From the IMG/VR virus record IMGVR_UViG_3300029288_004944, positions 1 through 64,000 of that record: a DNA stretch of 64,000 nt, one strand, 5' to 3'. Below the pieces are notes generated by a model. That model was not told where the DNA came from, made no database searches, and saw nothing but the letters and a program-made list of their open reading frames with translations. The position numbers and the translations under genes were made by a program. The DNA is from a virus. Its lineage: Duplodnaviria > Caudoviricetes. Shown here in pieces: positions 1 to 64,000 of the stretch (position 1 is the stretch's first letter; the number at the start of each line of letters is the position of its first letter).

Positions 1-23
1 TCACAAACTCTACAATGCATCAT
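1..23 (-). CDS. 5' end of a Cys-rich homing-endonuclease family gene, running off the window
   Basis: GGAGG RBS then ATG ATG CAT TGT AGA GTT TGT (MMHCRVC), matching the starts of paralogues at 7459 and 27257. Confidence 0.7.
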
Positions 24-132
24 ATTTATACCTCCAATAAGATATTATCATAGTAGGATTGACCATACAATGTATTGGCAAAGTATGGTCACTTACGCCC
101 TGATCAGGGGACCCTTTCATTTTCATTCATCT

Positions 133-1791
133 CTAACCAACAGGTACTTCTGCAGGAACAGCAGCAGGAGCCGTTGTTTGTGCAGGCGTTGCAGGTGATG
201 CCTGTGTCGATGGAGTTTCGCCACCTTTCGGAGGCGTTCCTTCGACAGGCTTTCCACTTGTAGATTGTGGAGCATGTGTCATTTCTGCAACTCCACCGGT
301 ACTATTTGTCACTACTTTCTTTGTAGGCTTCGCCAAACGTTCTTTATCGAAAATTGAACCCTGTTCTTCCATCAATCTCTCTTTCTCAATCTCATAGTCA
401 AGTTCTTTAAATTTAGAAAACAATGTTTGCGTTGATAATACTCCATCTTTCCATAACTTATAATAAACATCTTTCTCTTGAGGACTTTGAATAACAAGAT
501 CTTTATACCAAGAAATCTGAGGTATAATCAATTTTGGAGGATCAGATTTGTCATAAAAATTATTTTCTTCCGATATTCTTCTAAAAATATTATTCTCTAC
601 CCATTTCTCAAGTTTATCCCTAAAATTAACATATCTGTTTATCAAAACCTGCAAACTCATTGTAGCCTGATTACTAAATGATGGGCCTTCACCCATCAGA
701 ATATTCTGATTAACTCCCAATCCCACCATAATCCTGGTTTCTATCCAATTGAACTCCGGAATAAGGGGGAGGATTTTACCTATAATCCCCACCGCCTCAT
801 ATTGCACAGCATCGTGCCATATCAAATTAAAACTTGGATCTAACGCAGCCTGCTCCAACTCAGCCCTAAACTCATCCAACTGTTCACCTGTCGGAACAAT
901 ACCCGATGCCACATTTCCGATTTTCCACAACTGTAGGGGGGTAACATGGCGGTCGGCGATGGCCTGTTGGGCAACTCTTAATTTGTCAAAATACATAAGT
1001 TCTTTCATAAGGGGAGTCATAATTGAAGTTCCGCGCACATCCCCAGGTCTTGTAATTCTTGCCATCATTCCAACTTCGTTGGCCGGCAAATCAATCGGCT
1101 GTTCTGACAATATTGCAGCCTTAACATACTCAGGCATATTGTCAAATAATGCCCTATCAGATTCCGAATCAGACTTCGCCATAACTTTCATAGTATCGGT
1201 GATCTTCAAACGAAACTGCAGATCGGCGCCGAGAACGGGGGGTTTACGAACAATAACAGAATCTGAATCTAAAATTGTCCATGAATCCCATATTTTTTCT
1301 TTTGAATTAAATACTCCACATGCTATAAATTCCCCTAATTTCCAATATTGTAATGCGGCCTCACATATAAAAGTATAAAGATCCCATTTTTTTGTAGAAA
1401 GCATTTTTTCAAAAAACTGTTTTACATAATTATCGGAACATACAAGATCAAACTTTGACAAAGGATACTCTGAGTGTAAAGAAATAATAGCATTAACATA
1501 GGGATCATTGTTATAAAAAGTATTACACCAGTTATGAGATTCAATCAATGAACGGGGCAACAACCAATTTGGGGGTGTAAGTGCCGGGTGATACCACGAT
1601 GGATCAGAGGTCGTTACGTCAGCAGAACTATCATCTGCTTGTTTTTCTAAATAGGCATTTTTAATCATCCCACCCGAAGAAAATGTTGATTCAACTCTTC
1701 CATGCAACGGCTTTAAGTTCTGAAAATTATCCAATGCCTTAACCATTCTTTCCTGAAAAATATCAGCCCTTTCTTTATAAATTTCTTCCAT
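133..1791 (-). CDS. Phage portal protein
   Basis: 552 aa near terminase; FYNNDPYVNAIISLHSEYPLSK, RGTSIM and IADRHVTPLQLWKIG segments resemble large-phage portals; low-complexity Pro/Ala/Thr C-tail. Confidence 0.85.
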   Translation of the reverse strand: MEEIYKERADIFQERMVKALDNFQNLKPLHGRVESTFSSGGMIKNAYLEKQADDSSADVTTSDPSWYHPALTPPNWLLPRSLIESHNWCNTFYNNDPYVNAIISLHSEYPLSKFDLVCSDNYVKQFFEKMLSTKKWDLYTFICEAALQYWKLGEFIACGVFNSKEKIWDSWTILDSDSVIVRKPPVLGADLQFRLKITDTMKVMAKSDSESDRALFDNMPEYVKAAILSEQPIDLPANEVGMMARITRPGDVRGTSIMTPLMKELMYFDKLRVAQQAIADRHVTPLQLWKIGNVASGIVPTGEQLDEFRAELEQAALDPSFNLIWHDAVQYEAVGIIGKILPLIPEFNWIETRIMVGLGVNQNILMGEGPSFSNQATMSLQVLINRYVNFRDKLEKWVENNIFRRISEENNFYDKSDPPKLIIPQISWYKDLVIQSPQEKDVYYKLWKDGVLSTQTLFSKFKELDYEIEKERLMEEQGSIFDKERLAKPTKKVVTNSTGGVAEMTHAPQSTSGKPVEGTPPKGGETPSTQASPATPAQTTAPAAVPAEVPVG

Positions 1792-1931
1792 ACAATTTCA
1801 CTCCCTTTACCTAAAAATCATTAAAAATCGTTTAAAGCACAAAAATACCCTAAAAACCGACATTTTTCACTGCATCCAATATCTATTATTTTATACAATA
1901 TTTAATGAAATTACTATACTTATAGTAAGTC

Positions 1932-1998
1932 TATTAAAGAGGTCAACACATCATACCCCTTCATATATAGGGGAATTATAACCATTTTATAACCATTT
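1932..1998 (-). repeat. 67-bp exact direct repeat, copy 1, upstream of portal; candidate phage-specific promoter
   Basis: Identical to 52464-52530; contains the tandem 11-mer TATAACCATTT x2 and a CCCCT-N8-AGGGG inverted repeat. Confidence 0.9.
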
Positions 1999-2179
1999 CA
2001 ATTACAATAAATCATAAAAAAATCGCACAAATCGTATGAAAATAAAAAAAGCCATTAAGTATACCTCACCCCTTTGCACACTACAAGGCGAGATACCTAA
2101 TGGCTACTCTTCGACCTTCCCCCACCCAATTATATCAATCATACTATCAATTCTCTCTAAATCCCCCCATCCACTCTCT

Positions 2180-2539
2180 CTATCCTATCTTTTGAGCACT
2201 CTCAACCTCTTCCTCTTTCTTGATCTGTTCTTGAATTTTTCTAACTTTCTTTTCCGGAACATCACAAGTTTCGATCAAAGCCTTTGCACAAGCAGCCCTA
2301 TTCGCTTCTTTATAATCACTATAACCACCTGTCTTAACTTTCTTTTTTACATCACCATACCACCCATCACTATCCCTGTCAACCTTTTTCCCTGCGATCT
2401 TACTATTAAACATTGAGAACATTTTTTTTAATTTCTTACTCTTACATCTACGACATTCAATATCCGTATCATTCGGACCCATTACCAATATTTCACTTAT
2501 TGTTTGACAATCAAGGCACACATATTCATATATAGGCAT
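2180..2539 (-). CDS. FmdB-family zinc-ribbon protein
   Basis: MPIYEYVCLDC...CRRCKS signature; AAGGAG RBS. Confidence 0.85.
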   Translation of the reverse strand: MPIYEYVCLDCQTISEILVMGPNDTDIECRRCKSKKLKKMFSMFNSKIAGKKVDRDSDGWYGDVKKKVKTGGYSDYKEANRAACAKALIETCDVPEKKVRKIQEQIKKEEEVESAQKIG

Positions 2540-2557
2540 AAGATCTCCTTTCTTTAT

Positions 2558-2601
2558 ATTCAGTCACCATTCAGCCACCATTCGGGCACTATTCGGTCAC
2601 T
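2558..2601. repeat. Four imperfect tandem 11-bp repeats
   Basis: attcagtcacc attcagccacc attcgggcact attcggtcact, filling most of an intergenic gap. Confidence 0.85.
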
Positions 2602-2825
2602 TAAAGATAATTTTCATTAAACTCTTTTTGGTAAGATGGGTGCTGTTTCAAATAATCCTCAAACCTATGCAATGCACCAATAATATCATCAAAACCTGTT
2701 AAATCAACGACAACTTCATCCTCTTCAACTATACTATTCTTGTAATCTATATTATATCTTATAAGTTTCAATTTTTCAATAATCTTATTAATTTCACACA
2801 CAGAATAAACCAATTTTTTCTCCAT
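2601..2825 (-). CDS. Hypothetical protein
   Basis: 74 aa; start overlaps the terminase stop. Confidence 0.7.
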   Translation of the reverse strand: MEKKLVYSVCEINKIIEKLKLIRYNIDYKNSIVEEDEVVVDLTGFDDIIGALHRFEDYLKQHPSYQKEFNENYL

Positions 2826-4483
2826 TATACCCTCAGCCTCGGCCCACGAACTACCGATGGCAAAATTTTATTAGAAAACATTTTATTTTTCATTTCTTTT
2901 TCCTTTATAAAGAAAAAATCACAAGCATATATACTAAGTAAATCAGAGTTCACTATATCATCATGAACATCATCAGGACAATTTATCTGAGCATTTGCAC
3001 TAATACCCTTATATGTTTTTTCCATACACTCAACTTGTATCCTATTCTTATAAAAAATATTCCCACGATCATAACAAGCCATTTTAGGATATTTCAGCCT
3101 ATCATTTTCCGCTTCCCAATTCATATGCTCGCACATTGCATTCTTATAGTTCTTTCCTGTAAAAACATCTGTTGACTGATTACTTATACCAACTATACTA
3201 ATTCCTCTTTTCTTTAAATCATCTATCATTGGTGCGCCATACCCACGATCCCCATATCCGGCCACACATTGAAATACGCCTGTACGCGGATGTATAATTT
3301 TTTCAATTTCATCGATCTGTATGGTTGTATCTCCCTGCCACTCTTTTCCAAATACTTTATGTTTTATTCCATTCGTATATTTTTTAAAAATTGATAAAGA
3401 CGTAAAATCATTGGTATTAACTGAGATATTTTCTGAACTGCCTGCAAAATCTAATCCAAAATAATATTCAAAAGCACCTTTTCCCATGGATATTTCAGGC
3501 GAAAACTCCATATTGAACATTAACTCTTTTGCCTTTGCTGAGAATGCAGGGCTGACATTCTGTATCCATTCAAGCAGATACTGAGTTGCAAAATCCTCAT
3601 CATCCATATCTCCTTCACCCTCCCACATTTCGGGGTTATTGGGAAATATTCTCTTTTTCATATTCAAAGACATTCGATCTATAACAAAATTGGGATATTT
3701 AATGCCATTAATCTCAATATATCCTGAAAGCAATAAGATAGGGCACTGAGTCCAATTATATGATAAAACTTTATACATTGTATTCGTAAAGCTATCATGA
3801 AAATGATTTGTTCCACGTGGAACACCTATCTTAACAAGTTTAGTAAATCCACCCCAAGATAACATAGGTAGAATTCTCTCAGAAAATGCCCAATTTGAAA
3901 TTCTTTGAGCCTCATCAGCAATAATTATACCATGAAAACCTTCAATTTCGGCTGTATCAGAAGCAGACATCGCAATAACATATGATCCATTCTTGAATTG
4001 GATCTTATAGGCACTAACACTTTCTATGTAAGTCTTTAAAAATTCTTTACCCTTATCTCCTGCCCGGGTAAGGATCCTACGCATTTCCATAATGATCCTG
4101 GCCGACTGATCAATCTTTGGTCCAAAAATACCAATAGGCAATAATGGAAACAAGGTTGGGAAAAGCAATAAAGCACAAGCAACAGAGAAGGTCTTTCCTC
4201 CTCCACGACTCTCAATAACAACAATATATGGGATTGCCGGATCAATAATATCTCTGATAGTATCAATTTGATTTTGATACAGATGAATGCCCAATTTATC
4301 CAAAATCATTTTTTCTGTATCTATAGAAGCATCAAATACCGAATCAATATCAGTCTTCAATGCTTCTATAACAGAATTTTTAATGATTTGATTATCTCTA
4401 ATAAAATCGGATACAGATTCAACTTTAACCTTATTAGGATCTACCTGCTCTACATCCACATTATCCATACTGTCACATCCCAT
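2825..4483 (-). CDS. terL: Terminase large subunit
   Basis: Walker A ESRGGGKT, Walker B IIIADEAQ, RNase H-like nuclease FGLDFAG ... HDDIVNSD. Confidence 0.92.
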   Translation of the reverse strand: MGCDSMDNVDVEQVDPNKVKVESVSDFIRDNQIIKNSVIEALKTDIDSVFDASIDTEKMILDKLGIHLYQNQIDTIRDIIDPAIPYIVVIESRGGGKTFSVACALLLFPTLFPLLPIGIFGPKIDQSARIIMEMRRILTRAGDKGKEFLKTYIESVSAYKIQFKNGSYVIAMSASDTAEIEGFHGIIIADEAQRISNWAFSERILPMLSWGGFTKLVKIGVPRGTNHFHDSFTNTMYKVLSYNWTQCPILLLSGYIEINGIKYPNFVIDRMSLNMKKRIFPNNPEMWEGEGDMDDEDFATQYLLEWIQNVSPAFSAKAKELMFNMEFSPEISMGKGAFEYYFGLDFAGSSENISVNTNDFTSLSIFKKYTNGIKHKVFGKEWQGDTTIQIDEIEKIIHPRTGVFQCVAGYGDRGYGAPMIDDLKKRGISIVGISNQSTDVFTGKNYKNAMCEHMNWEAENDRLKYPKMACYDRGNIFYKNRIQVECMEKTYKGISANAQINCPDDVHDDIVNSDLLSIYACDFFFIKEKEMKNKMFSNKILPSVVRGPRLRV

Positions 4484-4506
4484 CTTAATTTCACAAGGTA
4501 TTACTT

Positions 4507-4812
4507 TTACACTCTACTTTTTATATCACCAAGAGCTTCCGAATCTTTTTTCAATGCCTCACCCTCTTTTAACACCTGAGACAAAAATGCATACAACTTA
4601 TTTCCATACTTATTCTGCAAGAGGTTGTAGCAATTATAATACCACAACTTTTCATCTTCATCTTTCATATTAAAAGCACTTTCCAACTGAGATGCTATTT
4701 TCTGCATATAAACTCTACCCGAAGATGTGGGTTTTTCAAACAAAACTCCTTCCTTGTCCGATGTACATTTCTCGATGTCTTTTAAAATACCTTCAATAAC
4801 TTTTGTATCCAT
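4507..4812 (-). CDS. Hypothetical protein
   Basis: 101 aa, GGAGG RBS. Confidence 0.75.
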   Translation of the reverse strand: MDTKVIEGILKDIEKCTSDKEGVLFEKPTSSGRVYMQKIASQLESAFNMKDEDEKLWYYNCYNLLQNKYGNKLYAFLSQVLKEGEALKKDSEALGDIKSRV

Positions 4813-4866
4813 CTTTTACCTCCTAAAATTTTATTTATATTTATTATCTGTTGTGGCAATTATTTT

Positions 4867-5301
4867 CTAAAATTCTCTATTGCTCTCACCTCCTATATCT
4901 ATTTCGATATCATTGTTTTGATTTACATCTTTTATTTCCCCCATAAGAGATCTAAGCATGCTACGCAAAGATGCAACATATTTTTCAAGAAGATCTTTGT
5001 CGGCCACGCATTCACCTATTTTACTTTTCTTTATAATACTTTCTACAGATGCTATTTCATCTTTAAGAAAAGCAACCATTACAAGAGAACTTGAAAAATT
5101 CCCAAGAATAGATGAAATTTGAGAATTTTTATTACGGATCTGGCCATCTATAATTGCAACACGATGAGTAAGCGAAAATATTTTAGAATTTATTTTATCA
5201 AGATTATTAGAAGTTTTAGATATTTCTATACGTTCATTTTTAAATTCCATTAACTGCCCTTGCAACTTTTTTAAATACAGCACAGCATCATACAACTTCA
5301 T
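4867..5301 (-). CDS. Coiled-coil protein, possibly DIP1984-like
   Basis: MKLYDAVLYLKKL start and IKDVNQNNDIE end resemble the DIP1984 family. Confidence 0.5.
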   Translation of the reverse strand: MKLYDAVLYLKKLQGQLMEFKNERIEISKTSNNLDKINSKIFSLTHRVAIIDGQIRNKNSQISSILGNFSSSLVMVAFLKDEIASVESIIKKSKIGECVADKDLLEKYVASLRSMLRSLMGEIKDVNQNNDIEIDIGGESNREF

Positions 5302-5329
5302 TATTTACTCCTTTATGTGGCTACATGTT

Positions 5330-5764
5330 TTACTTCTTTGAATGTGTTATATAATCATCGGGAAAAGGAAATTCCTGCTTATATCCACAACCAGGCCTTA
5401 TACAATACTTTAAACGCCTTCTCTTGCCATCTTTATCTGTCCAAACCTTTATTGCAGTTGTTTCCCCTTGGCACTTAGGACAGAACTCCAAATCTGCCGT
5501 CAATTGCATAAATATATCTCTTTCCATTCTTGCCATAACATTGTCTTCGGAATCGTATATCCCTATACACTTTAATGTATTGGTATCATACAAGCCAAAT
5601 TTCTTATTATTAATCTTACGAACACAACAAGACATAACGTTACCTTTAATTTCATCATATATAGCATCAATAATCGATGGCTCTTGAATTTCCAATTTTT
5701 TTATAATAAAATTCTTAAGAGCTCTGTCAAATAATTCAGAACTATACTCTAAGTCCGGCATCAT
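5330..5764 (-). CDS. Hypothetical protein with C-terminal zinc ribbon
   Basis: CPKC...CIRPGC. Confidence 0.7.
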   Translation of the reverse strand: MMPDLEYSSELFDRALKNFIIKKLEIQEPSIIDAIYDEIKGNVMSCCVRKINNKKFGLYDTNTLKCIGIYDSEDNVMARMERDIFMQLTADLEFCPKCQGETTAIKVWTDKDGKRRRLKYCIRPGCGYKQEFPFPDDYITHSKK

Positions 5765-6244
5765 TTACTCCTTTATCTCATCACCAACAATAATAAGGGG
5801 TTTTCTATTCATTGCTTCAAAATAACCAACAAATTTATTCTTGGATATCTCTGACAATTCTTTATATGCAAGACAATAAACTGAATATTGAACACGATAA
5901 GACTTATGACAATCATAACAAGCAACCTTAAATGCTTTTCCCATAGGAAAATCAGCAAAAGCAATATTATGATCTTTATGATCTATAAAAAACTTATCTA
6001 TCTCTTCTGCTGAAATCAAATCACCCAGAAAGGATATGTTTTCTTTCTTTAACCTCAAATACACAAGATCTTCTTCGTTATTACTTTTTATAGCAGTCCG
6101 GCATTCATAACCCTCTGTATCATCACAATAGAAGGATACAGTATATCCATTTTTTTCAAGATTACAGATTTCATCATCAAACTCAGCCTTACTATAAAAT
6201 ACTTTCTCCGGAACCTTCTGGGACGGAATGTTGTCATTATCCAT
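5765..6244 (-). CDS. Hypothetical protein
   Basis: Start moved to MDNDN after a GGAGGAG RBS. Confidence 0.7.
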   Translation of the reverse strand: MDNDNIPSQKVPEKVFYSKAEFDDEICNLEKNGYTVSFYCDDTEGYECRTAIKSNNEEDLVYLRLKKENISFLGDLISAEEIDKFFIDHKDHNIAFADFPMGKAFKVACYDCHKSYRVQYSVYCLAYKELSEISKNKFVGYFEAMNRKPLIIVGDEIKE

Positions 6245-6725
6245 TTTTCTCCTCCTCTTTTTTCTCAACAATAATTACTTTTCCATCATCTTCTTTAATT
6301 AATCCTTCACTTTCAATCTTATTATAAGAAAATATAACCATATCAATGTGCATTGAAAGATCTTTCGCAATTTTATACATTAAATCTATAGGATCACCAT
6401 CTTCTTTTGGCGAAAGAGCAATGTTTACAGGACAATTCTTCCTAAGCCAAGATAAAACAGAATCTTTAGCCTGGCTGCATTTATCTACAACCTTAACCAT
6501 TTCATCGTTATAAAAATTTTCATCCAACATTGCATCATCCATTAATGTTTCAATAGATTCCATAACATTGTTGACCTTTACGTTAAATGTATGATCTTGT
6601 ATTTTTCCATCCATATCACTTACAACTCCCCACACATCAATCAATTTCCCTTTCACAACAATAGCCTTAGTCTTTTTCTTTCGTAAGTCCGCAACCATTG
6701 CCTCAATCATGTTTACCTTTGCCAT
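6237..6725 (-). CDS. Hypothetical protein
   Basis: 162 aa, AGGAGG RBS. Confidence 0.75.
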   Translation of the reverse strand: MAKVNMIEAMVADLRKKKTKAIVVKGKLIDVWGVVSDMDGKIQDHTFNVKVNNVMESIETLMDDAMLDENFYNDEMVKVVDKCSQAKDSVLSWLRKNCPVNIALSPKEDGDPIDLMYKIAKDLSMHIDMVIFSYNKIESEGLIKEDDGKVIIVEKKEEEKNG

Positions 6726-6781
6726 ACTTTTCCTCCTATCCTTCCTTTATTTTATTTACAAAATCATTTATCCCATTATTT

Positions 6782-7459
6782 TCAATTATTCTTTTTTTTA
6801 TGTTCTTCTTTATGACATTTTTTACAAAGTGTTATTCCATTGTTGATATCCCATAAAGGCTCATACATCATTGATGCTGTATAAAGATCGAATAGAGAAA
6901 AATTACCTTTGATATCTTGTATTAATTTGGAGAAAGACTTTTTATTATGATGAGCATTTATATCTCCACCATGTTTATAACATTTTTGACATGTATAATT
7001 GTCTCTCTTAAAAACATCTTGTTGCCATTGCTCATATTTAGCAGAACCCCTTATCAACATTGCAATAGGGGTTATACCGCCTTGCCAATTCCAATTCTTA
7101 TTACCTTTATGCGATTCTGATTGTTTTCGTCTTGTTTTTTCTGTCCAATGTTTACCATAATTATGATTCTTTTCACCCTTTGTCGATTCTGATTGTTTTC
7201 TTCTTGATTCTTCTGTACGATGTTTACCCATCTTTGATTCTGATTGTTTTCTTTTAGTTTTTTCTGCACGATGTACACCATTCATATGGTGACCATTTAT
7301 ATATTTATATTCATTACCAAATCTACCATATTTGGAACGATAGTTGCCACATCCACAAATACATGGGATTTGAATGGATAGACATTCTTCACATACTACT
7401 TTTTTACGATAAACCAAAGTTCCATCATTAGATTTTTTACAAACTCTGCAATGCATCAT
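6782..7459 (-). CDS. HNH homing endonuclease (Cys-rich repeat + NUMOD3 + HNH)
   Basis: Start at MMHCRVC after GGAG; NUMOD3-like HRTEESRRKQSES; RDNYTCQKC...NAHH...NNGITLCKKCH. Confidence 0.85.
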   Translation of the reverse strand: MMHCRVCKKSNDGTLVYRKKVVCEECLSIQIPCICGCGNYRSKYGRFGNEYKYINGHHMNGVHRAEKTKRKQSESKMGKHRTEESRRKQSESTKGEKNHNYGKHWTEKTRRKQSESHKGNKNWNWQGGITPIAMLIRGSAKYEQWQQDVFKRDNYTCQKCYKHGGDINAHHNKKSFSKLIQDIKGNFSLFDLYTASMMYEPLWDINNGITLCKKCHKEEHKKKNN

Positions 7460-7548
7460 ACTTTTACTCCTACAACATATGGTGGAGACTTTAAACAACA
7501 TATTCTCCACCATTTTTTTATCCATTATAAACAAGGTGGGCTAACACC

Positions 7549-7782
7549 TTACTTTATTGTTTCAGCCGGTTTTATAGGACACACGAGCATAATATCACGT
7601 TGCCCAAGTGCAGCCCCCTCAACTTTCTCCTCATCCTTTGCTTCTTTGAATGCATAGTAACAAATTATTTTCTCATGTTTCGGAGCAACATGCGGCTTAT
7701 CTCCAACTGTCCAACCCTTTGCTTTTAACTTCTTAATCTCCTCTTGCAATTCTGCTTCTGTCTTAAACTCAATCCTTTCCAT
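7549..7782 (-). CDS. Hypothetical protein
   Basis: 77 aa, AAGGAGGT RBS. Confidence 0.75.
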   Translation of the reverse strand: MERIEFKTEAELQEEIKKLKAKGWTVGDKPHVAPKHEKIICYYAFKEAKDEEKVEGAALGQRDIMLVCPIKPAETIK

Positions 7783-7826
7783 ACATTACCTCCTTACTAA
7801 TTTTTTATTAAAAGAAAGATAATCAC

Positions 7827-8108
7827 TTATCTTTTCCTTTTCTTTTTTTTATTTTTTTTCTTTTCATCATCCAATACATATAAAAATTTCCTTCCATTGC
7901 ATATAGTACAAGTTTTGAATCTTCTACGAGATGCTTTCAATTGAATTCCAAATAAACTTAAAAAATCATTACAAGGCTCTTCTTGATCATATTCATTTTC
8001 TTCCCTATTTTTTTTCAAATCAAAAGGACTATCCACAATTTCCATCATGCCATCAACACAAAATTGACATTTCTCCATATGACAATATTTCTTTTTTAGA
8101 GATTTCAT
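7827..8108 (-). CDS. Hypothetical zinc-finger protein
   Basis: CQFCVDG...CTICNG; basic tail. Confidence 0.65.
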   Translation of the reverse strand: MKSLKKKYCHMEKCQFCVDGMMEIVDSPFDLKKNREENEYDQEEPCNDFLSLFGIQLKASRRRFKTCTICNGRKFLYVLDDEKKKNKKKKRKR

Positions 8109-8224
8109 AAATTTACCTCTTTTACTTAATTATAGACTTTTACCACTTTCTTGAAGTAGTTGGCTAAAGTCTACCCTATAATCCCTCGATAAATTGGTTA
8201 TTGATTGGAAAATACTTTTCAACA

Positions 8225-8530
8225 TTACCTTTTCTTAGCAGGGATTTTTTTTAATTCTTCATCTTTGATAGTGCTACTACAAAAACTTTCTTCACAATAA
8301 TAACAATTCAATATTTTACTTTTGTGAAGAGTTACACCTCTTCCATAATGCCCGCAAACTGCACATTTCAAAACATTCACGTATTGATGTTTATTCCACT
8401 TTATATCTTTATTACTTTTACTCTGTTCTAATTGATCGGCAGAAATATTATCTTCTATCTTTTTTCTCAAATCAAGTTCAATCGTTTTTTCCTTCTCTTT
8501 TTTTTTGCCAAAGCCAAAAATATTTTTCAT
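8225..8530 (-). CDS. Hypothetical zinc-binding protein
   Basis: CAVC...YYCEESFC; GGAGG RBS; directly downstream of promoter P1. Confidence 0.75.
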   Translation of the reverse strand: MKNIFGFGKKKEKEKTIELDLRKKIEDNISADQLEQSKSNKDIKWNKHQYVNVLKCAVCGHYGRGVTLHKSKILNCYYCEESFCSSTIKDEELKKIPAKKR

Positions 8531-8563
8531 TTAACCTCCATTCTTTTCTTTGCCTACATAAAT

Positions 8564-8605
8564 ATTATAGCACATACACTATCATTTGTCAAAAAAACGA
8601 CAAAT
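8564..8605 (-). promoter_or_regulatory. Sigma70-type promoter P1 with an inverted repeat over the -35
   Basis: TTGACA (8592-8587), 17 bp spacer, TATAAT (8569-8564), extended TG; ATTTGTC-N8-GACAAAT palindrome. Confidence 0.85.
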
Positions 8606-8608
8606 TTT

Positions 8609-8947
8609 TTAATATCCTTCCGTATGAATCCCATCCCATTTGACAATTACATCGCTCAAACCATCTCCCTGAACAAGCAAATAATCTTTGCAGTTCACGT
8701 GCAATCTACAAAAGATCGGAGCGTTATAAAGCGTTGTATTTATCATATCCGCAAGATCCCAAACATTCCCACTCATGACTTGACATTTTTCACAAGCATC
8801 GGCATAAGCATAAAACGTTGCCGTTGTATACCCAAGTTCCAATAAATTTTTTAAATCATCCAAAGAATGTTCTATATTTGCAGATTCTTTATTTAAATTC
8901 GAACTTTTTGTTAAATCCTTTATTCCCATTAAAAAAGATTTTAGCAT
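8609..8947 (-). CDS. Minimal MuF/SPP1 gp7-like head morphogenesis protein
   Basis: ACEKCQVMSG...APIFCRLHVNCKDYL resembles the MuF CxxC...HxNC motif; start moved to MLKSF after GGAG. Confidence 0.55.
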   Translation of the reverse strand: MLKSFLMGIKDLTKSSNLNKESANIEHSLDDLKNLLELGYTTATFYAYADACEKCQVMSGNVWDLADMINTTLYNAPIFCRLHVNCKDYLLVQGDGLSDVIVKWDGIHTEGY

Positions 8948-9045
8948 ATTTAAACTCCATATATAAATTTTAAAAATACGCAAGCATCGTCGTAACGATG
9001 CAAGATCTCCTTCCATCTTGGATGGATGAGTAAACATAAGTATGG

Positions 9046-9723
9046 TTATTCTTTCAACATCTCTTTTATTTTTTCTTTCTTCTTATCAATATCTAACTCT
9101 TTCTCAGCATCCTCTATTTCTTTCTCGCTAAATCCCATATCCTTGGCAATCTGCTCACGCCAAAATATTTCAGCATTGGCCATCTTTCCAACCAATGATC
9201 CATCCTGTAATCCTTTTCTTAATCCGGAATACCACCCATCACTATCAGGAATATTGTCTCTACTAACATATAACAAAGAATCTTTATCTTGTTTATATTC
9301 CAATACTTCTTTCGTAACTACTCCAATATAAGGAACCATTTTTATATTAACACACTCAAAAGACTCACAGGATTCAGGTAAACATTGAATATAGGGATCT
9401 TCGGGATTATTAGTCTTACCCTCTACGTCTACTTTACAATTTTTATAAATTTTTAAATATGGTCCTGTATATTCTCCAATAAAATCTACTAAAACATCGA
9501 ATTCTTTCAAATTTTTATTAGATTTTTTCTTAAATTTGGGATCATATAATACAAGACTATACCACTCGTAATGCTTACCATTAATAAGTTGTGAACTTGT
9601 AATAACAGCAAAAGAACTAATCTTTGCCAAACATTTATCCTCTATTTCTTTTATCCTCAAAACATCTAATGCATTCTTTTCATCCCACTTGTCCAATATA
9701 TATATCCCATTTACACCCCTCAT
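9046..9723 (-). CDS. Hypothetical protein
   Basis: 225 aa ORF with RBS. Confidence 0.75.
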   Translation of the reverse strand: MRGVNGIYILDKWDEKNALDVLRIKEIEDKCLAKISSFAVITSSQLINGKHYEWYSLVLYDPKFKKKSNKNLKEFDVLVDFIGEYTGPYLKIYKNCKVDVEGKTNNPEDPYIQCLPESCESFECVNIKMVPYIGVVTKEVLEYKQDKDSLLYVSRDNIPDSDGWYSGLRKGLQDGSLVGKMANAEIFWREQIAKDMGFSEKEIEDAEKELDIDKKKEKIKEMLKE

Positions 9724-9735
9724 AATCTTATCCCC

Positions 9736-9933
9736 CTATTTCTCAACACATTGATCTTCTTTGGCCTCATTCAAAATTTCTTTTTCTTTACCATCTGAAA
9801 TCTCAGTGTCTATCCTATAACACTTCCTGCATTTTCCACACTTATAAACACCAATAACCGTATATGTCTTTTTAATATCACTTCCAATACGAAACAGTTC
9901 AATTGCAGTCAAATCATGACCATTAATTTTCAC
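9736..9933 (-). CDS. Small hypothetical protein (CxxC)
   Basis: 65 aa, GAGGTG RBS. Confidence 0.6.
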   Translation of the reverse strand: MKINGHDLTAIELFRIGSDIKKTYTVIGVYKCGKCRKCYRIDTEISDGKEKEILNEAKEDQCVEK

Positions 9934-9951
9934 AGTATATCACCTCTTTTT

Positions 9952-12819
9952 TTAAGATTCAAGAGCCATCAGTTGCTGTGTAAGATCAGAGATCTCATCA
10001 GCCTTTGCCTGTGCTCCGCTTATCCAACCCCATATCTTTGAAAAAGCACTCTTTATCCAATCAAATATACCTGCATTTTTTAGATAACTATTAACTCTTG
10101 GATATTGAACAATATCTTCTTTTGGTCCGGCTTTTTCAATTTTTGCCATTTCTAATTTTGTCTGCACACCCTTTAACGCACTAATAGTTCTACCCAAAAT
10201 AACAATAGCCTCATCACATTTTCCCTTAAGAGCATCCTCTATTTGCTTCATATCCAATGTTATCTCCGGCTGTTTGCCCAACTCAGGTACATACTTACGA
10301 TATGCAATATTGTTCAGGTCATTAGTAATTTTTACCACAATAGTGCCCGTATCAGAAACCTGACTTCTAAAAGTTTCTGTTATTTCATCTGTGATTTGCT
10401 GTTTTTTCATTACAATATCACTATATCCTTTTGATTTTTTCATTTCTTGAACTTGTTTTTCAGCATCTTCCTTCAATTTATTACCAGCTAAATCCAAAGA
10501 CTTTATTTGACTATCATATTCTGCCAATATTTCTATCCTTTTTGAAATTTCAGGATCAACAGGAGCCTCAACGGATTTTGTTTCTTCTACCCATTCAGGC
10601 CTTTTCTTTAAATCCCTAACACCTACGCTCTGTTTTAATATCGCATCTATCTCATTTGGAGTTAAAGATTTAAGCCATTTATAGAATACACCACCACGAA
10701 TCTCAGACAAACTTACCTTAGCATCTCTATTAATTTCAGAATTTTCAGTACTACCATGCTCTGCAATACCCACAACATCACTAATCTCATTCAAATCATT
10801 CCATTCTTCATCTGTTACATTATTTACCAAAAAAACATTTACAATATTTTCTTCTTTAAAATAATCACCCTGTAAAATCCATTCTATTTTTTCCTTTAAT
10901 TCATCCCCATCAATATCAATCCATATACTATAAAAATTTGTTGGACCTGTAATTAAATCATAATCCCATTCATTTCCCCTCTCAAAACCTATCATATCAG
11001 CATTAGTGGGCTCCTTCTTAGTTTCTATATGTAAAGTATAAGTTGCTTCAGAATCTATATCTGCTATTTTATCAACACCCATTCCTATATGTTTTGCATT
11101 CAATTTAAAAGGTTTTAAGTGTTTTTCCACTATATCAATTGCTTTATCTAAAACTGCATTAAAAACTTTTTCATTTTCTTCAGTAAAATTCAAGTTATTT
11201 CCATTATTTTTTACATCAATATCAAATGTTTTATTATCTTCGTCAACATAAATTTTCAATATCAAACCATTACAATTTTTAGCCACATCTTCTATTGCCT
11301 CATCTATTTTTTTATTAAGAGAATTTATCTCATCCGATACTTTATTCACACTTGATTTCTTTTCAGGAACATCGTATCCCTTTTTTCTTGCCATACTATA
11401 TGCCTGTGCTATTGCCTGATCTTGGGATTTACCTTCTTCTACCAATAATTTAATTTTATTGCTTATCCACGATTGGGCATCATCGCTCATTTTATTTGAT
11501 ACTTTATTCTGTCCTTTTTGACTTTCCTCAAATTTTTCAAGTTCCTTCATGGTATCTCTTATACCTTCCTCTACTTCTTCGATTGTAGCATTATTCTCAG
11601 CAAAAGAACCTACATTAAATACATCCACTTCTCTACCATCTTGAGAATAAACATGAATCATGTGTCCACCAAACCAAGCATACGTCAAATCAGTTTCAGG
11701 ATCATGCTTTACATATTTAGCTCCATCAAGCCATGCTGTAGATTTTTTATTTATCTTTGCCTTAACCCATTCCTTATCCGGCTGATAATAACGCATCATA
11801 TGATCTTCTGTGCACAAAAATCTTCCAAACCTTTCTTCTTGTGCTTCAATAATATATCCTGCTGTTGGATCAAATGTTGCTACTTTGCCAACAGTACCTG
11901 CGGGAATGATCAACCCCGTTGCTGTATCAACTAATTTTGATGTAATTATAATATCCTCTTTATCTTTATATTTTGCTTGTACCTTGGTAGCATTAATTAA
12001 ATCTACCATCCATTGACCTTGTGGTATCTCAGAAAAAGCAACTTTATTTAAAGATGCTTTCTTTTCTACTTCAACATCTTCATTAATTATCTCAACTTTA
12101 TCGGAAAACATTGCATCTGATATGACCTTTTCAGCATTTTCACCATTCGGAGAAAGAATATCAACAACAGAAACTAATTTATCTTGTGAAAATTCATCAA
12201 AAGCAACAACCTTATTCCCGTTGAAAGACACAACAATCCTTCCAACTTCAGGATTATTCTGATTTGCATAAAAATCCACATCATAATCCCTAAAACCCAT
12301 ATGGCCTTCAGCACATTTATGCCAAGTAGATCCATCGGGAATCTCCTGAATTTCAGCCGTAATATCTCTTAATCCCGGCACAATCTCGGAAATTTTTGAC
12401 TTAACATACTCATCGCTAAACAAAATCCCAATTCTTTCTTTATTTTTCACTACTTTATAACTCATCTTTGTTGCCTCCTTAACAGGAAATAAATTAAATA
12501 ATTCATCGGCCTCTTTTGCAGCCTCATCCTTAGTATCATCATCTACCTGCTTATCTATAATACCGGTAATCATTTTCTTTATACTTAAAAACTTATCAAC
12601 CATTGTATTTTTATCATTAAACCCAACACTTGAAAGCCACATAGTGCTACTTTTCCACTTTATTTTAATCTCATAAGGATATTCTCTTTCTGCATTAAAA
12701 GAAGGAGATGATATATTATCAAATGTCGCTATCTCAACTATATCCAATCTATAATCAGGGGATTTAGGATTAATAATCGTAAACTCATTTCTACTTAAAA
12801 TATTATCTTGTGGATTCAT
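9952..12819 (-). CDS. Large modular acidic protein (putative polyprotein/virion protein)
   Basis: Start MNPQD after AGGAG; modules separated by KKASLNKVA, KINKKS, NKVS, KKSSVNKVS, DKIA, LKNA. Confidence 0.8.
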   Translation of the reverse strand: MNPQDNILSRNEFTIINPKSPDYRLDIVEIATFDNISSPSFNAEREYPYEIKIKWKSSTMWLSSVGFNDKNTMVDKFLSIKKMITGIIDKQVDDDTKDEAAKEADELFNLFPVKEATKMSYKVVKNKERIGILFSDEYVKSKISEIVPGLRDITAEIQEIPDGSTWHKCAEGHMGFRDYDVDFYANQNNPEVGRIVVSFNGNKVVAFDEFSQDKLVSVVDILSPNGENAEKVISDAMFSDKVEIINEDVEVEKKASLNKVAFSEIPQGQWMVDLINATKVQAKYKDKEDIIITSKLVDTATGLIIPAGTVGKVATFDPTAGYIIEAQEERFGRFLCTEDHMMRYYQPDKEWVKAKINKKSTAWLDGAKYVKHDPETDLTYAWFGGHMIHVYSQDGREVDVFNVGSFAENNATIEEVEEGIRDTMKELEKFEESQKGQNKVSNKMSDDAQSWISNKIKLLVEEGKSQDQAIAQAYSMARKKGYDVPEKKSSVNKVSDEINSLNKKIDEAIEDVAKNCNGLILKIYVDEDNKTFDIDVKNNGNNLNFTEENEKVFNAVLDKAIDIVEKHLKPFKLNAKHIGMGVDKIADIDSEATYTLHIETKKEPTNADMIGFERGNEWDYDLITGPTNFYSIWIDIDGDELKEKIEWILQGDYFKEENIVNVFLVNNVTDEEWNDLNEISDVVGIAEHGSTENSEINRDAKVSLSEIRGGVFYKWLKSLTPNEIDAILKQSVGVRDLKKRPEWVEETKSVEAPVDPEISKRIEILAEYDSQIKSLDLAGNKLKEDAEKQVQEMKKSKGYSDIVMKKQQITDEITETFRSQVSDTGTIVVKITNDLNNIAYRKYVPELGKQPEITLDMKQIEDALKGKCDEAIVILGRTISALKGVQTKLEMAKIEKAGPKEDIVQYPRVNSYLKNAGIFDWIKSAFSKIWGWISGAQAKADEISDLTQQLMALES

Positions 12820-12829
12820 TTTACTCCTT

Positions 12830-13729
12830 TTATTTGGTATTTTGCTTACCATTTTCCTGTTTATCAATTGTTGTCTGATATGATTTTATTTCACGCCTAA
12901 TTGCGGCAGATAAAGGATTAATAAATTGAGGACACACACTCAATATGGCCTTATATATCGCTCTATATATCCCATCAAGATACCCGTGCACAATATTCAC
13001 AACAACAGTCTGTTCTGTTCCCTTCAACTCTCCTGACAATTTTGATGTTAATTCAACCATTTGCCTTAATTCGCCAATATAACTGGGTAATATTTTTTGT
13101 AAATCTTTATCATTACTGTCTTCGGCCAACACCTTGATCTTGTATGCCAATAAAAGAATTACAGACTTTAGAAGTTGATACTTGTCAATATCTCCTCTTT
13201 CAGACATTTCATCAATAGCATTCATCAGATCTTTTGTCCGAATAATGCCACCTTGATCTATAACCTTCAAAACTTTCTTTTTGCTTTCATACCAATTTCT
13301 ATATTTATCCAACGATGGCTGAGATACGCCATCCAAAGATTTCCATATCTTTGGATAAGATTTTTCCAATACCTTCATAATATTTTTTGAACCAAGACCA
13401 TTATCAATTAGATTATTAACAATATCAAGATCTTCTTGTGGTAAAAGCCTTAATTTACCCATATAAGAATTAATACTATCATCTTTTTCTAATAACTTTT
13501 CAGTATCCTCAACAATATTATCAATGGAATCATTAGTAGACTTGGGACAGACTTGGGACAGATTTAAGACAGAAGTATCCTTAACATCTTTTGATGTGCT
13601 CTCTACAATTTGAGCATCAGTATATTCTTCTTTTTTCTCTGGCTCAGGATCAGACTTAAGTCCATTCTCCAATTCAGACATTGTAAAATAGGTTTTTTCA
13701 CTTTGTTTTTTATCATCCATTATTTCCAC
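12830..13729 (-). CDS. Possible terminase small subunit (DUF3486/Mu gp27-like HTH + coiled coil)
   Basis: LIDNGLGSKNIMKVLE...VSQPSLDKYR HTH-like segment followed by helices; lies in the packaging region. Confidence 0.4.
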   Translation of the reverse strand: MEIMDDKKQSEKTYFTMSELENGLKSDPEPEKKEEYTDAQIVESTSKDVKDTSVLNLSQVCPKSTNDSIDNIVEDTEKLLEKDDSINSYMGKLRLLPQEDLDIVNNLIDNGLGSKNIMKVLEKSYPKIWKSLDGVSQPSLDKYRNWYESKKKVLKVIDQGGIIRTKDLMNAIDEMSERGDIDKYQLLKSVILLLAYKIKVLAEDSNDKDLQKILPSYIGELRQMVELTSKLSGELKGTEQTVVVNIVHGYLDGIYRAIYKAILSVCPQFINPLSAAIRREIKSYQTTIDKQENGKQNTK

Positions 13730-13753
13730 CTTAACATTTTTCTTTCAACACTA

Positions 13754-14446
13754 TTACGGATTTACAATTGTGAATATCCAAGCCGACTGATTTGTATCTT
13801 CTGCTGAGACTTTATAATCTATTCCACTAATATTAATCTCTGTGCCCACTCCAAAATTATCAGGGCAAGCATTCTTTTGTTTTTGAAATGATCTTGGAGC
13901 ATTACCCACATCAATACTCATTGTCTCACCCTTATCATCTATTCCAAGTTCAGCAGATTTTTTATTTTCAGACTTTGTAAAAAAATCAGAAGCCTCATTT
14001 ATTGCTTTATCCAAACTATCTTCTGATTCTTCAACCTCAATAGACTTCGATTCTTGAATTTGTTTTTCAAATTCTTCATTATCTATAGAAACAACGCCTT
14101 CGGCGATCTTTACAGTAAAAGAGCCAATCTTTGTCTCTTTGGCATAAACAAATTTAGCAGACACATTTAATTTTCCTGTCGCCAATTCGTTATCTCCAAA
14201 AACAAGTTCGGCTTTTGGCTCACTAAACTTAACGTTCATAACATCTAAAGACTGAAATTTTTTCTGCAATGCAGATTCAAAACTCTCTATTATTTCCTGT
14301 TCTCTACGTTTATTCACAAAATTTTCTGTATCTATAACCATAGATACTCCTTCCTGAGTCTCATGGAGATTTGTTTTATCCAAAATCTCTCTATCTTTAT
14401 CCACATATTCATTCGCACTTCTCTTTACATTCAAATCGTCTTGCAT
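13754..14446 (-). CDS. Hypothetical acidic protein
   Basis: 230 aa, GGAGG RBS; LNVKRSA leader, NKKSA linker. Confidence 0.75.
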   Translation of the reverse strand: MQDDLNVKRSANEYVDKDREILDKTNLHETQEGVSMVIDTENFVNKRREQEIIESFESALQKKFQSLDVMNVKFSEPKAELVFGDNELATGKLNVSAKFVYAKETKIGSFTVKIAEGVVSIDNEEFEKQIQESKSIEVEESEDSLDKAINEASDFFTKSENKKSAELGIDDKGETMSIDVGNAPRSFQKQKNACPDNFGVGTEINISGIDYKVSAEDTNQSAWIFTIVNP

Positions 14447-14502
14447 TTTTGACCTCCATTTTATATTTTAAATATTATTACAAATTTCATATTAAATCCT
14501 TT

Positions 14503-15627
14503 TTAGTCATACGCATTTTCACCCAAAACAAACATTTTTCTTTTATTGTCTATGGTATACTTAACCATATCATCGCCCTCAAGAAACTCTAAACACTCTC
14601 CATATGTTCCTTCAAATAAATCTTTATCAAGATTTTCATCATAAACTTTCCATTCATCGGAAGATTCAATATCACTAAAACTTATACTTGCTATATAATA
14701 CTTATCTCCCTCTTTCCACACAACTTCATCTCCTTGAGGATGACCAATTTGTCTAACAATAAGTCTTTCTTTTTTACTTGTTGGCAATTCACCACCACAA
14801 AGTTCATAAGCCTCTTCTCTTCCAATTTCTACAGCATCACCCCTTACCTGTCTTATTATTGCCTTCTTATCCACAAAAGATTTTAATTTTGTAGATAATG
14901 CAAATGTACCATCATCCTGCTCTTTATATTTCGGATTTGCTTGTTGATATTTTTTAACCAACCTATTAAACTCACTATCAGCATCTATCCATGGACCACC
15001 TTCATCAAAATCACGTGCTATTATATTTGCTTCTTTTTCCATTTCAGTATACACACCAAGATGACCACCCAAAATAAAATTTATAAAATCTTCAGGAGAA
15101 AATTCTTGCATTTTTGTATAAGTATATCTTACAAGATTTTGTGCATCATTATAAAAATCTGAAGGAGAATCAGATTTCTTGTTCAAAGATGCTTTTGGAT
15201 TTGCTTTTTCGAATTCCTCACGTTCTTTTCTCGTGTGTCCCCCACAAACTTTATTTGGATCTCCACCAACAGGGCACTCTTTTATTGGTTTTCCACAATA
15301 TGGACATTTTGTTGCCCTATCCGCTTTTTTACCTATAGTTGCTTCTTTCATTATTGCTTTCACTTTCTCAAAATTCACTTTTGGCAATTTAATTTTATCT
15401 GCCCACGTCTCAAATGTCAAATCAGGGCTTGCAACTTTTTCTTTATTGTACATTTCCAATATCTGTTCGGCCTGAAGTTCGGCAACCCTAACCAACACAT
15501 CTTTGCCATTTTTCTTTTTTAAGTCCCAAAAATCCTGATCAGCAGATTTATCGGCATCTTTCTTTTTCTTGGACGATTCGGGATTCAGTCCGCAAAATTC
15601 TTTTATCTCACCTAAAAAATCTTCCAT
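14503..15627 (-). CDS. Modular acidic protein
   Basis: 374 aa; linkers EKVAS, IGKKA, KASLNKKS, VDKKA; one CPYC zinc module. Confidence 0.8.
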   Translation of the reverse strand: MEDFLGEIKEFCGLNPESSKKKKDADKSADQDFWDLKKKNGKDVLVRVAELQAEQILEMYNKEKVASPDLTFETWADKIKLPKVNFEKVKAIMKEATIGKKADRATKCPYCGKPIKECPVGGDPNKVCGGHTRKEREEFEKANPKASLNKKSDSPSDFYNDAQNLVRYTYTKMQEFSPEDFINFILGGHLGVYTEMEKEANIIARDFDEGGPWIDADSEFNRLVKKYQQANPKYKEQDDGTFALSTKLKSFVDKKAIIRQVRGDAVEIGREEAYELCGGELPTSKKERLIVRQIGHPQGDEVVWKEGDKYYIASISFSDIESSDEWKVYDENLDKDLFEGTYGECLEFLEGDDMVKYTIDNKRKMFVLGENAYD

Positions 15628-15663
15628 ATATTCTAACCTCCTATATATATCAATTTTACGCTA

Positions 15664-15690
15664 TAAACCGGCATCTTTAATGCTACGGCT
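15664..15690 (-). terminator. Probable hairpin terminator
   Basis: Minus strand AGCCGTAGCATTAAAGATGCCGGTTTAT just after the stop at 15697. Confidence 0.45.
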
Positions 15691-15696
15691 GATATG

Positions 15697-16347
15697 CTAT
15701 ACTATATTTAAATTAGGTTTAGCAGGATCTATATTCCTATATTCTTCACTCCATTCCCCTTTCTTTGACTCAACTTTCTCCAACAGGCCGAATTCATTTG
15801 GTTGAACTCTGAATGTCCGACCGGAAGGAATACTGATATTTATACTGCCATCTTGCTCAATAGCATCTACCATAGCGATTGTCGATCCAAGAACGTTCAA
15901 TTCAGGCACATCCTTGGTGAAACGAACTCTGCTGTTCACTTCAAAAGATGACTTGACGGTAGGGCTTTGTGGCGTTCCTGGTGCATTCTGTTGACCGGGA
16001 GCATTCTGCTGAGGATTCACAGGTTTTTGAGCCGGATTTGCAGGATTTCCACCCTTTAATGCCTTAATCTTGCCGATCGCTTCTTCAAGGATCTTAACTA
16101 CCTGAGATACCATATCGCCACTTTGAGGAACAGGAGATTTAGGGGCGGGTTTAGGAACGGGTTTGACACCGGGATTCTTAGCGGGCGATTGACCGGGTAA
16201 ACCTTTCTTCGCAGGCTGATCAAGGGATGGATTGATGTCTTGAGGTTGACCACCACGTTGGGGGGAAGGAATGGGGGTTTCAACACCTTCTATCCCATCA
16301 TCTGCTTCTTTCTTAAATCTATTCATCGCTTCTTTTAATTCTAACAT
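15697..16347 (-). CDS. Pro/Gln-rich protein with C-terminal SH3-like module
   Basis: Leader ends FKKEA; KSS-FEVNSRVRFTKDV beta module. Confidence 0.75.
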   Translation of the reverse strand: MLELKEAMNRFKKEADDGIEGVETPIPSPQRGGQPQDINPSLDQPAKKGLPGQSPAKNPGVKPVPKPAPKSPVPQSGDMVSQVVKILEEAIGKIKALKGGNPANPAQKPVNPQQNAPGQQNAPGTPQSPTVKSSFEVNSRVRFTKDVPELNVLGSTIAMVDAIEQDGSINISIPSGRTFRVQPNEFGLLEKVESKKGEWSEEYRNIDPAKPNLNIV

Positions 16348-16386
16348 ATTTTCCTCCTATTTTTTTATATTACTTATTTCTTTAAT

Positions 16387-19300
16387 TTAATTTATTCTCC
16401 AATACACAAATCCATTTACAGTCTCACTTGATTCTTCATCATAACTTGAAATAAAATGTTGCCAACCATCTTGACTAATAGCATCATCTGCTGCCCTATT
16501 TACATCAATTAAATTATTTTCTTTTACTATTCTTGCTGCTTCCTCTTCTCCAAAATTAAATCTATAATGTTCCAAACCTCCATCTCCTTCATTTATTTGA
16601 TCAGTAGTCATTTGTTCTACAAACTCATCTTTTTTGCTTTCAAAATCAAAATTCTTATCTTTTCCTTCTTCTTCAGATATAATCCCTCTTTCAACCATTT
16701 CTGCCGCCAATCTATTAACATATTCATCGGATGTTTCTAATTCAATATCATCAACATATCCTTGATTAAATTCATTATACATTTCTATAAAAATATTTTG
16801 GGCGGACTGTTCACTGATACACCCCATCAACCAATCGTTATCAAATAACTCAAATGGTTCATCTTCTAAATCATCTATCACCCTTTCTCTCGCATAGCCT
16901 TCGGCAGACTCTTCATTTTCTGCCACCTAATATTCTCTATCTCCCACATTAATAGTTGCTATATTATCATTAATTGAAATCTCAATTTTATTAGGTTTGA
17001 CTTTTAACTCCTTAGACATTTCCGAAATTATATTTTCTTCTGTAAATTCCAATTCTGATTTCTTATTCAACGAAGAAGAAATCGTCTCAACAGCCTCTGT
17101 GCTTGTGGTTGTTGCGATCGGAACTTGTACCCACATACTTGTGCCATCTACGTTCTTCTTGACAACCCATTTATATCCGGGGGTTGGGGGAGCCGTTGGC
17201 TTCGCATCTGCCTTTTTCCATATTATATTTTCATAGATCTCTCCTACCTCATCTTTGCTAAATTTAGCTGTCCACACTTTATCAACCTTATCAATCAATT
17301 CAATCAATTCAACCTCTTCATTTTCTTCTCCCGGCAAAGATTGTAAAATAACCTTATCTCCTGACTTATATGCCTTTTTCTCTACACCATCATCTTCTCC
17401 ATTTTCAATCTCACTATTTTCATCATCATTATCTATTTCAATATTTTTTTTTGACTTATCCTTTTTTCTTTTCTCCGTTTTTTCCTTATGATCTTCAAGC
17501 ATATTCAAAGCCTGAACGAATTTTATAATATCATCAGGCTTTGTCGCTTCATCTAATTGCTTCTTTACCTCACGAATTTTGGATGTAAGAGAAGCAGATT
17601 TTAAATTAGCAATACTTATTTTTTTCTTTTCTGCAATCATTTTAGCATAATACTCAACCAACTCCTTTGACATCGCATATCCTTCATCTGTCGTAGGATG
17701 TTTATCCGCGTGCATTATAGTACCAACAATAGCATCATCGACTGCCTGTTTTTCAGATTTTGTTGGCAAATAAATAGATAACAATTCTTCAAAATACTTT
17801 TTATCAGCATCAGACAACTCTGCCTTAATGTTTAATTTTTCTTCTTTCTTTTGTTCTTTCAAAACTTGTTCCGGTGTCTTATCCATTTCTTTCTGATAAT
17901 CTTTCAATAACATATCATACTTAATCGGACTTTTTACTCTTGGCTTTTCTTTCTCAGATTTTTTTAAATTCAAATTTGCCCTATTATCAAGCAATGCTTC
18001 ATCCCCTTCTTTCCAATCTCCTCCTGTACTATTCCATATCCTACCATTATAACTTATTCTTGCCACAGGTTGGTTTGTTGCTGTATCATATATTTTACAA
18101 TAAGGCACATTTCCACTACCTAAATTATTGTCATCTCTAAACTTCTCAAAAATACTACGAACTTCCTCAAGAGAATCTGCATAATGAGTTTCTTTTGGAA
18201 TTTTTACTGTTCCCTCGTGGCTATCTTTATCAAAATCAGGATTAGGCACTGCCGATAGATCAAATTTATATTTACCTTTAGATTTTTTATCAACAACATC
18301 TGCCTTACGAATAATTACCTTTTTATTAAAAGAAGATTCAATGTGTTGTCCAACATTTTGTTCCCAATATTTATCAAAATCCTTTATATATGTGTTAATC
18401 ACATACTCCATACTTTCAGATTCGAGTATATCTTCTTTTCTTATATCGAAATATTCTCCACTATCTTTTTGGAATACAAGAAATTCATCTCCATCATCAT
18501 CTACTACCACGCTTACTTTTATACCAAGTTCATCACCTTTTTCCTGTATTTTGTCTATATCAATAACTTCATCGATTTCGTCTGCTTTTATCTTTATTGA
18601 AGATTCTACAGCATTAACTTCTTCCTTTACTTCTTCAATAGAATTATCTTTATCTTCTACCTTACCCTCATCACTTACTGATTCCACACAGATAGGAGTA
18701 ATTGCTACCCCAGAATCTAATACAAAAATATTATGAATCCCATTTTTATATTTGCCACGAATTCCATAAAAACCATAAGGAGCCAAATCATTAGATATGG
18801 CATAATGTGTAGCCGGAATTTTGAATTCTTTTATAGTTGACTTTATACCTTCGCCTGGTCCCATAGGCACAGTTTCACCTTTTTTAATTTCTCTCCATTC
18901 CATATTACGAATTGCCGATTCGACATCTTCTTTGTTAATTCCTGGTTCGTTAAATCTATCAACCCTTTCGGCATTTTCCAATTCCCTTAATCCTACTTCT
19001 GTCCAATGTAATCCACCATCTTCTGCCTTTCTTTTCATTGAAGATTCAATCTCTTGTCCTGGATATAAAATTTCCCATATCTCTGCTCGTTCCTCACTAT
19101 TCAAATAGTGATCTCTTGCTTCTTCTATTGCATCACACACATCATTAACAATCTCAGAGGGAGTAGGAACAATATTCATAGATTGAAAATACTTTTCAGA
19201 CTCTAATGCTTCATCTTTAACTTGCTTTTCATCAAACTCTGCTTTCTTTTCAATTATATCAACTCCATTACCCTTCAACTGACTAACAACTTCCTCAAAT

Positions 19301-19557
19301 ACATATTCCTCAACTTCTTTTCTCAGTTCAGAATCTTCTATTTGCCATTGATCTTCTTTACCATTAGAAGTTTGTGTTTTTTTCACATCCCTTAAAATAT
19401 CCGAAATACCCGGATGATCAGCCACAATCCTTCTAACTTCACTACTCTCTATTACATCAGCCAAATCATTATTTATATAATCAGCAATTCTACTAACAAC
19501 AGATACAACATTAATCTTGGCATTTCGCTCTAATTTCTTTATATCTATCTTTGACAT
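16387..19557 (-). CDS. Large modular acidic protein interrupted by an in-frame TAG at 16927-16929 (or two abutting genes)
   Basis: 876-aa ORF ends GDREY-TAG and the same frame continues VAENEESAEGYARE for 179 aa; linkers IESSMKRKA, VESSIKIKA, IESSFNKKVIIRKA, LNIKA, VEKKA, SSSLNKKS. Confidence 0.75.
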
Positions 19558-19626
19558 TTATAATACCTCCCAATAAATCTATTTAATCCTTATCTCTATT
19601 ATTTCAATTTATGGCCTATCATTAAA

Positions 19627-20802
19627 TCATTTATCCCCAGGACATGGCAAGATATCATATTTATTTTTCTCTTCTAATTCTTCATTTTTTGCTTTTCTCC
19701 ATTGCATTACTTCTTCCCAACATTTTTTACATAAATAACTATTACTACTACCACCCTCTTTTAACTTATGTATAGTCTTACCCTGTCCAAAATCACAAGC
19801 ATCACAACCACTTGAATGGTATTCATCTTCTTCTTCTGATACTATTTTCATTGCTTCTTCAATCGACAATTTTTCTTTTTTAAAAGCATCCATAAAATCT
19901 TTTTTATCTTCTTCGTCCATATCTCTTTTATCCATTATTTCTAAACACTGAATAAATAAATCCAAATTACTACCAATTTCTTCTTTAACATAAGGTATGT
20001 TGCCCTTTAACCATTCTTCAACTAATTTTTCAGCAAAAGATACATTACTATAATCTTCTTTCGTTTTTAAATCATTCGTTGTTTTATCTTGTTTAGATTT
20101 TTTTGGCCATTTATTTTTTCCCAAATCTTTAGGTTCGGGAATTATAACCATGTCTGCAGGATTGTCAGAATCCATGTCTTCCTGTACAACCTCTTCCCAT
20201 CCTTGTGGAGCATATTCTTCCACATCTCCAACAAGATATTCTCCTATAAATTCTTTTTCTCCTTTTTTTCCCTTTCTATATATTCTAAATACTTCAGCAT
20301 CGGGATCTTGCCCAAAAGAAGCATAATCTCTATACATAATTGTATTATTTAAATCCAATGTAGGGAGAAACGACTCAGATCTCATGTCTATAGCCTGCTT
20401 TGTATATTCTCCCACAGTTTTTTTATCAGGCTCTTTCAAGCCAACAGCATCATATCCATCTTTCTGACCAACAGATTCTCTCTCCCATGTATCATAATTT
20501 ACATTTGATACCTCATATTGTGTTTTAACTTCTTTTTCTTTACCTTCATTGTCTTTTATTTTATCTGAAAACTCAACTACAACACCGTTCACATATGTTT
20601 CCACAATCTTTCCACCTTTGAATGATTGCCCAATCTTGTAGGGATTTTCCTCATATAAAAACCAACTTTTTTGTACATCCTTCATTGAATTATCCTGCTC
20701 TTGTGGCAATGTATTTCTATAACGATTTAGTGGATTCTTTTCTCCCTCTTCTTTATTTTCAATCGTAGTTCCTGGAATCAATTTCTTTTTATCTTCTGCC
20801 AT
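19627..20802 (-). CDS. Acidic hypothetical protein with C-terminal Cys module
   Basis: 391 aa, GGAGGAG RBS; CDAC...LCKKCW. Confidence 0.8.
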   Translation of the reverse strand: MAEDKKKLIPGTTIENKEEGEKNPLNRYRNTLPQEQDNSMKDVQKSWFLYEENPYKIGQSFKGGKIVETYVNGVVVEFSDKIKDNEGKEKEVKTQYEVSNVNYDTWERESVGQKDGYDAVGLKEPDKKTVGEYTKQAIDMRSESFLPTLDLNNTIMYRDYASFGQDPDAEVFRIYRKGKKGEKEFIGEYLVGDVEEYAPQGWEEVVQEDMDSDNPADMVIIPEPKDLGKNKWPKKSKQDKTTNDLKTKEDYSNVSFAEKLVEEWLKGNIPYVKEEIGSNLDLFIQCLEIMDKRDMDEEDKKDFMDAFKKEKLSIEEAMKIVSEEEDEYHSSGCDACDFGQGKTIHKLKEGGSSNSYLCKKCWEEVMQWRKAKNEELEEKNKYDILPCPGDK

Positions 20803-20844
20803 TTGATCTCCTCCAATTTAAATTTTAATATATTATTTTATTAA

Positions 20845-20933
20845 TCCTCCGACAAAGGATATCCTTGCCGGCTTAAAAACCGGAGAGCACGAGCAACTCC
20901 GGGCCAATGAGACACAGGTCTCAAAGGGATGAC
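20845..20933 (-). terminator. Structured intergenic element including a probable intrinsic terminator
   Basis: Minus strand: TGAGAC-CTGT-GTCTCA hairpin, then CCGGAG-N11-CTCCGG followed by TTTTT. Confidence 0.65.
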
Positions 20934-20935
20934 TC

Positions 20936-21844
20936 TTATTGTTTCTTCCCACAATCAGGACAAAACTTATGATGATTATCTATCTTATTTCCACACTCAA
21001 CACAAAACTTCCCATCTTTATTAACTTTTGAAACATTTTTAGATTCATATCCAACAAGTTTCAATGTTAAAATCACAGGATCTTTCTCTGTTCTCATATT
21101 TGTAGTTACAATCTCATTCCTGTACAATTCTTTACCATTTGCTGTTGCACCATTAACCTCATAAGTAATATTTTTACCATCACCATTTGAATATGAAACA
21201 TATCCTGTTGTAAATGAACTTTGATGTTTAGTCTCCGACTCTTTACAATCTGATGATTTGATATCACTATTTGACCATAGTACCATATGACTACTTGAAT
21301 TATCTAATTGTTTATCACTTGAATAATCACACCACACTGTCCCTGGTTTATAATATGGCCTTTCCCAATAAGGATACTCATACCACCAAGGATACTGCCA
21401 TCGTTCAATATAAATTGGAATATATCTGTAATTATCATTTTTAATACTATCCAAATCTTTTTTTAATTGCTCAATATCACTAAATTGTTCTTCGGCTGCT
21501 TTATAAAAACGAACCTCAATTTTTCCATTTTCTAATTCATTTTCTTCTATACCATCCTTATTCTTTCCATTCTTTAATACTTTAACAAATTCCAATGAAT
21601 GCTTACTACCATCTTTTTTTATAAAATGATCTAAATCAAGATGTTGATTCCCTGCTAAAAATATACTACCTTTCTCGTTCACCAATCTTCCATCTACATA
21701 AATATCTGCAACTACAGAAGATCGTAATTTATTTCTAATACGAATTGCATACTCACTACCAAACGGAATTTTTACCTCTCCATTTTCTTCCTTTGCTACA
21801 TTTCCACCTAACAACACCGACAAACAATAATGATTCTTATACAT
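20936..21844 (-). CDS. Conserved-looking phage protein with C-terminal double zinc ribbon
   Basis: IPFGSEYAIRIRN...DIYVDG N-terminal domain; CVECG...KFCPDCG. Confidence 0.8.
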   Translation of the reverse strand: MYKNHYCLSVLLGGNVAKEENGEVKIPFGSEYAIRIRNKLRSSVVADIYVDGRLVNEKGSIFLAGNQHLDLDHFIKKDGSKHSLEFVKVLKNGKNKDGIEENELENGKIEVRFYKAAEEQFSDIEQLKKDLDSIKNDNYRYIPIYIERWQYPWWYEYPYWERPYYKPGTVWCDYSSDKQLDNSSSHMVLWSNSDIKSSDCKESETKHQSSFTTGYVSYSNGDGKNITYEVNGATANGKELYRNEIVTTNMRTEKDPVILTLKLVGYESKNVSKVNKDGKFCVECGNKIDNHHKFCPDCGKKQ

Positions 21845-21943
21845 CTTACCTCCTTTATCTCCTCCGCTTACGGAGACATTTTAATACAACTGCTAAAGCG
21901 GATTTTTTCGAAGTAAAATTTAATTTTCAATTTTAAAAAAATA

Positions 21944-22288
21944 TTATTCTTTTCCCATTTCCGATTCCATTTTTTTACCTGTCACTTCAAGTTCCTGCAA
22001 TAATGTATAATAAGTACGAGGCAATTCATCTAAATGATCCTTTGCAATGCTTTCATAAATATCCTCATTGCTCATTGTAATTTTTCCATCTTTAATGCTT
22101 GCCTTAATTTTTTCAACAGTTGGCAAGTGTTCTTTTTCAATGCCACGACCAATATTTAATTGCTCTTCATTATACTTTTTTTCGCCTTTTTCCTTTTCCA
22201 TTTCAACATTTTCTGTTTCTTCTTCTGATTTTTTCTCTAAAAGCCAACTACGCAAATCATCCTTATAACTTTTTTGATTACCACTCAT
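21944..22288 (-). CDS. DUF5661-like protein
   Basis: GRGIEKEH...IAKDHLDELP..YYTLL pattern. Confidence 0.7.
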   Translation of the reverse strand: MSGNQKSYKDDLRSWLLEKKSEEETENVEMEKEKGEKKYNEEQLNIGRGIEKEHLPTVEKIKASIKDGKITMSNEDIYESIAKDHLDELPRTYYTLLQELEVTGKKMESEMGKE

Positions 22289-22299
22289 ATTTTTACTCC

Positions 22300-23115
22300 C
22301 TAAAAAATGCTTTTCTTGAATTTTGGAATATCATTTATATCTTTTATGAATTCAGATGCTTTATTTATTTCCCTATCCCATTCTTCTTTATCTGCGGTCA
22401 ATAAAAACTCTTCGTTAATCTGAATACTGTTTTTATTAAAAACTTTCCCCGTCTCATCCATATTCCATCCGTGTTGACTTAAATAGTATCTTCTTTCCAT
22501 TTCTTGTTCTTTTTTCTTATTTTCTTCTTCGTAATATTCAGGATTTGCATTAAATCCTTTTTGAGATATTGGTAAGTCCATATCACCATTAACGGTATAT
22601 ACAGTAGAATCTAAATCATAATTTATCGTTGTCTTACTATCCTGACCGCTTGAAATTGTTTCACTTATATTTGTTTTAGGATACACTGCGTCACATTTCT
22701 CATAAATTTTATTTGCAACAGTAAACATTTCATCCATTCTTTCTTTAAGATTTTCTATTATCTCCAATTCTTTTTTAATATTCCCAAGATGCTGCAAAGT
22801 ACCAATTGATGCGTTTTTATTTTCATTCACTAATCCCAATAGACAATCACACTTATCTTTAATCGCTTTGGCAGTATCTACTCCAAAAACATTCAAAGAA
22901 TCAATTTTTTCTTTTATAACATCAATATCTTTTTTAATATTTTCAAGAATATCCTTTTTAGTTTTTTCACTCTGCTCCTTCGAAAAACTTTTGCTCAACG
23001 ATAATCCTAATATAAATAATAATATTACAATAATTGCCATAATACCAACCGCGACCATCAAATGCCAAGCAGGAATGTTGTTTCGAATAATCCAATCAGT
23101 TACAATTTGTATCAT
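22300..23115 (-). CDS. Membrane-anchored coiled-coil protein
   Basis: N-terminal hydrophobic helix LMVAVGIMAIIVILLFILGL followed by heptad-rich sequence. Confidence 0.75.
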   Translation of the reverse strand: MIQIVTDWIIRNNIPAWHLMVAVGIMAIIVILLFILGLSLSKSFSKEQSEKTKKDILENIKKDIDVIKEKIDSLNVFGVDTAKAIKDKCDCLLGLVNENKNASIGTLQHLGNIKKELEIIENLKERMDEMFTVANKIYEKCDAVYPKTNISETISSGQDSKTTINYDLDSTVYTVNGDMDLPISQKGFNANPEYYEEENKKKEQEMERRYYLSQHGWNMDETGKVFNKNSIQINEEFLLTADKEEWDREINKASEFIKDINDIPKFKKSIF

Positions 23116-23507
23116 ATTTCTTTCTCCTTACATCTTTTTTCGTCCGCTTTTTATAATAAAACATACCAAGATCACGATTGCAACAGAATATATTACAATT
23201 TCAGGGGCATTGAAAAAAAATTTAAGCATTGAGATCCCTCCATTGTTCTGCTTCATCTATGACTATATTTTCAATCTAATCTTTTTACTCCTTTTTTGGG
23301 AATATAAATCCAAAATCTTGTCTATTCTTCTTATATCTGCATCACTCCACAATTCTCTTGTTTCATCCAATCCTGCAATATAATCATCCCTTACATATTC
23401 TAAACACTTTTCTATTAACATCTCATCTCTATTCATTCCACACTCCCCTAATAATTAAATCATTTATATTTTTATTATTGCAATTGTGGCATATTCGCCA
23501 TAAATAG

Positions 23508-23554
23508 AATAAAAACCACCTCATAGTGCAAGGGGGGTTACACTATGAAGTGAT
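23508..23554 (-). terminator. Intrinsic terminator
   Basis: 17-bp stem ATCACTTCATAGTGTAA/TTGCACTATGAGGTGGT, C6 loop, then TTTTATT; three G-U pairs form only on the minus strand. Confidence 0.8.
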
Positions 23555-23627
23555 TTAGCCTTGTTTAAGGCCACTGTATTGGTATTAGCAAAATGCCACT
23601 ATAATGTGATTTCTATATGTTTTTTAC

Positions 23628-24584
23628 TTATTTCAATATAAAATCATTTATCAACTGTTTGTAGTTGTCATTCTTTACGTCATGTTCCCATATGACAAGA
23701 CAATCCCATCCGAGATCTCTATACTTAGAGATCCGTTCTTCGGCTGTGTATTGTTTGTGCATACCTTTATTGTTTGGATAACAAATTGGACAATCGTGCC
23801 AATAATCTCCAAAATGTTCAATACACTTCTTTTGGCCATTGATATTTATGAAGTCGGGATTAAGATCTTCAATCCAAAACGATCCGTCACCCGTGTATTT
23901 GTATTCTTTTGGTTTGACTTCTTGCAAATGACTATATATACCCATTTCAGGTTTATTGGGTAATATACTATATTTTCCATCTTTTCGTGCTTGAATTGTT
24001 CCTTGACGAGTTTTTTCAATAGATTCGGGTGTACGATGCTTACCCATCTTATCATGTCCATTTATATACTTACATTCATGTCCCCTTTTACCATATTTAG
24101 AACGTAAGTAACCACAGCCACAGATACAGGGGATTTGAATAGAAAGACATTCATCACAAATAAATTTTTTACCATAAACCAAGGTTCCATCATTGGGTTT
24201 ATGACACGATCTACAGCAAAGACCTATTTTATCATGTCCTTTTATATATTTACGTTCTCTACCTTTTTTATCATATTTAAAGTGTAATTGACCACAGCCA
24301 CATTGACATAAGATTTTAATGGATAAACAAACTGAACAAACTCTATTACTATTGTTTAAGCTATCATAATTACCTTCTCCACAAATAACACAATGCATAC
24401 CACGTTTATCATGATTCATTATATATTTATACTCAGTGCCTTGTTTATCATATTTGAAACGATAATTATCACAACCACAACCACATGGAATTTGAATGGA
24501 TAAACACTCTACACAAACACGATTGGCATCATTTAATGTACCATCATTGGGTTTACCACAAGACTTAACTGCACAATGCCTCAT
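23628..24584 (-). CDS. Homing endonuclease (3 Cys-rich repeats + Vsr/PD-(D/E)xK-type nuclease)
   Basis: NDGTL...CLSIQIPCxCGC repeats; NPDF...EHFGDYWH...LVIWEHD. Confidence 0.8.
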   Translation of the reverse strand: MRHCAVKSCGKPNDGTLNDANRVCVECLSIQIPCGCGCDNYRFKYDKQGTEYKYIMNHDKRGMHCVICGEGNYDSLNNSNRVCSVCLSIKILCQCGCGQLHFKYDKKGRERKYIKGHDKIGLCCRSCHKPNDGTLVYGKKFICDECLSIQIPCICGCGYLRSKYGKRGHECKYINGHDKMGKHRTPESIEKTRQGTIQARKDGKYSILPNKPEMGIYSHLQEVKPKEYKYTGDGSFWIEDLNPDFININGQKKCIEHFGDYWHDCPICYPNNKGMHKQYTAEERISKYRDLGWDCLVIWEHDVKNDNYKQLINDFILK

Positions 24585-24619
24585 ATATTAAAAATCTCCT
24601 CATTTCCATATAAATCTTT

Positions 24620-26596
24620 TTATTTCTCTGTTATACCTTTTCTGTCAGGAGTGGTAGACCAATTACATTTTTGACATTTATCGGAAACAAAACTTGATCC
24701 ACACTGAGGACAGACTGTTACTCTTTCATCATTTTCACTTTCTTTATGATCGTAATCACAATTTTTATGTTCATCCTCTGCTATTTTATTCAACTCTCCA
24801 TTCCTAATCGCTGTTATGACATGAGCAGGATATTTTCTGCTTCCTTCAAGTTTTTCTTTTTCTATCATTTCTTTTTCTTCTTCATATTCTTCTATTATCC
24901 AATCTACATCTTTGATATCCACACGAGCATCATCCCACGCCACACTTTTTATCTCAGCAGATGCATTCTTTTTTTCATCAAACATTTCATGCACTCTTGC
25001 CACGATTTTATCCATTGTAACATTATAGGACATTCCTGACTTAAGTATCTCTCTGACTTTATCATCATCTTTTATCTCATCTCTTGTTATATATAAATAA
25101 ACTTCTGCATCTCCATCTTGTGAGGAAGTCGCTTTTTTATTCAATGAAGATTCTACATATGCTCCGAGTGTATTAATCTCTACAAATTCGGTACCAGGTA
25201 AAGATTCCATTATCTTTTCTTCGTTAGATCTTAAAAAATTAACCGCTTTCTTGTAATAACTATTTTTCCATTTATCATCATATGGCTCTATGTTTATAAC
25301 GGCAGCATTTTCTGACAATAACCTTGTATCCAAAAAACATGAATTTAAAAACTCAAAATTTGTTCCAAGCACATCATTCATATTCGGATTATGACCCGGA
25401 TTTTCTTCTTTCCATTCCTCAACATTAAATGCTTTTTTCTTCAACATCCCTTTTTTAGCCATTGTCTTTCTTACGCCTGCCTTGATCTCAACCAAACTCT
25501 GTCCCGGGAAAAAATTACTTCTTATAATAGTCACAGCCTCATTAATACAATCAACCAAACTCTTATCATTATATCCTGCCAATATTTTCGCGGTATTCAC
25601 AGCCTCATATATATGAGATCCTGTAAATCCTTCCGATAGTCTTATTATCTCATCATTCACGTCAACACCGGAAAACTTGCTATATAACACTTTAATGTGT
25701 GCTTTTGTCGGCAAGCCGATCTCGACCTTACGGTCAAATCTGCAAGGTCTGTTCGCCAATGCTTCATCGAGCATCGAAATCTTGTTCGTGCTGGCCATAA
25801 TAACAATAGGATCATCATATGATCTCATTCCATCAAGGTTTGTCAATAAATCACCCAACAAACCACTGCCATCTATCACCATATTCCTCGATGGAGCCAA
25901 CATATCTATATCCTCAAATGCCAAAACTGTCTTGCCTAAGTATGGCAACAAATTAAACAAATCTCCTGCTCCCATTCTCCTGAATGATTCGGCCGTAACA
26001 TATATCCTACTCACTCCTGCATTTTCCAATTCCGAAAATATAGCCTTACAAACAGAAGTTTTACCTGTGCCCGGAGGGCCGAACATTATCAACCCCCTCT
26101 TATTAACTCCGACTTTAGACAACTTCTGATCGCCCAAAAACGATACAGTATTCATTCTGATATCTTTTTTCGTATTCTCATCCAACACCACATCATCCCA
26201 TGACACCTTGGGGATCTTATGAAACTGCAAGTTGCCGTTCACAGCATACAAACATTTGCCACGGAACTGATTTTCCTTGACCATCCTCTGTTCAAAATCA
26301 GACACCCATTTAAGAGCAAGGGGACGAGTGGGGGAATAACAATTTATATGGAAGCCATTATAGTCCACAAACGACTTCACGACCGTATCAGAGTAAACAG
26401 CCGTGGTGGTGGAGGCGAGGGGGAGGGTCTGGTCAATATCCACCTGTCCATCTTGAAAACCCGCAGCATGATCAAACTCTAAGCCCGATAAAATCTTAGG
26501 CTCGTTTTTCAGCAATGTTTGCGTAAGAATATACTGCGCAATAGGAATCAGAAGTCCATCAAAACACCTCTCAACTTTTACTAAACTATCTACCAT
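24620..26596 (-). CDS. AAA+ ATPase with appended acidic modules
   Basis: GPPGTGKT, AFEDID, STN...LDEALANRPCRFDR second region of homology; C-terminal modules after LKKKA, VESSLNKKA, LNKIA. Confidence 0.88.
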   Translation of the reverse strand: MVDSLVKVERCFDGLLIPIAQYILTQTLLKNEPKILSGLEFDHAAGFQDGQVDIDQTLPLASTTTAVYSDTVVKSFVDYNGFHINCYSPTRPLALKWVSDFEQRMVKENQFRGKCLYAVNGNLQFHKIPKVSWDDVVLDENTKKDIRMNTVSFLGDQKLSKVGVNKRGLIMFGPPGTGKTSVCKAIFSELENAGVSRIYVTAESFRRMGAGDLFNLLPYLGKTVLAFEDIDMLAPSRNMVIDGSGLLGDLLTNLDGMRSYDDPIVIMASTNKISMLDEALANRPCRFDRKVEIGLPTKAHIKVLYSKFSGVDVNDEIIRLSEGFTGSHIYEAVNTAKILAGYNDKSLVDCINEAVTIIRSNFFPGQSLVEIKAGVRKTMAKKGMLKKKAFNVEEWKEENPGHNPNMNDVLGTNFEFLNSCFLDTRLLSENAAVINIEPYDDKWKNSYYKKAVNFLRSNEEKIMESLPGTEFVEINTLGAYVESSLNKKATSSQDGDAEVYLYITRDEIKDDDKVREILKSGMSYNVTMDKIVARVHEMFDEKKNASAEIKSVAWDDARVDIKDVDWIIEEYEEEKEMIEKEKLEGSRKYPAHVITAIRNGELNKIAEDEHKNCDYDHKESENDERVTVCPQCGSSFVSDKCQKCNWSTTPDRKGITEK

Positions 26597-27257
26597 TTTT
26601 TTTCTCCTCTATACATACTTTATTTAATTTCAACTCTTTGTGTTTCTTCTTGTGGCACTTTTCACAAAGTGTTATTCCATTGTTTAAATCCCACAAAGGT
26701 TTATACATCATTGCTTCTGTATATAAATCAGATAATGGAAAATATTCTTTAATTTCTTCCATGAGAGCAGAAAAATATTTCTTATGGTGATGGGCATTTA
26801 CTCTTTTATCTTTATCCTGACACCTTTGACATGTATACCCATCTCTTTCGAAAACATCCTGTCTCCATTGTTTATATTTAAAAGATTTTCTTATCCTATC
26901 CATGATGGGAGTTATCCCTCCTTTATAATTTCCACTCTTTGGTCCAATCTTGCCTGCACGAGATCTTGACATTTTTTGTCTTGCTTCTTTTGTGCGCTGT
27001 TTACCAAACCAAAAACCTTTTTCGCCTTTATGTGATTCTGAATTTTTTTTATTAGATTCTTCTGATGGATGTTTATCACGTTTATTATGATTCTTTATAT
27101 ACTTATGTTCATACCCCCATTTATCATATTTTGAACGCAATTGATTACATCCACAGGTACACGGTATTTTAATGGATAGACAAAAATCACAAACACATTT
27201 CTTACCCCAAACTAATGTTCCATCATTTTCCCTACCACAAACTTTACAATGCATCAT
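26586..27257 (-). CDS. HNH homing endonuclease (Cys repeat + NUMOD3 + HNH)
   Basis: MMHCKVC..NDGTL; RDGYTCQRC...NAHH...NNGITLCEKCH. Confidence 0.85.
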   Translation of the reverse strand: MMHCKVCGRENDGTLVWGKKCVCDFCLSIKIPCTCGCNQLRSKYDKWGYEHKYIKNHNKRDKHPSEESNKKNSESHKGEKGFWFGKQRTKEARQKMSRSRAGKIGPKSGNYKGGITPIMDRIRKSFKYKQWRQDVFERDGYTCQRCQDKDKRVNAHHHKKYFSALMEEIKEYFPLSDLYTEAMMYKPLWDLNNGITLCEKCHKKKHKELKLNKVCIEEKKNGR

Positions 27258-27285
27258 ATAAACATTCTCCTCATTTTATATATAC

Positions 27286-27327
27286 ATTATAACACATATA
27301 TTGTTATTTGTCAAAAAAACGACAAAT
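27286..27327 (-). promoter_or_regulatory. Sigma70-type promoter P2 with the same inverted repeat as P1
   Basis: TTGACA (27314-27309), 17 bp spacer, TATAAT (27291-27286); shares atttgtcaaaaaaacgacaaattttt with P1. Confidence 0.85.
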
Positions 27328-27329
27328 TT

Positions 27330-30300
27330 TTATTTTCTCTTGTTTGCTTCCATAATCATTATTTCATGAATCTGAGGCATTATCGGTTCAATCCATTCTT
27401 TCTTTTCTTCTTCCGTTAATTCCTCTAAACTCTTATTCGGCATCTTTAAATAAATATTACCCTCATTAATGTCTACATCTTCGCCTTTTTCCTCTTTATA
27501 AAATGTCACTCTCCAATCCTCAAAAACAAAAGTTTTCCAACCATCCTTAGTTTCAAACTCTTTTATAATCTCAGGCAATGGAACTGTTACTTCATTTTTA
27601 TATGCTCTCTTTTCCATAAATTCTTTTAAATCAGAATCCCTATAATATCCTTCCTCCTGTATTCTTGTACGACTCAAACCTTTAGATGTGGGCGATGTCC
27701 TACTAAGCAATAATTCGTGATCCAATGCTTCGACATTTTGTTCTGCCTGCCACTCTTTAATAATTTTATTTGCTTCATTTTCACTAACATTAAATTTTGA
27801 CACAAGAGCAGAAACAACAGTATCAATAGACTGCCCATCCTGTGAATCTATAAAATCAAACATTACTTTATCTTTTTTTATAACATCAATATGTAATTCA
27901 AGTCCTTTTATTGCATTCTTTAATACCTTAATTTCTTTGTCCTTTTCAAAATCAGAATATCTTTTATCTTTACCTAACTCTATTTTTTTTAATTTTTGTT
28001 TAAGTCTATCCAATTCTCTATCACTTTCTATAAGTTCATCCTCTTTACTATATTCATTGGATTTCTTTTTTAAATTACTTTCAATATTATCTTCCACACG
28101 TACTATATCTTTTGGCACATCATACCCTTTTCTTTCTAAGTCTTTTTTCATCAGATCATATGCCCAAGCCTCTACACCATGCTCACTTTCCTGCCATTCT
28201 CTCATTTTTGCAATTAGTCCTTCCGGCGTTAAGAAATAATTCTCTACGGACACTAATCCTTCTGATACATTATCAGAATTGGCAAACCCAACATCTTCAA
28301 AATAAGTATCGGGATATTCTTGATCTGCCTTATGTTTTATTTTTTTTAAATTAGACTCTCGTGTATAATATTTCTTTACAGCAGGAATTTCATTTACTGC
28401 TATAAGCCACTCGTTATCTTCCTCAAACGAATACCATCCTTCCTCTCCATATTTCCACTCTTTCTTTGTTTCTTCCGTCAATAACTTATCTCCAATTTCT
28501 TTTTTAACCATGATCCCACCATGACTTGCTGTAAACACTTTATAAATACCATCATCAATTTTTATACATTGTTGAACTTTACCCCACATAGAATCAGTCG
28601 GCTCTCCTGAAATATCCACATCATAATTAGCAGTTTTTTCTCCATTGCCTTTGTAGTATTTCTTAACTGTTTCCGGCTTCCATATCAATGTTTCTGAATT
28701 TGAATCATATATGGAAAATCCGTTATCTACCAATTTCTTTAAATTTTCCTCTAAATTCTTTCCCATCACAACACCTGTATCAAATGTAATTTTATCCATT
28801 ATATCTTTATACCACTTATTTTTTAGATCTTCGGGATCCATCCCCTTTTCCTCAGGATCATCAATCATACCAGGATCATATGCATTTTCCCACCATATAG
28901 CATAATCAACATTCTCAAGCATATTATCATTAGGTTCTTCGTCAAATTCATGACCTACTGCCTTTATTTTCAATGATGCTTTTTTATCTGAATACTCATA
29001 TTCCTTAAAATGTCTTAAATCTTTTTCATCAATAAGAAATCTATGTTTATCAGATGGCTGAAATTCAACGGGTTTAGATCCTTTTTCAATACCAACACTT
29101 AAATTTTCAGCAATTAAAATTTCATTTTCTTTTTGCCCATCAACTCTATCATAGTCTATTACATCATAATAACCACCCTCTAATTCAATCCCATCCTCAG
29201 ACTCAATATGATTCCATCTTATAGGAATAGCCACAACGGTAGCATAAGGCGATAAATAAATTGTTTCTCCCTCATCAGAAGCATTAACTTTTAATGATGC
29301 CTCACTTCTTTTTCCCTCAACGTAATACATTATATCATCCTGTATTATTTTACTTGATTTGCCCCTTGGCTTTAAATTATGCACATCTTCCATAACTTCC
29401 TCAATGGTTCCTTGAAAACCTTTATCAGATTCCATTTCTGATTGGCCTACATCCACTACAATTTGGTCTTTATACGCTTCACTTGTATACCATGGAATTG
29501 CCTTATCCAATTCAACATATCCTATTGGATATTCGCCGTATTTTTCTTTATATTCTTTATAGAACGCAAGACTAAATTTCCAAGCCAAAGATTTTATTCC
29601 GTTCCTAAATTCTCTTTCATTTTTAGCAAGATCTCTTATTTGTGCAATAGCCTCTTGCACAGTTCCAATATCTCCTCTTCCAAAACCTTCTGCATTGACT
29701 TTTAATTTTGAATTTAAATTTAGATCATCAGCAATATCTTTCCACTTTATTTTACCATCCTCTATATCGCCAATCCTCTTTACTATACCCCATTCATTAC
29801 CCATCCACTTTGATGACCACACTTGCTGTCTCATATCTGTAAAAATTAAATATGTATTACCTACTATCTCTTTTATAGTATAATCTCTAATATCATATTT
29901 CTCTTTCATTTTAACAACAGCATCTTCTTGTTCTTGTGTTAAAGATGCTTTTTTATTTAAAGGTTTAATATATCCAATTTCCATTCCATGTGAAAACCAC
30001 ACTTCTTTTCCACCCGAAAACTCTACCTTAAAAGAATTGCCATCAATCTCCCCTACCACGCCCTCTGCTCCTTTGGGAATGTCAACCTCTTTACCTCTAT
30101 CATCTGCTTCCTCGATATGTTTAATAGATATTACTTTATCGCCCACCTTGTATGTATAATAGGCCTTTTTATAATGTTTACCATACCATTCAGACAAATC
30201 ACACATTCCTTGCCCACTAATCACTCTCATTTGTTTTTCTCCTGGATCCCTAATAAAATCTATATCACATTTAGGGCAATTCCATGCATACAATTCATCT

Positions 30301-33300
30301 TCGGGATAAAACACAGGTTCTGCTTTTGCTCCACAATCACATTTAACTTTTTGTGTTCTTGAAATTTCTTGCAATTTTTCTTCTATTTGTTGTGGTGTCA
30401 TTTTAGATCTTGCTTCTTTTAATATAGGTCTTTCAAATTCTATGACATCAGGACTATGAGAAACTATTCTCCAACCATCTGCTTTAAGTTTTTCCGCTTC
30501 TTTTATTCCTCTCTCTGTTCTTAAGTCTACCCTTTTATATTCATATTTCGATGCCACTTTATGGGATACAACTTTTTCAATATCCCCTTCCCCCAAATCA
30601 AATGTCATATCATCAGGCTCTATCTGTACCACATAAATCTTTTCTCCCATTAAACCATACGCCCCGACCAATGTAACAACATCCCCTTTATGTAAACCCG
30701 AACTTGCAAATTCATCTGTCAATACCCTTACAGAATCACCCTCTTTATATTCATCCTGATCTGCTGTTTTTAAATTACGACTACTGCCGGCATTTTTAAT
30801 GCTACCCTCTGTCTCAAAATCAAAGGTATCCATATATCCTGAATCCACTGCCCATACACGAAGTTCATCACTCATTTGAGATGAATCTCCATCCACATTG
30901 TTTACAAGGAATTTAAGAGCATCTTCCTGTGTGGCTCCTTCGTTCTCCATATATTTATCATACCACATTTTTTCCATATGATCCAATTGATTTATATCTA
31001 TGTTTACTTTTTTCAATGCTGTCTTTAATGATCCCTCTATTCTACTATATGATGGGCTTAAAACACTGTACCCCATATCACTTGCTAAACCTAAAAATTT
31101 ATCATACTCATTTTCAGGAAATGAAAAATGTGTAGCCAATTCAGTTGTCAAACCCATTTGCTGTCTAAGTTTAATTATATCTGTTTCATTAGGATAACTG
31201 ATTATTGTATACAAACCATCTTTCAGGTCTATTTCTATATCACCTTTAGGCGACATAAAATCCTTTATTTGACATATATCTTCTTGAGGGGAAATTTCCT
31301 TGTCTGCCATCTTTAATGAAGCATTTTTTATTTTCATTTTTTCTTTCTTATATGCTTCAGATTCTCCATACTCAGGATTGTCTATATCTACGGGACCACT
31401 AATATATACGGGTTTGCCCATAAAAGATTGTTCTTCAAAATACTTTACTGCATCTTCGTATTTATCGGTATCAAATCTTTTAGCATTCTGATACTTAATA
31501 GCATCTTGTTCTTCATCGTATACACCTTCTTCAACTACCCAATACATATTATTTTTCCCAAGATCTTTTTTATCCACATCAAATTTTTCTCCGCATTTCG
31601 TGCAGATCTTTTTATCATAAACAGTGGATGTTTCATTTTCAGTACCGCATTTTGGACACGCGACTTTTATTTTTTTTGCTGACACTTTCTTATATACCTT
31701 AAGTTTTTTTATCATAAGAACTGCTTTAACCCTTTCAATATCCAAATCTTTACCCTTATAACTATCCATGGCATTCAACTCCGCTAATTCCGCTTCCAAT
31801 TCATCAATAGATAATTTCTCTATATCTTCAAATCTCAGTGATGCTTCTTTAAAATCTCTACGTTCTTTGTATTTTTCATATCTTTCTTTTGGCGATAAAG
31901 AATCATCTTCTTGACATCTTTTACATTTATCATCAAAATGTTCACCATCTTCTTTGGTAAATTTTTTTCCGCATATAATACAATTTTGTTTAGATACTAT
32001 ATTCAAAGATGCTTCAATATCTTCAGGAGATTCTTTAGGCGTCTTATCTCCGGCTACGCTTCTGTATTTCTCGTTAAACCTATATTTGACAAATGCATTA
32101 TAAACATCTTTCAGACTTCCGACTTCCAATCTATCTCCACCGGCCCACAATTCTTGTTGACCGTAGGCTCCGCCCAACTCAAAATTCGTCCCATACTCTT
32201 TATTATTTTGTTCAATCAATTCTCTTAATTCAGAAATAGATATTTGCTTTGATACTCTTTCAAAACTCGGCGAAAAACTAACGGCGACAGCCTGCCTTGC
32301 AGGGAGATCAGGATTCAACCGTGTGGGAAGAGGGGGGGAGGGGGGGGAGAAAATTACTTTCTTTCCCACCACTACAACCGATATCTTCTTTAATTCTGAT
32401 ATAGGAGCAATATCAACCTCATATAATGAATGTTCATCTCCATCGTAATTATCATATATATAATTAATAGTTGCTCTTTCTGTTTCACTATTTATAAATT
32501 CAACCTTACCAGCTCTACCATTATACTCTACCTTATCGCCGGGCCCAATATCATAAGCCTGCTTCTTTACCCCTACTTTCCCACTATTTACTCCCACAGC
32601 CACCTGCCTCTGCCTTGGAGACCTTTCTACCCTTTGTCTCATAGGCTCTGTTCTCCCACGCCCAAACTCTGTTCTTTTAGCCACCTCTATCATTCTACCA
32701 ATGTCTTCTACTGACATTGAAGGAAACTTAAATCCTATTGTACTCTCAATTTCAGATTTGTCCATACCATCTTTGATATATTGTATAATCTCTCTAATAA
32801 CAGGTATCTCGGCTTTTCTCTTTAATCTCGCCATAGCAGGAACAAGTCTACGATCATTATCCAAATTCATTATTCTATTCCTTTCAGCCATCTCATTTAT
32901 CATAACCATTTGTTCTTCGGCTGTTGATAGACACTTCATACATTTCCCATTCATATCATGAATAGTATCCCTATCACAATTAGGACAATACTCAATATCA
33001 AGATCTTCCATAGATTCAAACTTTTCAACACCCACAGTTTTTTTCATATTAAATTTAAAATTCTCTTCTATTTCTAAAAATTCTCCATCCTCTCCCTTGT
33101 TGTAGATATCCGATAATTCAGATATTCCATACATATCTTTCTGAGAATCTTTTTTTTCTAACCATATGGTTCCTGGAGCAAATCCTTCTGTCTCTCCATA
33201 TTCTTTACCCCATGGCTCCATAAAATAATCACCATAACTCATTCTATTCACAGAATATTTTTTTCCATCCATTTCTAATGGATTCCCATTACCCCATAAT

Positions 33301-34070
33301 TTACGTAATTCAGATCCACTTATTAAAAATTCTTTCATTGCAATCTTTTCTTTTTTTTCTATTGTTTTTCTAACGCCATTCACTTCATACCATTCTATGT
33401 CATTAAACCTATCTAAGTCTTTCTCTTGATTAAAAAATTCTTGTTCATCGGCAAAATGACTTGTCAGTGTACCAGGACGATTATTATATTTTACTCTTAT
33501 AACAACCCTATCTCCTGCTTGCCCTTTCATAACATCATAAGCATTACCATCTGCCCTTTTCCCAATTGTTCCACGTGGAACAATCCTTTTCTTATTTTTA
33601 TGTTTCTTAACTACTTCAATTTCTTCAATATATTGATTACACTTATTTATAACTTCTCCATACCATCCTGTCTTTTCAGATTGATATAGGCTTTGCTCTA
33701 ATTCATCTATCATTCCATCTGGTATATTATTTTCAGATACAAATCGTGCAACCTGAGAGATTATTTCGCTTCCTACTCTCTGCTTAAACTCATCTGATTC
33801 AGTAAAAAGATTATAAGCATCCTCAACAATATCAGCATCTGTTCTTTCTTGGGATTGTAAATCTTTTTTATCTTGATCGCTCAATTCAAACCATTCGCCT
33901 CTTGCTCTCCCATCCCTTTCCCACTCCTCCTGCATTTCCCTAAATTCTTGCTTCGAACCATAATTGTCTTCACTATTACCATCGTTCCCCCAACCTCCAT
34001 CTCCGGCTATAACTTTCTTCTTGCTATTTTTATCTATCGCTACAAACTTTTTCTTGATAAAATCTACCAT
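27330..34070 (-). CDS. Giant modular (polyvalent-type) protein, 2246 aa
   Basis: More than 20 short modules (SH3-like, zinc ribbons, helical, a DUF7007-like WG...TASHGG...EED.EW module) separated by basic K-x-A linkers. Confidence 0.85.
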   Translation of the reverse strand: MVDFIKKKFVAIDKNSKKKVIAGDGGWGNDGNSEDNYGSKQEFREMQEEWERDGRARGEWFELSDQDKKDLQSQERTDADIVEDAYNLFTESDEFKQRVGSEIISQVARFVSENNIPDGMIDELEQSLYQSEKTGWYGEVINKCNQYIEEIEVVKKHKNKKRIVPRGTIGKRADGNAYDVMKGQAGDRVVIRVKYNNRPGTLTSHFADEQEFFNQEKDLDRFNDIEWYEVNGVRKTIEKKEKIAMKEFLISGSELRKLWGNGNPLEMDGKKYSVNRMSYGDYFMEPWGKEYGETEGFAPGTIWLEKKDSQKDMYGISELSDIYNKGEDGEFLEIEENFKFNMKKTVGVEKFESMEDLDIEYCPNCDRDTIHDMNGKCMKCLSTAEEQMVMINEMAERNRIMNLDNDRRLVPAMARLKRKAEIPVIREIIQYIKDGMDKSEIESTIGFKFPSMSVEDIGRMIEVAKRTEFGRGRTEPMRQRVERSPRQRQVAVGVNSGKVGVKKQAYDIGPGDKVEYNGRAGKVEFINSETERATINYIYDNYDGDEHSLYEVDIAPISELKKISVVVVGKKVIFSPPSPPLPTRLNPDLPARQAVAVSFSPSFERVSKQISISELRELIEQNNKEYGTNFELGGAYGQQELWAGGDRLEVGSLKDVYNAFVKYRFNEKYRSVAGDKTPKESPEDIEASLNIVSKQNCIICGKKFTKEDGEHFDDKCKRCQEDDSLSPKERYEKYKERRDFKEASLRFEDIEKLSIDELEAELAELNAMDSYKGKDLDIERVKAVLMIKKLKVYKKVSAKKIKVACPKCGTENETSTVYDKKICTKCGEKFDVDKKDLGKNNMYWVVEEGVYDEEQDAIKYQNAKRFDTDKYEDAVKYFEEQSFMGKPVYISGPVDIDNPEYGESEAYKKEKMKIKNASLKMADKEISPQEDICQIKDFMSPKGDIEIDLKDGLYTIISYPNETDIIKLRQQMGLTTELATHFSFPENEYDKFLGLASDMGYSVLSPSYSRIEGSLKTALKKVNIDINQLDHMEKMWYDKYMENEGATQEDALKFLVNNVDGDSSQMSDELRVWAVDSGYMDTFDFETEGSIKNAGSSRNLKTADQDEYKEGDSVRVLTDEFASSGLHKGDVVTLVGAYGLMGEKIYVVQIEPDDMTFDLGEGDIEKVVSHKVASKYEYKRVDLRTERGIKEAEKLKADGWRIVSHSPDVIEFERPILKEARSKMTPQQIEEKLQEISRTQKVKCDCGAKAEPVFYPEDELYAWNCPKCDIDFIRDPGEKQMRVISGQGMCDLSEWYGKHYKKAYYTYKVGDKVISIKHIEEADDRGKEVDIPKGAEGVVGEIDGNSFKVEFSGGKEVWFSHGMEIGYIKPLNKKASLTQEQEDAVVKMKEKYDIRDYTIKEIVGNTYLIFTDMRQQVWSSKWMGNEWGIVKRIGDIEDGKIKWKDIADDLNLNSKLKVNAEGFGRGDIGTVQEAIAQIRDLAKNEREFRNGIKSLAWKFSLAFYKEYKEKYGEYPIGYVELDKAIPWYTSEAYKDQIVVDVGQSEMESDKGFQGTIEEVMEDVHNLKPRGKSSKIIQDDIMYYVEGKRSEASLKVNASDEGETIYLSPYATVVAIPIRWNHIESEDGIELEGGYYDVIDYDRVDGQKENEILIAENLSVGIEKGSKPVEFQPSDKHRFLIDEKDLRHFKEYEYSDKKASLKIKAVGHEFDEEPNDNMLENVDYAIWWENAYDPGMIDDPEEKGMDPEDLKNKWYKDIMDKITFDTGVVMGKNLEENLKKLVDNGFSIYDSNSETLIWKPETVKKYYKGNGEKTANYDVDISGEPTDSMWGKVQQCIKIDDGIYKVFTASHGGIMVKKEIGDKLLTEETKKEWKYGEEGWYSFEEDNEWLIAVNEIPAVKKYYTRESNLKKIKHKADQEYPDTYFEDVGFANSDNVSEGLVSVENYFLTPEGLIAKMREWQESEHGVEAWAYDLMKKDLERKGYDVPKDIVRVEDNIESNLKKKSNEYSKEDELIESDRELDRLKQKLKKIELGKDKRYSDFEKDKEIKVLKNAIKGLELHIDVIKKDKVMFDFIDSQDGQSIDTVVSALVSKFNVSENEANKIIKEWQAEQNVEALDHELLLSRTSPTSKGLSRTRIQEEGYYRDSDLKEFMEKRAYKNEVTVPLPEIIKEFETKDGWKTFVFEDWRVTFYKEEKGEDVDINEGNIYLKMPNKSLEELTEEEKKEWIEPIMPQIHEIMIMEANKRK

Positions 34071-34125
34071 TGTCTATCTCCTGTATGATATTTAAAATTA
34101 CTTATTACTATATTATTATAAGACC

Positions 34126-34147
34126 AAGATCTGCCGTAGCAGATCCC
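34126..34147 (-). terminator. Stable hairpin with UACG tetraloop
   Basis: GGGATCTGC-TACG-GCAGATCTT between the small-gene cluster and the giant gene; weak U-tract. Confidence 0.5.
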
Positions 34148-34169
34148 ATTCACCTTTAATATAAAGGCT

Positions 34170-34364
34170 TTAGTCATTTAATTTGAAAAACTTGCAACCA
34201 AAATCTTTTCTAAATATAGTTCTTTCATAATCGCAAAGAGTATCTGGAAATATTTTATCTTGCATGTCGCAAGGACAGTCTTCTTTCCAATGCTTACAAT
34301 CCTCACATTTCCAATCTGTTAATTCAGTAAGTGATGTATCTATTGTTATTCCATCCCATTCCAT
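34170..34364 (-). CDS. Small Cys-rich protein
   Basis: CEDCKHW...C...C...GCKFF. Confidence 0.65.
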   Translation of the reverse strand: MEWDGITIDTSLTELTDWKCEDCKHWKEDCPCDMQDKIFPDTLCDYERTIFRKDFGCKFFKLND

Positions 34365-34375
34365 TTATTACCCCC

Positions 34376-34729
34376 TTATTCTCTTATTCCAACAACCTTA
34401 ACTAAATGAACATTTTCAATCTTTCTCCTGTGTGCCTCTCTTTCTATTTGACCTATCAAGGACTGCAATACCCAATCCGGATTATGCGATTGAACTTGCT
34501 CATTATAAACTTGTGCCCATTGAACAAACACACGAGATGCAGATGCATCTAATACCCTCTGCCCTATTCGTATTGTCATTGTATCATAATCTTCATTCTT
34601 AACTAATTCATATTTACGCACTAATTCCTCATATCTCTGACCGGGAGTTTGATGTTTTGTTTTTATATCAGCATCACTAATTTCATCATTTTGTCCCCAC
34701 CTCTTTATCATAATATCTATTAAGCCCAT
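34376..34729 (-). CDS. RW-leader family protein, body type A
   Basis: MGLIDIMIKRWGQ. Confidence 0.8.
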   Translation of the reverse strand: MGLIDIMIKRWGQNDEISDADIKTKHQTPGQRYEELVRKYELVKNEDYDTMTIRIGQRVLDASASRVFVQWAQVYNEQVQSHNPDWVLQSLIGQIEREAHRRKIENVHLVKVVGIRE

Positions 34730-34745
34730 GGCTGCTCCGATACAC

Positions 34746-35153
34746 TCATCTTACTCCCTTATAAGTAAATAAACCACCACTAATTTCCCTTCCCTCTCCC
34801 TCGCATTGTTTCCCTGCTCTTTCTACAATCTGATCTATCAAGTATCTATATGATTTCGCATTCCCCCACATTTTTATATAGTCATAGGAAACAAGTGCCC
34901 ATATTGGCCTTACTCTTTCATCTTTCAATAGACCACTCATTACCTTACTGTTAAAATCCTCTACTATATTAATAGATAAATTATCAACACTTAAAGAAAA
35001 CATTAAATTATACTTTGAAACTAAATTAAACAACTCGTTGGCTTCTGTGCGATTAAACTTTAAGTCTCTTTTAAAGAGCCTATAAAGTTCCTGCCTTTCA
35101 TCTTCTTTTACAGGATCTCTCCATCTTTCTATCATCACATCTATTATATTCAT
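34746..35153 (-). CDS. RW-leader family protein, body type A
   Basis: MNIIDVMIERWRD; WALVSY...LIDQI. Confidence 0.8.
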   Translation of the reverse strand: MNIIDVMIERWRDPVKEDERQELYRLFKRDLKFNRTEANELFNLVSKYNLMFSLSVDNLSINIVEDFNSKVMSGLLKDERVRPIWALVSYDYIKMWGNAKSYRYLIDQIVERAGKQCEGEGREISGGLFTYKGVR

Positions 35154-35160
35154 TTTATCC

Positions 35161-35349
35161 TTATGTTAAACCACTTGTTATATGTAATCCATTATACCAA
35201 CGACTCCCCTTGACAGATATTATTTCTTCATTTCCATCTCTTGTTTCAATTGTGCGTTGCAGATACGTTGCATAGCATTCATATTCATTCTTTTTTTCAT
35301 CTATTACATCCGGTCCCCACCGTCTTATCACATCACATATTAAACTCAT
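35161..35349 (-). CDS. RW-leader family protein (short)
   Basis: MSLICDVIRRWGPDV. Confidence 0.7.
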   Translation of the reverse strand: MSLICDVIRRWGPDVIDEKKNEYECYATYLQRTIETRDGNEEIISVKGSRWYNGLHITSGLT

Positions 35350-35802
35350 TTATTTCTCCCCACTATCCTTCTTCTCCTGTTCTTGTCTTAACCAAGGTCT
35401 GTCATAACACTCTCCCACCACCTGTGTTGCATACTCATTGCATATACGTTCTTCAAAATCCTTTTCGTGGGCATCATCTCCTGACAGATCTTCTTCTTTC
35501 GGAGATCCACTTACTCTCCATAAGATCATTCTTAAACCCGATCTATATACATTATAATGCGCTATTTCGTGGTACGTAATCCAAAGAACTGAACTATCTA
35601 TTTCACTTTCATCATTAAATATATAAATACATTCATCCTGAAAATATGTAAAACCCCTTGCTTTTAATATATCTTTATCATCTCCTGTCCAACCCTTAGC
35701 ACGCATAAACCCTACTTGATCGGACTTAGATATAAACGTCAAATATAACCCAAACGATTTTGCTACTTTCCTGCATTCGGCCATACCTTGTTCTGTTATC
35801 AT
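35350..35802 (-). CDS. Zincin metallopeptidase (ImmA/IrrE-like)
   Basis: YHEIAHY HEXXH motif plus downstream EERICNEYA. Confidence 0.75.
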   Translation of the reverse strand: MITEQGMAECRKVAKSFGLYLTFISKSDQVGFMRAKGWTGDDKDILKARGFTYFQDECIYIFNDESEIDSSVLWITYHEIAHYNVYRSGLRMILWRVSGSPKEEDLSGDDAHEKDFEERICNEYATQVVGECYDRPWLRQEQEKKDSGEK

Positions 35803-35820
35803 TTATTACATCTCCTTTCA

Positions 35821-36339
35821 CTATCTCGGACCAGGATACGATGTCATTCCATCACTATCATTTTCTTCATCTTCACCCGATGATCTAATATTATCTATCC
35901 ACCTACCTCTCTGTGCTGCTTCAAGAACTAATCTATCATTGCCCACTATTACTTCTTCATCTCTTCTTTGAGCGGCTCTTTGAACACTCATTTGAGCCTT
36001 TAGTGCCTTTTCTTCGCACAATCTTTCTATTCTTGCCTCATCACTCATTTGTCCTATAAGATATTCTTCTATCTTATCAAACAAATATTGATGCACATTC
36101 TCTACACCAATCTCTTTGATCTCATCATATGAAACCCTAATCATTGCAGACCAAACAGTAAGTTCACATTTAAAAATTGTTATTTCCTTAATTTCAGACT
36201 GGTCAGCATACATTAAATGATTTTCTCTCATAAGATTATATAACTCAATAGGTATTAAACCAACATATCCTGACCATTGATTCTTTACCCTACTATTGTC
36301 ATTTCCCCATCTTCTGATTACATTATCTATTACACTCAT
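35821..36339 (-). CDS. RW-leader family protein, body type A
   Basis: MSVIDNVIRRWGND; IRVSY...LFDKI. Confidence 0.8.
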   Translation of the reverse strand: MSVIDNVIRRWGNDNSRVKNQWSGYVGLIPIELYNLMRENHLMYADQSEIKEITIFKCELTVWSAMIRVSYDEIKEIGVENVHQYLFDKIEEYLIGQMSDEARIERLCEEKALKAQMSVQRAAQRRDEEVIVGNDRLVLEAAQRGRWIDNIRSSGEDEENDSDGMTSYPGPR

Positions 36340-36343
36340 TTTA

Positions 36344-36688
36344 TTACTGTCCCCCACCTATTTCTTTTATTCTACTCCAATATACATCTTGTGGCAAAGA
36401 ACTCTGCATTCTTCTTATAATCTGACCTAAAAGTATTCCAAATATATCTTCATCAGTATATCCCATTTTGTCTTTATAACTAACATCTGCCCAACAATTA
36501 CGAAGTGAATCATCACTTTTATCCACTAAAAGTATTCTACCTGATTGTTTATCATCTACAAGTCTAAGATTGTTTATTGCTATTGCTTTCTCTAATGATG
36601 CCTCAAATGAAGAGATAGGACAATTTGACTTGTCCTTTATCATTTCTTTATCTTTCCACCTATTAATCATTATGTCTATTATACTCAT
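36344..36688 (-). CDS. RW-leader family protein, body type A
   Basis: MSIIDIMINRWKD; WADVSY...LLGQI. Confidence 0.8.
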   Translation of the reverse strand: MSIIDIMINRWKDKEMIKDKSNCPISSFEASLEKAIAINNLRLVDDKQSGRILLVDKSDDSLRNCWADVSYKDKMGYTDEDIFGILLGQIIRRMQSSLPQDVYWSRIKEIGGGQ

Positions 36689-36700
36689 TCTGAACTCCCC

Positions 36701-37060
36701 CTACCTTACCCCCGAACTTTCCATCTTTACCCCACACTCTTTACACCCATCCCACAATAAAGACATGGGCAATCCTATCTCTTCTGCCGATCTTTCAATC
36801 TGTTTAGACTTTGGTATCCGGCCACCCTTTTTCTTATTATAAACACGCGTCCATTTCTTTTCTTTATTCATATCCCAATCGCCTCTTTCAAGATAAGAAC
36901 AATAACCATTGGCTTGATCAGGTTTATCTTTTCTTAATGACCAATAAGGACAAACCCCTGGCCGAAAACCTTTACCATACATACTATGACAATATGGGCC
37001 GGCAGGAATCCTTCTCTTATCTTTCTTTAAACCTACAACATTCTTTGCTATTGATTTCAT
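36701..37060 (-). CDS. Cys-rich hypothetical protein
   Basis: IPAGPYC...CPYW...GYCSYL...LLWDGCKEC. Confidence 0.75.
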   Translation of the reverse strand: MKSIAKNVVGLKKDKRRIPAGPYCHSMYGKGFRPGVCPYWSLRKDKPDQANGYCSYLERGDWDMNKEKKWTRVYNKKKGGRIPKSKQIERSAEEIGLPMSLLWDGCKECGVKMESSGVR

Positions 37061-37380
37061 TTCTTTAATCCCCTTGCTTTCTGTTTATTAGCCTTATCCC
37101 ATTTCCTATTCTCTTTTATCTGCTTCTTTTCTTTTGCTTTCCAATCACCACCCACTTTCTTATTACTCACATTTCCTATCGTTACTTCCATTGGCCACTC
37201 ACTTGGACACTCCACTCCATCAGGAACGATTATTTTACTAACCTTTGCTCCATTGATATACAACTTATTCTCAACTACTGCGATATATAACCATTCTCCA
37301 TTCTCTGCCTTAACCCACTCAGGATTTACTATCTTCATTATCTTTTCCTCCCCTCTACCTATACTTTCAGTTGGTGTCAT
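37057..37380 (-). CDS. Hypothetical protein
   Basis: ORF coupled to the next gene; true start may be the internal MKIVNP. Confidence 0.65.
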   Translation of the reverse strand: MTPTESIGRGEEKIMKIVNPEWVKAENGEWLYIAVVENKLYINGAKVSKIIVPDGVECPSEWPMEVTIGNVSNKKVGGDWKAKEKKQIKENRKWDKANKQKARGLKK

Positions 37381-37405
37381 TTTGACACCGACTCATATTC
37401 CCACC

Positions 37406-37795
37406 CTACTTCTTTTTCTCTTTAAACTTAGGCTCTGTGTTTGTCATTATTGATACAGCCAGGATTAACCCATTAGCCATACCCATAAAATATTCTTCAT
37501 CCAAACAAGCCTGCTCATCTTTACATTGTATATCTCTTACATTGATAAGATCTTTCAAGTTCTCTTCTAATGGTTTCTTTTGATCATATTTACCCATCTT
37601 AACAAGAGCAGATAATTTGGATTGTATTCTTTCTGCTTTCGTTATACTACCATTTACCACACCACTCTTCCCGCCTTTCAGTTCATCACATTCTGTGACA
37701 GACTGACTTTCTTTTAACTTTCTTTCTCCTAAATTAAGAGTAAGCCCATCATCATTCATTGTCATTGCTTTTAATTCACGTGTAAACTTATTCAT
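37406..37795 (-). CDS. Hypothetical protein (MNKF leader)
   Basis: MNKFTRELKAM; C-terminal YFMGMANGLILAVS helix. Confidence 0.75.
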   Translation of the reverse strand: MNKFTRELKAMTMNDDGLTLNLGERKLKESQSVTECDELKGGKSGVVNGSITKAERIQSKLSALVKMGKYDQKKPLEENLKDLINVRDIQCKDEQACLDEEYFMGMANGLILAVSIMTNTEPKFKEKKK

Positions 37796-37836
37796 TTAGA
37801 TCTCCCAAGTTCTTTCTCACTCTCTTTCTTATTGTC

Positions 37837-38082
37837 TTATTTACTCTCTTCATTGTCTTCGGGAAACTCCGGCACACCTGCCCATTCTAACAACTGAACA
37901 TCTCCAGGTTCTATATACTCTGCAAGGCTTTGTAATTCTGCAAGTTCAAGATACGACATACTTTCATTAATTATTTGTTTTCTTAAGTATTCCAATCTTT
38001 CTTTGATGTGTTTCATATCTATTGCTTCTTTATCTATTCCACCACCTGCCAATTTATGTAGTTCTTTTTGAAACTTATTCAT
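37837..38082 (-). CDS. Small acidic protein (MNKF leader)
   Basis: MNKFQKELHKLA; LLEWAGVPE; AGGAGGAG RBS. Confidence 0.75.
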   Translation of the reverse strand: MNKFQKELHKLAGGGIDKEAIDMKHIKERLEYLRKQIINESMSYLELAELQSLAEYIEPGDVQLLEWAGVPEFPEDNEESK

Positions 38083-38168
38083 TCAACTCCTCCTTATCCC
38101 CACATTTTCTATATTGCTTACATTAACTATATCATTTAATTTATTTATTACTATTGTTACTATCAATT

Positions 38169-38435
38169 TTATTTTAACATACTAAGTATAGCACACACAT
38201 TGTCATTTGTCAAATAATGAACTAATTTATTATTATTATACTTTTTTGCTACTCTTCGAATTGTTCCATCTTCTATGTCTTTCCATCCAAGGATTTCCAT
38301 ACCCACTATCTTATTACGACTATCCAAATCCACAATTATATTCTCGCCTTCCCTCACAGTTTTTTCTATCTTATTATCAGATACATAAACATATACTACT
38401 CTTGCTTCTATATCATATGTTATTTTCATTCCCAT
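38169..38435 (-). CDS. DUF2283-family protein
   Basis: KITYDIEARVVYVYV...IIVDLDSRNKIVGMEIL. Confidence 0.8.
   Translation of the reverse strand: MGMKITYDIEARVVYVYVSDNKIEKTVREGENIIVDLDSRNKIVGMEILGWKDIEDGTIRRVAKKYNNNKLVHYLTNDNVCAILSMLK
38185..38213 (-). promoter_or_regulatory. Sigma70-type promoter P3, inside the 3' end of the DUF2283 gene
   Basis: TTGACA-AATGACAATGTGTGTGC-TATACT (17-bp spacer). Confidence 0.75.
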
Positions 38436-38472
38436 TCTCCTCTGTTAATCTTTTCAACACTTTCCCCTTTCT

Positions 38473-41400
38473 CTATTCCACCCTACCCGCCTCTACCACA
38501 ACTCCCCCATTCATGCTATAAACTTCACCTGTGTCCATATCTTTAATCTCATTTATCATTACCTTAGATCCTGGAATTAACTTTATCTCACTCTCAGGGT
38601 AAGGTATATCAGCATCCCCTGTATTCTTTTGTAATGTTTCTATCCAATCTACATTTTGTTTACTTACTTCACCTTTCACCACTACTTCCGGCCACCCCTC
38701 ATTTGATTCCCCTTTTGCATTCTCATAAACTGTGGCCTGTCCTAAATCCCATGTCCAATACACACCCATAGATGGCCAATCTTCTAATAGGAGTTCATCT
38801 TTAATACTCTTTACAAATTCTTGTACATCCTTTACTGCTAATGCTCTAAATACCGGAAAAGGATCTGTGAACCCTAAAAATCTCTTCTTAGATGCTTCAA
38901 ATGCTTCTATTGCTTCTTCGGGATAGTTCTGATAGAACTCATCCACTTCTCCACCCGGCTGATCATTGATCAGATCTTCTATTGTTATATTCTCCAAGGA
39001 TACAGATGCTTTTCTTTTCAATCCCCTATATTCGCCATACTTCTTTATAAATTCTTCTATACTATAAAACCCATCCTCACTTTGAGCAAAGGTCTCAACC
39101 AAAATCTTACGTGGTTTAAAGTTTATAATTATATCAAACCATTTCCTAAGAGTATCCACATTCTCTACCTCAACACCCATTAAATTATTCTGTTCCATTC
39201 TTACTCTTGTCCATCCTAACAATATTAATGCTTCTATCTTATTATTATACTCAGGTATTGTAATTCCATATTCTTCTTTTAACATCTCTATATTATTAAA
39301 TATCCATTCTTCGTGTTCTCCCGTAGATTCTTCTACTCCAACATTATATATCTTACCCACAGGATCAATCCAGTATGCACCCAAATTTCCTTTTGCTGCT
39401 TCTTTTAATCTCCCCTCTATCTCGAACTTCTCTATTGTCGTATCTTTCTTAGACAACTCTATCTCTTTTATCTGCCACTCTATTTCCGGTTCTTCATCCA
39501 CCAACTCCTCCGTCTCTCTTAGTTTCTTGCCTTTCTTTAAATAGGCTATCGTGATATGCGGAGTGTAATCAAAGTCATCCTTGACTTCAAACTCTTTGGC
39601 GAGATCGGAGTGAAGTTCTTTCAAATCTTGAGACTCTAATTTCAGCACAGCCACATCATATTCTTTACTGTGAGTGAAATAATCTATCTTGGCGATCTTG
39701 GCGATTAATTGGCGATTGGCCACAAGTGATTGAATATCAGATATAGAGGCAGAGTCAATACCATAGCAAAGGGTTGTGTGGGGGGATGGGGGAAATCCTC
39801 CATCCATCTCATTACTTTCTGCATCAGACAGATCTTCTTTTGGAATACTGTTTTGAACTTTCTTTATCCATTGTTTTAACTCTTTTGGTATGTCAGACGT
39901 TTGCACACTACCATGATCGTAATCTGCTCTTATTACTATCCCACCTCTTCTTATCAACACTCCCACTTTCTCGGATGTTAAATGTTCTTCATCTCCTACC
40001 GTTAATTCTAACTCTTCTTTGTTTACTATCCGATCTTTTGAAATTGAATTATCTATCACTATATCCCCACCTATTAAATCAGGGTGTGATTCTATATAAT
40101 GTTTGAATATTAGATCTGCTCTATCGTCTTCTGCCACACCCTCTTCCCCCTCACTACTTTCCCCATATGTTTCCTCTTCCGGATATAACTTATCATACTC
40201 TGCTACCGGCCACATTATCTCTATATCCACAGAATCAGGGCTATTTGAATTCATTGCCCTATATGATTTCTCACCCAACACTGTATAAACGATACCAAGG
40301 TCTGTATCCTCAGCCCTAAGCCCATTTTCCAATATACTCTTTACATTCTCTCTGCTTGTTTGGTGGTGCAGGTCCACACCATTGGGATACTTATTCTTTA
40401 ACATCTCTATGAACTGTCTTTGATACTTTCCCATATCAAGATCATATTTCTCCCCTTTAACCCTACCCCTCATACTCGCACTTATCTTACTCCCATCCTT
40501 ACCTTCTTCTTTTGTGTGATACTTCTGCACTGTGCTATATTGTTTATTCTTTAAATCCTCGGCAAGATCATATATATCACGTATAACATCATATATCTCT
40601 TCTGCTTCTTTATTTTCCTCTTCTCCTGCCTCATCATACGCCCACGATAATATCTGATCAGAACTATGCCATGTTGATATAAGTTCATCCATTGCTTGCA
40701 ATATAGCCATTGGATCAATTGCTGATTTCAATTTCTCTATTTTCTTATTTACTTTATCCCAAAACCTTCCATACTCTTTTTCTTCAAATCTTCTACTTCT
40801 TTCTAACTCTTCAGGCGATACTCCCACTCTCTCCATAAGCGATAATATAATCTCTTTTGACTTCTCTGCTACCTGTGGATCTATTTCTCCCACTATCCCC
40901 TGCCTATATAACTCTTTAATCGTTTCTATATCGGATAGAGATAGCGAAGACAATTTGTCTATTTCGCCTCTCTTATTAACCTTTAACTCTTTCCACTCCC
41001 CTACTTCCCATTGCCCCATCTCTTTCTCAGACTTTATACCCTTCCCCTTTCTTTCCCCACCACCGTTTGTTATCTCCACTCTTAATATACCGTTCTCTGC
41101 CCCGGTCCCCACCACATAATCTTCACTATCATTTAATGTTTCCCCCACTTCCTCCGATAAATAACCCTCATCATCATATTCTGTATATGTATATCCGATT
41201 ACACTCTCCCCCACAGAGGCGGCGATGGAAGGAAATCTATCTGCCATAAACTTATCTACGGCTTCATTGTGAGTAAGACCTTTATACTCCGGCTTTTGAT
41301 ATATTGCTACCCAACATGGTTCCCCCCAATACTCATAGTATATTATCTTATCGCCTGCATTGATTACAATTACCCAATCCTCTGATCGTACCAAATCCCA

Positions 41401-41799
41401 CTGCCCCACACTTACATCTTTCTCAGGGTATGCCTTTTTCTTTTTAGCCATCTCTATATAATTCTTTCTCATTGAATCAGATTCATATTGTTTACTTTCT
41501 TTCTTTATTCCTACACCTATCCCCCCACTATTACTTGCCTCTACCTTTAGCGTAGCAGGCAATAGCCTTACTCCCTTCATACCACCAAACTCTAATAGAT
41601 CGTTTGCAGTAGCCAAACTTATAGCCTTTAACCCAATAGCCATTGTATACTTATTCTCTGCTACCTTGCGAGCCCAAGACAATAGAGATATATTCTTAGT
41701 CCCCCCCAATGTTTTTATGGCCTCAGAAATTAGTTCATTGGTGTCTATATTTAAGTCAGATAAATTTATAACTAAAGTATATCCGGATTGTTTTTTCAT
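38473..41799 (-). CDS. Polyvalent protein with two ART-like domains and a 2H phosphoesterase
   Basis: LHHQTS...SILENGL (H-type ART-like); PHTTL and PHITI (2H); VFRAL...GVYWTW...VDW...ESEI (R-S-E-type ART-like); start probably MKKQS after GGAG, ORF open to 41880. Confidence 0.8.
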   Translation of the reverse strand: MKKQSGYTLVINLSDLNIDTNELISEAIKTLGGTKNISLLSWARKVAENKYTMAIGLKAISLATANDLLEFGGMKGVRLLPATLKVEASNSGGIGVGIKKESKQYESDSMRKNYIEMAKKKKAYPEKDVSVGQWDLVRSEDWVIVINAGDKIIYYEYWGEPCWVAIYQKPEYKGLTHNEAVDKFMADRFPSIAASVGESVIGYTYTEYDDEGYLSEEVGETLNDSEDYVVGTGAENGILRVEITNGGGERKGKGIKSEKEMGQWEVGEWKELKVNKRGEIDKLSSLSLSDIETIKELYRQGIVGEIDPQVAEKSKEIILSLMERVGVSPEELERSRRFEEKEYGRFWDKVNKKIEKLKSAIDPMAILQAMDELISTWHSSDQILSWAYDEAGEEENKEAEEIYDVIRDIYDLAEDLKNKQYSTVQKYHTKEEGKDGSKISASMRGRVKGEKYDLDMGKYQRQFIEMLKNKYPNGVDLHHQTSRENVKSILENGLRAEDTDLGIVYTVLGEKSYRAMNSNSPDSVDIEIMWPVAEYDKLYPEEETYGESSEGEEGVAEDDRADLIFKHYIESHPDLIGGDIVIDNSISKDRIVNKEELELTVGDEEHLTSEKVGVLIRRGGIVIRADYDHGSVQTSDIPKELKQWIKKVQNSIPKEDLSDAESNEMDGGFPPSPHTTLCYGIDSASISDIQSLVANRQLIAKIAKIDYFTHSKEYDVAVLKLESQDLKELHSDLAKEFEVKDDFDYTPHITIAYLKKGKKLRETEELVDEEPEIEWQIKEIELSKKDTTIEKFEIEGRLKEAAKGNLGAYWIDPVGKIYNVGVEESTGEHEEWIFNNIEMLKEEYGITIPEYNNKIEALILLGWTRVRMEQNNLMGVEVENVDTLRKWFDIIINFKPRKILVETFAQSEDGFYSIEEFIKKYGEYRGLKRKASVSLENITIEDLINDQPGGEVDEFYQNYPEEAIEAFEASKKRFLGFTDPFPVFRALAVKDVQEFVKSIKDELLLEDWPSMGVYWTWDLGQATVYENAKGESNEGWPEVVVKGEVSKQNVDWIETLQKNTGDADIPYPESEIKLIPGSKVMINEIKDMDTGEVYSMNGGVVVEAGRVE

Positions 41800-42079
41800 T
41801 AGTTTTTTTACTCCAAAAAATATTATATATTTATGATTTCTCTTGTTCTTTCTAAGGTCTGAACTAATTACTTTTTGCATTTCTTAAAGTTAAAGGTGTC
41901 TGCGAGATAGATTTTTTTCGCTTTTTTCCATACTTCTATATATAAACTCTCTCTTTCCTCCCATATTCCCCCACCTTGTCTCCCCTTTACTCCACCTTTA
42001 CTATTCTTTTCTCCTTCTTTTCTCTAATCTTTCCTACTTAATACCCCCGTCACTGCATCATTATGACACAAACCACTCT

Positions 42080-42454
42080 CTACTCATATATCTCCACTAC
42101 CTCACTCTTACCCTTCCATTGTCCTATCCAATAGTCATCAAGATCTATCTTTACAAAATTATCATACACAAGTTCAGCCCTACCCATAACTATACAATAC
42201 TTGGAAGGCTTATCTAAAAAACCTAAGGTACCAAACCTATTAATACACACAAAACTACCACATACTAACTTAGTTGTCACTCTACTCATTGGTATCTTCT
42301 TATTGTTCTTGTCTATCTCTAATACCCAAAAAGACTTATCTGCCTTAGTAGAATGAAGATTTATAAACCTATAACCGTGTGGCGATATAAATTCTTTATC
42401 TTCTATATTCTTTCCCTCTCCCCACCTCTCTATCATTGTTTCTATTATTCCCAT
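42080..42454 (-). CDS. RW-leader family protein, body type B
   Basis: MGIIETMIERWGE. Confidence 0.8.
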   Translation of the reverse strand: MGIIETMIERWGEGKNIEDKEFISPHGYRFINLHSTKADKSFWVLEIDKNNKKIPMSRVTTKLVCGSFVCINRFGTLGFLDKPSKYCIVMGRAELVYDNFVKIDLDDYWIGQWKGKSEVVEIYE

Positions 42455-42472
42455 TGCTTCTCTCTCCCCTCT

Positions 42473-42790
42473 TTATACCTTTCCCTTATACTCAAACAAA
42501 TCTATTATTACAGCATCTGTATCACTTACAGAAACATCTATACTTTCGGCTGCTATACTTGCGATCCTTGCTTTAATTGCATAATATGGCCGAGGATCTC
42601 CTTCATAGTAAAACCCTGATCCATCAAAATAAATAAAAGCACTGTCTCCTACTCTTTTAACATCAACATCACAAAGCCTATACATTTTTCTTTCCGCATA
42701 AGGATACTCTTTTAACTTATATATCCTTATCTTTCTATCTCCTACTATATCTTTCCCCCACCTATTCACTATCGTATCTATCACACTCAT
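42473..42790 (-). CDS. RW-leader family protein, body type B
   Basis: MSVIDTIVNRWGKD after GGGGGAG. Confidence 0.8.
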   Translation of the reverse strand: MSVIDTIVNRWGKDIVGDRKIRIYKLKEYPYAERKMYRLCDVDVKRVGDSAFIYFDGSGFYYEGDPRPYYAIKARIASIAAESIDVSVSDTDAVIIDLFEYKGKV

Positions 42791-42806
42791 CTTGTACTCC
42801 CCCTTA

Positions 42807-43223
42807 CTACATCCACCTTTCAAAATCTCTTTGCTTATTCTTCTGTTTAAACACTTCTTCTACCACTCTTAACCCTCTCCACTTCTCTTTCCAATATTCA
42901 TTAACATCTATCCTCATACATTGCCCATTCCCATTTCTTGATATATCCTTTACTATACCTATATATGCTTTGTTTGATGTGGGCAAATTACTGGAAAAAA
43001 TCAATTGATTGCTATCACTTATAGTTATTATGTCTCCATTGCCAAGTATAAGATTTTTATCTATACATCCACTATATCCTTCTTTATCTATTTCTAAATA
43101 CCAATCGCCAGCACCTAATTGAAAACCATCACACATTCTATACACAAACCTGTATCCATTTTTACTCTTTATAGTCTTAACATCTTTTGCCCATCTCTTT
43201 ATCATAATATCTATTACATTCAT
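42807..43223 (-). CDS. RW-leader family protein, body type B
   Basis: MNVIDIMIKRWAKD; shares GYRF and YW..W.G..VVE with 42080..42454. Confidence 0.8.
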   Translation of the reverse strand: MNVIDIMIKRWAKDVKTIKSKNGYRFVYRMCDGFQLGAGDWYLEIDKEGYSGCIDKNLILGNGDIITISDSNQLIFSSNLPTSNKAYIGIVKDISRNGNGQCMRIDVNEYWKEKWRGLRVVEEVFKQKNKQRDFERWM

Positions 43224-43255
43224 AACTTCTCCACTACCTTTATTTCTTTAACCTT

Positions 43256-43603
43256 TCATATAGCAGGATCTATTCCTACCCATTCCACAACATACATCTT
43301 GCCAAAATCTCTTGTTCCATATACTTTGACACATACACTTCCATCAGGTTCGTTTATACAATCAATAAGTCCGTGCTGACAATTATCAGGATGTTCTTCA
43401 TTCTCATAATAGAACAAACCTTTATCATCAAAATAAACACAACTACTCTTTCTTATTATAGAAAGATCTGCATTTAATACTCTATACCTTTGACAATAAT
43501 CTTCCCCTAGAATATATCCATTATATCCTTCATTGACTATTTCCACTTCTCTGTGCCCGGCATCCGGCTTCCATCTACCTATAATTACCTCTATCAAGTT
43601 CAT
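43256..43603 (-). CDS. RW-leader family protein, body type B
   Basis: MNLIEVIIGRWKPD; VYFDDKGLFYYE resembles IYFDGSGFYYE of 42473..42790. Confidence 0.8.
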   Translation of the reverse strand: MNLIEVIIGRWKPDAGHREVEIVNEGYNGYILGEDYCQRYRVLNADLSIIRKSSCVYFDDKGLFYYENEEHPDNCQHGLIDCINEPDGSVCVKVYGTRDFGKMYVVEWVGIDPAI

Positions 43604-43871
43604 GCTCTCGTCCCCCTCTGATCCTCTCCATTGTTTGATGCCATAACACACTATTTCTCACTGCCGTTAATTGTTGCTGTAAAACTTGATTTCTTTGCAA
43701 AACATAACTTGTTTCAAGATCATACCGTGCTAATGAATTTATTGCATCCAACATAGATCCTGTTGTTATTTCACTTTTATTAGGCATTGAGATACAAGTT
43801 TCTGCTTTATCTTCCTCTACCTCTTTATTATCCTGTCCCCACCTGTGGATTATAATATCAATTACACTCAT
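43575..43871 (-). CDS. RW-leader family protein (helical body)
   Basis: MSVIDIIIHRWGQD. Confidence 0.75.
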   Translation of the reverse strand: MSVIDIIIHRWGQDNKEVEEDKAETCISMPNKSEITTGSMLDAINSLARYDLETSYVLQRNQVLQQQLTAVRNSVLWHQTMERIRGGREHELDRGNYR

Positions 43872-44275
43872 AAATTTATCCTATAAGCACTCATTGCATC
43901 GTATGCATCCACCGAAATATCTGTAAGAGTTCCCCTCATATTACTTCCTACGCATACAACCGTACCTTTCATTAATCTTACAACATTTGTTTCTCGATCT
44001 TTTTTAGGATCTCTATACATATATATTTCATTTGTTCCTCTTGCAATCCCATCATACCCCATTTTTTCTCCGGTATCACTTACTATGCTTATATATGAAC
44101 CATCAAGTGCAAAATCCACTTCATCTCTTAGTTTGGCCTTTAATCTCTTTCCATAAAGATTATGTATAAAATATCTATCAGCCTTCTTCCCTTTTGTAAT
44201 ATAAATAGGCAAGTCTTTATTTACTCCTTTTTTCCTACTATCCCATCTTGAAAGCATTGTTTCTATAACACCCAT
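43868..44275 (-). CDS. RW-leader family protein, body type B
   Basis: MGVIETMLSRWDS after GGGGGAG. Confidence 0.8.
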   Translation of the reverse strand: MGVIETMLSRWDSRKKGVNKDLPIYITKGKKADRYFIHNLYGKRLKAKLRDEVDFALDGSYISIVSDTGEKMGYDGIARGTNEIYMYRDPKKDRETNVVRLMKGTVVCVGSNMRGTLTDISVDAYDAMSAYRINL

Positions 44276-44298
44276 CCTAAACTCCCCCACACATATCA

Positions 44299-44574
44299 CT
44301 AACTTCTCATTCTTATCGTGTTTGCATCTACTATGGATTCAACTAACCCCAACACTCTCCCACCATTATAAGAACCTACATCCGGAGAATAAACATGCCC
44401 ATTGGCATCAGCACAAACAAGACCGTTTACTTGAAAATCTCTACTATTATCCACATAAACTTCCCACAACTGTCCCTTAGGAGACATAAACACATTATTG
44501 GGAAAATCATTACAATTCTTTTTTTCCACCACATCCGGACCCAATCGTTTAATAATATCTTGTTTTATATCCAT
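44299..44574 (-). CDS. RL-variant leader protein, body type B
   Basis: MDIKQDIIKRLGPDV, identical to the N-terminus of 45795..46217. Confidence 0.8.
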   Translation of the reverse strand: MDIKQDIIKRLGPDVVEKKNCNDFPNNVFMSPKGQLWEVYVDNSRDFQVNGLVCADANGHVYSPDVGSYNGGRVLGLVESIVDANTIRMRS

Positions 44575-44584
44575 TTCTTAATTC

Positions 44585-44818
44585 CTATTTAAAAAATACT
44601 ATCTTTAATGGCAAATCTTTCAATAAATTAGGGATTTGATCTTTTTTTAATTTAATTTGATCTTTACGTTTAGAACAAAAACTCTTATTAAATGTATCTA
44701 AAACAATTTCCATTAATTCAATGCATTTCCTACAATATACATGTTCTTTGCCCATTATATGAAATATCCCTATTTTATTTTTTTCTCCACACCTATCGCA
44801 CACTTTATTCCTTTCCAT
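44585..44818 (-). CDS. Small zinc-finger protein
   Basis: CDRC...YCRKC. Confidence 0.7.
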   Translation of the reverse strand: MERNKVCDRCGEKNKIGIFHIMGKEHVYCRKCIELMEIVLDTFNKSFCSKRKDQIKLKKDQIPNLLKDLPLKIVFFK

Positions 44819-45008
44819 TGTATACCTCCCCCTTATTTATTTAACCTGACTTTTCTCCAACTGTATAGCCCTGCGTTTCATATCATTTTTAGACATAGTA
44901 AAATTACTTATAACAACAACTGAAAGAATTATTATTATGACTGACACTATCAAAACATTTATCCAATCTATTTTATTGTTTTCTCCCATTTGTATCCTCC
45001 TACTTTAG

Positions 45009-45278
45009 TTAGGCTTCTTTATCTTCCGTAAGACTGCTATCTGCTTCGCTAAGGATATTCTGCATATCTTTCTTTGATTTTGGCACAGGAACTTTTTTAT
45101 CTGCCACATTGAACCATCCATATTGAGCAAGTATACCGATCAAAACCCATCCCCATTCCGGAGAAGGATTTCTTCTTGCCATAAGACACACTAAGAGCAT
45201 AGCCAACAAACAGAGTAAGAACTTTCTGCTCAGCATTGAACTCTTTAAACTCTCTTTCTTATTTTCTGTATTTGCCAT
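45009..45278 (-). CDS. Probable holin / small two-TM membrane protein
   Basis: SRKFLL then two hydrophobic segments and a charged tail. Confidence 0.5.
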   Translation of the reverse strand: MANTENKKESLKSSMLSRKFLLCLLAMLLVCLMARRNPSPEWGWVLIGILAQYGWFNVADKKVPVPKSKKDMQNILSEADSSLTEDKEA

Positions 45279-45293
45279 TTCTCTTAATCCTCC

Positions 45294-45773
45294 TTACATT
45301 TCTCTTTTTTTCTGTTTTATTATTCTATATTTTACTCTTTTGTCTAATTCAATTCCTGGATTTTCATAGTTCGTCATCATTCTTGCTATAACAGGCACTA
45401 AATCCTTTTGACCAAGTTTTTTTGCTCGTTTCATACAAATCTCAGGATCTGTGGGTATATGTATAAATTCCAAATCATAATTATATTCTCTTGCCAAACT
45501 AATCCAATGAAGTCTTAAAGAAAAAGTAAGAAACGTACCATCTACTAAAATATTCTTATTTTGATCTAAAAAATATCTGGCCATAAACTTAATTGTTGCC
45601 CAAACAAGATCTTCTGCCGGAGCATAAAACCTTTGACCATGAACAACAAGCCTCATATCATCAGGACAAAGATATATATATTCAGGATTTTTCTTTAAAA
45701 ACTTCTTAGCATATGTCGTTTTTCCAGATCTCGGATATCCCATCATAAGAATCATCTTATTTCTTTTCTTCAT
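45294..45773 (-). CDS. P-loop kinase (AAA_33 / polynucleotide-kinase-like)
   Basis: MMGYPRSGKTT, PDDMR, ILVDGT, CMKRA. Confidence 0.85.
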   Translation of the reverse strand: MKKRNKMILMMGYPRSGKTTYAKKFLKKNPEYIYLCPDDMRLVVHGQRFYAPAEDLVWATIKFMARYFLDQNKNILVDGTFLTFSLRLHWISLAREYNYDLEFIHIPTDPEICMKRAKKLGQKDLVPVIARMMTNYENPGIELDKRVKYRIIKQKKREM

Positions 45774-45794
45774 TTATTACCCCCTTATTCCTTT

Positions 45795-46217
45795 CTAATC
45801 CCCAAACTCTCTATAATCCCGGAAACCATGCATTTCCCTATCAAGTTCAGGGTTGTCGCCATCAATCTCAATACTCCCCCTAAAATCATTATCAATTGAA
45901 AAAGCAGACCTATCATCAAAATTATCATGCAATGGAATAGTTATAAATAATTGTTTTGGATTGTCAGATATACCACTAAGTGTGCCAACAACTTTACAAT
46001 CCTCAGGAAGTGTTGCCCCTATTTCATTTGCAAATAACCTACTATCCTCTGCCACACAAACAAGATCTCCTATATGCCACCCTATTATATCAATATTACT
46101 AATTCTAAATACAGCAGCCGAAATCCTGCTGAACGTATACTCATAACAACCCTTTAAATTTTTATTTACTTTAACATCAGGGCCCAATCGTTTTATAATA
46201 TCTTGCTTTATATCCAT
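45795..46217 (-). CDS. RL-variant leader protein, body type B
   Basis: MDIKQDIIKRLGPDV; GDLVCV...VVGTL. Confidence 0.8.
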   Translation of the reverse strand: MDIKQDIIKRLGPDVKVNKNLKGCYEYTFSRISAAVFRISNIDIIGWHIGDLVCVAEDSRLFANEIGATLPEDCKVVGTLSGISDNPKQLFITIPLHDNFDDRSAFSIDNDFRGSIEIDGDNPELDREMHGFRDYREFGD

Positions 46218-46232
46218 ACATTCCCCCCCACA

Positions 46233-46433
46233 TTATCTTACTTCTGTCATTCCCACCGGAACCGATTTTTCCATTGCTCTGCTTGTCTTAACCATAGAAG
46301 ACAAGAATAGACCTAACAATATTGCCAATATGCAAAATGCCGTTATAGCAAAACCAATGCTGTTTTCTTCTTTTTCATGCCCGGTTGTTACTGGAATTCC
46401 TTTATATTCTTTACTACCCCTCAACTTAGTCAT
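46233..46433 (-). CDS. Small single-TM protein
   Basis: IGFAITAFCILAILLGLFL; GGAGG RBS. Confidence 0.65.
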   Translation of the reverse strand: MTKLRGSKEYKGIPVTTGHEKEENSIGFAITAFCILAILLGLFLSSMVKTSRAMEKSVPVGMTEVR

Positions 46434-46569
46434 TTATCCCTCCCTTATTTATTAAACCTTTTACCAAACCAATCTAAAATAATAATTATCACTGAAAATA
46501 TTATAAAATTTAAAAGTATGATCAAAAGAGCAATTCCAAATAAATATAGAATGTGCATTTTACACCTCT

Positions 46570-47112
46570 CTATAATAATAGATGTTTACATAACTCTTTT
46601 GCCTCTTTAAAGGAATAGCCTTCCAGTGTCTTCTCATTCACTGCATCATTGTAGTTCTTATGATCAGCATCATTAAAATCCTTTTCATTTAAAACTTTAG
46701 GGCTACTGCCTGCTACGCTAACAGCAGGTGTTGCAAAATCTATAATCAAATCTTTATTTTCAATACCCTTAGCACTTCTCCATAAATCTCTAAAAAAAGC
46801 ATCCTGATGTTCAATGACATATGAACCATAAGTTCCGAATTTATCCTGTTCGCTCTTTGGTATCAAATTACGCAACTGTGTCAATTCTTTATCGGCTAAT
46901 TCAAAAGCCTCTGCCTCAGCAGGGCATTGTTTCTTAAACTCATCATAATTGTCTTCTCTTAACTTATCAAATTCTTTTTCTGTATATTCATCCTTTGCGA
47001 TACTTTCAAGATCACACAGTTTTTGTCCTGTTATAACATATACAAAATCATCTTCATTATCAAATGATTTCAAAACAAAATCCATTAATTCTTTATACTC
47101 AGTAGAAACCAT
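46570..47112 (-). CDS. Acidic hypothetical protein
   Basis: 180 aa with RBS. Confidence 0.75.
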   Translation of the reverse strand: MVSTEYKELMDFVLKSFDNEDDFVYVITGQKLCDLESIAKDEYTEKEFDKLREDNYDEFKKQCPAEAEAFELADKELTQLRNLIPKSEQDKFGTYGSYVIEHQDAFFRDLWRSAKGIENKDLIIDFATPAVSVAGSSPKVLNEKDFNDADHKNYNDAVNEKTLEGYSFKEAKELCKHLLL

Positions 47113-47166
47113 TCCTCACCTCTCTATTCATCTATACTATATTATGTATCTATGCAACAAAAAGTA

Positions 47167-47652
47167 TTACTTTATTGTGTTTGATACTTCCTCTAATAAC
47201 CCAACTGTCATATCCAATAATGTAGCATCGCTATTTACAGGCTCAGATACAGATTGTATTTCAGGTGATGCAACAACATCATCTTCCTTATTTTCATATT
47301 GCTTATAAAATTGGGAATGTCTTTTCTCTAATATAGCCTTATCTTCCTCTAAAAATGCTTTCACATAAGATCTGTCTTCTAAAATTGATAAAAGATTATC
47401 CCTAACAATATCAGAGTATTTTACTTTTCCATATCCTGTATCAAATAAAATATCTATATATCCGGGATCTTTTCTTGCGATAATTGTACCCGCACTACCA
47501 GCAGGGACCACTTCACCTTTTTCATTTAAAAGATCATATGTAGTAAGCACGCGATTTCCTTGCTTATATATTTTTGACCAATCAAGGGTTCTATTATTCT
47601 GATTTTTTATAATTTCAAACCAAATTCTATCCAATGGAATTTTGTTGATCAT
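47167..47652 (-). CDS. Hypothetical protein with SH3-like module
   Basis: VVPAGSAGTII..DPGYI resembles IIPAGTVGKVA..DP..GYI in 9952..12819. Confidence 0.7.
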   Translation of the reverse strand: MINKIPLDRIWFEIIKNQNNRTLDWSKIYKQGNRVLTTYDLLNEKGEVVPAGSAGTIIARKDPGYIDILFDTGYGKVKYSDIVRDNLLSILEDRSYVKAFLEEDKAILEKRHSQFYKQYENKEDDVVASPEIQSVSEPVNSDATLLDMTVGLLEEVSNTIK

Positions 47653-47655
47653 ATT

Positions 47656-48606
47656 TTATCCTATTATTTTATTTTTATGTTCTTTTTTATGACAATCTTC
47701 GCAAAGTGTTATTCCATTGTCAATATCCCATAAAGGTTTATATAGCATTGCACTTTCGTATAAATCAATCAATGGTGAATGTTTTTTAATTTTCTCCAAC
47801 AATAATGCAAACTCTTTAATATGATGTGCTTTTAAATTTCCACCTCTACTATCCCCACACTTTTGGCAGGTATAATTATCTCTTTTAAAAACATCTTGAC
47901 GCCATTGATCATATTTTAAAGAACTCCTTATTCTTTCTACTGCAGGCGTTACGCCACCTTTCCAATTAGGATGATTTGATCCCTTCATTAAATCTGATTG
48001 CTTTTTTTTGTGTTCTTCTGTCCAATGTCCGTGTATATATTTACGTTCATTGCCCCATTTATCATACCTTAGATGTAATTGCTTACAACCGCAACCACAA
48101 AAAATCATTTTAGATGAACATTCTTTACAAACAAAATTTTTATAACTAATTAATGTGCCATCATTGTCTCTACCGCAAACTGCACAATGCATATCAATAT
48201 GAGATTCTGACTGTTTACTTTTTGATTCTTCTGTATGATGTTTACCATTCCAATGATGACCATTTATATATTTACGTTCTCTACCTTGTTTACCATATTT
48301 TGAACGATATTGGCCACAATTACAAGCACAAGGAATTTGAATTGATAAACAATTATCACAAACATATTTATCCTTTCCTAATGTTCCATCGTTATCTTTG
48401 TGGCAAATTTTACAATGCAAACCAAGTTTATCATGCCCTTTCACATATTTATACTCTCTACCTCTTTTGTCATGTTTAAAATGTAATTGATTACATCCAC
48501 AGGTACACGGTATTTTAATGGATAGACAAAAATCACAAACACGCTTAATATCACACAATGTTCCATCATTGGATTTACCGCATATTTTACAATGCCTTAT
48601 TCTCAT
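47656..48606 (-). CDS. HNH homing endonuclease (3 Cys repeats + NUMOD3 + HNH)
   Basis: Start MRIRHC after GGAG; RDNYTCQKC...KAHHI...NGITLCEDCH. Confidence 0.85.
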   Translation of the reverse strand: MRIRHCKICGKSNDGTLCDIKRVCDFCLSIKIPCTCGCNQLHFKHDKRGREYKYVKGHDKLGLHCKICHKDNDGTLGKDKYVCDNCLSIQIPCACNCGQYRSKYGKQGRERKYINGHHWNGKHHTEESKSKQSESHIDMHCAVCGRDNDGTLISYKNFVCKECSSKMIFCGCGCKQLHLRYDKWGNERKYIHGHWTEEHKKKQSDLMKGSNHPNWKGGVTPAVERIRSSLKYDQWRQDVFKRDNYTCQKCGDSRGGNLKAHHIKEFALLLEKIKKHSPLIDLYESAMLYKPLWDIDNGITLCEDCHKKEHKNKIIG

Positions 48607-48608
48607 TC

Positions 48609-50081
48609 TTATTTTCTCCACATCCACCAACCACGATGTTCTGTATTACCATCTACATCCAATTGATTTAATTCTCCATTAGTATACCCTTCAATTATCA
48701 TATTTTTAACATGTTCTTTATTGCTATCATCTAATTCTTCATCATAATTTTCATCTCCAGTCCAATTATAATCAATTGACCATCCATTATCTAATATTGT
48801 AGAATGCTCCCACTCCTCTTCTATTTTGTTTTCGATTAAATCTATACCAAGTTCTTTAGATTTCTTTTCCACAGATGCTGTTATTGAATCATTAACAGGA
48901 CCAATTCCCAAATCGGAATTTGATAATCTTTTTTCTGTACCCACACCATCAGCATTATCTTTATATATATCTTTATTCAAAATAGATGATGGTTTTGATT
49001 TTTCCTCATAAGGATTTATTTTTAGAGGTACTATTTCTAATTCTCCAAGATCTGCTTTTGTTTCTTTTGATCCAATCTTCTGCCATGTACCAGCCTCGTA
49101 CTGTTCTGTTGGGGGATTAGGAAATGCATGCTTAACCCAAGCATCAAGTACATCGGGATTTGCAGAATAAAATATATATGGACCTTCTGTTACTGCTCCT
49201 TGTTCATTTTTCCACAATAAAACGTTTGCTTTCATTTTTGTTTTAATCTTTGTTGCTTCTTCTGCTGTAAATGTGGCTCCTTCACCATACCCCACCACAG
49301 ATCCTGCATCATCTTTTACAACTTGATCCTCGATCACGTACGCAATCTTTACCAAACTTATTCCGGCTCCTTCTGCCTGCTTTATTACTCGCTTCTCAGT
49401 AGAAGCATCAATTTTCTCTTTAACAGGTCCAAAAAGGGTTTTAGATGATAATGGAACATCAAATAATTTCTTATTATCACCTGATTGATATTTATCTTTT
49501 GGATTATACGATAAACCAACACTTTCAAACGTATCGGATGGTTTCTTTGCTTCGGCAGGACGATCAACAAATAATTTACTATTTTCGCCCTTACCAACAT
49601 TGTCAGTAATCGATACTTTCTCTATATCTTTTACTGATTTAGCAGATGGTTGAGCAAATAATCCTGAATTTCTACCTGCAGGAACTTCTTTATCTCTTTT
49701 TAATTCAGACTTATCGCCTTTTAACGCCCCATTTGCATCAGCAGACAAACTAACACTCTCCAATTCTTTCGGTTTAACTCCATCAATTTTGTCAATATTT
49801 TTATTGATAGAATCTCCGTCTTTTAATGCCTCAGATCCTTTGTCAGATTTGCTATCACAGGGTTTCTCTTGATAATCTTTTGGCTCTTCTTTTTCCTCGG
49901 CAGCCGTCACAAATTGATTTCTTGCCAATTCAGGATCATCTTCTGGCTTTGGAAGATTAACTTTTGTTTTTACTTTTTCTTTTGGTTCTTCCTTTTTTTT
50001 CGGTGCCTCTTTAGTTACAATTACATCAGATTTCTTATTCATACCTAATAAATCTTTCATATTATCCAAAAACTTTCCCAT
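48609..50081 (-). CDS. Modular charged protein
   Basis: 490 aa; MNKKS leader, VIKQA and ASVEKKS linkers; imperfect ESV(S/G)L...LF repeats. Confidence 0.8.
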   Translation of the reverse strand: MGKFLDNMKDLLGMNKKSDVIVTKEAPKKKEEPKEKVKTKVNLPKPEDDPELARNQFVTAAEEKEEPKDYQEKPCDSKSDKGSEALKDGDSINKNIDKIDGVKPKELESVSLSADANGALKGDKSELKRDKEVPAGRNSGLFAQPSAKSVKDIEKVSITDNVGKGENSKLFVDRPAEAKKPSDTFESVGLSYNPKDKYQSGDNKKLFDVPLSSKTLFGPVKEKIDASTEKRVIKQAEGAGISLVKIAYVIEDQVVKDDAGSVVGYGEGATFTAEEATKIKTKMKANVLLWKNEQGAVTEGPYIFYSANPDVLDAWVKHAFPNPPTEQYEAGTWQKIGSKETKADLGELEIVPLKINPYEEKSKPSSILNKDIYKDNADGVGTEKRLSNSDLGIGPVNDSITASVEKKSKELGIDLIENKIEEEWEHSTILDNGWSIDYNWTGDENYDEELDDSNKEHVKNMIIEGYTNGELNQLDVDGNTEHRGWWMWRK

Positions 50082-50114
50082 TTTACTTCCTCCTATAATA
50101 ATTTTGATTACTTA

Positions 50115-50387
50115 TTATTTCAAATGTGATGGAGTTATTATATTTGACTTTGGTTGCTGTTGAGCAGAAGACAATATACCAAGAACAGCCTGTCCACAAC
50201 CCTGCATCTGTAAATAACTCTCTATTTCATGTAATGCCCTTCTTACATCAACGATCGTGGCTTCTCTTTTAGACTCTTTAAGAACATCCTTTGTGATTAT
50301 AAACGAAGGTTTTCCATCACTCGGCACTACCACTAAAAATGCTGTCTCAGCCTGTTCAATCTCTTTTCCTGTCTTTTCTTCTTCCAT
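50115..50387 (-). CDS. Hypothetical protein
   Basis: 90 aa, GGAGG RBS. Confidence 0.75.
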   Translation of the reverse strand: MEEEKTGKEIEQAETAFLVVVPSDGKPSFIITKDVLKESKREATIVDVRRALHEIESYLQMQGCGQAVLGILSSAQQQPKSNIITPSHLK

Positions 50388-50413
50388 TTTATTCCTCCTA
50401 TCTATTTTTTATT

Positions 50414-50962
50414 TTACCAATCCGTAGCGGAATTTGGTTCGGGATTTTTATCTTCACTTATATCATCCACCTTTCTTATATCCCTCAATTGTTCAAGATT
50501 TTCATAATCATCAGGAGCCGTTGACATACTATCCATTGGCTCATTAATAACATCTTTATCTTGTCCAAAATTCTCTATCTTTCTTACTTCATCTTTATTT
50601 AATATCTGAAGTTTCACGGAACTTTTAGGAAAGTAAACTAATATTTTATTACTACCTAAAAATTCCAATATTTGACCTGTTCCGTTATTACCCTTACCAC
50701 TCACAGCCTCTTCTGTCATTTGCACAGGATCCCCATAGGAAAGAATGTCTCTTTCATCCATGAGATTCTCATTTCGTTCAACAGAAAATTCTGTTTGGGG
50801 CGTAGTTCCGCGATTAGGGCTTAACATACCAAAGGGATCGCCATTACCACGATCTCGATTTATATCATAAACTGATCCGTCAGTCCCCCTCTCATAATAT
50901 TCTTGACCATCATTTGTTAGTGGGCGTTCATCAAATATTGTGTCTGCTGCTTTATTTAACAT
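50414..50962 (-). CDS. Acidic hypothetical protein
   Basis: Start moved to MLNKAA after GGAG, downstream of promoter P4. Confidence 0.75.
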   Translation of the reverse strand: MLNKAADTIFDERPLTNDGQEYYERGTDGSVYDINRDRGNGDPFGMLSPNRGTTPQTEFSVERNENLMDERDILSYGDPVQMTEEAVSGKGNNGTGQILEFLGSNKILVYFPKSSVKLQILNKDEVRKIENFGQDKDVINEPMDSMSTAPDDYENLEQLRDIRKVDDISEDKNPEPNSATDW

Positions 50963-50976
50963 TTTATATACTCCAT

Positions 50977-51005
50977 AGTATAGCACAAATATTGTCATTT
51001 GTCAA
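50977..51005 (-). promoter_or_regulatory. Sigma70-type promoter P4
   Basis: TTGACA-AATGACAATATTTGTGC-TATACT (17-bp spacer). Confidence 0.75.
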
Positions 51006-51012
51006 GCAACAC

Positions 51013-52332
51013 TTAAACATTACCACCCGATGGTTTATCACTTGTCTCTCCTGACATATAAGAAGGTTGTTCTGTCGATTTATTACCCAATGTTGAATAA
51101 TCTTCCATGTTTACATCCTCCCATACTGTATCTACAACTTCGGTAACAGGATTTTTTTCGCCAGGTCCTTGATCTAAATTATCATTCTTTCCCCTATTTA
51201 GCAATTCCTCATTGATTTCTTTTATCTTCTCTACGCTTTCTTTCGTTAAGGTTCCTGCTAAAATCTTCTTTTTTGCTTCAATCAATTCATTATCGCTCAT
51301 TTGTTTTACTTGTTTCTCAAACGACGCTTCTGCTGTTATCGATCCTAAAAGATCCAATGTATACAATTTTTCTCCCGCTTTAACAAGAAACGTATCTTGA
51401 CCATAAAAAGAATGATCTTGCAACGATCTCAATAATCTCACTCTCGATACAATACTCTTTTTAAATTTATCATTGTCAAAGTTTTTAGATGCTATCCAAA
51501 CCCCCGATGAATCTTTCTCAAAAAGAACGTTATCAACAATCACCTGAGGATAATCCATTTTATCAAACATATTCGATACCACTCCGGCATTGATCAATAT
51601 ATGAGATATGTCAGAAGCAGAATCTTTATTATAACCCCTTGCCCTTAGCCCAACTACATACATAAGAGCATCCACATCTGCACTGCCGATCTTTTTCTTT
51701 TCCTTTTGATATGATTTCCAATAGTTTTTTAACTCATCTGCACCCTTACCACTGAAAAAATTATAGAAGTAATTAAACACTTCGCTGTAATCAGCATCTT
51801 TTTCTGCCACAACTAATTTCCCACTTTTTTCTTCAATATTTTCCTGTGGTTGTTCTACTTGTGCTTCATTTTGTGGCTCATTACCTCTTTCCTTGGGAGC
51901 CATTATAGATTGAATATATTCATTCAAAAGATTGTCAAAATTTTGATCTTGACCCGAATAAACATAAAAAAGCCCAAGCACTTTGTCCATCTCGCCTACG
52001 CCGGCGATCATTGCAGAACTTATGAATGAATCAATATTAATACCTGATTCCTGTTCAATTAATGCTTTATTGAATACCCTATTTGACAATGTAGGCGACT
52101 GCCTCACTTGCTCTTCGTATATCCCTTGGCCAGGCATCATCTGATCAGGGCTACCATTTTCAACAGCAGGATTTTGATTATTAATCTCAGAGCCAAAACC
52201 CGTATCGGAATTATCAGCCACAATCTTTTTTAAATTGCCAACAAAGTCGGTGTCCTGCCGTGTAGCCTGTTTCTTTACCCCTTCAATTTTTATTTCACAT
52301 TCTTTTAATAAGCCTTCAAAAAATTTAGACAT
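51013..52332 (-). CDS. Acidic hypothetical protein (possible virion protein)
   Basis: 439 aa; leader MSKFFEGLL...VKKQA; first gene after 67-bp repeat copy 2. Confidence 0.8.
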   Translation of the reverse strand: MSKFFEGLLKECEIKIEGVKKQATRQDTDFVGNLKKIVADNSDTGFGSEINNQNPAVENGSPDQMMPGQGIYEEQVRQSPTLSNRVFNKALIEQESGINIDSFISSAMIAGVGEMDKVLGLFYVYSGQDQNFDNLLNEYIQSIMAPKERGNEPQNEAQVEQPQENIEEKSGKLVVAEKDADYSEVFNYFYNFFSGKGADELKNYWKSYQKEKKKIGSADVDALMYVVGLRARGYNKDSASDISHILINAGVVSNMFDKMDYPQVIVDNVLFEKDSSGVWIASKNFDNDKFKKSIVSRVRLLRSLQDHSFYGQDTFLVKAGEKLYTLDLLGSITAEASFEKQVKQMSDNELIEAKKKILAGTLTKESVEKIKEINEELLNRGKNDNLDQGPGEKNPVTEVVDTVWEDVNMEDYSTLGNKSTEQPSYMSGETSDKPSGGNV

Positions 52333-52463
52333 AATAATTCCTCCTAAAATAAGTTAAATTATCAAAATATAGCAAAACAACCAAAATCAAGCATTTTATC
52401 ACTATATCACATAAGCACTATTTTACATAATAATAATTAACTTTACAATACTTATCATAAACA

Positions 52464-52530
52464 TATTAAAGAGGTCAACACATCATACCCCTTCATATAT
52501 AGGGGAATTATAACCATTTTATAACCATTT
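52464..52530 (-). repeat. 67-bp exact direct repeat, copy 2
   Basis: Identical to 1932-1998; begins at the stop codon of the sigma-region-4 gene. Confidence 0.9.
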
Positions 52531-53258
52531 TACTTTTCAGAATTCGGAAAATAATTATTCTTTTCCCTGCTCGTTTTTATTACTCCGTTAAAGATCTCAC
52601 GCTCTGCATTGCTCAATATGGCCAAATTATGCACATACATATGACAACTATGACATAAAATACAAGAATTTTTCGTTTGCTTGGGTAAAGATTCGCTCAT
52701 ACAATGACAATACAATCTATTATTATCCCCATCCCCACACATAACACACCTTTTATTATCTCTCTCAAACACAACATTATGAAATTTATCAACCAAATCC
52801 AATCTTTCCCTTTCTAAAATCACTATAGAATAAGGCATTTCAAGAATATCTCTATTTAACAAATCATTTATCAAAAGATAATGAGCCATATGCCCCCCTC
52901 TTGTCAAAGCAGATATTTCTTTGGATTTAATCTTCTTTCCCATTATAATCTTGCATAATTTCTGTAATCCCCTACTCAAATTCTTTGAAACAGCAGCCTG
53001 TGAGATCTTTAAAAATTTCGCAATTTGAGCCTCGGACATATGTTTCCATATTTTAAGAAATATAGCATCTCTTTGCTTAACAGTTAATTTTTTTAATGCA
53101 AGTTGCAAAACAAGTTCTTTTTCTATATGTTTTTTACTTTCTACGTTTTCTCTATAATCCGGGACAATTTCATTGTCGATCTTATATATTAGATCTTTTA
53201 CAATTTGCTCTCTTTCTTCGTTCTGCTCAATCTCATTCTCACTCATTAGAACCTCCAT
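52530..53258 (-). CDS. Sigma70 region-4 HTH protein fused to a degenerate HNH-like domain
   Basis: ALKKLTVKQRDAIFLKIWKHMSEAQIAKFLKISQAAVSKNLSRGLQKL; ERDNKRCVMC...ILCHSCH. Confidence 0.75.
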   Translation of the reverse strand: MEVLMSENEIEQNEEREQIVKDLIYKIDNEIVPDYRENVESKKHIEKELVLQLALKKLTVKQRDAIFLKIWKHMSEAQIAKFLKISQAAVSKNLSRGLQKLCKIIMGKKIKSKEISALTRGGHMAHYLLINDLLNRDILEMPYSIVILERERLDLVDKFHNVVFERDNKRCVMCGDGDNNRLYCHCMSESLPKQTKNSCILCHSCHMYVHNLAILSNAEREIFNGVIKTSREKNNYFPNSEK

Positions 53259-53553
53259 GTTTTTCTTGCATTTTTTTCTTATTTATAAATTCATTATAAA
53301 AATATATAACTCGTTCAGCATTCTTGATTAGAATAAATTCCAATGGGCTTGATACTTCCTGTATTCCCCACTCAGCATACCTGCGTTTCTTTGTGCCATC
53401 CATGGCAGCCAACTTCAATTTCTTTTCATTTTTATCCGGCAAGCCATTTAATATACTTTGTATTCTTTTACCGTCATCTTTCATCCTCTGAATAACATAT
53501 AACAAGGCTTCTTTTTCCACAACATAAGCATCATCTCCAAATATTTCTTCCAT
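53239..53553 (-). CDS. Hypothetical protein
   Basis: 104 aa, AGGAG RBS. Confidence 0.7.
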   Translation of the reverse strand: MEEIFGDDAYVVEKEALLYVIQRMKDDGKRIQSILNGLPDKNEKKLKLAAMDGTKKRRYAEWGIQEVSSPLEFILIKNAERVIYFYNEFINKKKMQEKHGGSNE

Positions 53554-53566
53554 AAAAAACTCTCCT

Positions 53567-54174
53567 CTAATTAAACCATTTTAATTCAGTCGTTCCCTTA
53601 AATCCTTTGACCCACACATACCACGCATAAGCAATTGCACTGCCCCCCCCCCTGCTACCATTGTCTCAAACTCAGCATTCTTTGCACACATCAATCTACT
53701 GCTTGAAACATATACTGTCTTTGGGGGATCTTTTAAAAATAATTTCTTTCGAGCCTTTCCTTCCATAAACTGCAATTTCAAAAACATTGCAACCTTTCGG
53801 CCATTAGGAATGATTTCCAATGCTTTCTCTATAAATTCTTGAGCATACTTATAGGGAGGATTAGTAATAATATCCCCATCCCAAGCCTGATTATCTATAC
53901 CTAAAAAATCTACTCCTGCCTCACCAAATCCCCTGTCCATTAGATCAGTACTTTTCACTTCATATCCTGTACTCTCAAAAACTTTACTCAAATGTCCTTC
54001 ACCACAAGCAGGTTCCCATATTTTATGATAAAAAGTTTCAAGTTGCAAAAGCAATTCAGCAGCCTTTGGCGTTGTTGCATAAAAATCTTCACTTTGCCTT
54101 TCTTCATCAGTATGATTGCTTGCTCCCAATGTTTTATATATACTATTAGAATTACCTGACCAATCTTTTGCCAT
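53567..54174 (-). CDS. Amino-type DNA methyltransferase, frameshifted in a G10 tract
   Basis: DFYAT, WEPACGEG, IITNPPY; a family-like tail SAIAYAWYVWVKG..TELKWFN lies in another frame after 53643-53652. Confidence 0.8.
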
Positions 54175-55160
54175 TATTTATTTCTCCTATCATTCCTAAT
54201 AAATCCACCTATCTCAGCAACCTCTTCATTTCCTACCACCTTATCCAACAATAAATTCATACCAAGAGAATCAGAAGCATAATGCCCCGCACAAATAACA
54301 TTAATTCTATGAGATTCAGCATTTTCAAACATATCAGGAGAAATGTGCATAACAAGCATTGTCTTTATTCCTGATGCGGACAATGAAGGCATAACTAATG
54401 TTGGAGCCTCAAGCCCCCCGGTCATATCAACCAAGACTTTACCCAACTTATTACTTAATTTACCTGCAACTACTCTTGGGCCAGAAGAATGTTCTGCCGC
54501 ATCAATATATTCGGGTTCATCATATAAACGTTTTAAAAGATCATTCACATCATCTGTCTCTTTAAAATTTGAAACCACATTATCTTCTAAATATTTCTGT
54601 AAACAATTATCGGATATAGTATGAGTGCACATATATTGAATACCCATTTTTGATGCCAATTGAGGCAACTGTTCATTATTATCCCCGAGGCAATCCTCTC
54701 TAACTTGTCTTGAAAATTTCTTATAAATATTTTTAAATTTAAACTCTTCACCATATTCAGAATCAATATCAACCATAACGCCATATTTTTTATAAATACC
54801 GATCTGCATATTTAAAACACGCCATAATTGACAATTTGCTTTTCCCTCAGGATGATGTGACCATGCAGCACAACTACAATCATGACCTTTCCCATATCTA
54901 TTTATATATTCCAATTCTCCGCTAAAAATATCTATACCCACAAACAATCTACCAAATTCAGTATCATTGTCAGCCAAAACAGATGAATCGGGGTAAGGAT
55001 TAACTAATAAAGATTTGTCAAAATATTTCTTTTCGTATTCCTCCAAATCATCATATTCTTTTTTAATATTATCTAAATCTTTTTGAACTGCCACTAATCC
55101 CCTCACATCATTCTCAATACCCACTTTTACTGCCCTTTTAAACAGATCGTTTATCTTCAC
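54174..55160 (-). CDS. NIF3/NGG1p-interacting-factor-like protein
   Basis: NPYPDS, VGIDI, SHHPEG, HTISDN, DMTGG, MHIS, AGHYASDSLGMN. Confidence 0.8.
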   Translation of the reverse strand: MKINDLFKRAVKVGIENDVRGLVAVQKDLDNIKKEYDDLEEYEKKYFDKSLLVNPYPDSSVLADNDTEFGRLFVGIDIFSGELEYINRYGKGHDCSCAAWSHHPEGKANCQLWRVLNMQIGIYKKYGVMVDIDSEYGEEFKFKNIYKKFSRQVREDCLGDNNEQLPQLASKMGIQYMCTHTISDNCLQKYLEDNVVSNFKETDDVNDLLKRLYDEPEYIDAAEHSSGPRVVAGKLSNKLGKVLVDMTGGLEAPTLVMPSLSASGIKTMLVMHISPDMFENAESHRINVICAGHYASDSLGMNLLLDKVVGNEEVAEIGGFIRNDRRNK

Positions 55161-56007
55161 AACACACCTCCTTTAACATTGGTTGAGATACATACCAAGA
55201 ATATAATTTAAGACTTTCTCTTACGGCATCATGAATATCAGGCATAAGCAAGCCATTCTCTTTCATCTTATCAGTATTCAAAACACAATTTGATCGTTTT
55301 GCCACGGTCATTTTATCAAGATCATCTCCTGATATCACTTTAAATGTATGGTCAGGATTAATAATTTCTTTATACATAGACATAATCTCTGCTGCTGAAA
55401 TAGTTCCGGGATTAACAAAATTAAAAACCCCCAACTTGCGTTGAGATATTGCTTGTCGCAAAGATCCAATCATGTGCGTAATAGTAGTCATGGAGTTTGG
55501 AATATCAATTACCTGCTTATACTTACTTACTTTATCTATAAAATTCTTTTCGTGAGGTATCTCATCTATGGGCATTCTTAATCTAACAATCAAACAAGGA
55601 AATTCTTTTAACGCTTTCTCGGCCAGAATCTTTGTCTTGGCATAAAATTGCGGACCATAAAAATTAGGCTCATCATCTTCTGAAAAACCTTTACCACCAT
55701 TATCCCCATCATACACACATCCACTACCCATATGAACAAAATAAATATTTCGCTTTGCACACTCAACACACAAGTTAACAGCACCAACAAGATTAGACAA
55801 TATTGTTTCTTCTTTGTGGGATTCACACCAATCAATATTACCAATACCTGTCTTAGCCACAGCATTAATTACAACATCAGGTTTTTCTCTATCCAAATAA
55901 GATCCAAGAGATAAAGCGTCCGTCGTATCTACACCCGTAGTAATATATCCCAAAACATTTGCAATTCTTGTACCTAAAAATCCCTTACCAAAAACTATAC
56001 CATGCAT
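55138..56007 (-). CDS. NDP-sugar 3,5-epimerase/4-reductase (RmlD/NRS-ER-like SDR)
   Basis: GKGFLG, NIDWCE, GSGCVY, FYAKTK (YxxxK), LRMPI. Confidence 0.85.
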   Translation of the reverse strand: MHGIVFGKGFLGTRIANVLGYITTGVDTTDALSLGSYLDREKPDVVINAVAKTGIGNIDWCESHKEETILSNLVGAVNLCVECAKRNIYFVHMGSGCVYDGDNGGKGFSEDDEPNFYGPQFYAKTKILAEKALKEFPCLIVRLRMPIDEIPHEKNFIDKVSKYKQVIDIPNSMTTITHMIGSLRQAISQRKLGVFNFVNPGTISAAEIMSMYKEIINPDHTFKVISGDDLDKMTVAKRSNCVLNTDKMKENGLLMPDIHDAVRESLKLYSWYVSQPMLKEVCCEDKRSV

Positions 56008-56018
56008 GTCTACTCCTT

Positions 56019-56702
56019 CTATAAATTTAATTCAGGTTGATAATTAGTATCTACCAATCGTGTTTTAGCGATTTCAACATACTCAGGATTAAGATCAATA
56101 CCTATATATCTCCTGTCCAATTCTTTGCAAGCAACAGGGGTAGTGCCTGATCCCATAAAAGGATCAAGGACAAGATCTCCTGCATTGGAACTTATCTTAA
56201 TCAATTCTTTAAAAAGATCTAAATTCTTTTGCGTTGGATGAACTTTACTATGCCCACTTGAATATCTCAACACAGAGTTTCTGCAATGAGCATTAAACGT
56301 TGCTTTTGGTTTTTTACCATACACGCAGGGCTCTATACCAGAAAGCCAAACAAAATCTCCATTCATTGGCGAAGGATTTGTCTTCTCCCATATTATTACT
56401 CTTGTAGTCATATCAGCATCTGCCATTCCATTTTTCAATATAGCCAATTGCGACCACCCACAAAAAACATAAACTGATCCCTTGGTTATTCTTGTCAACT
56501 CTTTAATTAGCACGCCAACATCAAACCCCACAACATCGGCATCATTCTTATCGAGATTTCTCAAACCATTACTTTTTCTATTTACCTCGCCATAAGGAAT
56601 ATCTGTTAAAACCATGTCTATGCTATTGTCAGGTATAGCCTTTATGGCATCTAAACTATTTCCCTGAAAAACATTGTTAATATAATCATTTGGATATACC
56701 AC
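56019..56702 (-). CDS. DNA N4/N6 methyltransferase (beta class)
   Basis: TDIPY, HPTQK, VLDPFMGSGTT. Confidence 0.9.
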   Translation of the reverse strand: MVYPNDYINNVFQGNSLDAIKAIPDNSIDMVLTDIPYGEVNRKSNGLRNLDKNDADVVGFDVGVLIKELTRITKGSVYVFCGWSQLAILKNGMADADMTTRVIIWEKTNPSPMNGDFVWLSGIEPCVYGKKPKATFNAHCRNSVLRYSSGHSKVHPTQKNLDLFKELIKISSNAGDLVLDPFMGSGTTPVACKELDRRYIGIDLNPEYVEIAKTRLVDTNYQPELNL

Positions 56703-57424
56703 TATTCCCCCTTTTTATGTAAATATTCTTCTACTTTTCTCCTACTCTCATGTGTACCGGCATCCGACCAAAATCCCTGAACTACATGATAAGATAAACA
56801 ACCATTGTTTAAATAAGATTCATTAACGTCTGTTATTTCTAATTCTCCCCTGTCAGAAGGCTTTAATTTCTTTATTCTCGAAAAAACTCCCCAATCATAA
56901 ATATATAAACCCGTTACAGCCAAATTACTTTTTGGTTTTTTAGGCTTTTCTACGATAGAAATAATTTTATCATTTTTAATCTGTGCCACACCAAATCTGC
57001 AAGGATCATCCACCTTTTTCAAAAAGATCTTTGCTCCACACCATGAAGTACTGTATCCCCAATGTTCATATACTTCTTTAAAATTATCATCACCAAATAT
57101 ATTATCCCCAAGAATTACTACAATAGGACTATCTCCTGCAAAATCTTCTGCCAATAACAATGCCTGAGCAATACCTCCAGCCTTCTTTTGAACTCTATAA
57201 GTAAAATCCATATCAGGATGCTCTTTTGTAAGATAACTCACTATTGTTCCTATATGTTCCGATCCACTTACAACACAAATATCATTAACACCCATTTTTC
57301 TCAATGTAGCCAATGGATATTCAATCATTGGAACTTTACCAACAGCAACAAGATGCTTATTTAAAACAGATGTCAATTTTCCAAGCCTTGAACCTGTCCC
57401 ACCTGCCAATATTACTCCCTTCAT
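56702..57424 (-). CDS. rmlA: Glucose-1-phosphate thymidylyltransferase-like
   Basis: MKGVILAGGTGSRL, LGDNIF, VEKP, RGELEITD, WSDAGT. Confidence 0.88.
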   Translation of the reverse strand: MKGVILAGGTGSRLGKLTSVLNKHLVAVGKVPMIEYPLATLRKMGVNDICVVSGSEHIGTIVSYLTKEHPDMDFTYRVQKKAGGIAQALLLAEDFAGDSPIVVILGDNIFGDDNFKEVYEHWGYSTSWCGAKIFLKKVDDPCRFGVAQIKNDKIISIVEKPKKPKSNLAVTGLYIYDWGVFSRIKKLKPSDRGELEITDVNESYLNNGCLSYHVVQGFWSDAGTHESRRKVEEYLHKKGE

Positions 57425-60255
57425 AATTTCTTCTCCCTCAAACAAGTTATGATATTGTTTGTATTGCTTTCTAATCTTTTAACCTCTTTACCATTAAAAT
57501 CATAAAAACTTGAAATTATCTCATCGAATCTCATCTTAATCTTTAATGGTAATACTTGAAAATCAATAAATTTTAAATAATGTGGCTCTCTGACAAAAAA
57601 ATCCACCATACCCAACAAAACTTTCATAAAATCTTTATACCCGGGAGTAAGTGAACATTTTTGAATTACAGATTTAAATATTTTACCATCCAATATCTTA
57701 TTCATACATCCAATGATCCATGATAAAATCTTACTATTATACTTAAATAATACTCTTAAAGCATCAACAATTGAAATCCAAAATTTTAATACTTTGGATT
57801 GAAGCATACTTATGATCATCTCATCATATTTATTTCTTAATCTTTTTGTCCATTCTCCCATTTGCTCTTTTTGTATTATACTAATATCTTTCTTGGTATC
57901 CTGTATCCTTTTTGCTTCATCAAAAAATTGACCAGCCTTATAAAAATTACATCTTTCCATTTCAATTACACCTGCATCATTATATGCCATCCAAAAATTT
58001 TTATCTTTCTGTCTTGCTATTTTCATATACTTTAAAGCATTAATCCAATCATGATAATCATAAAAATATTGAAGTCCCACAGCATGATAAGGCATAGCAC
58101 GATCAGGGGTTTGTTTAATCTGTGCCATATTCATTTTAAAATAATTAGACAATTTTTGTTTAACAAACTTTCTCTTTTTTAAATATCCAAAATGAAATAT
58201 CCTAAAATCTGCTCTTGCTGTACCAATTCTTTCCCCTCTCTTTTGTGCTGCAAATACAGATTCATCTATTTCTTCGTGCACTACTCCGGAAAAGAAAAAT
58301 CGTGGATCATTTTTATACATACGACATGTTTCAGAAAATGCCCACTTACCAAAATAATCTCCGACAATAGGATCTCTTAAAAAATTATGTATAGGGAAGA
58401 TCCATATATCAATATTGTCATCCTGAGATAACCACCAAAGCCGAGGTAAATCTGATTTCTCAATAATCTCATCGGCATCTAATCGTAATATCCATTTAGA
58501 ATTTGCACATCTTAAAGACATATTACGTGGGTTTGAAAATTCATTATTCCAAGGATAATGATATACTTTGGCACCACAAGACTGTGCAATTTCAACAGTT
58601 CTATCAGTACTTCCCGTATCAATAACTACACATTCATCAATCATTGGTTTAACTGAATTGATAGCGTTAGCAATATGCTCTTCTTCATTCTTGGCAATCA
58701 TTGACAAACAGATTGAATTATTTTCTATCCATTTTTTCTTAATCATTCCACCCTCATCGATTAAATGCCTATAAAAATCAGCATCCTGCACTACGGCTCT
58801 TTCATTCCCATAATACATTTTTTTATAATAAGGGGCATAACCACCAAGAATTAAACCTTCACTTTTACTTTTATCAACTTCGGTATACCATTTATATTTA
58901 CGTTCTCTATTTGCCCTATCAACATACCCATAATGTTTTACTCTTAAAAATGTTGTAGAACGGGTTTCATCCGGCATAAAAGGATGACTTCCGCAATGCA
59001 CAGATCCAAGTTCTTTTCTATAATAAATCTTTTGATTGGGTAAATTTCTAAATAACCTACCCTGCAACATTCCACCCCATATTCCATCAGCCCTATAATG
59101 ATCTTCATCATCCCAAAATGTAAAAACAGGAAAACAAAACAAATCTATATCAATATTATAATTCAAGATTGTCTGCATTGCATATTTACATTTATCCTCA
59201 AACATTTCATCGCCATCCATACAATACATCCACATACCATTCTTTTCTTTTGCCATTTGCAATAAAAAATTTCTATCATCTGCTTCTGCTCCACCCTTTT
59301 CCAAAGGAGGCTCTCTCTGCTCAACTCTTGTAACTATCGGATGCTCTTTACAGCATTCATACGTTCCATCGTTTGAATTACCATCAACAACGACAACTTC
59401 ACTACAAAACATCGCAGCCGTATCTAATGTTCTCTTAATATATTTTGCCATATTGCGGACACGCAACATTCCCACTATTTTCTTAGGTTGACCTATCTTT
59501 AAAATTCTATTCCACTTATCATAATATCTTTTCTTGTTCGTCTCAAACATTTCTCGGCCTTTATCAATACCATTCGCAGTAATAGTTTTGCTTCCATAAT
59601 GATATATAAATACATCTGTTGCTATAATATGCTTATATCCGGCAATACGCGACCTCCTACAAAGATCATTATCTTCCCACATTCCGGGAAAAAATTGCTC
59701 ATCAAACATTCCTATCTTTTCCACTACTTCTCTTTTGCACAATAAACACAATCCCACCACCGTAGAAACCTCAACTATCTGACCATGATATTGTTTATAA
59801 TGTTTTTCAGCGTATTCCAACACATTATCTAATGTGGGATCTGTTGATAATCCTGTTTGAACACATTGCCTTCCCCCTACATAATTACTAACAGGTCCAA
59901 CCATTCCTATTGGGGATATATAACACTTATCTTCCGGCATATTAATATAAAAAACCAATCTTTCAAGCCATCCCGGAGTCACAATAACATCATTATTAAA
60001 AAATAACACGTACTCCCATTGCTCATTCAATATGGATTTTAAACCAACATTCATTCCTCCGCCATATCCAAGATTCTCATTATTCAATATGACTTTGGCT
60101 CCTTCAATTGTTTTAATATACTCACGAGTTCCATCAGTTGATCCATTATCAACCAATATTAACTGATAAGGAATATTGGTAAACCTTTGCACACTATCAA
60201 TCATTCTTTTTGTTTATTGTAATCCATTAAACAAGGGAACTATAATCTTAACCAT
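57421..60255 (-). CDS. Multidomain glycosyltransferase (three GT2-like domains + TPR-like region) with an in-frame TAA at 60214-60216
   Basis: RBS then MVKIIVPLFNGLQ*TKRMIDSV; VDNGSTDGT/NNDV, VDGNSNDGT/DGDE, IDTGSTDRT/LDADE; VHE. Confidence 0.85.
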
Positions 60256-60360
60256 TCAAACCTCTCTTATTATTTTTTACTGCCACTCTTATCGTGTCAA
60301 ACAGTTAACCAACAACTCGACGAATTGAGCAAACTGTTAGGTAATCATTTTTAATTATTA

Positions 60361-60783
60361 TCAGGCAATTGCATCTCTATTTAGCGTCGGCATAGGTCTC
60401 ACAGATCTCTCCATTCTATCTCTCTCTGAATCCGTAGCTATTTCATTAGGAGATGAGGGTTCTGTCTGAGCAGAACTCCATATGCTATTATCAGTATTTC
60501 TTTCATTTATATTTCTATCTCTTGTCGATATTACTGCTTCAACTAAAGCATTCGTATCTCCCCATGATCTTGTTGATTTATGGAATTTTAAAAGAAATGT
60601 TAATAATTCCTGCAATTTACTCGAAAAATCCTTATCTTCATCAATCTCAACTTTCATTTTAATAATTTTTTCAATTTCTTTAAAATTTTCAGGATGTAAA
60701 AGAACTGTCAAACAAGCCAAAATTTCATCTCTTTTACTAACATCTCCACCCAACCTTTTTGCAATTTCTTTTGCTAAATCCAT
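60361..60783 (-). CDS. Hypothetical protein with RL-variant leader
   Basis: MDLAKEIAKRLGGDV after GGAGG. Confidence 0.7.
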   Translation of the reverse strand: MDLAKEIAKRLGGDVSKRDEILACLTVLLHPENFKEIEKIIKMKVEIDEDKDFSSKLQELLTFLLKFHKSTRSWGDTNALVEAVISTRDRNINERNTDNSIWSSAQTEPSSPNEIATDSERDRMERSVRPMPTLNRDAIA

Positions 60784-60798
60784 AATTCCTCCCAACAC

Positions 60799-62154
60799 CT
60801 ATATTTCCTCAATACTCTCAATTTTTTCATCATTAAATTGTTTAAAATGTTCAAGTGCATTCCATTGTTCATTTGGGAGCAAGTGATAGCATTTAACTCT
60901 TAAACCTTTGGATATAGCAAGAGCAACTAATCCTGGCACATCCATACTTTCATTAACAGCAATTAAATCAAGAACACTCTTACTAATTATTGATATTCCT
61001 ATAGAAACTTCAGACTTATGCACAGGCTTTTCATTTATCCTAATAATATTATTATTCTCATCATGTATTATGTCACCAAAGGGAATTTTTCTGCAATATT
61101 CTTTGCAGGCTATTGTAATGTCACTATTTTGCTCACAATGTTCTTTCTCCATCTTACGAAAATTCATTGTAGTAATTATATCTCCATTCAGTAATAAAAG
61201 ATTATCAAATTCTTGATCCTGCATCAATTTAATGGGGCCCACAGTTCCAAGAGGAGAAGATTCTACAATATATTTTACACTGAGATTCTCACTCTCGCAA
61301 TAATTTTTAATAAAACTACCCTTATATCCTAATGACAATGTTAAGTCCTCAAAGCCCTGCAAACTTAAATGATCAATAAGATTGTGTAAAACAACTTTAT
61401 CATTAAAAGGGAAAAGAGGCTTTGGTAAAACATATGTAAACGGCCTTAACCGTGTACCTTTTCCACCACACAATATTAAAACTTTCATAATTCCTCCGAC
61501 TACATTTAAATCAGCAGGAATCTTTAAAAGTTGATTTATAACATTGGTTGGAACTATAATTGAATGCTTTTCACAAGACTCATTATCTATTACAATATCT
61601 CCTTCTATATATGACATTCTATGTCCATCCGTTGAAACTACCTTTAAAATATTCTTAGAAATATCAAAACAAGCACCATTCAAAACAAACCTTGAACTAT
61701 CAAGAGATATGGCATTTTTAACAAAATTAAGCATATCCAAAAATACCGGATAATTAATATTAAAAGAAACAACCCCATCTCCTTTCTTTGTAATATCAGG
61801 AAATTCTCCACTTGAAACATCCAAATAATATTCAGCATTTGGCCAACTTATTTTAACGGCACCATTAACCTTTTCCTGCTCAATCTCTATAACATTGTCA
61901 CCACAAGACAAAATAATTCTTGCAAATTCATCCGCAGGAACAATCATACTCCCGCCCTCAATAACATCTACATTATAAACAATAACTTTTGTAGATAACT
62001 CTAAATCTGATGACATCATAACAATGTCTTTTTCTTCCTGCCTAAACTCTACCAATACATTATTCATCATTGCAACTGAATTTTTACCCTTAACATTTCC
62101 TGCTACCAAAGAAACTTTTCCCGCCAAATCCGATCCTTTTACATTCGCTTTCAT
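60799..62154 (-). CDS. Truncated DNA polymerase III beta clamp fused in frame to a sugar-phosphate nucleotidyltransferase
   Basis: SSDLEL, SRFVLNG, VSTDGHRM (DnaN domains I-II), then MKVLILCGGKGTRLRP, PLGT.G, NGDI, EKP. Confidence 0.85.
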   Translation of the reverse strand: MKANVKGSDLAGKVSLVAGNVKGKNSVAMMNNVLVEFRQEEKDIVMMSSDLELSTKVIVYNVDVIEGGSMIVPADEFARIILSCGDNVIEIEQEKVNGAVKISWPNAEYYLDVSSGEFPDITKKGDGVVSFNINYPVFLDMLNFVKNAISLDSSRFVLNGACFDISKNILKVVSTDGHRMSYIEGDIVIDNESCEKHSIIVPTNVINQLLKIPADLNVVGGIMKVLILCGGKGTRLRPFTYVLPKPLFPFNDKVVLHNLIDHLSLQGFEDLTLSLGYKGSFIKNYCESENLSVKYIVESSPLGTVGPIKLMQDQEFDNLLLLNGDIITTMNFRKMEKEHCEQNSDITIACKEYCRKIPFGDIIHDENNNIIRINEKPVHKSEVSIGISIISKSVLDLIAVNESMDVPGLVALAISKGLRVKCYHLLPNEQWNALEHFKQFNDEKIESIEEI

Positions 62155-62174
62155 TAAATCCTCCCCTTTTTATT

Positions 62175-63026
62175 TTATTTATAATCTCCAAAACAAGCAC
62201 TCAAAACAGATCCAATAATACCCTTTTCATCTCCACAAACATTTTTAATTATGTCCCATTTGGTCCTAAAATATTGAAAACCATCACTAACATGTACGCC
62301 CCTTTGCGGCTCATTTAAACCTGCATCTTTATGAAAAACACTAACGTTTGCCAATGCACATTCCATACCTGCAACCCTTACCATTAAATCATAATCCTGA
62401 TCATCAACCACGCAAAAATAACCTTCATCCAGAAATCCTCTATTACATTGTATAAATTGTTTATTTTTAGCAAGATCTCTTAAATAGCCACTATATTGAT
62501 TTTCATTATTGATAATTAAGTTATTCACATAATTCAACAAGATCTCCCTATTCTTCTGAATCCAATTATAAATCTTAATAGTTGTTCCGCGTGGAATGTA
62601 TTGGCAACATCCTTGAATATATCCCATTATCATTTTATTCTGTTCATCTCTTTTTAATACACAAGCCTGACTTCCAACTGTTCCCACTCCCTCATTCATC
62701 TCTACGATCTTAATCATAGCATCTTCCCACCCAAAACTTTTAATAACAATATCTGTATCAGTTTTAAATAAATGGTTTGTTTGAGCTGCGGAAAACGCCA
62801 AATTTACTCCAGGCCCTATTCCTATATTGGAACTCAAGTTCAACACTTTAATATCTTTTGATTGAATAGATTCGAGATATTGCTTAATATCATCTCCAGC
62901 ATTGTTGTTCACAAATATGATCTCATATGGCCGAGTTGTGAATGCTTTAACACTATTCACATACTCTATCAAATTATCCAAATTTTTATGCACTACTGCT
63001 AAAATTGAAATCTTTTCATTATCCAT
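62175..63026 (-). CDS. GT2-like glycosyltransferase
   Basis: ISILAVV, EIIFVNN, NIGIGPGVN, DTDI, GFLDEGY..DDQDYDL. Confidence 0.75.
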   Translation of the reverse strand: MDNEKISILAVVHKNLDNLIEYVNSVKAFTTRPYEIIFVNNNAGDDIKQYLESIQSKDIKVLNLSSNIGIGPGVNLAFSAAQTNHLFKTDTDIVIKSFGWEDAMIKIVEMNEGVGTVGSQACVLKRDEQNKMIMGYIQGCCQYIPRGTTIKIYNWIQKNREILLNYVNNLIINNENQYSGYLRDLAKNKQFIQCNRGFLDEGYFCVVDDQDYDLMVRVAGMECALANVSVFHKDAGLNEPQRGVHVSDGFQYFRTKWDIIKNVCGDEKGIIGSVLSACFGDYK

Positions 63027-63898
63027 TTTTTCTCCAAAAAATCATTTATCAATTGTTTGTATTTACCATTCTTTATATCGTGTTCCCAAATCACAAGACA
63101 ATCCCATCCGTATTCTTTATATTTGGCAACGATATCTTTTTCATTGAGACGATAACGATTACCTGTTCCGTTAGGATAACAAATTGGACAATCATGCCAA
63201 TAACATCCATTAACCTCTACACACTTCTTTGCTTCTATATTAGTAAGATCAGGATTCATATTTCCAACCCAAAAAGATCCATCTCCCGTGTATCGCCATT
63301 CTTTTGGTTTAATTCCTTGCAAATGATTATAAATTAATGTTTCGGGCTTATTGGGAAAAATACTATATTTTCCATCTTTACGTGCTTGAATTACACCTTG
63401 ACGATTTTTTTCTTTTGTTTCTTCCTTGTGATGTTTACCATAAAAAGGATTTTTTTCACCTTTATATGATTCTGATTGTTTTCTTTTTGATTCTTCTGTG
63501 CGATGTTTACCATAATTGTAATTTTTTTCACCTTTATGTGATTCTGAATTCTTTCTCTTATGTTCTTCTGTCTGATGTTTGCCATGCCAAAATGATTTTT
63601 TACCTTTCTGCGACTCTGAATTTTTTCTATTAGATTCTTCTGTACGAGGTTTACCATACATTGGATTTTTTTCACCTTTATGTGATTCTGATATTTTTTT
63701 TCTTGTTTCTTCTATAAAATGTCCATCTATACATTTATGCTCTTTGCCTTGTTTATCATATTTTGGCTTTAGTTGATTACAACCACAAATACAGGGGATT
63801 TGAATAGATAAACATTCTTTGCAAACACGATTAGAAGCACTCAATGTGCCATCGTTGGGTTTATGACAAGACTTAACTGCACAATGCCTTATTCTCAT
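62999..63898 (-). CDS. Homing endonuclease (Cys repeat + tandem NUMOD3 + Vsr/PD-(D/E)xK-type nuclease)
   Basis: Repeated TEExxRKxSESxKGEKNxxYGK; NPDL...EVNGCYWH...LVIWEHD. Confidence 0.85.
   Translation of the reverse strand: MRIRHCAVKSCHKPNDGTLSASNRVCKECLSIQIPCICGCNQLKPKYDKQGKEHKCIDGHFIEETRKKISESHKGEKNPMYGKPRTEESNRKNSESQKGKKSFWHGKHQTEEHKRKNSESHKGEKNYNYGKHRTEESKRKQSESYKGEKNPFYGKHHKEETKEKNRQGVIQARKDGKYSIFPNKPETLIYNHLQGIKPKEWRYTGDGSFWVGNMNPDLTNIEAKKCVEVNGCYWHDCPICYPNGTGNRYRLNEKDIVAKYKEYGWDCLVIWEHDIKNGKYKQLINDFLEKKWIMKRFQF
63400..63715 (-). repeat. About 51-bp imperfect tandem repeats encoding NUMOD3 units
   Basis: 17-aa periodicity of SESxKGxK; boundaries approximate. Confidence 0.7.
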
Positions 63899-64000
63899 AT
63901 ATTATAAATCTCCTAAATTATCTACCATAGTCTATTCCATATTCTTTTATTTTTTTCAAATCTCCTGGTTTAACATAAATCCAAACAAAATCCCAATCTT

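Follow-up and report, generated by a model that had tools for sequence, protein, structure and literature searches.

Head genes in a fragment of a phage G-like giant phage

The window analysed here, a 64,000-nucleotide stretch of viral DNA, is a fragment of a giant phage that is a distant relative of Bacillus phage G; the full record comprises 139 kb and is 45% complete. All window features described below are encoded on the minus strand. The portal protein (552 aa, positions 133..1791) was recognised by its match to phrog_16240 (E 1.2e-51); it is 33-35% identical to the gp14 portal of phage G and has 54 metagenomic homologues. The context is provided by the large terminase gene (2825..4483; phrog_2, E 5.7e-21, and Terminase_6N), whose product is 34% identical to phage G gp1.

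An original prediction held that short N-terminal leaders of the portal, a MuF-like protein and many neighbours end in the same Lys-x-Ala/Ser (K-x-A/S) motif and are removed when the head matures. All nine N-terminal strings quoted there were located in the window sequence, every one on the minus strand. They comprise portal residues 44-52, the N-termini of the genes ending at 14446, 16347, 34070, 38082, 50081 and 52332, and two examples, the MuF-like protein and M-L-N-K-A-A, that depend on internal start codons (8947 and 50962, respectively). A GGAG ribosome-binding site is present at both internal starts and is lacking at the longest-ORF starts. The string of gene 34070 is present in the sequence but ends in V-I-A with Lys at P4, and hence does not fit K-x-A.

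The motif is conserved in the portal and in a MuF-like head protein

The N-terminal region of the portal (residues 1-52, 1636..1791) is variable and, except for the motif, poorly conserved; it is the candidate propeptide. It ends in a tandem K-N-A / K-Q-A (residues 44-52, 1636..1662) located 13 residues upstream of the conserved core, the invariant part of which begins at Y67/P69. Among the 51 portal homologues that bear this anchor, 48 contain [KR]-x-A within the 35 residues preceding the core, compared with 9.6 expected, and many relatives display K-[ST]-A-S-L-[ND]-K-x-[AG] at this position. P1 is restricted to A, G or S at a fixed register in the homologues, while the surroundings vary. The alignment thus bears out the expectation that conservation in the portal family begins directly after the second K-x-A.

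A similar situation was found for the small MuF-like head protein (8609..8947), which has 112 aa when translated from 8947 and whose 14 homologues are located in the head modules of relatives. Phage_Mu_F (PF04233) was matched by 2 of 13 aligned family members (E 7e-4) and not directly by the window protein, and fold matches to minor capsid, head morphogenesis or MuF-like proteins were weak but consistent (E 0.04-1, probability up to 0.99). Its leader (residues 1-23, 8879..8947) begins with M-L-K-S-F and ends with K-E-S-A. AF2 modelled residues 1-24, which include a helix (6-21), with pLDDT values below 50, and gave a confident fold from about residue 28 onwards. In most of the 14 relatives a conserved helical leader ends in the aligned L-[NT]-K-E-[AS]-A or in a variant K-x-A (K-I-A, K-V-A).

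Strict forms of the motif are enriched at 0-52.4 kb

In its loose form, i.e. any Lys-x-Ala/Ser near the N-terminus (within the first 25-35 residues), the motif is not enriched. Across the whole proteome, K-x-[AS] is as dense as composition predicts (0.0106 vs 0.0105 expected per residue). Within their first 25 residues, 17 of the 60 proteins encoded at 0-52.4 kb contain K-x-[AS] when 13.6 are expected (z 1.1), and K-x-A alone gives 7 against 5.8 expected. Because it occurs at N-termini at chance level, the loose motif is not sufficient to identify an unknown gene as one for a virion protein, and the claim that it marks anonymous ORFs in this way is not supported.

A different result was obtained with stricter patterns, which were picked post hoc, after the data had been seen. 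K-x-A-[SD] occurs 26 times in the 16,126 residues encoded at 0-52.4 kb and 10 times in the 26,686 residues encoded elsewhere in the record (odds ratio 4.3, Fisher p 3.7e-5). The pattern K.AS[LV] was found 6 times at 8-52.4 kb, compared with 0.5 expected, and not elsewhere. Tandem pairs (K.A.{1,7}K.A) number 9 at 0-52.4 kb against 2.7 expected, a value reached in 1 of 300 shuffles; elsewhere in the record there is 1, again against 2.7 expected. Modest, post hoc enrichments were also seen for N-termini of the form M-x-[KD]-F (6 vs 1.9 expected, p 0.012; all at 14.5-52.3 kb) and for the helical hydrophobic moment of 11 candidate leaders (0.56 vs 0.43 for other N-termini, Mann-Whitney p 0.004). 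Codons vary across the motif sites, which indicates selection for the peptide sequence rather than for a word in the DNA.

The figures for the loose motif would suit an explanation in which most of the listed cases arose by chance in a Lys-rich, AT-rich proteome, only those of the portal and the MuF-like protein being conserved, and in which M-x-K-F stems from the preference of well-expressed late genes for A/U-rich codons behind their start codon. All leader genes indeed have strong GGAGG sites, as fits high expression, and the orphan proteins discussed below are without homologues. We nevertheless consider this explanation quite improbable, since the enrichment of K-x-A-[SD], of the tandem pairs and of M-x-[KD]-F is confined to 0-52.4 kb and absent from the 127 remaining genes of this genome, which share its composition, and since in relatives a large protein encoded upstream of the terminase has similar F/L-rich leaders ending in K-N-A.

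Motif sites lie at module junctions of very large proteins

The motif is also found inside very large proteins. One of these is a multi-module protein of 955 aa from the start at 12819 (9952..12819); residue numbers given here count from a TTG at 12867 (971 residues). Residues 269-277 (12037..12063) read K-K-A-S-L-N-K-V-A, an exact match to the portal consensus of the relatives; the proteome contains the corresponding pattern K.ASL[ND]K.[AG] a single time, compared with 0.0012 expected. Three modules (377-444, 458-505 and 517-590) match stand-alone small proteins in HMMER searches of 1.84 billion representatives, and were therefore delimited by homology, independently of the motif. Sites at K-K-S (374-376), K-V-S / K-M-S (455-461) and K-K-S / K-V-S (503-511) bracket two of the modules (11335..11748). 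Between residues 350 and 620 every K-x-[AS] is placed at a module junction and none is inside a module.

Three further proteins contain multiple or similarly placed sites. The 2246-aa multi-module protein (27330..34070), which has an M-V-D-F leader, is rich in internal K-x-A-[SDGNY] sites, among them three of the form K-x-A-S-L and two tandem pairs. A motif site is found on either side of its DUF7007 domain (residues 1823-1923), K-T-A↓N at 1812-1814 and H-K-A↓D at about 1915, the arrow indicating the bond predicted to be cut. The 1108-aa protein (38473..41799) contains an Acb1-like 2H phosphoesterase module, as judged by 2_5_RNA_ligase2 and Acb1 matches, and has K-E-A-A (39394..39405) 6 residues upstream of a module that we refer to by its sequence Y-W-I-D-P. 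The latter module is present in four relatives, where a K-x-A is located 5-18 residues upstream of it despite a different upstream sequence each time. Thus, K-x-A precedes this module in five different architectures, those of the window and the four relatives. Finally, an 876-aa protein (16927..19557), for which family searches gave no match, has seven [KR]-x-A-[SDEY] sites.

Lys, Ser and Asn are abundant in the linkers that surround the sites, and the composition of flexible Lys/Ser/Ala-rich linkers alone could lie behind some of the junction sites. This bears on a second explanation, in which a genuine and conserved motif is left uncut. It would then be a short linear docking motif or the preferred end of a linker, where a small residue follows a Lys-rich end of a helix, and would join modules and tether leaders to, for instance, the scaffold or portal. 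The nature of the evidence, which is positional and comparative throughout (register, junctions, low-confidence flanks), agrees with this explanation. For reasons given in the section on relatives, we regard it as unlikely.

Candidate leaders of orphan proteins

Seven of the examples belong to orphan proteins for which no homologues were found. The gene at 13754-14446, which has a good ribosome-binding site and lacks homologues in PHROGs, Pfam and the relatives, encodes an 11-residue N-terminus ending in R-S-A (14414..14446), a weak candidate. The gene at 14503-15627 has an M-E-D-F leader ending in a tandem K-D-A / K-S-A (15541..15627); its product gave no match in PHROGs or the relatives and a sub-threshold zinc-ribbon match in Pfam (E 0.009). 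A 15-residue amphipathic leader with a hydrophobic moment of 0.66, containing K-E-A and K-E-A↓D-D (16303..16347), starts the orphan product of gene 15697-16347. Two small orphan genes at 37406..38082 encode M-N-K-F N-termini, and the leader of gene 38082 ends in K-L-A↓G-G-G. Three more orphan genes are present at 48609..52332; their leaders are M-G-K-F ending in K-K-S (50028-50081), M-L-N-K-A-A (50945-50962) and M-S-K-F-F ending in K-Q-A (52264-52332), and homologue and fold searches with them gave no leads.

K-x-A terminates three of the six M-x-[KD]-F leaders, namely those of the genes ending at 15627, 38082 and 52332; a fourth (50081) has K-K-S there, and the last two (34070 and 37795) lack a terminal K-x-[AS]. 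Resemblance argues weakly for the seven orphan examples being processed virion proteins. The idea of a head-assembly processing motif at the end of removable leaders is upheld by comparative evidence for the portal and the MuF-like protein, whereas for the orphans it depends on resemblance.

Capsid and protease of relatives and of phage G

Genes for protease, scaffold and capsid are absent from the 45%-complete, 139-kb record. In metagenomic relatives and phage G, comparison supports the expected motif at the end of a short capsid leader, and also a site behind the protease domain; this phage's own capsid gene lies outside the record. Most of about 120 capsid homologues begin with a leader of 6-20 residues whose end, x-x-A↓[SD], keeps a constant distance to the core, and some capsid lineages are leaderless and begin where the cut would fall. 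Lys is not invariant, since V, T or I occupies P3 in capsid leaders of relatives. The portal of the window and its homologues and the capsids of the relatives thus carry the same motif, as is typical of propeptide systems.

The protease of relatives and phage G was identified by phrog_18299 (E 5.6e-14) and homology to phage G gp19. When an AF2 model of its protease domain was searched with Foldseek, T4 gp21 was the best match (5jbl, probability 1.0, TM 0.67), followed by herpesvirus proteases; the clade protease thus has the gp21/assemblin fold. About 15 residues past the fold, K-K-A↓S-L of the relatives aligns with K-V-A↓S of phage G gp19, which places a putative self-processing site beside the protease domain in both. 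In the relatives an extension of roughly 800 residues follows this site. In addition, L-K-T-A is conserved at the protease N-terminus.

The head-module loci of the relatives contain 59 K.AS[LVF] compared with 10.2 expected (z 15.9, a value inflated by orthologous copies) and 19 K.AS[LVF].K compared with 0.9; reversed patterns were flat in the same loci. In an unbiased scan of one locus (L031), K.AS ranked 4th of 922 three-residue patterns, and no excess was detected in two more distant relatives (L057 and L066). Phage G itself has 1.54 K.AS per 1000 residues in its first 25 kb, from terminase to the capsid gene, and roughly 0.4 elsewhere.

Sites directly after a protease domain and at a capsid N-terminus occupy classic self-processing and propeptide positions. 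Together with the leaderless capsids that begin at the predicted cut, and with a P1 kept small (A, G, S) at a fixed register within otherwise variable sequence, they argue against a motif that serves docking or linkage and is left uncut.

A third explanation is that a different enzyme does the cutting. This might be a protease of the host, or else the trypsin-like lipoprotein whose gene neighbours that of the portal in relatives and which would cleave after Lys. The gene for this Trypsin_2 peptidase is directly downstream of the relatives' portal and Lys is frequent in the motif. The peptidase has a lipoprotein signal peptide, however, and is thus exported, and Ala is better conserved than Lys. 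As for host enzymes, the capsid and scaffold proteins of staphylococcal phage 80alpha have a short N-terminal leader that is removed before Ala/Ser; it is a mimic of ribosomal protein L27 (L-N-L-Q-F-F), and the host cysteine protease Prp cuts it. The leaders studied here are similar in being short, in the predicted cut before Ala/Ser and in belonging to phages of Firmicutes. The Prp/L27-mimic possibility was rejected, as an L-N-L-Q-F-F-like signature was present in none of the leaders inspected; Q-F-F is the signature of this host system. We give cutting by a different enzyme very little probability.

Proposed processing by a head-maturation protease

The motif exists, several mutually unrelated families of head proteins conserve it at a fixed position, and it is placed at module junctions. 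Lys-x-Ala most likely marks protease trimming of the portal, the MuF-like head protein and the large multi-module proteins. We consider it somewhat probable that K-x-A is the site of a head-maturation protease, that the leaders are T4-like targeting leaders and that modules are separated. The site recognised would be K-x-A, with K-x-S and K-x-G as less frequent forms, and the next residue would be S, D, G or N. The enzyme would be the head-maturation protease of the phage-G-like clade, i.e. the phage G gp19 family with the T4 gp21 / herpesvirus assemblin fold; clade homology would link the motif to this phage's own protease. We infer from the sequences that the motif is cut, at which bond, that leaders direct proteins to the head and that the orphans are virion proteins.

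In the window the site is seen in four settings: as a tandem pair immediately upstream of the conserved portal core, at the end of the 23-residue helical leader of the MuF-like head protein, at junctions between small modules of the 955-, 2246-, 1108- and 876-aa proteins, and probably where six to eight short amphipathic M-x-[KD]-F leaders of orphan proteins end. Leaders would dock the proteins in the assembling prohead, the protease would cut after Ala so that leaders are removed and modules separated, and the products would remain in the head or be ejected with the DNA.

Comparison with known systems

In the literature searched, to which the 2020 phage G structure paper did not belong, we found no report of cleavage in the phage-G-like clade. 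In T4, about 10 N-terminal residues common to unrelated internal proteins direct prohead entry, the leader ends in a gp21 motif, the gp21 system processes portal, capsid, scaffold and protease, and packaged enzymes such as Alt are ejected (PMC9026906). The targeting sequence in question is that of IPI-III and Alt. The clade protease shares the gp21 fold. T4, however, cuts after Glu (L/I-x-E), whereas here Ala is fixed, and no conserved Glu was found at or near the sites in the portal, protease and capsid comparisons; Ala instead of Glu would be a variant in specificity. Furthermore, unlike in T4, the leaders share no sequence with the T4 targeting sequence (CTS), and the motif also occurs between modules of 900-2200-residue proteins.

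In phiKZ, 201phi2-1 and SPN3US the gp175/gp245 protease recognises A/S/G-x-E, a short motif marking N-terminal propeptides on portal, capsid and ejection proteins; several cuts are made within a propeptide, and the protease also processes its own C-terminus (PMC10052503). These are likewise giant phages with a short motif at N-terminal propeptides, but of unrelated lineages; their motif ends in Glu, their propeptides are mostly long (111-254 residues) and their cuts were proven by mass spectrometry, whereas the motif described here was read from sequence.

Herpesvirus assemblin (UL26), which has the same fold as the clade protease, is cut at an Ala↓Ser bond within the consensus hydrophobic-x-A↓S. 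Its protease domain is fused to the scaffold and releases itself just past the fold, an arrangement similar to the K-K-A↓S-L site and roughly 800-residue extension of the relatives. Mature pseudorabies assemblin ends in Ala225 (PMC4498786). Assemblin belongs to an animal virus, without N-terminal cargo leaders or multi-module cargo proteins. We infer that the two enzymes are similar in specificity.

Genome setting of the portal and the genes upstream of the terminase

The window forms the first 64 kb of a single viral record of 139,457 bp with a CheckV completeness of 45%. All its real genes lie on the minus strand, among them those for the portal (133-1791) and the large terminase (2825-4483). 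Among isolates, Bacillus phage G is the nearest (portal identity 33-35%), but only ~15 genes are common to it and the record, so that this kinship is distant. Searches of IMG/VR with the portal and with the terminase detected no close relatives. In phage G, as in metagenomic relatives, the portal gene is followed by those for the protease, the decoration protein and the capsid protein. The present record ends 132 bases past the portal gene, and profile searches of it revealed neither a protease gene nor a capsid gene. A contig of 216,802 bp bears the same proteins as the record and should contain the phage's own protease and capsid gene; of the 183 matches of a capsid-profile search, 120 were listed, and none of these came from this contig.

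The ~4.5-52.4 kb region upstream of the terminase contains a MuF-like gene, an AAA ATPase gene, genes for proteins of 955, 876, 2246 and 1108 residues, and many orphans. The longest ORF over-calls the start for two of the large proteins (9952-12867 and 38473-41880). Ribosome-binding sites indicate starts at 12819 (955 aa) and 41799 (1108 aa), respectively, and in the public protein set the former is likewise 955 aa long. The same region encodes a protein of 302 aa that carries a zinc ribbon at its C-terminal end (20936-21844). In five relatives its homologues (39% identical over the first 120 residues) are encoded beside the portal, which makes this a conserved gene of the head module; in this phage it has been relocated to a position 19 kb from the portal.

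A narrow K-x-A signal upstream of the terminase

According to the original prediction, a K-x-A/S motif ends short N-terminal leaders of the portal, the MuF-like protein and many neighbours, and would mark anonymous ORFs as virion proteins. All the strings quoted for it were found in the sequence; two of them require internal starts (8947 and 50962), at which a GGAG site is present that the longest-ORF starts lack. The loose motif, however, carries near-zero information. The density of K-x-[AS] equals the compositional expectation, and in the first 25 residues it occurs in 17 of 60 proteins versus 13.6 expected from shuffling (z 1.1); for K-x-A alone these values are 7 and 5.8. The loose form is therefore at chance level, an outcome that the prediction itself had named as speaking against it, and is unfit for calling orphan ORFs virion proteins.

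A narrower K-x-A signal is real. With stricter patterns, picked post hoc when the data had already been seen, K-x-A-[SD] was found 26 times in the 16,126 residues encoded at 0-52.4 kb versus 10 times in 26,686 residues elsewhere (odds ratio 4.3, p 3.7e-5), K.AS[LV] 6 times at 8-52.4 kb versus 0.5 expected (0 elsewhere), and tandem pairs spaced by 1-7 residues 9 times versus 2.7 expected (elsewhere 1 versus 2.7). N-termini of the form M-x-[KD]-F are present in six proteins, all encoded within 14.5-52.3 kb (1.9 expected, p 0.012), and the helical hydrophobic moment of 11 candidate leaders is 0.56, compared with 0.43 for other N-termini (p 0.004). Because the codons at the sites vary, the signal is at the peptide level, and an explanation by a recurrent DNA word is ruled out. 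The leaders have no hydrophobic core, which likewise rules out that they are signal peptides.

An island of glycosyltransferase, sugar-nucleotide enzyme and methyltransferase genes begins directly upstream of the leader-bearing genes and runs from 52530 to 64000 in the window and on to ~95 kb of the record; this island shows no enrichment of K-x-A-[SD]. Besides, an unbiased pattern scan was dominated by a Cys-rich N-terminal module, C-x-x-C ... N-D-G-T-L ... C-x-x-C-L-S-I ... C-x-C-G-C, common to five paralogues (6782-7534, 23628-24584, 26586-27257, 47656-48630 and 62999-63898) that are interspersed with other genes in the fashion of homing endonucleases.

The motif lies at domain boundaries of the portal, the MuF-like protein and the multi-module proteins

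Within the window, support for the motif from sequence comparison is confined to the portal, the MuF-like protein and the large multi-module proteins. We analyzed 54 portal homologues and 64 metagenomic loci around such portals. The N-terminal region of the aligned portals is variable except for a single conserved island, which in many relatives reads K-[ST]-A-S-L-[ND]-K-x-[AG] and in the window portal K-N-A-Y-L-E-K-Q-A, 13 residues upstream of the invariant core. [KR]-x-A is present within 35 residues before the core in 48 of the 51 anchor-bearing homologues, versus 9.6 expected. Conservation begins past the second K-x-A, the point that the original prediction had proposed to check for this protein. 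Several of the homologues (P0029-P0031 and P0045-P0054) are 700-960 residues long and contain intein and homing-endonuclease Pfam domains (PF14890, PF14528, PF13392), so that portals of this clade have been invaded by inteins. In relatives, the gene immediately downstream of that for the portal codes for a trypsin-like peptidase that bears a lipoprotein signal peptide (11639-12328 in locus L031; equivalents in L037 and others).

Alignment of the MuF-like protein, a small head protein that is only tentatively assigned to MuF, with 14 relatives showed a conserved helical leader, next to it a K-x-A motif (in most relatives L-[NT]-K-E-[AS]-A), and after this the domain. In its AF2 model, residues 1-24 have low confidence and include a helix (6-21), and a confident fold begins at about residue 28, which places the motif (residues 20-23) at the junction of leader and fold.

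The multi-module proteins contain the motif internally. A search of the 971-residue ORF at 9952-12867 against 1.84 billion representatives showed that to each of its modules 377-444, 458-505 and 517-590 there correspond many stand-alone proteins, 50-110 residues in length. The K-x-[AS] sites between residues 350 and 620 (376, 457, 461, 505/506, 511 and 602) are all located at junctions and none inside a module. Residues 269-277 are moreover an exact copy of the portal consensus of the relatives, with 0.0012 occurrences expected in the proteome. In the 1108-residue protein, a Y-W-I-D-P module is preceded by K-x-A at 5-18 residues, both in this phage and in four relatives, despite the fact that the sequence upstream of the module differs in each of the five cases.

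Capsid protein and protease of the relatives

K.AS[LVF] occurs 59 times in the head-module loci of the relatives versus 10.2 expected and K.AS[LVF].K 19 times versus 0.9, with z-scores that are inflated by orthologues; reversed patterns were flat. Within the single locus L031, K.AS ranks 4 of 922 three-residue patterns. No K.AS excess was detected in the more distant relatives L057 and L066, and the specificity may therefore be a property of only some lineages of the clade. Phage G itself has a ~4-fold higher density of K.AS in the first 25 kb, from the terminase to the capsid gene, than elsewhere. Its portal gp14 contains K-M-A at about residue 58, its protease gp19 contains K-V-A and K-I-A at residues 250 and 276, and gp7, a homologue of the large multi-module proteins, has four K-x-A-S sites. 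About 18 phage G proteins (loci L001-L024, NC_023719), many of them encoded between the terminase and the capsid gene, have a basic N-terminal leader of 7-9 residues ending in K-K-[AS] (M-K-R-L-I-K-K, then A or S), of which a literature search found no mention.

The capsid protein family, phrog_2522, is homologous to phage G gp27. Most of the ~120 homologues compared have a leader of 6-20 residues; it ends in x-x-A, with S or D as the next residue, and its distance to the core is fixed. Some lineages are leaderless and begin where the predicted cut would fall. The expectation of the motif at a putative propeptide boundary of the capsid protein is thus supported in the relatives; the record itself contains no capsid gene. 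The protease family, phrog_18299, is homologous to the phage G head protease gp19. It contains L-K-T-A near its N-terminus and K-K-A|S-L ~15 residues past the catalytic fold, aligning with K-V-A|S of phage G and followed, in the relatives, by an extension of ~800 residues. At the sequence level the protease profile matched no PDB chain, and only a fold search succeeded: the AF2 model of the domain best matched the T4 prohead protease gp21 (5jbl, probability 1.0, TM 0.67), and its next matches were the cytomegalovirus, varicella and herpes simplex proteases.

A predicted maturation site with Ala specificity

The best-supported reading of these results is that K-x-A, in some cases with S or G at P1, would be the site of the clade's gp19-type maturation protease, which is predicted to cut after the small residue. 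What the sequences and models establish is the conservation of the motif, its position and the fold of the protease; cleavage, the scissile bond and targeting to the head are inferences. The scissile bond of herpesvirus protease is Ala|Ser. We infer this position of the cut because Ala is the most conserved residue, because leaderless capsid proteins begin about there, and because herpesvirus proteases, which have the same fold, release themselves by a cut that makes Ala their C-terminal residue (PMC4498786). An A-x-E site of the Glu type is ruled out, there being no conserved Glu at the aligned sites. The leaders may function like the capsid targeting sequence of T4, the N-terminal part of which directs proteins to the head and the end of which is a gp21 site (PMC9026906). 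SPN3US and phiKZ, whose motif is A-x-E, provide precedents for cutting at several places, for the processing of portal and ejection proteins and for self-cleavage of the protease at its C-terminus (PMC10052503). A protease motif with removable leaders on head and cargo proteins is of an already known kind; what would differ is the Ala instead of Glu specificity, the clade, and the motif between modules of very large proteins.

If confirmed, the cut would define a third specificity class among gp21-fold prohead proteases, one that cuts behind Ala, like the herpesvirus enzymes, instead of behind Glu. It would also allow head-internal and ejected proteins to be recognized by a simple rule on their sequence in phage-G-like megaphages, nearly all of which come from metagenomes only. 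This prediction is directly testable since phage G is cultured and its virions have already been analyzed by mass spectrometry. A wider reading, which we consider unlikely, is that in these megaphages a gp21-fold protease of herpesvirus-like Ala|Ser specificity and short amphipathic leaders make up a general cargo system. On this view, each protein of 900-2200 residues would be a true polyprotein that is packed into the prohead and cleaved into dozens of small modules; these would be delivered together with the DNA and would include anti-defence enzymes such as an Acb1-like phosphoesterase. Were it true, the ejected proteome of an uncultured clade could be read from sequence via the motif.

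Orphan leaders and a second N-terminal tag

The leader-bearing orphans have no homologues in phage G or in the 64 related loci. For the 439-aa orphan none was found among 5.8 billion clusters, a search of the ESM Atlas with the 439-aa and 490-aa orphans produced no usable lead, and the seven examples put forward yielded neither homologues nor fold leads. Judged by resemblance alone, it is possible, if somewhat short of probable, that these seven carry leaders of the same kind.

A second N-terminal tag, h-I-[DE]-x-h-I-x-R-[WL]-G, separate from these leaders and much stronger, is present on more than 20 small, otherwise unrelated proteins and is often identical over 14 residues. It does not end in K-x-A. 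The corresponding genes are located at 34376-46217 in the window, and many others elsewhere in the record, for example at genome positions 67389-67667 and 131342-131713.

Follow-up and report, generated by a model that had tools for sequence, protein, structure and literature searches.

In a 64,000-nucleotide stretch of viral DNA (hereafter, the window), five large proteins carry a recurring short peptide, whose form is best explained as [AS]-S-L-[NK]-K-[KV]-[AS] in full and as h-x-K-x-[AS] at its minimum. The peptide is supported as a marker of the borders between protein modules and it is, with fair probability, the cleavage site of an S78-like head protease that would cut after Ala or Ser within polyproteins loaded into the head. 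Judged by its sequence, the source is an uncultured jumbo phage, kin to Bacillus phage G and known from metagenomic contigs alone. The five ORFs (374-2246 aa) sit in a late block near the terminase and portal genes, 5-30 kb upstream of TerL and the portal (Table 1).

The recurring peptide and the proteins that carry it

A search of the 187 minus-strand ORFs on the 139-kb contig with the strict pattern [AS]S[LIMVF][NK].[KNV][AS] gave 10 sites, where 300 within-protein shuffles gave 0.30 +/- 0.53 (maximum 2), and all ten are confined to the ORFs at 9952-12867, 14503-15627, 16927-19557, 24620-26596 and 27330-34070. The shorter KK[AS] signature exceeds expectation in the five proteins as well (20 vs 7.3, z 4.6) and, independently, in the four large ORFs of the relative L010 (21 vs 6.2); the remaining proteome shows no such excess (35 vs 38). 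Shuffled controls had been put forward in the original prediction, and every motif instance quoted there is present in the gene named, although two gene starts differ slightly here due to the choice of start codon. At least six proteins had been proposed to belong to the set: five are supported, and the remaining one, of 1135 aa, holds a lone weak instance (KRKASVS, nt 38998-39018) and shows no enrichment (1 vs 1.2).

The codons differ among the motif copies (TCT/TCA/AGT, TTA/TTG, AAA/AAG, GCA/GCT/GCG), which indicates that selection acts on the peptide and not on the DNA. The five proteins have no paralogous segments in common at E<1e-3, and the flanks of the sites are not paralogous. A small KGYDVP module stands before the motif in two proteins.

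Table 1. Coordinates of the motif-bearing proteins, their sites and the neighbouring head genes
Feature	Position (nt)	Strand	Remarks
Portal protein	133..1791	(-)	35% identity to Bacillus phage G gp14; context
Large terminase	2825..4483	(-)	downstream of the putative polyprotein block; context
Acidic multi-module protein, 971 aa	9952..12867	(-)	two strong sites
Site SSVNKVS, residues 505-511	11335..11355	(-)	abuts CNGLILKIY module; L006 equivalent is NASLDIQA
Site ASLNKVA, residues 271-277	12037..12057	(-)	VEKKA just before
374-aa protein	14503..15627	(-)	one strong site; simplest candidate substrate
Site ASLNKKS, residues 146-152	15172..15192	(-)	
Acidic multi-module protein, 876 aa	16927..19557	(-)	three strong sites and weaker ones
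Site SSLNKKS, residues 828-834	17056..17076	(-)	
Weaker site SSFNKKV, residues 408-414	18316..18336	(-)	right behind modelled domain 332-402
Site SSIKIKA, residues 319-325	18583..18603	(-)	directly ahead of the sole confidently modelled domain (332-402)
Site SSMKRKA, residues 172-178	19024..19044	(-)	within long predicted coil
658-aa protein	24620..26596	(-)	AAA+ module, LKKKA, 100-aa acidic module, SSLNKKA, C-terminal zinc-ribbon module
Site SSLNKKA, residues 483-489	25130..25150	(-)	L009:3-815 alignment begins exactly here, at ASLDKKA
Junction LKKKA	25430..25444	(-)	AAA module end; relatives have MKKA, ASKKA, MKKTA or LIKTA there
Acidic multi-module protein, 2246 aa	27330..34070	(-)	at least seven sites
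Site SNLKKKS, residues 1998-2004	28059..28079	(-)	
DUF7007 of 2246-aa protein, residues 1823-1923	28302-28604	(-)	Pfam
Site ASLKIKA, residues 1698-1704	28959..28979	(-)	
Site ASLKVNA, residues 1591-1597	29280..29300	(-)	
Site SKLKVNA, residues 1454-1460	29691..29711	(-)	
Six-residue variant GSLKTA, residues 1013-1018	31017..31034	(-)	
Six-residue variant ASLKMA, residues 917-922	31305..31322	(-)	cf. protease junction LIKMA
Site ASLNIVS, residues 687-693	31992..32012	(-)	
1135-aa protein, 2H/Acb1-like phosphoesterase (ART/2H)	38473..41880	(-)	membership of the motif set unsupported
Head protease-scaffold gene	L007:13653-16634		past portal, outside window
Capsid gene	L007:17417-18340		past portal, outside window

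The stretches between strong sites are mostly acidic (pI 4.1-5.8), as had been proposed, but span 42-450 aa instead of the 50-110 aa originally given. In Pfam, the only matches within the five proteins are AAA and DUF7007, with no embedded peptidase, and few modules match known conflict domains. The Cdc48/VAT-type AAA+ module takes up residues 1-384 of the 658-aa protein (nt 25445-26596), and module 430-512 of the 876-aa protein (nt 18022-18270) recurs in the polyvalent-like proteins P0002 and P0003, bracketed by [YM]AKGG linkers; one of these two also carries DUF2958. Two single-sequence AlphaFold models were both too poor to fix the domain borders or to show the sites as exposed linkers.

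The peptide at module borders in related phages

A matrix trained on the window's ten sites only was scanned over 13 related metagenomic loci and gave 19 matches against 0.79 expected, most of which (17) lie in ORFs of at least 600 aa. In general, matrix hits of low score include false positives, such as ASTNKIS within the AAA fold. The motif is kept in relatives whose proteins share just 35-60% identity and whose flanks have diverged. A search for stand-alone homologues of the modules, also suggested in the original prediction, showed that some relatives encode the AAA module on its own, while in L006, L019, L023, L027 and L031 it is part of ORFs of 1221-2361 aa and has the motif on its N-terminal side. 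When the fused copies of L023 and L019 are aligned with the stand-alone AAA genes, Met1 of the latter falls on the residue that follows the terminal Ala. Furthermore, h-x-K-x-A closes short leader sequences in other relatives (with Ser next in three of four), and the motif also precedes short C-terminal tails of stand-alone genes. Two further modules have the motif ahead of them in both phages compared, despite unrelated upstream sequence; the module past the second site of the 971-aa protein (nt 11098-11307) is homologous to an L006 module that is motif-preceded there too. Gene fusion and fission between relatives thus fall exactly at the motif, and modules are shuffled among them, a pattern that cutting would explain by making fused and separate genes equivalent.

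This comparison upholds the idea of a non-Glu motif between modules, with a probable Ala/Ser P1. The "dozens" of products first envisaged would require the weak sites as well, as strong and medium sites would split the five proteins into about 21 fragments.

A head protease with the peptide at its own junction

The head protease, whose location had been proposed as a check, is encoded four genes past the portal (L007:13653-16634), where the product matches the head maturation protease family phrog_18299 (4e-20), resembles gp19 of phage G (30% identity) and continues into a fused, scaffold-like tail. All 15 family members compared keep His86 and Ser140; two of the 15 hit S78_2 and one S78 in Pfam, all below threshold; the best Pfam match of the protease is PF14550 (16.7 bits, under the cut-off of 24), and its profile found no match among PDB sequences. 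At E<=0.001 the family counts 2,202 representative homologues, and a large number of these are fused to 500-2,000 residues of uncharacterised sequence.

Among the 145 homologues with a recognisable end of the protease domain, 95 (66%, vs 20% of control windows) have h-x-[KR]-x-[AS] 8-40 residues past the terminal VPADxxA motif, and in 30 of those 95 Ser follows directly. The matrix matches at or beside the junction in eight homologues, vs about 0.06 by chance, several of them with the full motif (e.g., EIYASLKRKA), and one subfamily has the full motif at this place. The L009 protease-scaffold homologue bears three perfect sites around inserted modules, and those of L015 and L016 also contain sites, while the phage's own (LIKMA at the junction, ASVEKKA in the tail) and that of L010 show weak or near matches only. 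The motif is absent from the first 45 kb of phage G, which has a homologous protease. The motif scan found no strong site in the portal and no clear one in the capsid protein, whose residues 25-30 read GL[EQ]K[IV]A in three clade members (GLEKIA here) inside a conserved structural stretch.

The presence of the same peptide at the domain junction of the head protease itself makes it most likely a site that this enzyme cuts, and the P1 residue is probably small (Ala/Ser) rather than Glu. An S78/XkdF-like serine protease, encoded just past the portal, would recognise the recurring peptide in five large acidic proteins that would be strings of unrelated modules linked by its site. Each polyprotein would enter the prohead as one chain and be cut behind the terminal Ala/Ser, freeing about 20-35 modules (a Cdc48-type AAA+ unfoldase would be one of them, and DUF7007, zinc ribbons and small beta-barrel domains would be others), and the protease would shed its own scaffold tail by a cut at this type of site. 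The fragments may then stay in the head until they leave with the DNA, or may be expelled as scaffold fragments are. A broader and distinctly more tentative reading is that the phage-G-like clade loads module polyproteins into its capsid, where an S78-like protease of novel h-x-K-x-Ala/Ser specificity may yield 20-35 proteins that are ejected with the DNA. The linker might then act as a universal "cut here" adaptor by which any gene could join the cargo via fusion, and other phage lineages might pair the same modules with a linker code of their own, e.g., [YM]AKGG. Points that speak against cleavage by the head protease in the head are the capsid protein without a clear site, the weak or near matches in the phage's own protease-scaffold protein and in that of L010, and the motif-free first 45 kb of phage G; we also know of no precedent for a packaged AAA+ unfoldase.

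Of the alternatives, the one that survives best, although unlikely, accepts the cutting by the head protease but takes the proteins for the expendable core or scaffold of a very large capsid, whose fragments exit before DNA packaging so that nothing is delivered. The same sites within the protease-scaffold protein itself, the acidity that the proteins share with many scaffold and core proteins, and the normal exit of propeptide fragments from heads (PMC10052503) agree with it; nevertheless, enzymes and conflict-type domains (an AAA+ unfoldase, DUF7007) and a module common to polyvalent-like proteins are more than a scaffold needs. Somewhat less probable is that the peptide stays uncut and serves as a docking or linker element, for instance a short basic sequence with affinity for the scaffold, for the inside of the capsid or for DNA, with the acidic modules arranged like beads. 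A Lys-rich motif between acidic modules would suit such a role, and the element at the protease junction could belong to the conserved structure of the protease family and stay uncut, which counts against the cleavage reading too. However, docking would not predict the presence of the peptide at every module border, its match with the gene starts and stops of relatives, or sites that end N-terminal leaders or precede C-terminal tails of stand-alone genes, and an invariant small last residue with Ser often next is typical of a protease site.

We consider it more doubtful still that the sites are cut outside the capsid by another protease, of host or phage, in cytoplasmic polyproteins that are not head cargo. 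A candidate exists in the early region (a 155-aa PF18894 metallopeptidase-like gene, L004:11743-12210), an AAA+ unfoldase would be an atypical virion protein, and no clear site is present in the capsid protein; yet the motif occurs family-wide at the head protease junction and in the protease-scaffold proteins of relatives, as would be expected if the head protease processes itself, and the genes lie in the late block beside terminase and portal. Finally, that the motif is a functionless by-product of Lys-rich composition, of a DNA repeat or of duplicated-domain edges, as the AT-rich and Lys-rich proteome and the KGYDVP module might suggest, is effectively refuted by the shuffles and the lack of enrichment elsewhere in the proteome, the codon variation, the absence of paralogy and the conservation in relatives, where the motif outlasts the divergence of its flanks.

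If the head-protease reading is true, it would predict the specificity of a large uncharacterised head-protease family and explain why so many late genes of jumbo phages are giant, fast-evolving and unannotatable: their products would be processed strings of small proteins. Annotation and structure prediction would gain a simple rule for dividing these ORFs into functional units. The reading would also connect polyvalent proteins, a computational concept, with a head-protease pathway established by experiment, and would raise the possibility of an AAA+ unfoldase being brought into the host by a phage. A defined, portable cut site with its capsid-loading logic could help to load proteins into phage capsids in laboratory strains.

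Comparison with known systems

The T4 protease gp21 cuts after L/I-x-E, and its counterparts gp175 of phiKZ and gp245 of SPN3US cut after A-x-E, with many substrates that are not part of the shell and are thought to travel with the DNA (PMC10052503, PMC5694885). As in those phages, a head maturation protease is encoded here in the head module, and one short motif is common to several proteins and to the putative C-terminal self-processing site of the protease. Unlike in T4 and phiKZ, the motif ends in a conserved Ala or Ser that stands behind Lys, Val or Asn, and the lack of Glu at the predicted P1 makes this system a variant, rather than a member, of their specificity class. The protease is putatively S78/XkdF-like with a fused scaffold tail, and not gp21-like as in T4, and its cleavage is predicted from sequence. 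In addition, the sites separate many unrelated modules in giant ORFs, whereas the known cases in T4, phiKZ and SPN3US mostly lose one N-terminal propeptide.

The five proteins are also like the polyvalent proteins (Iyer, Burroughs, Anand, de Souza, Aravind 2017; PMC5512222) in being giant, multi-domain and mosaic, in lying near portal-terminase genes and in having one module in common with a DUF2958-bearing polyvalent-like protein. Processing of polyvalent proteins has been proposed to occur via embedded zincin-like or other peptidase domains; neither a recurrent linker peptide nor a link to a prohead protease is described in that work, where "linker" appears 0 times in the text (PMC5512222). 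Polyvalent proteins combine a number of recognisable conflict or effector domains, often with an embedded peptidase (MPTase) for self-processing, whereas Pfam matches in the five proteins are limited to AAA and DUF7007, and the 2H/Acb1-like domain belongs to the 1135-aa protein, which has no motif enrichment.

A further likeness, drawn from site sequences, is that to herpesvirus assemblin, which also has a small P1, often with Ser at P1', and one site at the protease/scaffold junction of the same polypeptide. The release and maturation sites of assemblin read (V/L/I)-x-A followed by Ser, unlike the sites described here, in which Lys at P3/P2 and a hydrophobic P5 are conserved. Phage prohead proteases have been reported as homologous to the herpesvirus protease (Cheng et al. 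2004, as cited in PMC10052503).

Genomic setting and the recurring peptide

The window, which makes up the first 64 kb of a 139,457-bp contig, is AT-rich (GC 32-36%), with nearly all genes on the minus strand. In the contig, a terminal overlap, looked for as a sign of circularity, was not found. The same sequence extends past the portal on a 216.8-kb ENA contig and the genome amounts to at least about 284 kb, so its source is an uncultured jumbo phage; the nearest deposited relative of the portal is gp14 of Bacillus phage G (497 kb), at 35% identity. In the order of transcription, five candidate polyprotein genes are followed by a set of small genes, the terminase and the portal and, outside the window, by a homing endonuclease, three small genes, a protease-scaffold protein (a head maturation protease domain with a long scaffold-like tail), a decoration-like protein and the major capsid protein. 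HNH homing-endonuclease-like paralogues (N-terminal C-x-x-C...NDGTL...CLSI[QK]IPC) are scattered among the polyprotein genes. Many small genes at 34376-46217 begin with a common leader, M-x-[IV]-I-[DE]-x-h-I-x-R-W-G or MDIKQDIIKRLGPD, for which inspection of the five large proteins gave no convincing match. At 16926-16929 the stop codon ending the 876-aa gene directly adjoins the GTG with which the next ORF begins (spacer = 0), and the two products, both acidic, may be translationally coupled or may formerly have been encoded by one gene.

Coordinates of the features (L007, continuation of the same phage beyond the portal; L009-L011 and L013, loci of relatives; all others, positions in the window)
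Feature	Location	Strand	Length (aa)
Portal	133-1791		
Large terminase	2825-4483		
HNH homing-endonuclease-like paralogues	6782-7534, 23628-24584, 26586-27257, 47656-48630		
Five polyprotein ORFs	9952-12867	minus	971
	14503-15627	minus	374
	16927-19557	minus	876
	24620-26596 (AAA protein)	minus	658
	27330-34070	minus	2246
ORF abutting the 876-aa gene	16387-16926		
Module 430-512 of the 876-aa protein	18022-18270		
Small genes with common leader	34376-46217		
2H/Acb1-like protein	38473-41880		1135
Protein upstream of the protease	L007:13286-13633		115
Protease-scaffold protein	L007:13653-16634		993
Major capsid protein	L007:17417-18340		307
Interrupted portals	L013:1544-5338		1264
	L010:12156-15410		1085
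Interrupted head protease	L013:6428-11029		1533
Interrupted large terminase	L011:8681-12415		1245
Relative of the AAA protein's C-terminal module	L009:3-815		

The peptide [AS]S[LIMVF][NK].[KNV][AS], with the minimal form h-x-K-x-[AS], occurs 10 times in the 187 minus-strand ORFs of the contig, against 0.30 expected from within-protein shuffles (300 rounds, maximum 2), and all ten copies are confined to the five polyprotein ORFs; the 374-aa protein carries a single strong site, ASLNKKS. Since this pattern was drawn up post hoc from the data, independent confirmation was sought. The shorter KK[AS] is enriched in the five proteins (20 vs 7.3 expected) and also in four large ORFs of one relative that lay outside the motif definition (21 vs 6.2), and there is no enrichment in the remaining 36,499 residues of the proteome (35 vs 38). 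Furthermore, a matrix trained on the ten window sites only (cut-off score at least 12) gave 19 matches (0.79 expected) across 13 distinct loci of related phages, and 17 of the 19 fall in ORFs of at least 600 aa, a class that makes up 31% of the residues. The recurring linker peptide of the original prediction is real: every instance quoted there is present. The 1135-aa protein, counted there as a sixth member, is not supported as one, with no enrichment in KK[AS] (1 vs 1.2). It carries a 2H/Acb1-like phosphoesterase domain (PF13563, 1.8e-12; PF23474, 7.5e-09), lacks the linker motif and resembles classical polyvalent or Alt-like proteins.

Three other origins of the repeat were considered and rejected. 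The edge of a duplicated domain would place paralogous sequence beside the sites; the flanks of the strong sites are non-paralogous, the five proteins have no common paralogous segments except one small KGYDVP module, and no repeated segments were found among them at E<1e-3. A repeat at the DNA level (promoter, terminator or recombination site) would conserve nucleotides; codons differ freely among the copies, and it is therefore the peptide that is conserved. A composition artefact is dismissed by the shuffles and by the rest of the proteome.

No further sites were found in the contig's 75 kb of replication, glycan and other genes or in the 10 kb past the capsid genes, an absence that would fit, short of proof, a head-specific role. 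The motif is also absent from the head region of phage G (45 kb), in which terminase, portal, protease and capsid are homologous, and is therefore a property of a narrower clade.

Module borders

The segments between sites are mostly acidic, as originally predicted, although their size range (42-450 aa) is wider than the 50-110 aa proposed. Stand-alone homologues were found for the AAA module. A word-based search for short independent homologues of the 2246-aa protein gave no matches. The AAA module, a Cdc48/VAT-type domain, retrieved 16 metagenomic relatives at 49-60% identity. In five distinct relatives it is a gene of its own (about 405-430 aa), and in five loci it forms part of a larger ORF (up to 2361 aa) and has the motif at its N-terminal edge (ASLERKA in L023, SSLDKQLKKEA in L019, NSLDFQA in L027, ASLNTKA in L031 and TSLNKKS in L006). 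When L023 and L019 are aligned with the stand-alone genes, the residue following the terminal Ala falls on the initiator Met of the latter. Four relatives have a leader, about 40-150 aa long, whose end (MKKIA-S, MKKTA-F, FSKTA-S or LIKTA-S) lies only a few residues upstream of the module. At the C-terminal end, h-x-K-x-A is found in nearly all relatives (LKKKA in the window protein). Several of the stand-alone genes (L020, L021, L022, L025, L029, L030) continue after it with a tail of about 20 (17-34) residues, amphipathic in look (e.g., SKIDSIVEKIWQNK, SNLSNAAKIANEILSVK), which might serve for loading or docking and then be removed.

Two other modules behave in the same manner. The CNGLI[LV]KI module is preceded by SSVNKVS in the 971-aa protein and by NASLDIQA in L006, the upstream sequences being unrelated, and the alignment between the C-terminal module of the AAA protein and its L009 relative starts precisely at the motif on either side. 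In the 876-aa protein, module 430-512 is flanked by SSFNKKV...DKKS and ANLNLKKS; it recurs in two polyvalent-like proteins of other lineages (P0002 and P0003, one of them with DUF2958), where another recurring linker, [YM]AKGG or KKGG, flanks it. This second linker separates modules at least seven times in P0003 and six times in P0002, and may be the linker code of another lineage; a literature search on [YM]AKGG found nothing relevant. Structure prediction (AlphaFold, two single-sequence models) was poor, with mean pLDDT of 41.5 and 36.6, and the sole confidently modelled domain, residues 332-402 of the 876-aa protein, has sites on both sides, which is weakly consistent with sites as domain borders. 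The comparisons with relatives indicate that the motif marks module borders, and that gene fusion and fission have taken place there.

The head protease and its junction

The prohead protease, whose location the original prediction had left to be found, is the N-terminal domain (L007:13653-14400) of the protease-scaffold protein, which matches phrog_18299 at 4e-20 and is homologous to phage G gp19. Its matches to Pfam S78_2/XkdF and S78 are below threshold, and PDB sequence searches with it (single and profile) gave nothing significant. His86 and Ser140 are invariant across the family, for which a full HMMER search returned 2,202 representative homologues, many of 800-2,462 aa, the long ones consisting of the protease domain and a long, variable C-terminal extension. 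Among the 145 homologues with a recognisable domain end (VPADxxA), 95 have h-x-[KR]-x-[AS] 8-40 residues after it, compared to 20% for control windows in the same proteins, and in 30 of these 95 the next residue is Ser (e.g., ISKKA-SLTKEE, LVKTA-SLNKEQ). One subfamily has the full seven-residue motif at this junction (EIYASLKRKA, EIYAALNKKA, EIYASLNRVA, EVLASLKVKA), and matrix matches at or adjoining it number 8, against about 0.06 by chance.

The junction in this phage's own protease is LIKMA (residues 234-238), aligned with LNKTA-S in a homologue 48% identical to it (P0006), and the scaffold tail has near-matches only, such as ASVEKKA (residues 793-799). In the L009 homologue, small modules separate the protease domain from the conserved scaffold part at the C-terminus, and three perfect sites (SSLNKKS, ASLNKKA, SSLNKKS) flank these inserted modules. 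The L015 and L016 homologues also carry sites. The capsid protein has no convincing site; it is small, as are its homologues and phage G gp27, and lacks a long N-terminal delta domain; the protease protein, through its C-terminal 750 residues, probably provides the scaffold function. Close to its C-terminus, the 115-aa protein encoded directly upstream of the protease contains RSNLNIVS-EWSDE, which matches well with ASLNIVS, one of the sites in the 2246-aa protein. As a separate observation, large insertions interrupt the portal, head protease and large terminase of relatives, with precomputed intein/Hint Pfam matches for the L013 portal and protease.

Predicted processing and known systems

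The motif would be the substrate site of the head protease, in which P5 is hydrophobic, P4 is polar (Asn, Lys or other), P3/P2 is Lys and P1 is Ala/Ser. The scissile bond would follow this terminal small residue, because of the register with the stand-alone genes and the family-wide protease junction; cutting between [AS] and Ser, one step earlier, is a possible alternative. Cut after the terminal Ala/Ser, the five proteins, having entered the prohead as chains, would give about 21 fragments from the strong and medium sites and as many as about 35 if the weaker h-x-KK[AS] sites also serve, and these would either be kept in the head and ejected or leave it like scaffold fragments.

There is some overlap with the polyvalent-protein concept, which proposes capsid packaging and processing by embedded peptidases but describes no linker code and makes no connection to the head protease (PMC5512222). 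Known self-processing head proteases have a site where protease and scaffold meet; SPN3US gp245, for example, removes its own C-terminal propeptide at an A-x-E motif (PMC10052503). In T4 and phiKZ/SPN3US, the many head and ejection proteins cut by the head protease share one short motif (PMC10052503, PMC5694885), and the same logic of one protease, one motif and many substrates would apply to the cleavage predicted here from the primary structure. Unlike in those phages, however, the predicted specificity does not involve Glu, the protease is of another type and, instead of a single propeptide followed by a site, the sites lie between the many modules of giant ORFs.

Follow-up and report, generated by a model that had tools for sequence, protein, structure and literature searches.

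A short N-terminal leader shared by diverse small proteins of an uncultured jumbo phage: a candidate portable tag

Leader genes and their surroundings

The window, that is the whole stretch of 64,000 nucleotides that was analysed, is part of an incomplete record of 139,457 bp from an uncultured jumbo phage, whose lineage comes from a landfill metagenome. An earlier note on this DNA had listed fourteen small genes beginning with a common leader peptide. All fourteen open reading frames (ORFs) were recovered on the minus strand, and each begins where stated, with the N-terminus given there (Table 1). When an 18-column profile of the leader was run on the genome and on databases, as the note had proposed, 24 copies were found in the record (E 3e-9 to 5e-5), and elsewhere the leader was found only in the same phage lineage. 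Every one of the 24 matches corresponds to the start of an ORF (residues 1-14); leader genes make up ~11% of the record's ORFs, about one in nine. The fixed register of Arg10-Trp11 was also recovered: a regular expression for the core motif has 24 matches in 46,666 ORF residues, 23 of them at residue 4, the remaining one being internal to an ORF and chance-like, and R10-[WL]11 does not occur in the non-member ORFs of the record. The leader exists in two types, A and B, which intergrade. The bodies behind the leader are folded domains of 50-280 residues, and one member reaches 295 aa.

Table 1. Leader genes, neighbouring genes and promoter. Copies outside the window were located with the profile.
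Feature	Position	Strand	Sequence	Length (aa)	Remarks
Giant multidomain gene	27330..34070	-		2246	Downstream of cluster 1; DUF7007 domain; no leader
Leader gene, cluster 1	34376..34729	-	MGLIDIMIKRWG	117	Body family F1
Leader gene, cluster 1	34746..35153	-	MNIIDVMIERWR	135	Body family F1
Leader gene, cluster 1	35161..35349	-	MSLICDVIRRWG	62	Singleton body
HExxH protein	35350..35802	-		150	Within cluster 1; no leader
Leader gene, cluster 1	35821..36339	-	MSVIDNVIRRWG	172	Body family F1
Leader gene, cluster 1	36344..36688	-	MSIIDIMINRWK	114	Body family F1
Consensus sigma-A-type promoter	38185..38213	-	TGTGCTATACT		TTGACA, 17 nt
Polyvalent gene	38473..41880	-		1135	Downstream of cluster 2; 2H phosphoesterase / Acb1-like domain
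Leader gene, cluster 2	42080..42454	-	MGIIETMIERWG	124	Beta-rich body family F2a
Leader gene, cluster 2	42473..42790	-	MSVIDTIVNRWG	105	Body family F2b
Leader gene, cluster 2	42807..43223	-	MNVIDIMIKRWA	138	Body family F2a
Leader gene, cluster 2	43256..43603	-	MNLIEVIIGRWK	115	Body family F2b
Leader gene, cluster 2	43575..43871	-	MSVIDIIIHRWG	98	Singleton body
Leader gene, cluster 2	43868..44275	-	MGVIETMLSRWD	135	Singleton body
Leader gene, type B	44299..44574	-	MDIKQDIIKRLGPD	91	Non-MORN body
Leader gene, type B	45795..46217	-	MDIKQDIIKRLGPD	140	
Leader gene, variant	60361..60783	-	MDLAKEIAKRLGGD	140	Singleton body
Leader copies outside the window (n=10)	67667, 101183, 103810, 122532, 126851, 131340, 131713, 96153, 98399, 132900				
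Of these	96153		MDIIQTIINRWSEGK		GTG start
Of these	98399		MDMKDEIIKKLGED		
Of these	132900		MDLKEEVIKRWSPDV		

Both clusters lie upstream of a giant gene, as had been noticed earlier, with a 64-aa gene standing between cluster 1 and the gene for the 2246-aa protein. In the latter protein, no internal repeats or repeated module of the docking type were detected, and none of the bodies matches it; an arrangement of the cohesin-dockerin kind was thus rejected. A cysteine-rich leader protein (L009:6676-7056) and the leaderless 64-aa gene have only a CENCKxW motif in common (E ~0.005), a similarity too weak for one body occurring with and without the leader. The HExxH protein of cluster 1, for which an Atlas structure offers an ImmA/IrrE-like resemblance as a lead only, is missing from the equivalent array of a close relative. 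The sigma-A-type promoter, one of seven near-identical copies, is kept in the relative and lies 1.5 kb upstream of cluster 1, which may therefore be expressed early. One strong promoter class was found and no late class could be defined; a generic sigma-70 scan gave matches not above those of shuffled sequence. The two arrays share a strand with the terminase, portal, protease and major capsid genes, which lie downstream of them, and ten members are found within glycan-synthesis, replication and repair operons, 0-24 nt from the upstream gene.

An exhaustive profile search of 1.84 billion proteins found the leader in one phage lineage only. The portal shares 35% identity with its counterpart in Bacillus phage G, and the leader profile has no match in the whole 497-kb record of phage G. 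Megablast of the region against 50,697 phage records, a related-locus search with the portal as query, and degenerate DNA patterns for the type-B leader run on viral and metagenome contigs all returned nothing; a word-indexed protein search with the type-A alignment returned only proteins of the same contig. Beyond the record, no leader occurs in ~30 kb of head and adjacent genes sampled on a 216.8-kb ENA contig.

Constraint on the leader and diversity of the bodies

The leader is a predicted helix of 12-14 residues, with a mean hydrophobic moment of 0.50 in members against 0.29 in other N-termini. Membrane targeting was set aside because residues 1-14 carry almost no net charge and the type-B leader is hydrophilic (mean hydrophobicity -0.23). 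The charged spacer previously described behind the leader is only modestly charged, the charged fraction of residues 13-30 ranging from 0.17 to 0.61 across members. No conserved motif resembling a protease cleavage site follows the leader among members. Gly-Gly is present in one of the 24 leaders, and one member ends in ...RLGG.

Selection acts on the leader at the peptide level. Over codons 2-12, pS is 0.59 and pN 0.034 in type B (pN/pS 0.06), with synonymous sites near saturation, and the corresponding values in type A are 0.63 and 0.29. The arginines are written AGG, AGA, CGG, CGT, CGA and CGC and the leucines TTG or CTT. Low pN against high pS, together with these mixed codons, agrees with the earlier statement that conservation concerns amino acids. 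The 40 nt upstream of the starts of leader genes show no likeness to one another.

The earlier note also held that the genes share nothing but the leader. This is true across groups: comparison of 16 body groups stripped of their leaders gave one significant pair, and the leader stands on at least a dozen body classes without detectable mutual similarity. It is not true within clusters. The cluster 1 bodies are paralogues belonging to one alpha/beta family (hhalign of F1a against F1b, E 2.5e-9), and cluster 2 contains two or more beta-rich families, with paralogue pairs 42454/43223 and 42790/43603. Seven dispersed type-B members have MORN/YwqK-like bodies made of repeated hairpin units (WxxNG...HRDNDLPA), homologous to the MORN_2 / YwqK-like family. 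A profile of these seven paralogues collects 975 proteins at E <= 1e-3, and many of these bear the name YwqK antitoxin or contain PF07661; Pfam MORN_2 gives 18.9-23.3 bits on these bodies, under its cut-off of 29.6. Among the best 20 of the ~970 homologues from other sources, the leader is present only in P0016, from the close relative, and in P0008, which is identical to the phage's own 122532 gene. The leader is a lineage-specific addition to MORN bodies. In the relative, a type-A leader is carried by a MORN body, i.e. the leader types swap on the same type of body.

Comparison with the relative also illustrates the replacement of bodies. In the syntenic counterpart of 35161..35349, the leader DNA is ~94% identical over ~50 nt with unrelated sequence on both flanks, and the kept leader is followed by an unrelated body of 126 aa. 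Such a replacement of the body behind an unchanged leader indicates that the tag is modular. One locus combines neighbours that are 92-94% identical with a tagged gene at 54%, of which the leader matches at 17/21. The gene at 35821..36339 and its orthologue P0133 have 12 of 14 leader residues in common and bodies 47% identical, while for 45795..46217 and P0127 these values are 14 of 14 and 86%. Across the arrays, identity is 17-47% for the bodies, apart from one at 86%, and 55-91% for the genes that flank them. The bodies thus evolve faster than the flanking genes.

A single fold with the leader as its core helix, which would speak against a tag, is not what the bodies display, since F1 is modelled as alpha/beta with a separate leader helix of low confidence, F2 is modelled as all-beta and the dispersed set consists of MORN repeats. 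In the low-confidence AF2 model of 34746..35153, the leader helix (residues 3-10, pLDDT 33) is followed by coil and then by the alpha/beta core; that of 42807..43223, also of low confidence, has a helix at residues 3-11 and is otherwise all beta. Members had no match in PHROG and Pfam, even at permissive thresholds, PDB sequence profiles gave nothing significant with the bodies, and an ESM Atlas search with the 295-aa member returned nothing. Foldseek, run against the PDB with AF2 body models (pLDDT 48 and 57), found nothing at E <= 1e-3; its top row, SPO1 Acb4 (E 0.43), can be taken only as a lead. An apparent C-terminal glycine motif in a MAFFT alignment reflects in part the Shine-Dalgarno sequence of the gene that follows.

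Possible partners of the leader

The data partly support the earlier interpretation, and its core holds: the leader is a portable N-terminal tag on diversified bodies, under selection as a peptide. Of the targeting or docking tag put forward in the earlier note, portability, peptide-level selection and diversification of the bodies are retained; the bodies within clusters are, however, largely paralogues. It is probable that the tag binds one common partner. The tag would be an amphipathic helix of two and a half turns, with hydrophobic positions 3, 4, 7, 8 and 11, a fixed Arg10-Trp/Leu11 and Gly12 as a helix cap, then x-Asp, and a variable linker last. It would dock a library of fast-evolving small binders or effectors onto the common partner, for which the best candidate is the prohead under assembly (its scaffolding core or the interior of the capsid). 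Carried into the head in this way, the tagged proteins would be injected along with the DNA, beside the polyvalent anti-defence proteins encoded nearby. This encapsidation of injected effectors by a tag similar to the capsid-targeting sequence (CTS) of T4 is, tentatively, the best reading, with docking onto a non-capsid hub as a close rival.

In favour of this reading, the leader helix is placed apart from the body in both AF2 models, albeit at low confidence. The context fits as well: the arrays flank the Acb1-like polyvalent protein and the 2246-aa giant protein, and proteins of the polyvalent class are predicted to be packaged and injected (PMC5512222). Against encapsidation, the leader does not appear to end in a conserved protease cleavage motif, unlike the T4 CTS, and the head protease would be related, weakly, to S78/XkdF (S78_2/XkdF) and not to gp21. 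Moreover, the sampled head and adjacent genes are devoid of leaders, ten members reside inside non-structural operons, and there is no common DNA-friendly charge, because the pI of members spans 4.6-9.8. The possible early expression of cluster 1 from its sigma-A-type promoter also counts against encapsidation; T4 internal proteins are produced early too.

If the hub is not the capsid, the helix would fit into a groove of a single machine, belonging to the host or to the phage, for instance the adaptor site of a protease or unfoldase, RNA polymerase, the replisome or a phage AAA+ ATPase. With their variable bodies, the tagged proteins would bind a range of targets and act as adaptors or inhibitors inside the infected cell. 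This is only slightly less likely than encapsidation. The evidence of modularity and selection applies equally to it, an invariant Arg10-Trp/Leu11 on a short amphipathic helix would suit docking in a groove, and the MORN/YwqK-like bodies are protein binders, named antitoxins in their sources. The lack of an evident cleavage site and the promoter upstream of cluster 1 also favour it, and members scattered through non-structural operons would be co-expressed with these. To our knowledge, however, such a docking peptide, common to proteins throughout a phage, has no precedent, no candidate hub was found, and both arrays adjoin proteins of the class predicted to be packaged (PMC5512222). In its boldest form, which we consider doubtful, the tag would be no packaging signal but a phage-wide docking peptide plugging at least two dozen hypervariable binders into one intracellular hub. 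A programmable adaptor library would then steer many host defence proteins to a common fate, an effector-recruitment system without a described phage counterpart.

It is improbable that the leader has no external partner and belongs to the structure of each protein, as an N-terminal helix that would cap or stabilise it or drive homo- or hetero-oligomerisation among members, and that was kept from a common ancestor while the bodies diverged past recognition. The members do stand in tandem arrays, as duplicated and diverging genes commonly do, paralogy within F1 and within F2 spans the full length, and amphipathic helices, as the hydrophobic moment suggests here, often pack or bundle. But the leader is near-invariant where bodies of the same family fall to ~45% identity, it is carried by MORN beta-hairpin repeats whose homologues fold without it, and a body was swapped behind it. 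The coil between leader and F1 core points the same way, weakly since the model is of low confidence.

RiPP precursor families have a conserved leader and a hypervariable core, a logic similar to that seen here, and the member ending in ...RLGG recalls double-glycine bacteriocins. A leader for processing, modification or export, recognised and then removed by a dedicated enzyme, is nevertheless very unlikely: Gly-Gly is confined to a single leader, no Peptidase_C39 (PF03412) matches in the incomplete 139-kb record, the bodies are folded domains and not short cores, the leader has merely 12-14 residues, and the HExxH protein is not conserved in the relative's array. Finally, a nucleic-acid element (translation-initiation or regulatory region, or recombination site) with only apparent peptide conservation is hardly credible and largely refuted by the pN/pS result, even if the stretch of leader DNA conserved amid unrelated sequence at one syntenic site implies that it can act as a recombination joint. 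Synonymous sites of the leader, with pS of ~0.59-0.66, are as diverged as those of unrelated sequence while non-synonymous change is suppressed, the Arg and Leu codons are drawn from different codon families, and upstream regions are not conserved.

Relation to known systems

The internal proteins of T-even phages act against host defence; they are taken into the core of the prohead and delivered by injection (PMC3012670, PMC9026906). In T4, the CTS of IPI, IPII and IPIII (Alt, too, has propeptides) is, as here, a short N-terminal tag that is the sole common element of diverse small proteins of fast turnover; it has ~10 residues and is portable to foreign proteins. The trait of a short N-terminal peptide shared by diverse bodies is present in our phage (24 leaders, 16 body groups, one related pair), and no homology to T-even internal proteins or their CTS was found in PHROG, in Pfam at permissive thresholds or among 1.84e9 proteins. 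The T4 tag is cut off by gp21, whereas behind the present leader no conserved cleavage-like motif is seen and the head protease does not resemble gp21. T4 has a handful of such proteins, against at least 24 here, in two graded types and many in non-structural operons, and packaging is only a candidate role of the latter. If the encapsidation reading holds, the T4 principle would also apply in a distant lineage of phage G relatives, where the tag has another sequence and many more clients, and a second natural peptide would be available for loading foreign proteins into phage heads. Whether for encapsidation or for docking, ~11% of the phage genes would form one functional class of delivered or co-recruited small effectors, nearly all otherwise unannotatable. 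The bodies are good new anti-defence candidates because they evolve much faster than their neighbours and lie beside Acb1-like anti-defence domains. Over-represented in-register N-terminal peptides within a phage genome would offer a simple route to effector libraries elsewhere.

Encapsulins also use a short terminal peptide and a flexible linker to bring unrelated cargo into a shell, and their shells share the HK97 fold with phage capsids (PMC8346489). Their peptides are mostly C-terminal, whereas the present one is N-terminal. The encapsulation peptide of bacterial microcompartments is an N-terminal amphipathic helix; its pattern is conserved and not its sequence. In our phage, an actual capsid would take the place of the shell. 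In spite of the helix and linker, no BMC shell gene (PF00936) is found in the 139-kb record. MORN-variant/YwqK-like proteins (COG2849; MORN_2) provide the body of the seven dispersed type-B members and of one type-A member in the relative.

The polyvalent proteins (Iyer et al. 2017, PMC5512222) have the same neighbourhood and the same presumed role, the delivery of disparate anti-host activities at the start of infection. They join their domains in one polypeptide, whereas here the modules are separate small genes with a common tag. If the tagged proteins are indeed cargo of the head, they would represent a 'split' solution to the problem that polyvalent proteins solve.

A leader under selection as a peptide

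Fourteen small genes with nothing in common but an N-terminal leader had been described in the earlier note, and all 14 ORFs are indeed present in the window, each with the N-terminus given there. The leader HMM scan that it had proposed, run with an 18-column profile, finds 24 places in the 139-kb record (E 3e-9 to 5e-5), all at ORF starts, with a GTG start in one gene. Among the 212 minus-strand ORFs that are not nested and have at least 40 aa, tagged genes make up about 11%. A loose regular expression for the core motif gives 24 matches in 46,666 ORF residues. Twenty-three of these lie at residue 4 of members (every member except 60783, named like the others by its start coordinate) and the remaining one is internal and chance-like; R10-[WL]11 is absent from all non-member ORFs over the same residues.

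Two forms of the leader can be distinguished, type A (M-[SGN]-h-I-[DE]-x-h-h-x-R-W-G) and type B (MDIKQDIIKRLGPD). With the intermediate leaders MDIIQTIINRWSEG, MDLKEEVIKRWSPD and MDLIEIMINRWK, they form a graded series, one passing into the other. Met1 is followed by a small or polar residue, positions 3, (4), 7, 8 and 11 are hydrophobic, position 10 is Arg (Lys once), position 11 Trp or Leu, and position 12 Gly, Ser or Ala; Pro13 is frequent and Asp14 follows. Over residues 2-12, the helical hydrophobic moment averages 0.50 in members versus 0.29 in other N-termini, and in both AF2 models a helix spans residues 3-10 or 3-11.

Conservation at the amino-acid level with varied codons, as claimed earlier, is borne out by the use of six Arg codons and of TTG or CTT for Leu. 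For codons 2-12, pS, pN and pN/pS are 0.59, 0.034 and 0.06 in type B (nine genes) and 0.63, 0.29 and 0.46 in type A (eleven genes). For codons 13-30 of either type, which were read ungapped, so that positions are not homologous and serve as an unrelated-sequence baseline, the values are 0.59-0.68, 0.51-0.66 and about 0.9-1. Synonymous divergence of type B leaders thus equals that between unrelated sequences, which rules out both conservation at the DNA or RNA level and homogenisation by gene conversion. The 40 nt upstream of the leader starts are unrelated among members. Strong purifying selection thus acts on the leader at the peptide level.

A 30-position profile, searched with HMMER against 1.84 billion representative proteins (E <= 1e-3), gives 20 matches, 16 of which are the phage's own proteins; the others are three orthologues from close relatives (P0016, P0127, P0133) and one unrelated repetitive protein. 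Bacillus phage G has no leader profile match.

Diverse bodies and their turnover

Bodies were compared without their first 15 residues, by phmmer/hmmsearch clustering and by hhalign comparison of the 120 pairs among 16 groups. The earlier statement that the bodies differ holds between body groups but not within each window cluster, where the paralogous families F1, F2a and F2b are found (Table). A distant relationship is possible among F2a, F2b and 46217; their E value of about 0.003 per comparison is not significant after 120 tests. No member has a convincing match among Pfam, PHROGs or PDB sequences. Several type-A members (34376-44275) end in aromatic-x-G-x-[RK] (...YKGVR, ...YKGKV, ...YPGPR, ...WKGK), a stretch whose codons, in some genes but not all, also form part of the following gene's Shine-Dalgarno sequence.

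The leader is separable from what follows it. At the site syntenic to 35349 in the relative, the leader is kept (13/14 residues) in front of an unrelated, Cys-rich body of 126 aa; DNA identity of about 94% extends for about 50 nt, coinciding exactly with the leader, and both sides are unalignable. The relative's array also carries the leader on a new zinc-ribbon-like body of 101 aa. Conversely, bodies occur without it: about 970 MORN-variant homologues come from other sources, and of the best 20 that lie off this contig, two have the leader, namely P0016, from a close relative, and P0008, the same protein as that encoded by the phage at 122532. In the relative that encodes P0016, a type-A leader precedes a MORN body related to the type-B MORN family (hhalign probability 99.4%, E 5e-21), so that both leader types are interchangeable on one body type. 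This MORN insertion directly follows the counterpart of a window gene for a 159-aa AAA_33/Zeta-toxin-like kinase (45294-45773), which is itself flanked by tagged genes.

Leader and body evolve at different tempos. When the MORN locus is compared between the two phages, the three neighbouring genes are 92-94% identical, the tagged gene 54%, and its leader is conserved at 17/21 positions. For the arrays, body identity to the relative is 17-47% (with one exception, 86%) and that of flanking genes 55-91%, while the 14-residue leaders have 6-14 positions in common and retain the hydrophobic positions and R-W/L. Two tagged genes are present in a third sample as copies with truncations or frameshifts (L010:1881-2033, 2754-3118), and the sequences suggest that gene decay and turnover are ongoing in the array. 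One F1 orthologue in the relatives (L009:5796-6218) has Lys in place of the leader Met and would require an upstream GTG start. Such a tempo pattern is characteristic of genes in an arms race that keep a single element under constraint.

Genomic setting

The record is that of a tailed jumbo phage, with all genes of its 139,457 bp on the minus strand. A 216,802-bp ENA contig corresponds to the same genome, its coordinates fitting a circular permutation of the record. Downstream of the portal gene, this contig encodes first a protein of 993 aa whose N-terminal part is a head-maturation protease domain, then one of 153 aa, and then the major capsid protein. The leader was not found in this head module or in roughly 20 kb more of the contig. 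The 153-aa protein (L006:16858-17319) has a leader-like N-terminus, MAIIIKKEVNRHWG, but its register is shifted by two residues and the leader profile does not match it; its gene stands at the place of phage G decoration protein gp26, to which similarity is weak (E 0.018). The best DNA match to the phage comes from a landfill metagenome, perhaps the very sample from which the record derives.

Location of the features (window coordinates unless stated; G000, whole record)
Feature	Location	Strand	Remarks
Portal	133-1791	minus	phrog_16240 match, 1e-51; 35% identity to Bacillus phage G portal
Large terminase	2825-4483	minus	
Body family F1	34729, 35153, 36339, 36688		halves F1a vs F1b, E 2.5e-9
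Body family F2a	42454, 43223		
Body family F2b	42790, 43603		
MORN/YwqK-like bodies	seven dispersed genes, all outside window		
Singleton bodies	35349, 43871, 44275, 44574, 46217, 60783; outside window, 96153, 98399, 132900		
Type-A leader on MORN body	L011:1470-1775		relative, JGI sample 3300037067; leader MSIIDTVIKRWS; between kinase and membrane-protein gene
Sigma-A-type promoter copies	8564-8592, 27286-27314, 38185-38213, 50977-51005; outside, G000 66140, 92898, 102117		TTGACAAATGACAatAT.TGTGCTATAaT, extended -10
Zinc-ribbon-start family	62999-63898, 47656-48606, 26586-27257, 23628-24584; G000 101195-102100		

All members are tightly packed in operons, with upstream gaps of -29 to 32 nt and downstream gaps mostly as small (four exceptions: 156, 181, 199 and -71 nt). 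The two window arrays (34376-36688 and 42080-44275) lie on either side of the gene for a 1135-aa protein that has a 2H phosphoesterase/Acb1-like domain, and are followed by a 2246-aa multidomain protein (27330-34070). Within the first array, a leaderless 150-aa HExxH protein (35350-35802) looks similar to ImmA/IrrE/DUF3920 in ESM Atlas structure comparison (TM 0.58-0.67) and has no match in Pfam; it is missing from the same array of the relative and is therefore not an obligatory partner.

Seven near-identical copies of a sigma-A-type promoter (TTGACAAATGACA...TGTGCTATAAT) are spaced through the record. The copy at 38185-38213, 1.5 kb upstream of the first array, is kept in the relative (L009, about 4060-4095). 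HNH/NUMOD3 homing-endonuclease-like genes directly follow several copies. A second family with a common N-terminus, the zinc-ribbon start M(R)IRHC..C....NDGTL....C..CL, probably consists of homing endonucleases spread through the genome, since one member has NUMOD3 and HNH matches. Each of the two giant genes is preceded by an intergenic region that is kept in the relative: 34071-34169 contains two hairpins, then TTATAATAATATAG, and 41881-42079 a long purine-rich tract, then GTTTATATATAGAAGTATGG. They may be of a regulatory or late-promoter class.

Possible partners and comparison with T4

The leader is a short, strictly N-terminal amphipathic helix combined with many unrelated, fast-evolving small bodies. 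It is probably recognised by one invariant partner, in keeping with the portable targeting or docking tag first proposed. Among possible partners the prohead is tentatively ranked first. T-even phages are known to use it in this way: their diverse anti-defence internal proteins have only the 10-residue capsid targeting sequence (CTS) in common, which loads them onto the scaffolding core (PMC3012670, PMC9026906). For large multidomain "polyvalent" proteins of this kind, packaging and injection together with the DNA have been predicted (PMC5512222), and the position of the arrays, adjoining such proteins and upstream of the head module, would fit recruitment to the prohead. However, no conserved cleavage-like motif is seen at the end of the tag, the head protease does not look gp21-like, and non-structural operons hold many of the members; a hub other than the capsid is therefore almost as likely a partner. 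Seven [AG]-S-L-[KRT] motifs in the 2246-aa protein and one in the protease-scaffold protein (L006:13653-16634, residue 567) could be processing sites, the density over all ORFs being 0.32 per 1000 aa.

That the helix would be intrinsic to its proteins, or oligomerise them, is considered quite unlikely. The AF2 models are weak: the F2 model (pLDDT 48) has the leader helix, then an all-beta body; in the F1 model (pLDDT 57), the leader (pLDDT 33) is joined by coil to an alpha/beta core (H-H-E-E-E-H-H, pLDDT 60-84). A processing or export leader is very unlikely, as a C39 peptidase was not found in the 139-kb record and Gly-Gly occurs in only one leader. A nucleic-acid element is scarcely credible; selection here acts on the peptide.

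Compared with the T4 CTS, the leader is unrelated in sequence, appears to lack the protease-site feature and marks a much larger set (at least 24 clients, two graded tag types), whose genes spread beyond the structural region, in a lineage without a cultured member. The principle itself, by which hypervariable phage proteins carry a short address at the N-terminus, is already known from T4; there is a modest but real chance that the tag represents a recruitment system of a different kind.

Follow-up and report, generated by a model that had tools for sequence, protein, structure and literature searches.

A polyvalent protein of an uncultured phage-G-like jumbo phage is predicted to join two different ADP-ribosyltransferase-fold domains and an Acb1-like phosphodiesterase

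Alt of bacteriophage T4 is a head-packaged, protease-trimmed ADP-ribosyltransferase (ART) which is injected into the host. Acb1 of the same phage, the subject of a study by Hobbs et al. in 2022, is reportedly a small protein that is made after infection. The polyvalent proteins that phages and conjugative elements encode were described by Iyer, Burroughs, Anand, de Souza and Aravind in 2017 (PMC5512222). Their typical components include H-Y-D ARTs and 2H domains, which are predicted to degrade immune nucleotides (PMC5512222, PMC9503650); 2H domains of this type are never associated with RNA ligases, and ARTs of the R-S-E clade are said to be absent from genuine polyvalent proteins (PMC5512222). 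It has been argued that to degrade immune signals and modify the machinery of the host pays most while phage transcription has yet to start (PMC5512222). Ten or more ARTs have been reported from phage G (PMC9503650), and a processing logic in which KptA is followed by a 2H enzyme has been described for jumbo phages (PMC7824862).

The window analyzed here comprises 64,000 nucleotides (positions 1 to 64,000 of IMG/VR record IMGVR_UViG_3300029288_004944). By sequence comparison its source is an uncultured giant (jumbo) phage, distant kin of Bacillus phage G, which is the closest cultured relative as judged from the portal protein (34.7% identity, E 1e-74) and the large terminase subunit, TerL (33.7%); overall DNA similarity between the two phages is nil. 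The viral record is about 45% complete, which defines the scope of all searches made of it. Within it neither a prohead protease nor a MuF or tail sheath protein was recognizable, and a search for a macrodomain partner of the DarG type found no match to Macro or NADAR.

The ORF of interest, P0001, occupies 38473..41880 on the minus strand as 1135 uninterrupted codons, from the first of which residues are numbered below. Of the two candidate start codons, the ATG at 41799 is preceded by a GGAG at a distance of 11 nt, whereas the one at 41880 lacks a Shine-Dalgarno site, so the start at 41799 chosen in the initial annotation is the better one; translation likely begins at M28, giving a product of 1108 aa. 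The N-terminal region (aa 28–116; 41533..41799, minus strand) had no local phmmer match among the 150 best relatives.

Beyond this region the protein is composed of at least six modules, designated A to F, each of which has stand-alone relatives of its own and whose relatives recur inside proteins of 1,500–3,100 aa. The D-E-F fusion must be real, since an independent contig reproduces the same order at 72% identity (P0002). Every motif quoted in the initial annotation was present at its assigned place in the translation, and the motif and model matches of the modules are far beyond chance. The ORF, its modular make-up, the folds and the conservation of the catalytic residues are established. 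Judging from sequence profiles and structural models, P0001 joins two different ART-fold domains and an Acb1-like phosphodiesterase on one chain.

Module D (aa 640–822; 39415..39963, minus strand) is the predicted Acb1-like 2H phosphoesterase. It carries both HxT motifs, PHTTL at aa 700–704 (39769–39783) and PHITI at aa 774–778 (39547–39561), and the columns of H701/T703 and H775/T777 are invariant or nearly so across 36 sequences. P0001 exceeds the cut-off of 27 bits for both PF13563 [2_5_RNA_ligase2; 48 bits, E 1.8e-12, or 55 bits for module D alone] and PF23474 [Acb1; 35.9 bits, E 7.5e-9, or 40.1 bits for the module alone], and 33 of the 36 family members also match PF23474. When the family profile was compared with the PDB, Acb1 was the best solved relative [9q2g, E 6.7e-11; 9q2y, 1e-8; 7t26, 2.4e-6], followed by YjcG [4.2e-5], PH0099 [8e-5] and CPDase [4.4e-4]. 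The Acb1-like 2H module proposed earlier is thereby supported, and on these profiles module D appears nearer to characterized Acb1 than to 2H enzymes of the LigT/CPDase type. It probably degrades bacterial cyclic oligonucleotide immune signals. Because the broad PF13563 model outscores PF23474 on this module within Pfam, the substrate may also be an RNA end or a 2',3'-cyclic phosphate.

Module C (aa ~470–625; 40006..40473, minus strand) is predicted to have an H-[H/Y]-D ADP-ribosyltransferase fold. An H-type ART-like module had been proposed here from the motifs LHHQTS (aa 504–509; 40354–40371), SILENGL (aa 515–521), IVYT (aa 530–533) and DIEI (aa 552–555), and the AF2 model (pLDDT 80.1, pTM 0.75) and its structural neighbors agree with that proposal. 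Foldseek found KptA/Tpt1 (E 9e-3, probability 1.0), VIA found DarT1 (Z 7.0, rmsd 3.9, 121 aa) and Tpt1 (Z 7.2, rmsd 3.4, 89 aa), and both the 50 best rows from 48,161 PDB representatives and the 50 best re-aligned Foldseek matches were all of ART fold. Weak matches of the family profile to the PDB were to DarTG (E 0.004) and KptA (E 0.011). In an alignment of 10 sequences H506, G520-L521 and G604-G605-D606 are invariant (H506 and D606 in 10/10 each), position 532 being Y in 2/10 and H in 6/10. Secondary structure assignment of the model by DSSP places H506 on strand 1, Y532 on strand 2 and D606 at the start of the last strand, and H506, Y532 and D606 (in GGDI) are the candidate catalytic residues. 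DIEI, which the initial annotation listed for this module, is not the catalytic motif: its E554 sits on a strand that comes earlier, the residue being E in no more than 7/10 sequences, and the conserved acidic residue is D606 of the invariant GGD.

Named ART families tried for module C were rejected. PARP (PF00644) scored 12.8 bits against a cut-off of 26.7 (homologs 13–16 bits); DarT (PF14487) did not match P0001, its best score for a homolog being 17.6 bits against a cut-off of 22.5; and full Tpt1/KptA (PF01885) gave no match at E≤1, the N-terminal RNA-binding lobe with the Arg-His-Arg of the tetrad being absent. The structural matches cover only residues ~85–182 of the Tpt1 chain, which constitute the NAD lobe.

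Module F (aa ~960–1135, folded as aa 975–1135; 38476..39003, minus strand) is modeled as a minimal R-S/T-ExE ART fold. Its motifs FRAL (aa 1011–1014), GVYWTW (aa 1039–1044) and ESEI (aa 1096–1099; 38584–38595) contain the key residues R1012, T1043, E1096 and E1098. Among 80 aligned sequences R1012 is found in 80/80, position 1043 is S in 54, T in 22 and A in 4 (S/T in 76/80), and E1096 and E1098 are each present in 77/77 non-gap sequences. The AF2 model (pLDDT 83.7, pTM 0.80) has R on strand 1, T on strand 2 and ExE starting a later strand, as expected of the C-terminal R-S-E-type module which had been suggested for this region. VIA gave TreTu/TreX (Z 5.7), IcmQ (5.5), TreX (5.4; rmsd 2.9, 91 aa), PltA (5.3) and pertussis S1 (5.2), and nearly all of the 50 best rows in both VIA searches, including the one of 48,161 PDB representatives, were of ART fold. 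Foldseek, which the initial annotation had recommended, placed R-S-E toxins weakly (E≥0.03) at the top ranks for module F. Modest Z scores such as these (≤7.2 for C, ≤5.7 for F) can by themselves reflect common structural arrangements, and the ART assignment of the two modules therefore rests on lists that are almost entirely ART and on residue conservation. Several phage G proteins are among the fold neighbors of module F. Its family has about 80 members, is known only from metagenomes and has no Pfam model; its stand-alone relatives carry a fused NUDIX or GNAT domain.

The remaining modules, A, B and E, appear from sequence searches to correspond to no described domain. Module A (aa ~121–245; 41146..41520, minus strand), which also exists as stand-alone proteins of about 125–150 aa, has the invariant columns S-D..R, E, C-W, K..Y..L and R and found no match in the PDB, Pfam or the Atlas. 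Module B (aa ~306–460; 40501..40965, minus strand) is helical-looking, and its aa 309–452 have one clear relative in residues 444–599 of P0051, a 985-aa protein that also has a sub-threshold Phage_Mu_F match (25.4 bits against a cut-off of 29.6 bits). Module E (aa 823–953; 39022..39414, minus strand) is a YWIDPxG...H..W...GWxRV domain, represented here by YWIDPVG (aa 836–842) and GWTRV (aa 889–893). It had been recognized from the outset as a separate module, correctly so; giant relatives contain it up to seven times, often beside a 2H domain. An Atlas search with module E was without match, and phrog_1615 was its only match, a weak one.

We assign P0001 on sequence grounds to the polyvalent class of Iyer et al., which the initial annotation had not named, because it combines six modules, three of them different predicted enzymes, because its phage encodes a portal and TerL, and because it has modules in common with giant proteins bearing LPD, MuF or portal domains. 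Thus P0024 (2,539 aa) contains LPD38 and a relative of module C, P0131 (3,110 aa) contains LPD23 and a 2H relative, and P0122 (1,640 aa) contains a portal domain and a 2H relative, together with a sub-threshold match to PF01885 (Tpt1).

We consider it fairly probable that P0001 is a polyvalent effector of a phage-G-like jumbo phage, whose unrelated domains are turned against the host as infection begins; the substrates, the delivery by the virion and the cleavage of linkers are parts of this proposal that we infer. The protein would enter the host from the virion along with the DNA, and a phage maturation protease would sever the modules from one another at L-K-x-x-A-[SA] linkers. Module C would spend NAD+ to ADP-ribosylate a host macromolecule, either a protein or a nucleic-acid end or base; module D would cleave cyclic oligonucleotide immune signals, CBASS-type or related, such that host effectors are not triggered; and module F would most likely mono-ADP-ribosylate a host protein. 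The motif L-K-x-x-A-[SAK] occurs three times in P0001 against 0.17 expected, always at module borders, a statistic which is optimistic because the motif was defined post hoc. LKVEAS (aa 111–116) ends the N-terminal region, and LKEAAK (aa 825–830) and LKRKAS (aa 954–959) flank module E; the two sites in the half shared with P0002 are kept there as LKEAS and LKRKAN. Given these linkers at module borders and the portal and MuF fusions among relatives, packaging in the virion and processing by a protease are plausible, as would suit the pre-made payload proposed in the initial annotation.

It is possible, if rather doubtful, that the same multi-enzyme effector is not packaged at all, being the product of an early or middle gene which acts as one uncut cytoplasmic protein, so that the portal and MuF fusions of its relatives would be irrelevant to P0001. 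The position of the gene can be read either way: it lies about 34 kb from that of TerL, amid small genes of unknown function, a gene for a PNK-like kinase (45294–45773) and glycosyltransferase genes, but it shares both its strand and a long block with the portal and TerL genes. The Pfam search found no portal, MuF or LPD domain in P0001 itself and no maturation protease was recognized in the incomplete record, both of which would suit an unpackaged protein, as would the small size and post-infection synthesis reported for T4 Acb1. Linker motifs at module borders and the repeated occurrence of module relatives within portal-, MuF- and LPD-bearing giants argue to the contrary, and such an effector would be most useful before phage transcription (PMC5512222).

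An unlikely elaboration is that P0001 is a polyprotein. A maturation protease of this phage-G-like lineage, so far unrecognized, would cut after L-K-x-x-A and free separate enzymes in the capsid or the host, namely a KptA/DarT-like ART, an Acb1-like nuclease and a member of a new minimal R-S/T-E ART family with the motif G-x-Y-W-[ST]-W-D. Module E would then serve as a reusable spacer or packaging unit for cargo in the giant relatives, and module C and the 2H domain would not be independent effectors but would form a coupled pair, with nucleic-acid ends or ADP-ribose cyclic phosphate as substrate.

Quite improbable, in our estimation, is a function in nucleic-acid end-healing, in which module C would act in the manner of Tpt1/KptA on 2'-phosphate or 5'-phosphate ends of RNA or DNA, the 2H domain would hydrolyze ADP-ribose 1''-2'' cyclic phosphate, the by-product, or open 2',3'-cyclic phosphates, or do both, and the two modules, with the PNK-like kinase encoded nearby, would repair tRNA or RNA that anticodon nucleases of the host had cut. 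The best matches of module C, Tpt1/KptA and DarT, are indeed nucleic-acid enzymes, and the second-strand residue of its family is mostly His, of the H-H-h type; the match, however, is to the NAD lobe only, without the RNA-binding lobe or a PF01885 hit, and the sole conserved Arg of the family falls after strand 2. A 2H domain and the sub-threshold PF01885 match occur together in the portal fusion P0122, and the KptA-then-2H logic has its precedent in jumbo phages (PMC7824862), but the 2H profile of module D favors Acb1, with an E-value about six orders of magnitude below that of CPDases of the LigT type. Neither RNA ligase (PF09414) nor RtcB was found in the record (~45% complete), polyvalent 2H domains are never found with RNA ligases (PMC5512222), and the second ART would be left unexplained.

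That P0001 is homologous to T4 Alt, and hence an R-S-E ART of Alt/VIP2 type which a capsid-targeting sequence brings into the head and a gp21-type protease trims, is scarcely credible, for although module F has the R-S/T-ExE arrangement and an ART fold, neither P0001 nor any of 80 relatives of module F matched Alt/VIP2 or any other Pfam ART family at E≤1, tblastn found no match at E≤0.1 in 50,697 phage records, T4-like phages included, the closest structural neighbors (TreX/TreTu, pertussis S1 and PltA) are not of VIP2 type, a search of the record for an S77 (gp21-type) protease, run without a positive control, came back empty, and the leader common to the small genes adjoining P0001 is absent from its N-terminus, so that the link to Alt drawn in the initial annotation was not sustained.

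As a polyvalent effector, P0001 would offer a compact and testable case in which counter-defense, through cleavage of immune signals, and host takeover, through two distinct NAD+-dependent transferases, are combined on one chain. It also brings to light a predicted H-[H/Y]-D ART family with a Tpt1/DarT-like core, known only from metagenomes, and the R-S/T-ExE family with its YW[ST]W motif, while module E would be a repeat-type unit structuring giant phage proteins. Should packaging and linker cleavage prove true, P0001 would serve as a documented example of the way in which enzyme cargo is loaded and released by jumbo phages of the phage G kind.

In comparison with known systems, the resemblance to T4 Alt is a functional analogy only, that of a phage ART possibly delivered with the DNA; the architecture is different, and packaging is established for Alt and plausible for P0001. 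Acb1 of T4 and its relatives (PF23474; 7t26, 9q2g) shares with module D the 2H family, two HxT motifs and a score above the gathering cut-off. Acb1, however, stands alone and is about 150 aa long, whereas module D is embedded in a 1135-aa chain, scores higher with the broader 2H model, and has a cyclic-oligonucleotide activity that is predicted. Module C resembles Tpt1/KptA and DarT both in its NAD-binding ART core and in the L-x-H-x-T ... SIL..GL motif of the first strand and helix, at 17–21% identity across 85–121 aligned residues (Z 7.0–7.2). It differs in lacking the N-terminal RNA lobe of Tpt1/KptA, in PTS_2-RNA, DarT and PARP Pfam scores that are absent or below cut-off, in the placement of its Asp in an invariant GGD and in a family-specific insert (Y..L.PEE.TY, Y...HP.L). 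The small R-S-E ART toxins (Rhs TreX/TreTu, pertussis S1, PltA, cholera/LT A1) resemble module F in fold and in the placement of R, S/T and ExE. No sequence relationship is detectable, Z being only about 5.5, and module F, which is extended by helical structure at its N-terminus and has a family-specific G-x-Y-W-[ST]-W-D motif, belongs to a phage protein with neither immunity-protein nor B-subunit context.

Phage G, a 497-kb myovirus, is similar in its portal and TerL proteins and in its own reported complement of ARTs, but no counterpart of module C or module F was found in it by tblastn. The nearest likeness is to the polyvalent proteins, with which P0001 shares its many unrelated domains, the H-Y-D ART with a 2H domain, the setting in a phage with portal-terminase packaging, and modules which are also present in LPD-, MuF- or portal-bearing proteins. 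Unlike these it has no LPD, MuF, portal or zincin domain recognized by Pfam, and it adds an R-S/T-E ART as well as the three modules that match no described domain. The class and its predicted role have already been published (2017, 2022), and P0001 is a further example.

The gene considered here is a single open frame of 1135 codons on the minus strand of the window (38473–41880). The ATG at 41880 is without a ribosome-binding site and GGAG lies 11 nt upstream of the ATG at 41799 (M28), so that the latter, already chosen as the start in the initial annotation, is the likelier one. The gene is preceded by an intergenic stretch of about 200 bp (41881–42079) which is purine-rich (GA-rich on the coding strand) and in which no convincing sigma-70 promoter was found; a promoter scan of the region performed no better than shuffles, and scanning around the gene revealed no clear flanking terminator. 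At least 13 small ORFs flanking it on both sides (34376–46217, minus strand) open with one common leader, M-x-h-I-[DE]-h-h-I-x-R-W-G (or MDIKQDIIKRLGP), followed by bodies unrelated to each other. This leader is absent from the N-terminus of the large protein.

HMMER was run exhaustively against 1.84 billion representatives to gather relatives, and the 1340 matches were grouped in separate blocks along the query. Local mapping of these matches set the borders of modules A (aa ~121–245, 16 stand-alone relatives), B (~306–460, one relative), C (~470–625, nine relatives), D (~640–822, more than 100 relatives), E (~823–953, a repeat unit in giant proteins) and F (~960–1135, stand-alone relatives). 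Modules C, D and F are predicted enzymes whose folds can be assigned and whose catalytic motifs are intact. The domains noticed in the initial annotation are confirmed, and its interpretation is upheld in part. A phmmer search of the PDB with the whole protein gave only a chance calponin match.

Module D exceeds the Pfam cut-off of 27 bits for both PF13563 [1.8e-12, 48 bits] and PF23474, Acb1 [7.5e-9, 35.9 bits], and also matches PHROG 755. In a 36-sequence 2H alignment both histidines and their threonine partners, H701/T703 and H775/T777 in this protein, are invariant or nearly so. The best PDB matches of the family profile are solved Acb1 structures [9q2g, 6.7e-11; 9q2y, 1e-8; 7t26, 2.4e-6], with LigT/CPDase-type entries next at 4e-5 or worse. 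The Pfam scores, the conserved His/Thr pairs and these profile matches justify the term "Acb1-like" of the initial annotation as a statement of similarity. We infer that the substrates of module D are cyclic oligonucleotide signals, which it would cleave.

For module C, sequence taken alone points weakly to an ART: the module itself scored 12.8 bits on PARP and its homologs 13–18 bits on PARP and DarT. A 10-sequence profile produced short PDB matches [DarTG, 0.004; KptA, 0.011; DarT1, 0.021], all falling on the first-strand/helix motif. Foldseek with the AF2 model (pLDDT 80.1, pTM 0.75) placed KptA/Tpt1 at the top [9e-3, probability 1.0], and in a Foldseek-independent search of 48,161 chains all 50 matches listed were ART folds, led by DarT1 (Z 7.0, rmsd 3.9, 121 residues) and KptA (Z 6.9). 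Re-alignment of the Foldseek candidates gave Z 6.6–7.2 for 16 Tpt1/KptA entries and DarT1, though, as the search tool warns, a Z below 8 may come from an arrangement that many proteins share. The ART-fold assignment is made because every place in the list goes to a fold that is rare in the PDB and because the conserved residues suit ART catalysis. H506, on the first strand, is conserved in 10/10 sequences; position 532, on the second, is Y or H; and D606 begins the last strand within an invariant GGD. The "DIEI" previously proposed as catalytic motif sits on an intermediate strand and varies among the relatives; its place is taken by D606. Scans of viral and metagenome contigs with module C added one new sequence only, and comparison of its profile with that of module F gave no relationship (probability 0.5%).

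Modules C and F would carry out NAD+-dependent modification of host targets beside the cleavage of signals by module D. The main functional rival is that C and D form an RNA/DNA end-modifying pair. This would accord with the resemblance of module C to Tpt1/DarT, with the known KptA-then-2H chemistry (PMC7824862), and with a PNK-like gene nearby: a P-loop kinase of 159 aa at 45294–45773, 3.4 kb upstream [PHROG 505 "polynucleotide kinase," 1.6e-20], the only match in a PHROGs scan of 19 small neighbor proteins. Against such a pair stand the preference of the 2H profile for Acb1, the missing RNA lobe of module C, and the failure of family searches to find an RNA ligase or RtcB in the 139-kb viral record. 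The same record yielded no Macro or NADAR, nor recognizable MuF, tail sheath, or S77 and S78 proteases; at a completeness of about 45%, and for a very divergent phage, these negatives carry little weight. We favor signal cleavage and NAD+-dependent modification over end-modification. That module C is itself a Tpt1 is rejected, since it matches the NAD lobe of Tpt1 alone and lacks the RNA lobe.

The first alignment of module F combined three proteins with nine viral contigs, and its sole invariant columns were R, G-Y-W-T-W and E-x-E. A word-based search with the single sequence found nothing, and relatives emerged only with the alignment as query: 77 stand-alone proteins, around 210 aa long and lacking a Pfam domain. 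A few relatives are fused to NUDIX, GNAT or DUF192 (P0181, P0182, P0187 and P0208); a NUDIX fusion in this YW[ST]W ART family fits ADP-ribose chemistry. In the resulting 80-sequence alignment R1012 is conserved throughout (80/80), S (54), T (22) or A (4) stands at position 1043, and E1096 and E1098 are found in 77/77. In the AF2 model (pLDDT 83.7, pTM 0.80) the first strand carries the Arg and the second the Thr, and a later strand opens with ExE.

Foldseek E-values for module F were weak (0.03 or above), the top ranks being PltA/PltC, pertussis S1, cholera A1 and Rhs ARTs. In an independent structural search essentially all 50 matches listed were ART-superfamily folds, including IcmQ (Z 5.5), TreX (Z 5.4, rmsd 2.9, 91 residues), PltA (Z 5.3), pertussis S1 (Z 5.2) and the ART domain of a cyanophage pre-ejectosome protein; a second search gave TreTu/TreX at Z 5.7. 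In BFVD the best matches are uncharacterized phage proteins [3e-6], and lower ones include several phage G proteins as well as some proteins annotated as head-morphogenesis or structural. The profile met only a chance match in the PDB, in the helical leader. Our conclusion is that module F represents an uncatalogued family of minimal R-S/T-E ARTs. Homology to T4 Alt and membership in Alt/VIP2 are rejected: none of the 80 members matched a Pfam ART model at E≤1, and tblastn of module F in 50,697 deposited phages found no match.

Module A (41146–41520) belongs to a family of stand-alone phage proteins of about 125–150 aa with invariant columns S-D..R, E, C-W, K..Y..L and R, a pattern that suggests an enzyme or specific binder; PDB, Pfam and Atlas offered no lead. 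Module E (39022–39414), with the motif YWIDPxG...H..W...GWxRV, recurs as a repeat in giant phage proteins (P0003–P0050). It occurs in up to seven copies per chain in proteins of 1,000–2,650 aa, frequently together with module D, and one protein (P0050) consists of three copies and nothing else; it has no match in Pfam, PDB or Atlas.

Only P0002, a JGI protein from an 8.8-kb contig, is co-linear over a long stretch, sharing D-E-F at 72% identity, while its N-terminal half differs; modules are therefore exchanged between relatives. An assembly chimera is dismissed, since an independent contig reproduces the D-E-F fusion. Of module A, the swapped half (aa 1–435, L001:711–2015) retains no more than the first ~40 aa, and a PDB search gave no match for this half. 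A "VGEWKEL" junction, found also at aa ~293–299 of our protein, is followed by VYRG...HYTT...NEYIVF, which may represent a further R-S-E-like module.

At about 33%, the G+C content of the window is low, and the minus strand carries nearly all of its genes, among them the portal (133–1791) and large terminase (TerL, 2825–4483); glycosyltransferases, an AAA ATPase and a DUF7007 protein of 2246 aa are encoded as well. The nearest cultured relative is Bacillus phage G [portal, 34.7% identity, 1e-74; TerL, 33.7%], and from these identities of about 34% we regard the phage as distantly related to the phage G lineage, from which it differs in being much more AT-rich. Megablast of the region against 50,697 phage records showed no DNA-level similarity, and tblastn of the whole protein and module C against the same records found one 2H match only, in an uncultured 636-kb phage. 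PADLOC gave no match. The same protein is also encoded on a 216.8-kb contig in the protein collection.

Delivery from the virion would rest on the fusions of relatives, the strand common with TerL and portal, and a linker pattern. L-K-x-x-A-[SAK] is found at three sites, aa 111, 825 and 954, each time at a module border (3 observed versus 0.17 expected, a probability that is optimistic, the pattern having been defined after viewing the sequence). A variant, SKISAS, lies at aa 464, and two more copies occur in the 2246-aa neighbor. Surveys have argued that phages, myoviruses and jumbo phages above all, often package their ARTs in the head (PMC9503650; PMC7824862). Among the relatives, P0024 (2,539 aa) joins LPD38 to module C, P0131 (3,110 aa) joins LPD23 to 2H, and P0051 has module B with a sub-threshold MuF match. 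In P0122 (L019:2487–7409, 1,640 aa), where the portal protein itself bears enzyme cargo to an extreme degree, the fusion partners are an Acb1-like 2H domain, a sub-threshold Tpt1/KptA-like stretch and a pterin-4a-carbinolamine dehydratase domain.

What marks the published "polyvalent protein" class (Iyer et al. 2017, PMC5512222) is that a single phage polypeptide combines enzymatic domains unrelated to each other; this protein is a fresh case, holding two ART families and three modules, all uncatalogued. ARTs are the commonest protein-modifying domain of that class, and its 2H domains were proposed perhaps to degrade the nucleotides of nucleotide-activated defense systems (PMC5512222). The ARTs described for polyvalent proteins (Iyer et al., PMC5512222) have the same H-Y-D arrangement as module C.
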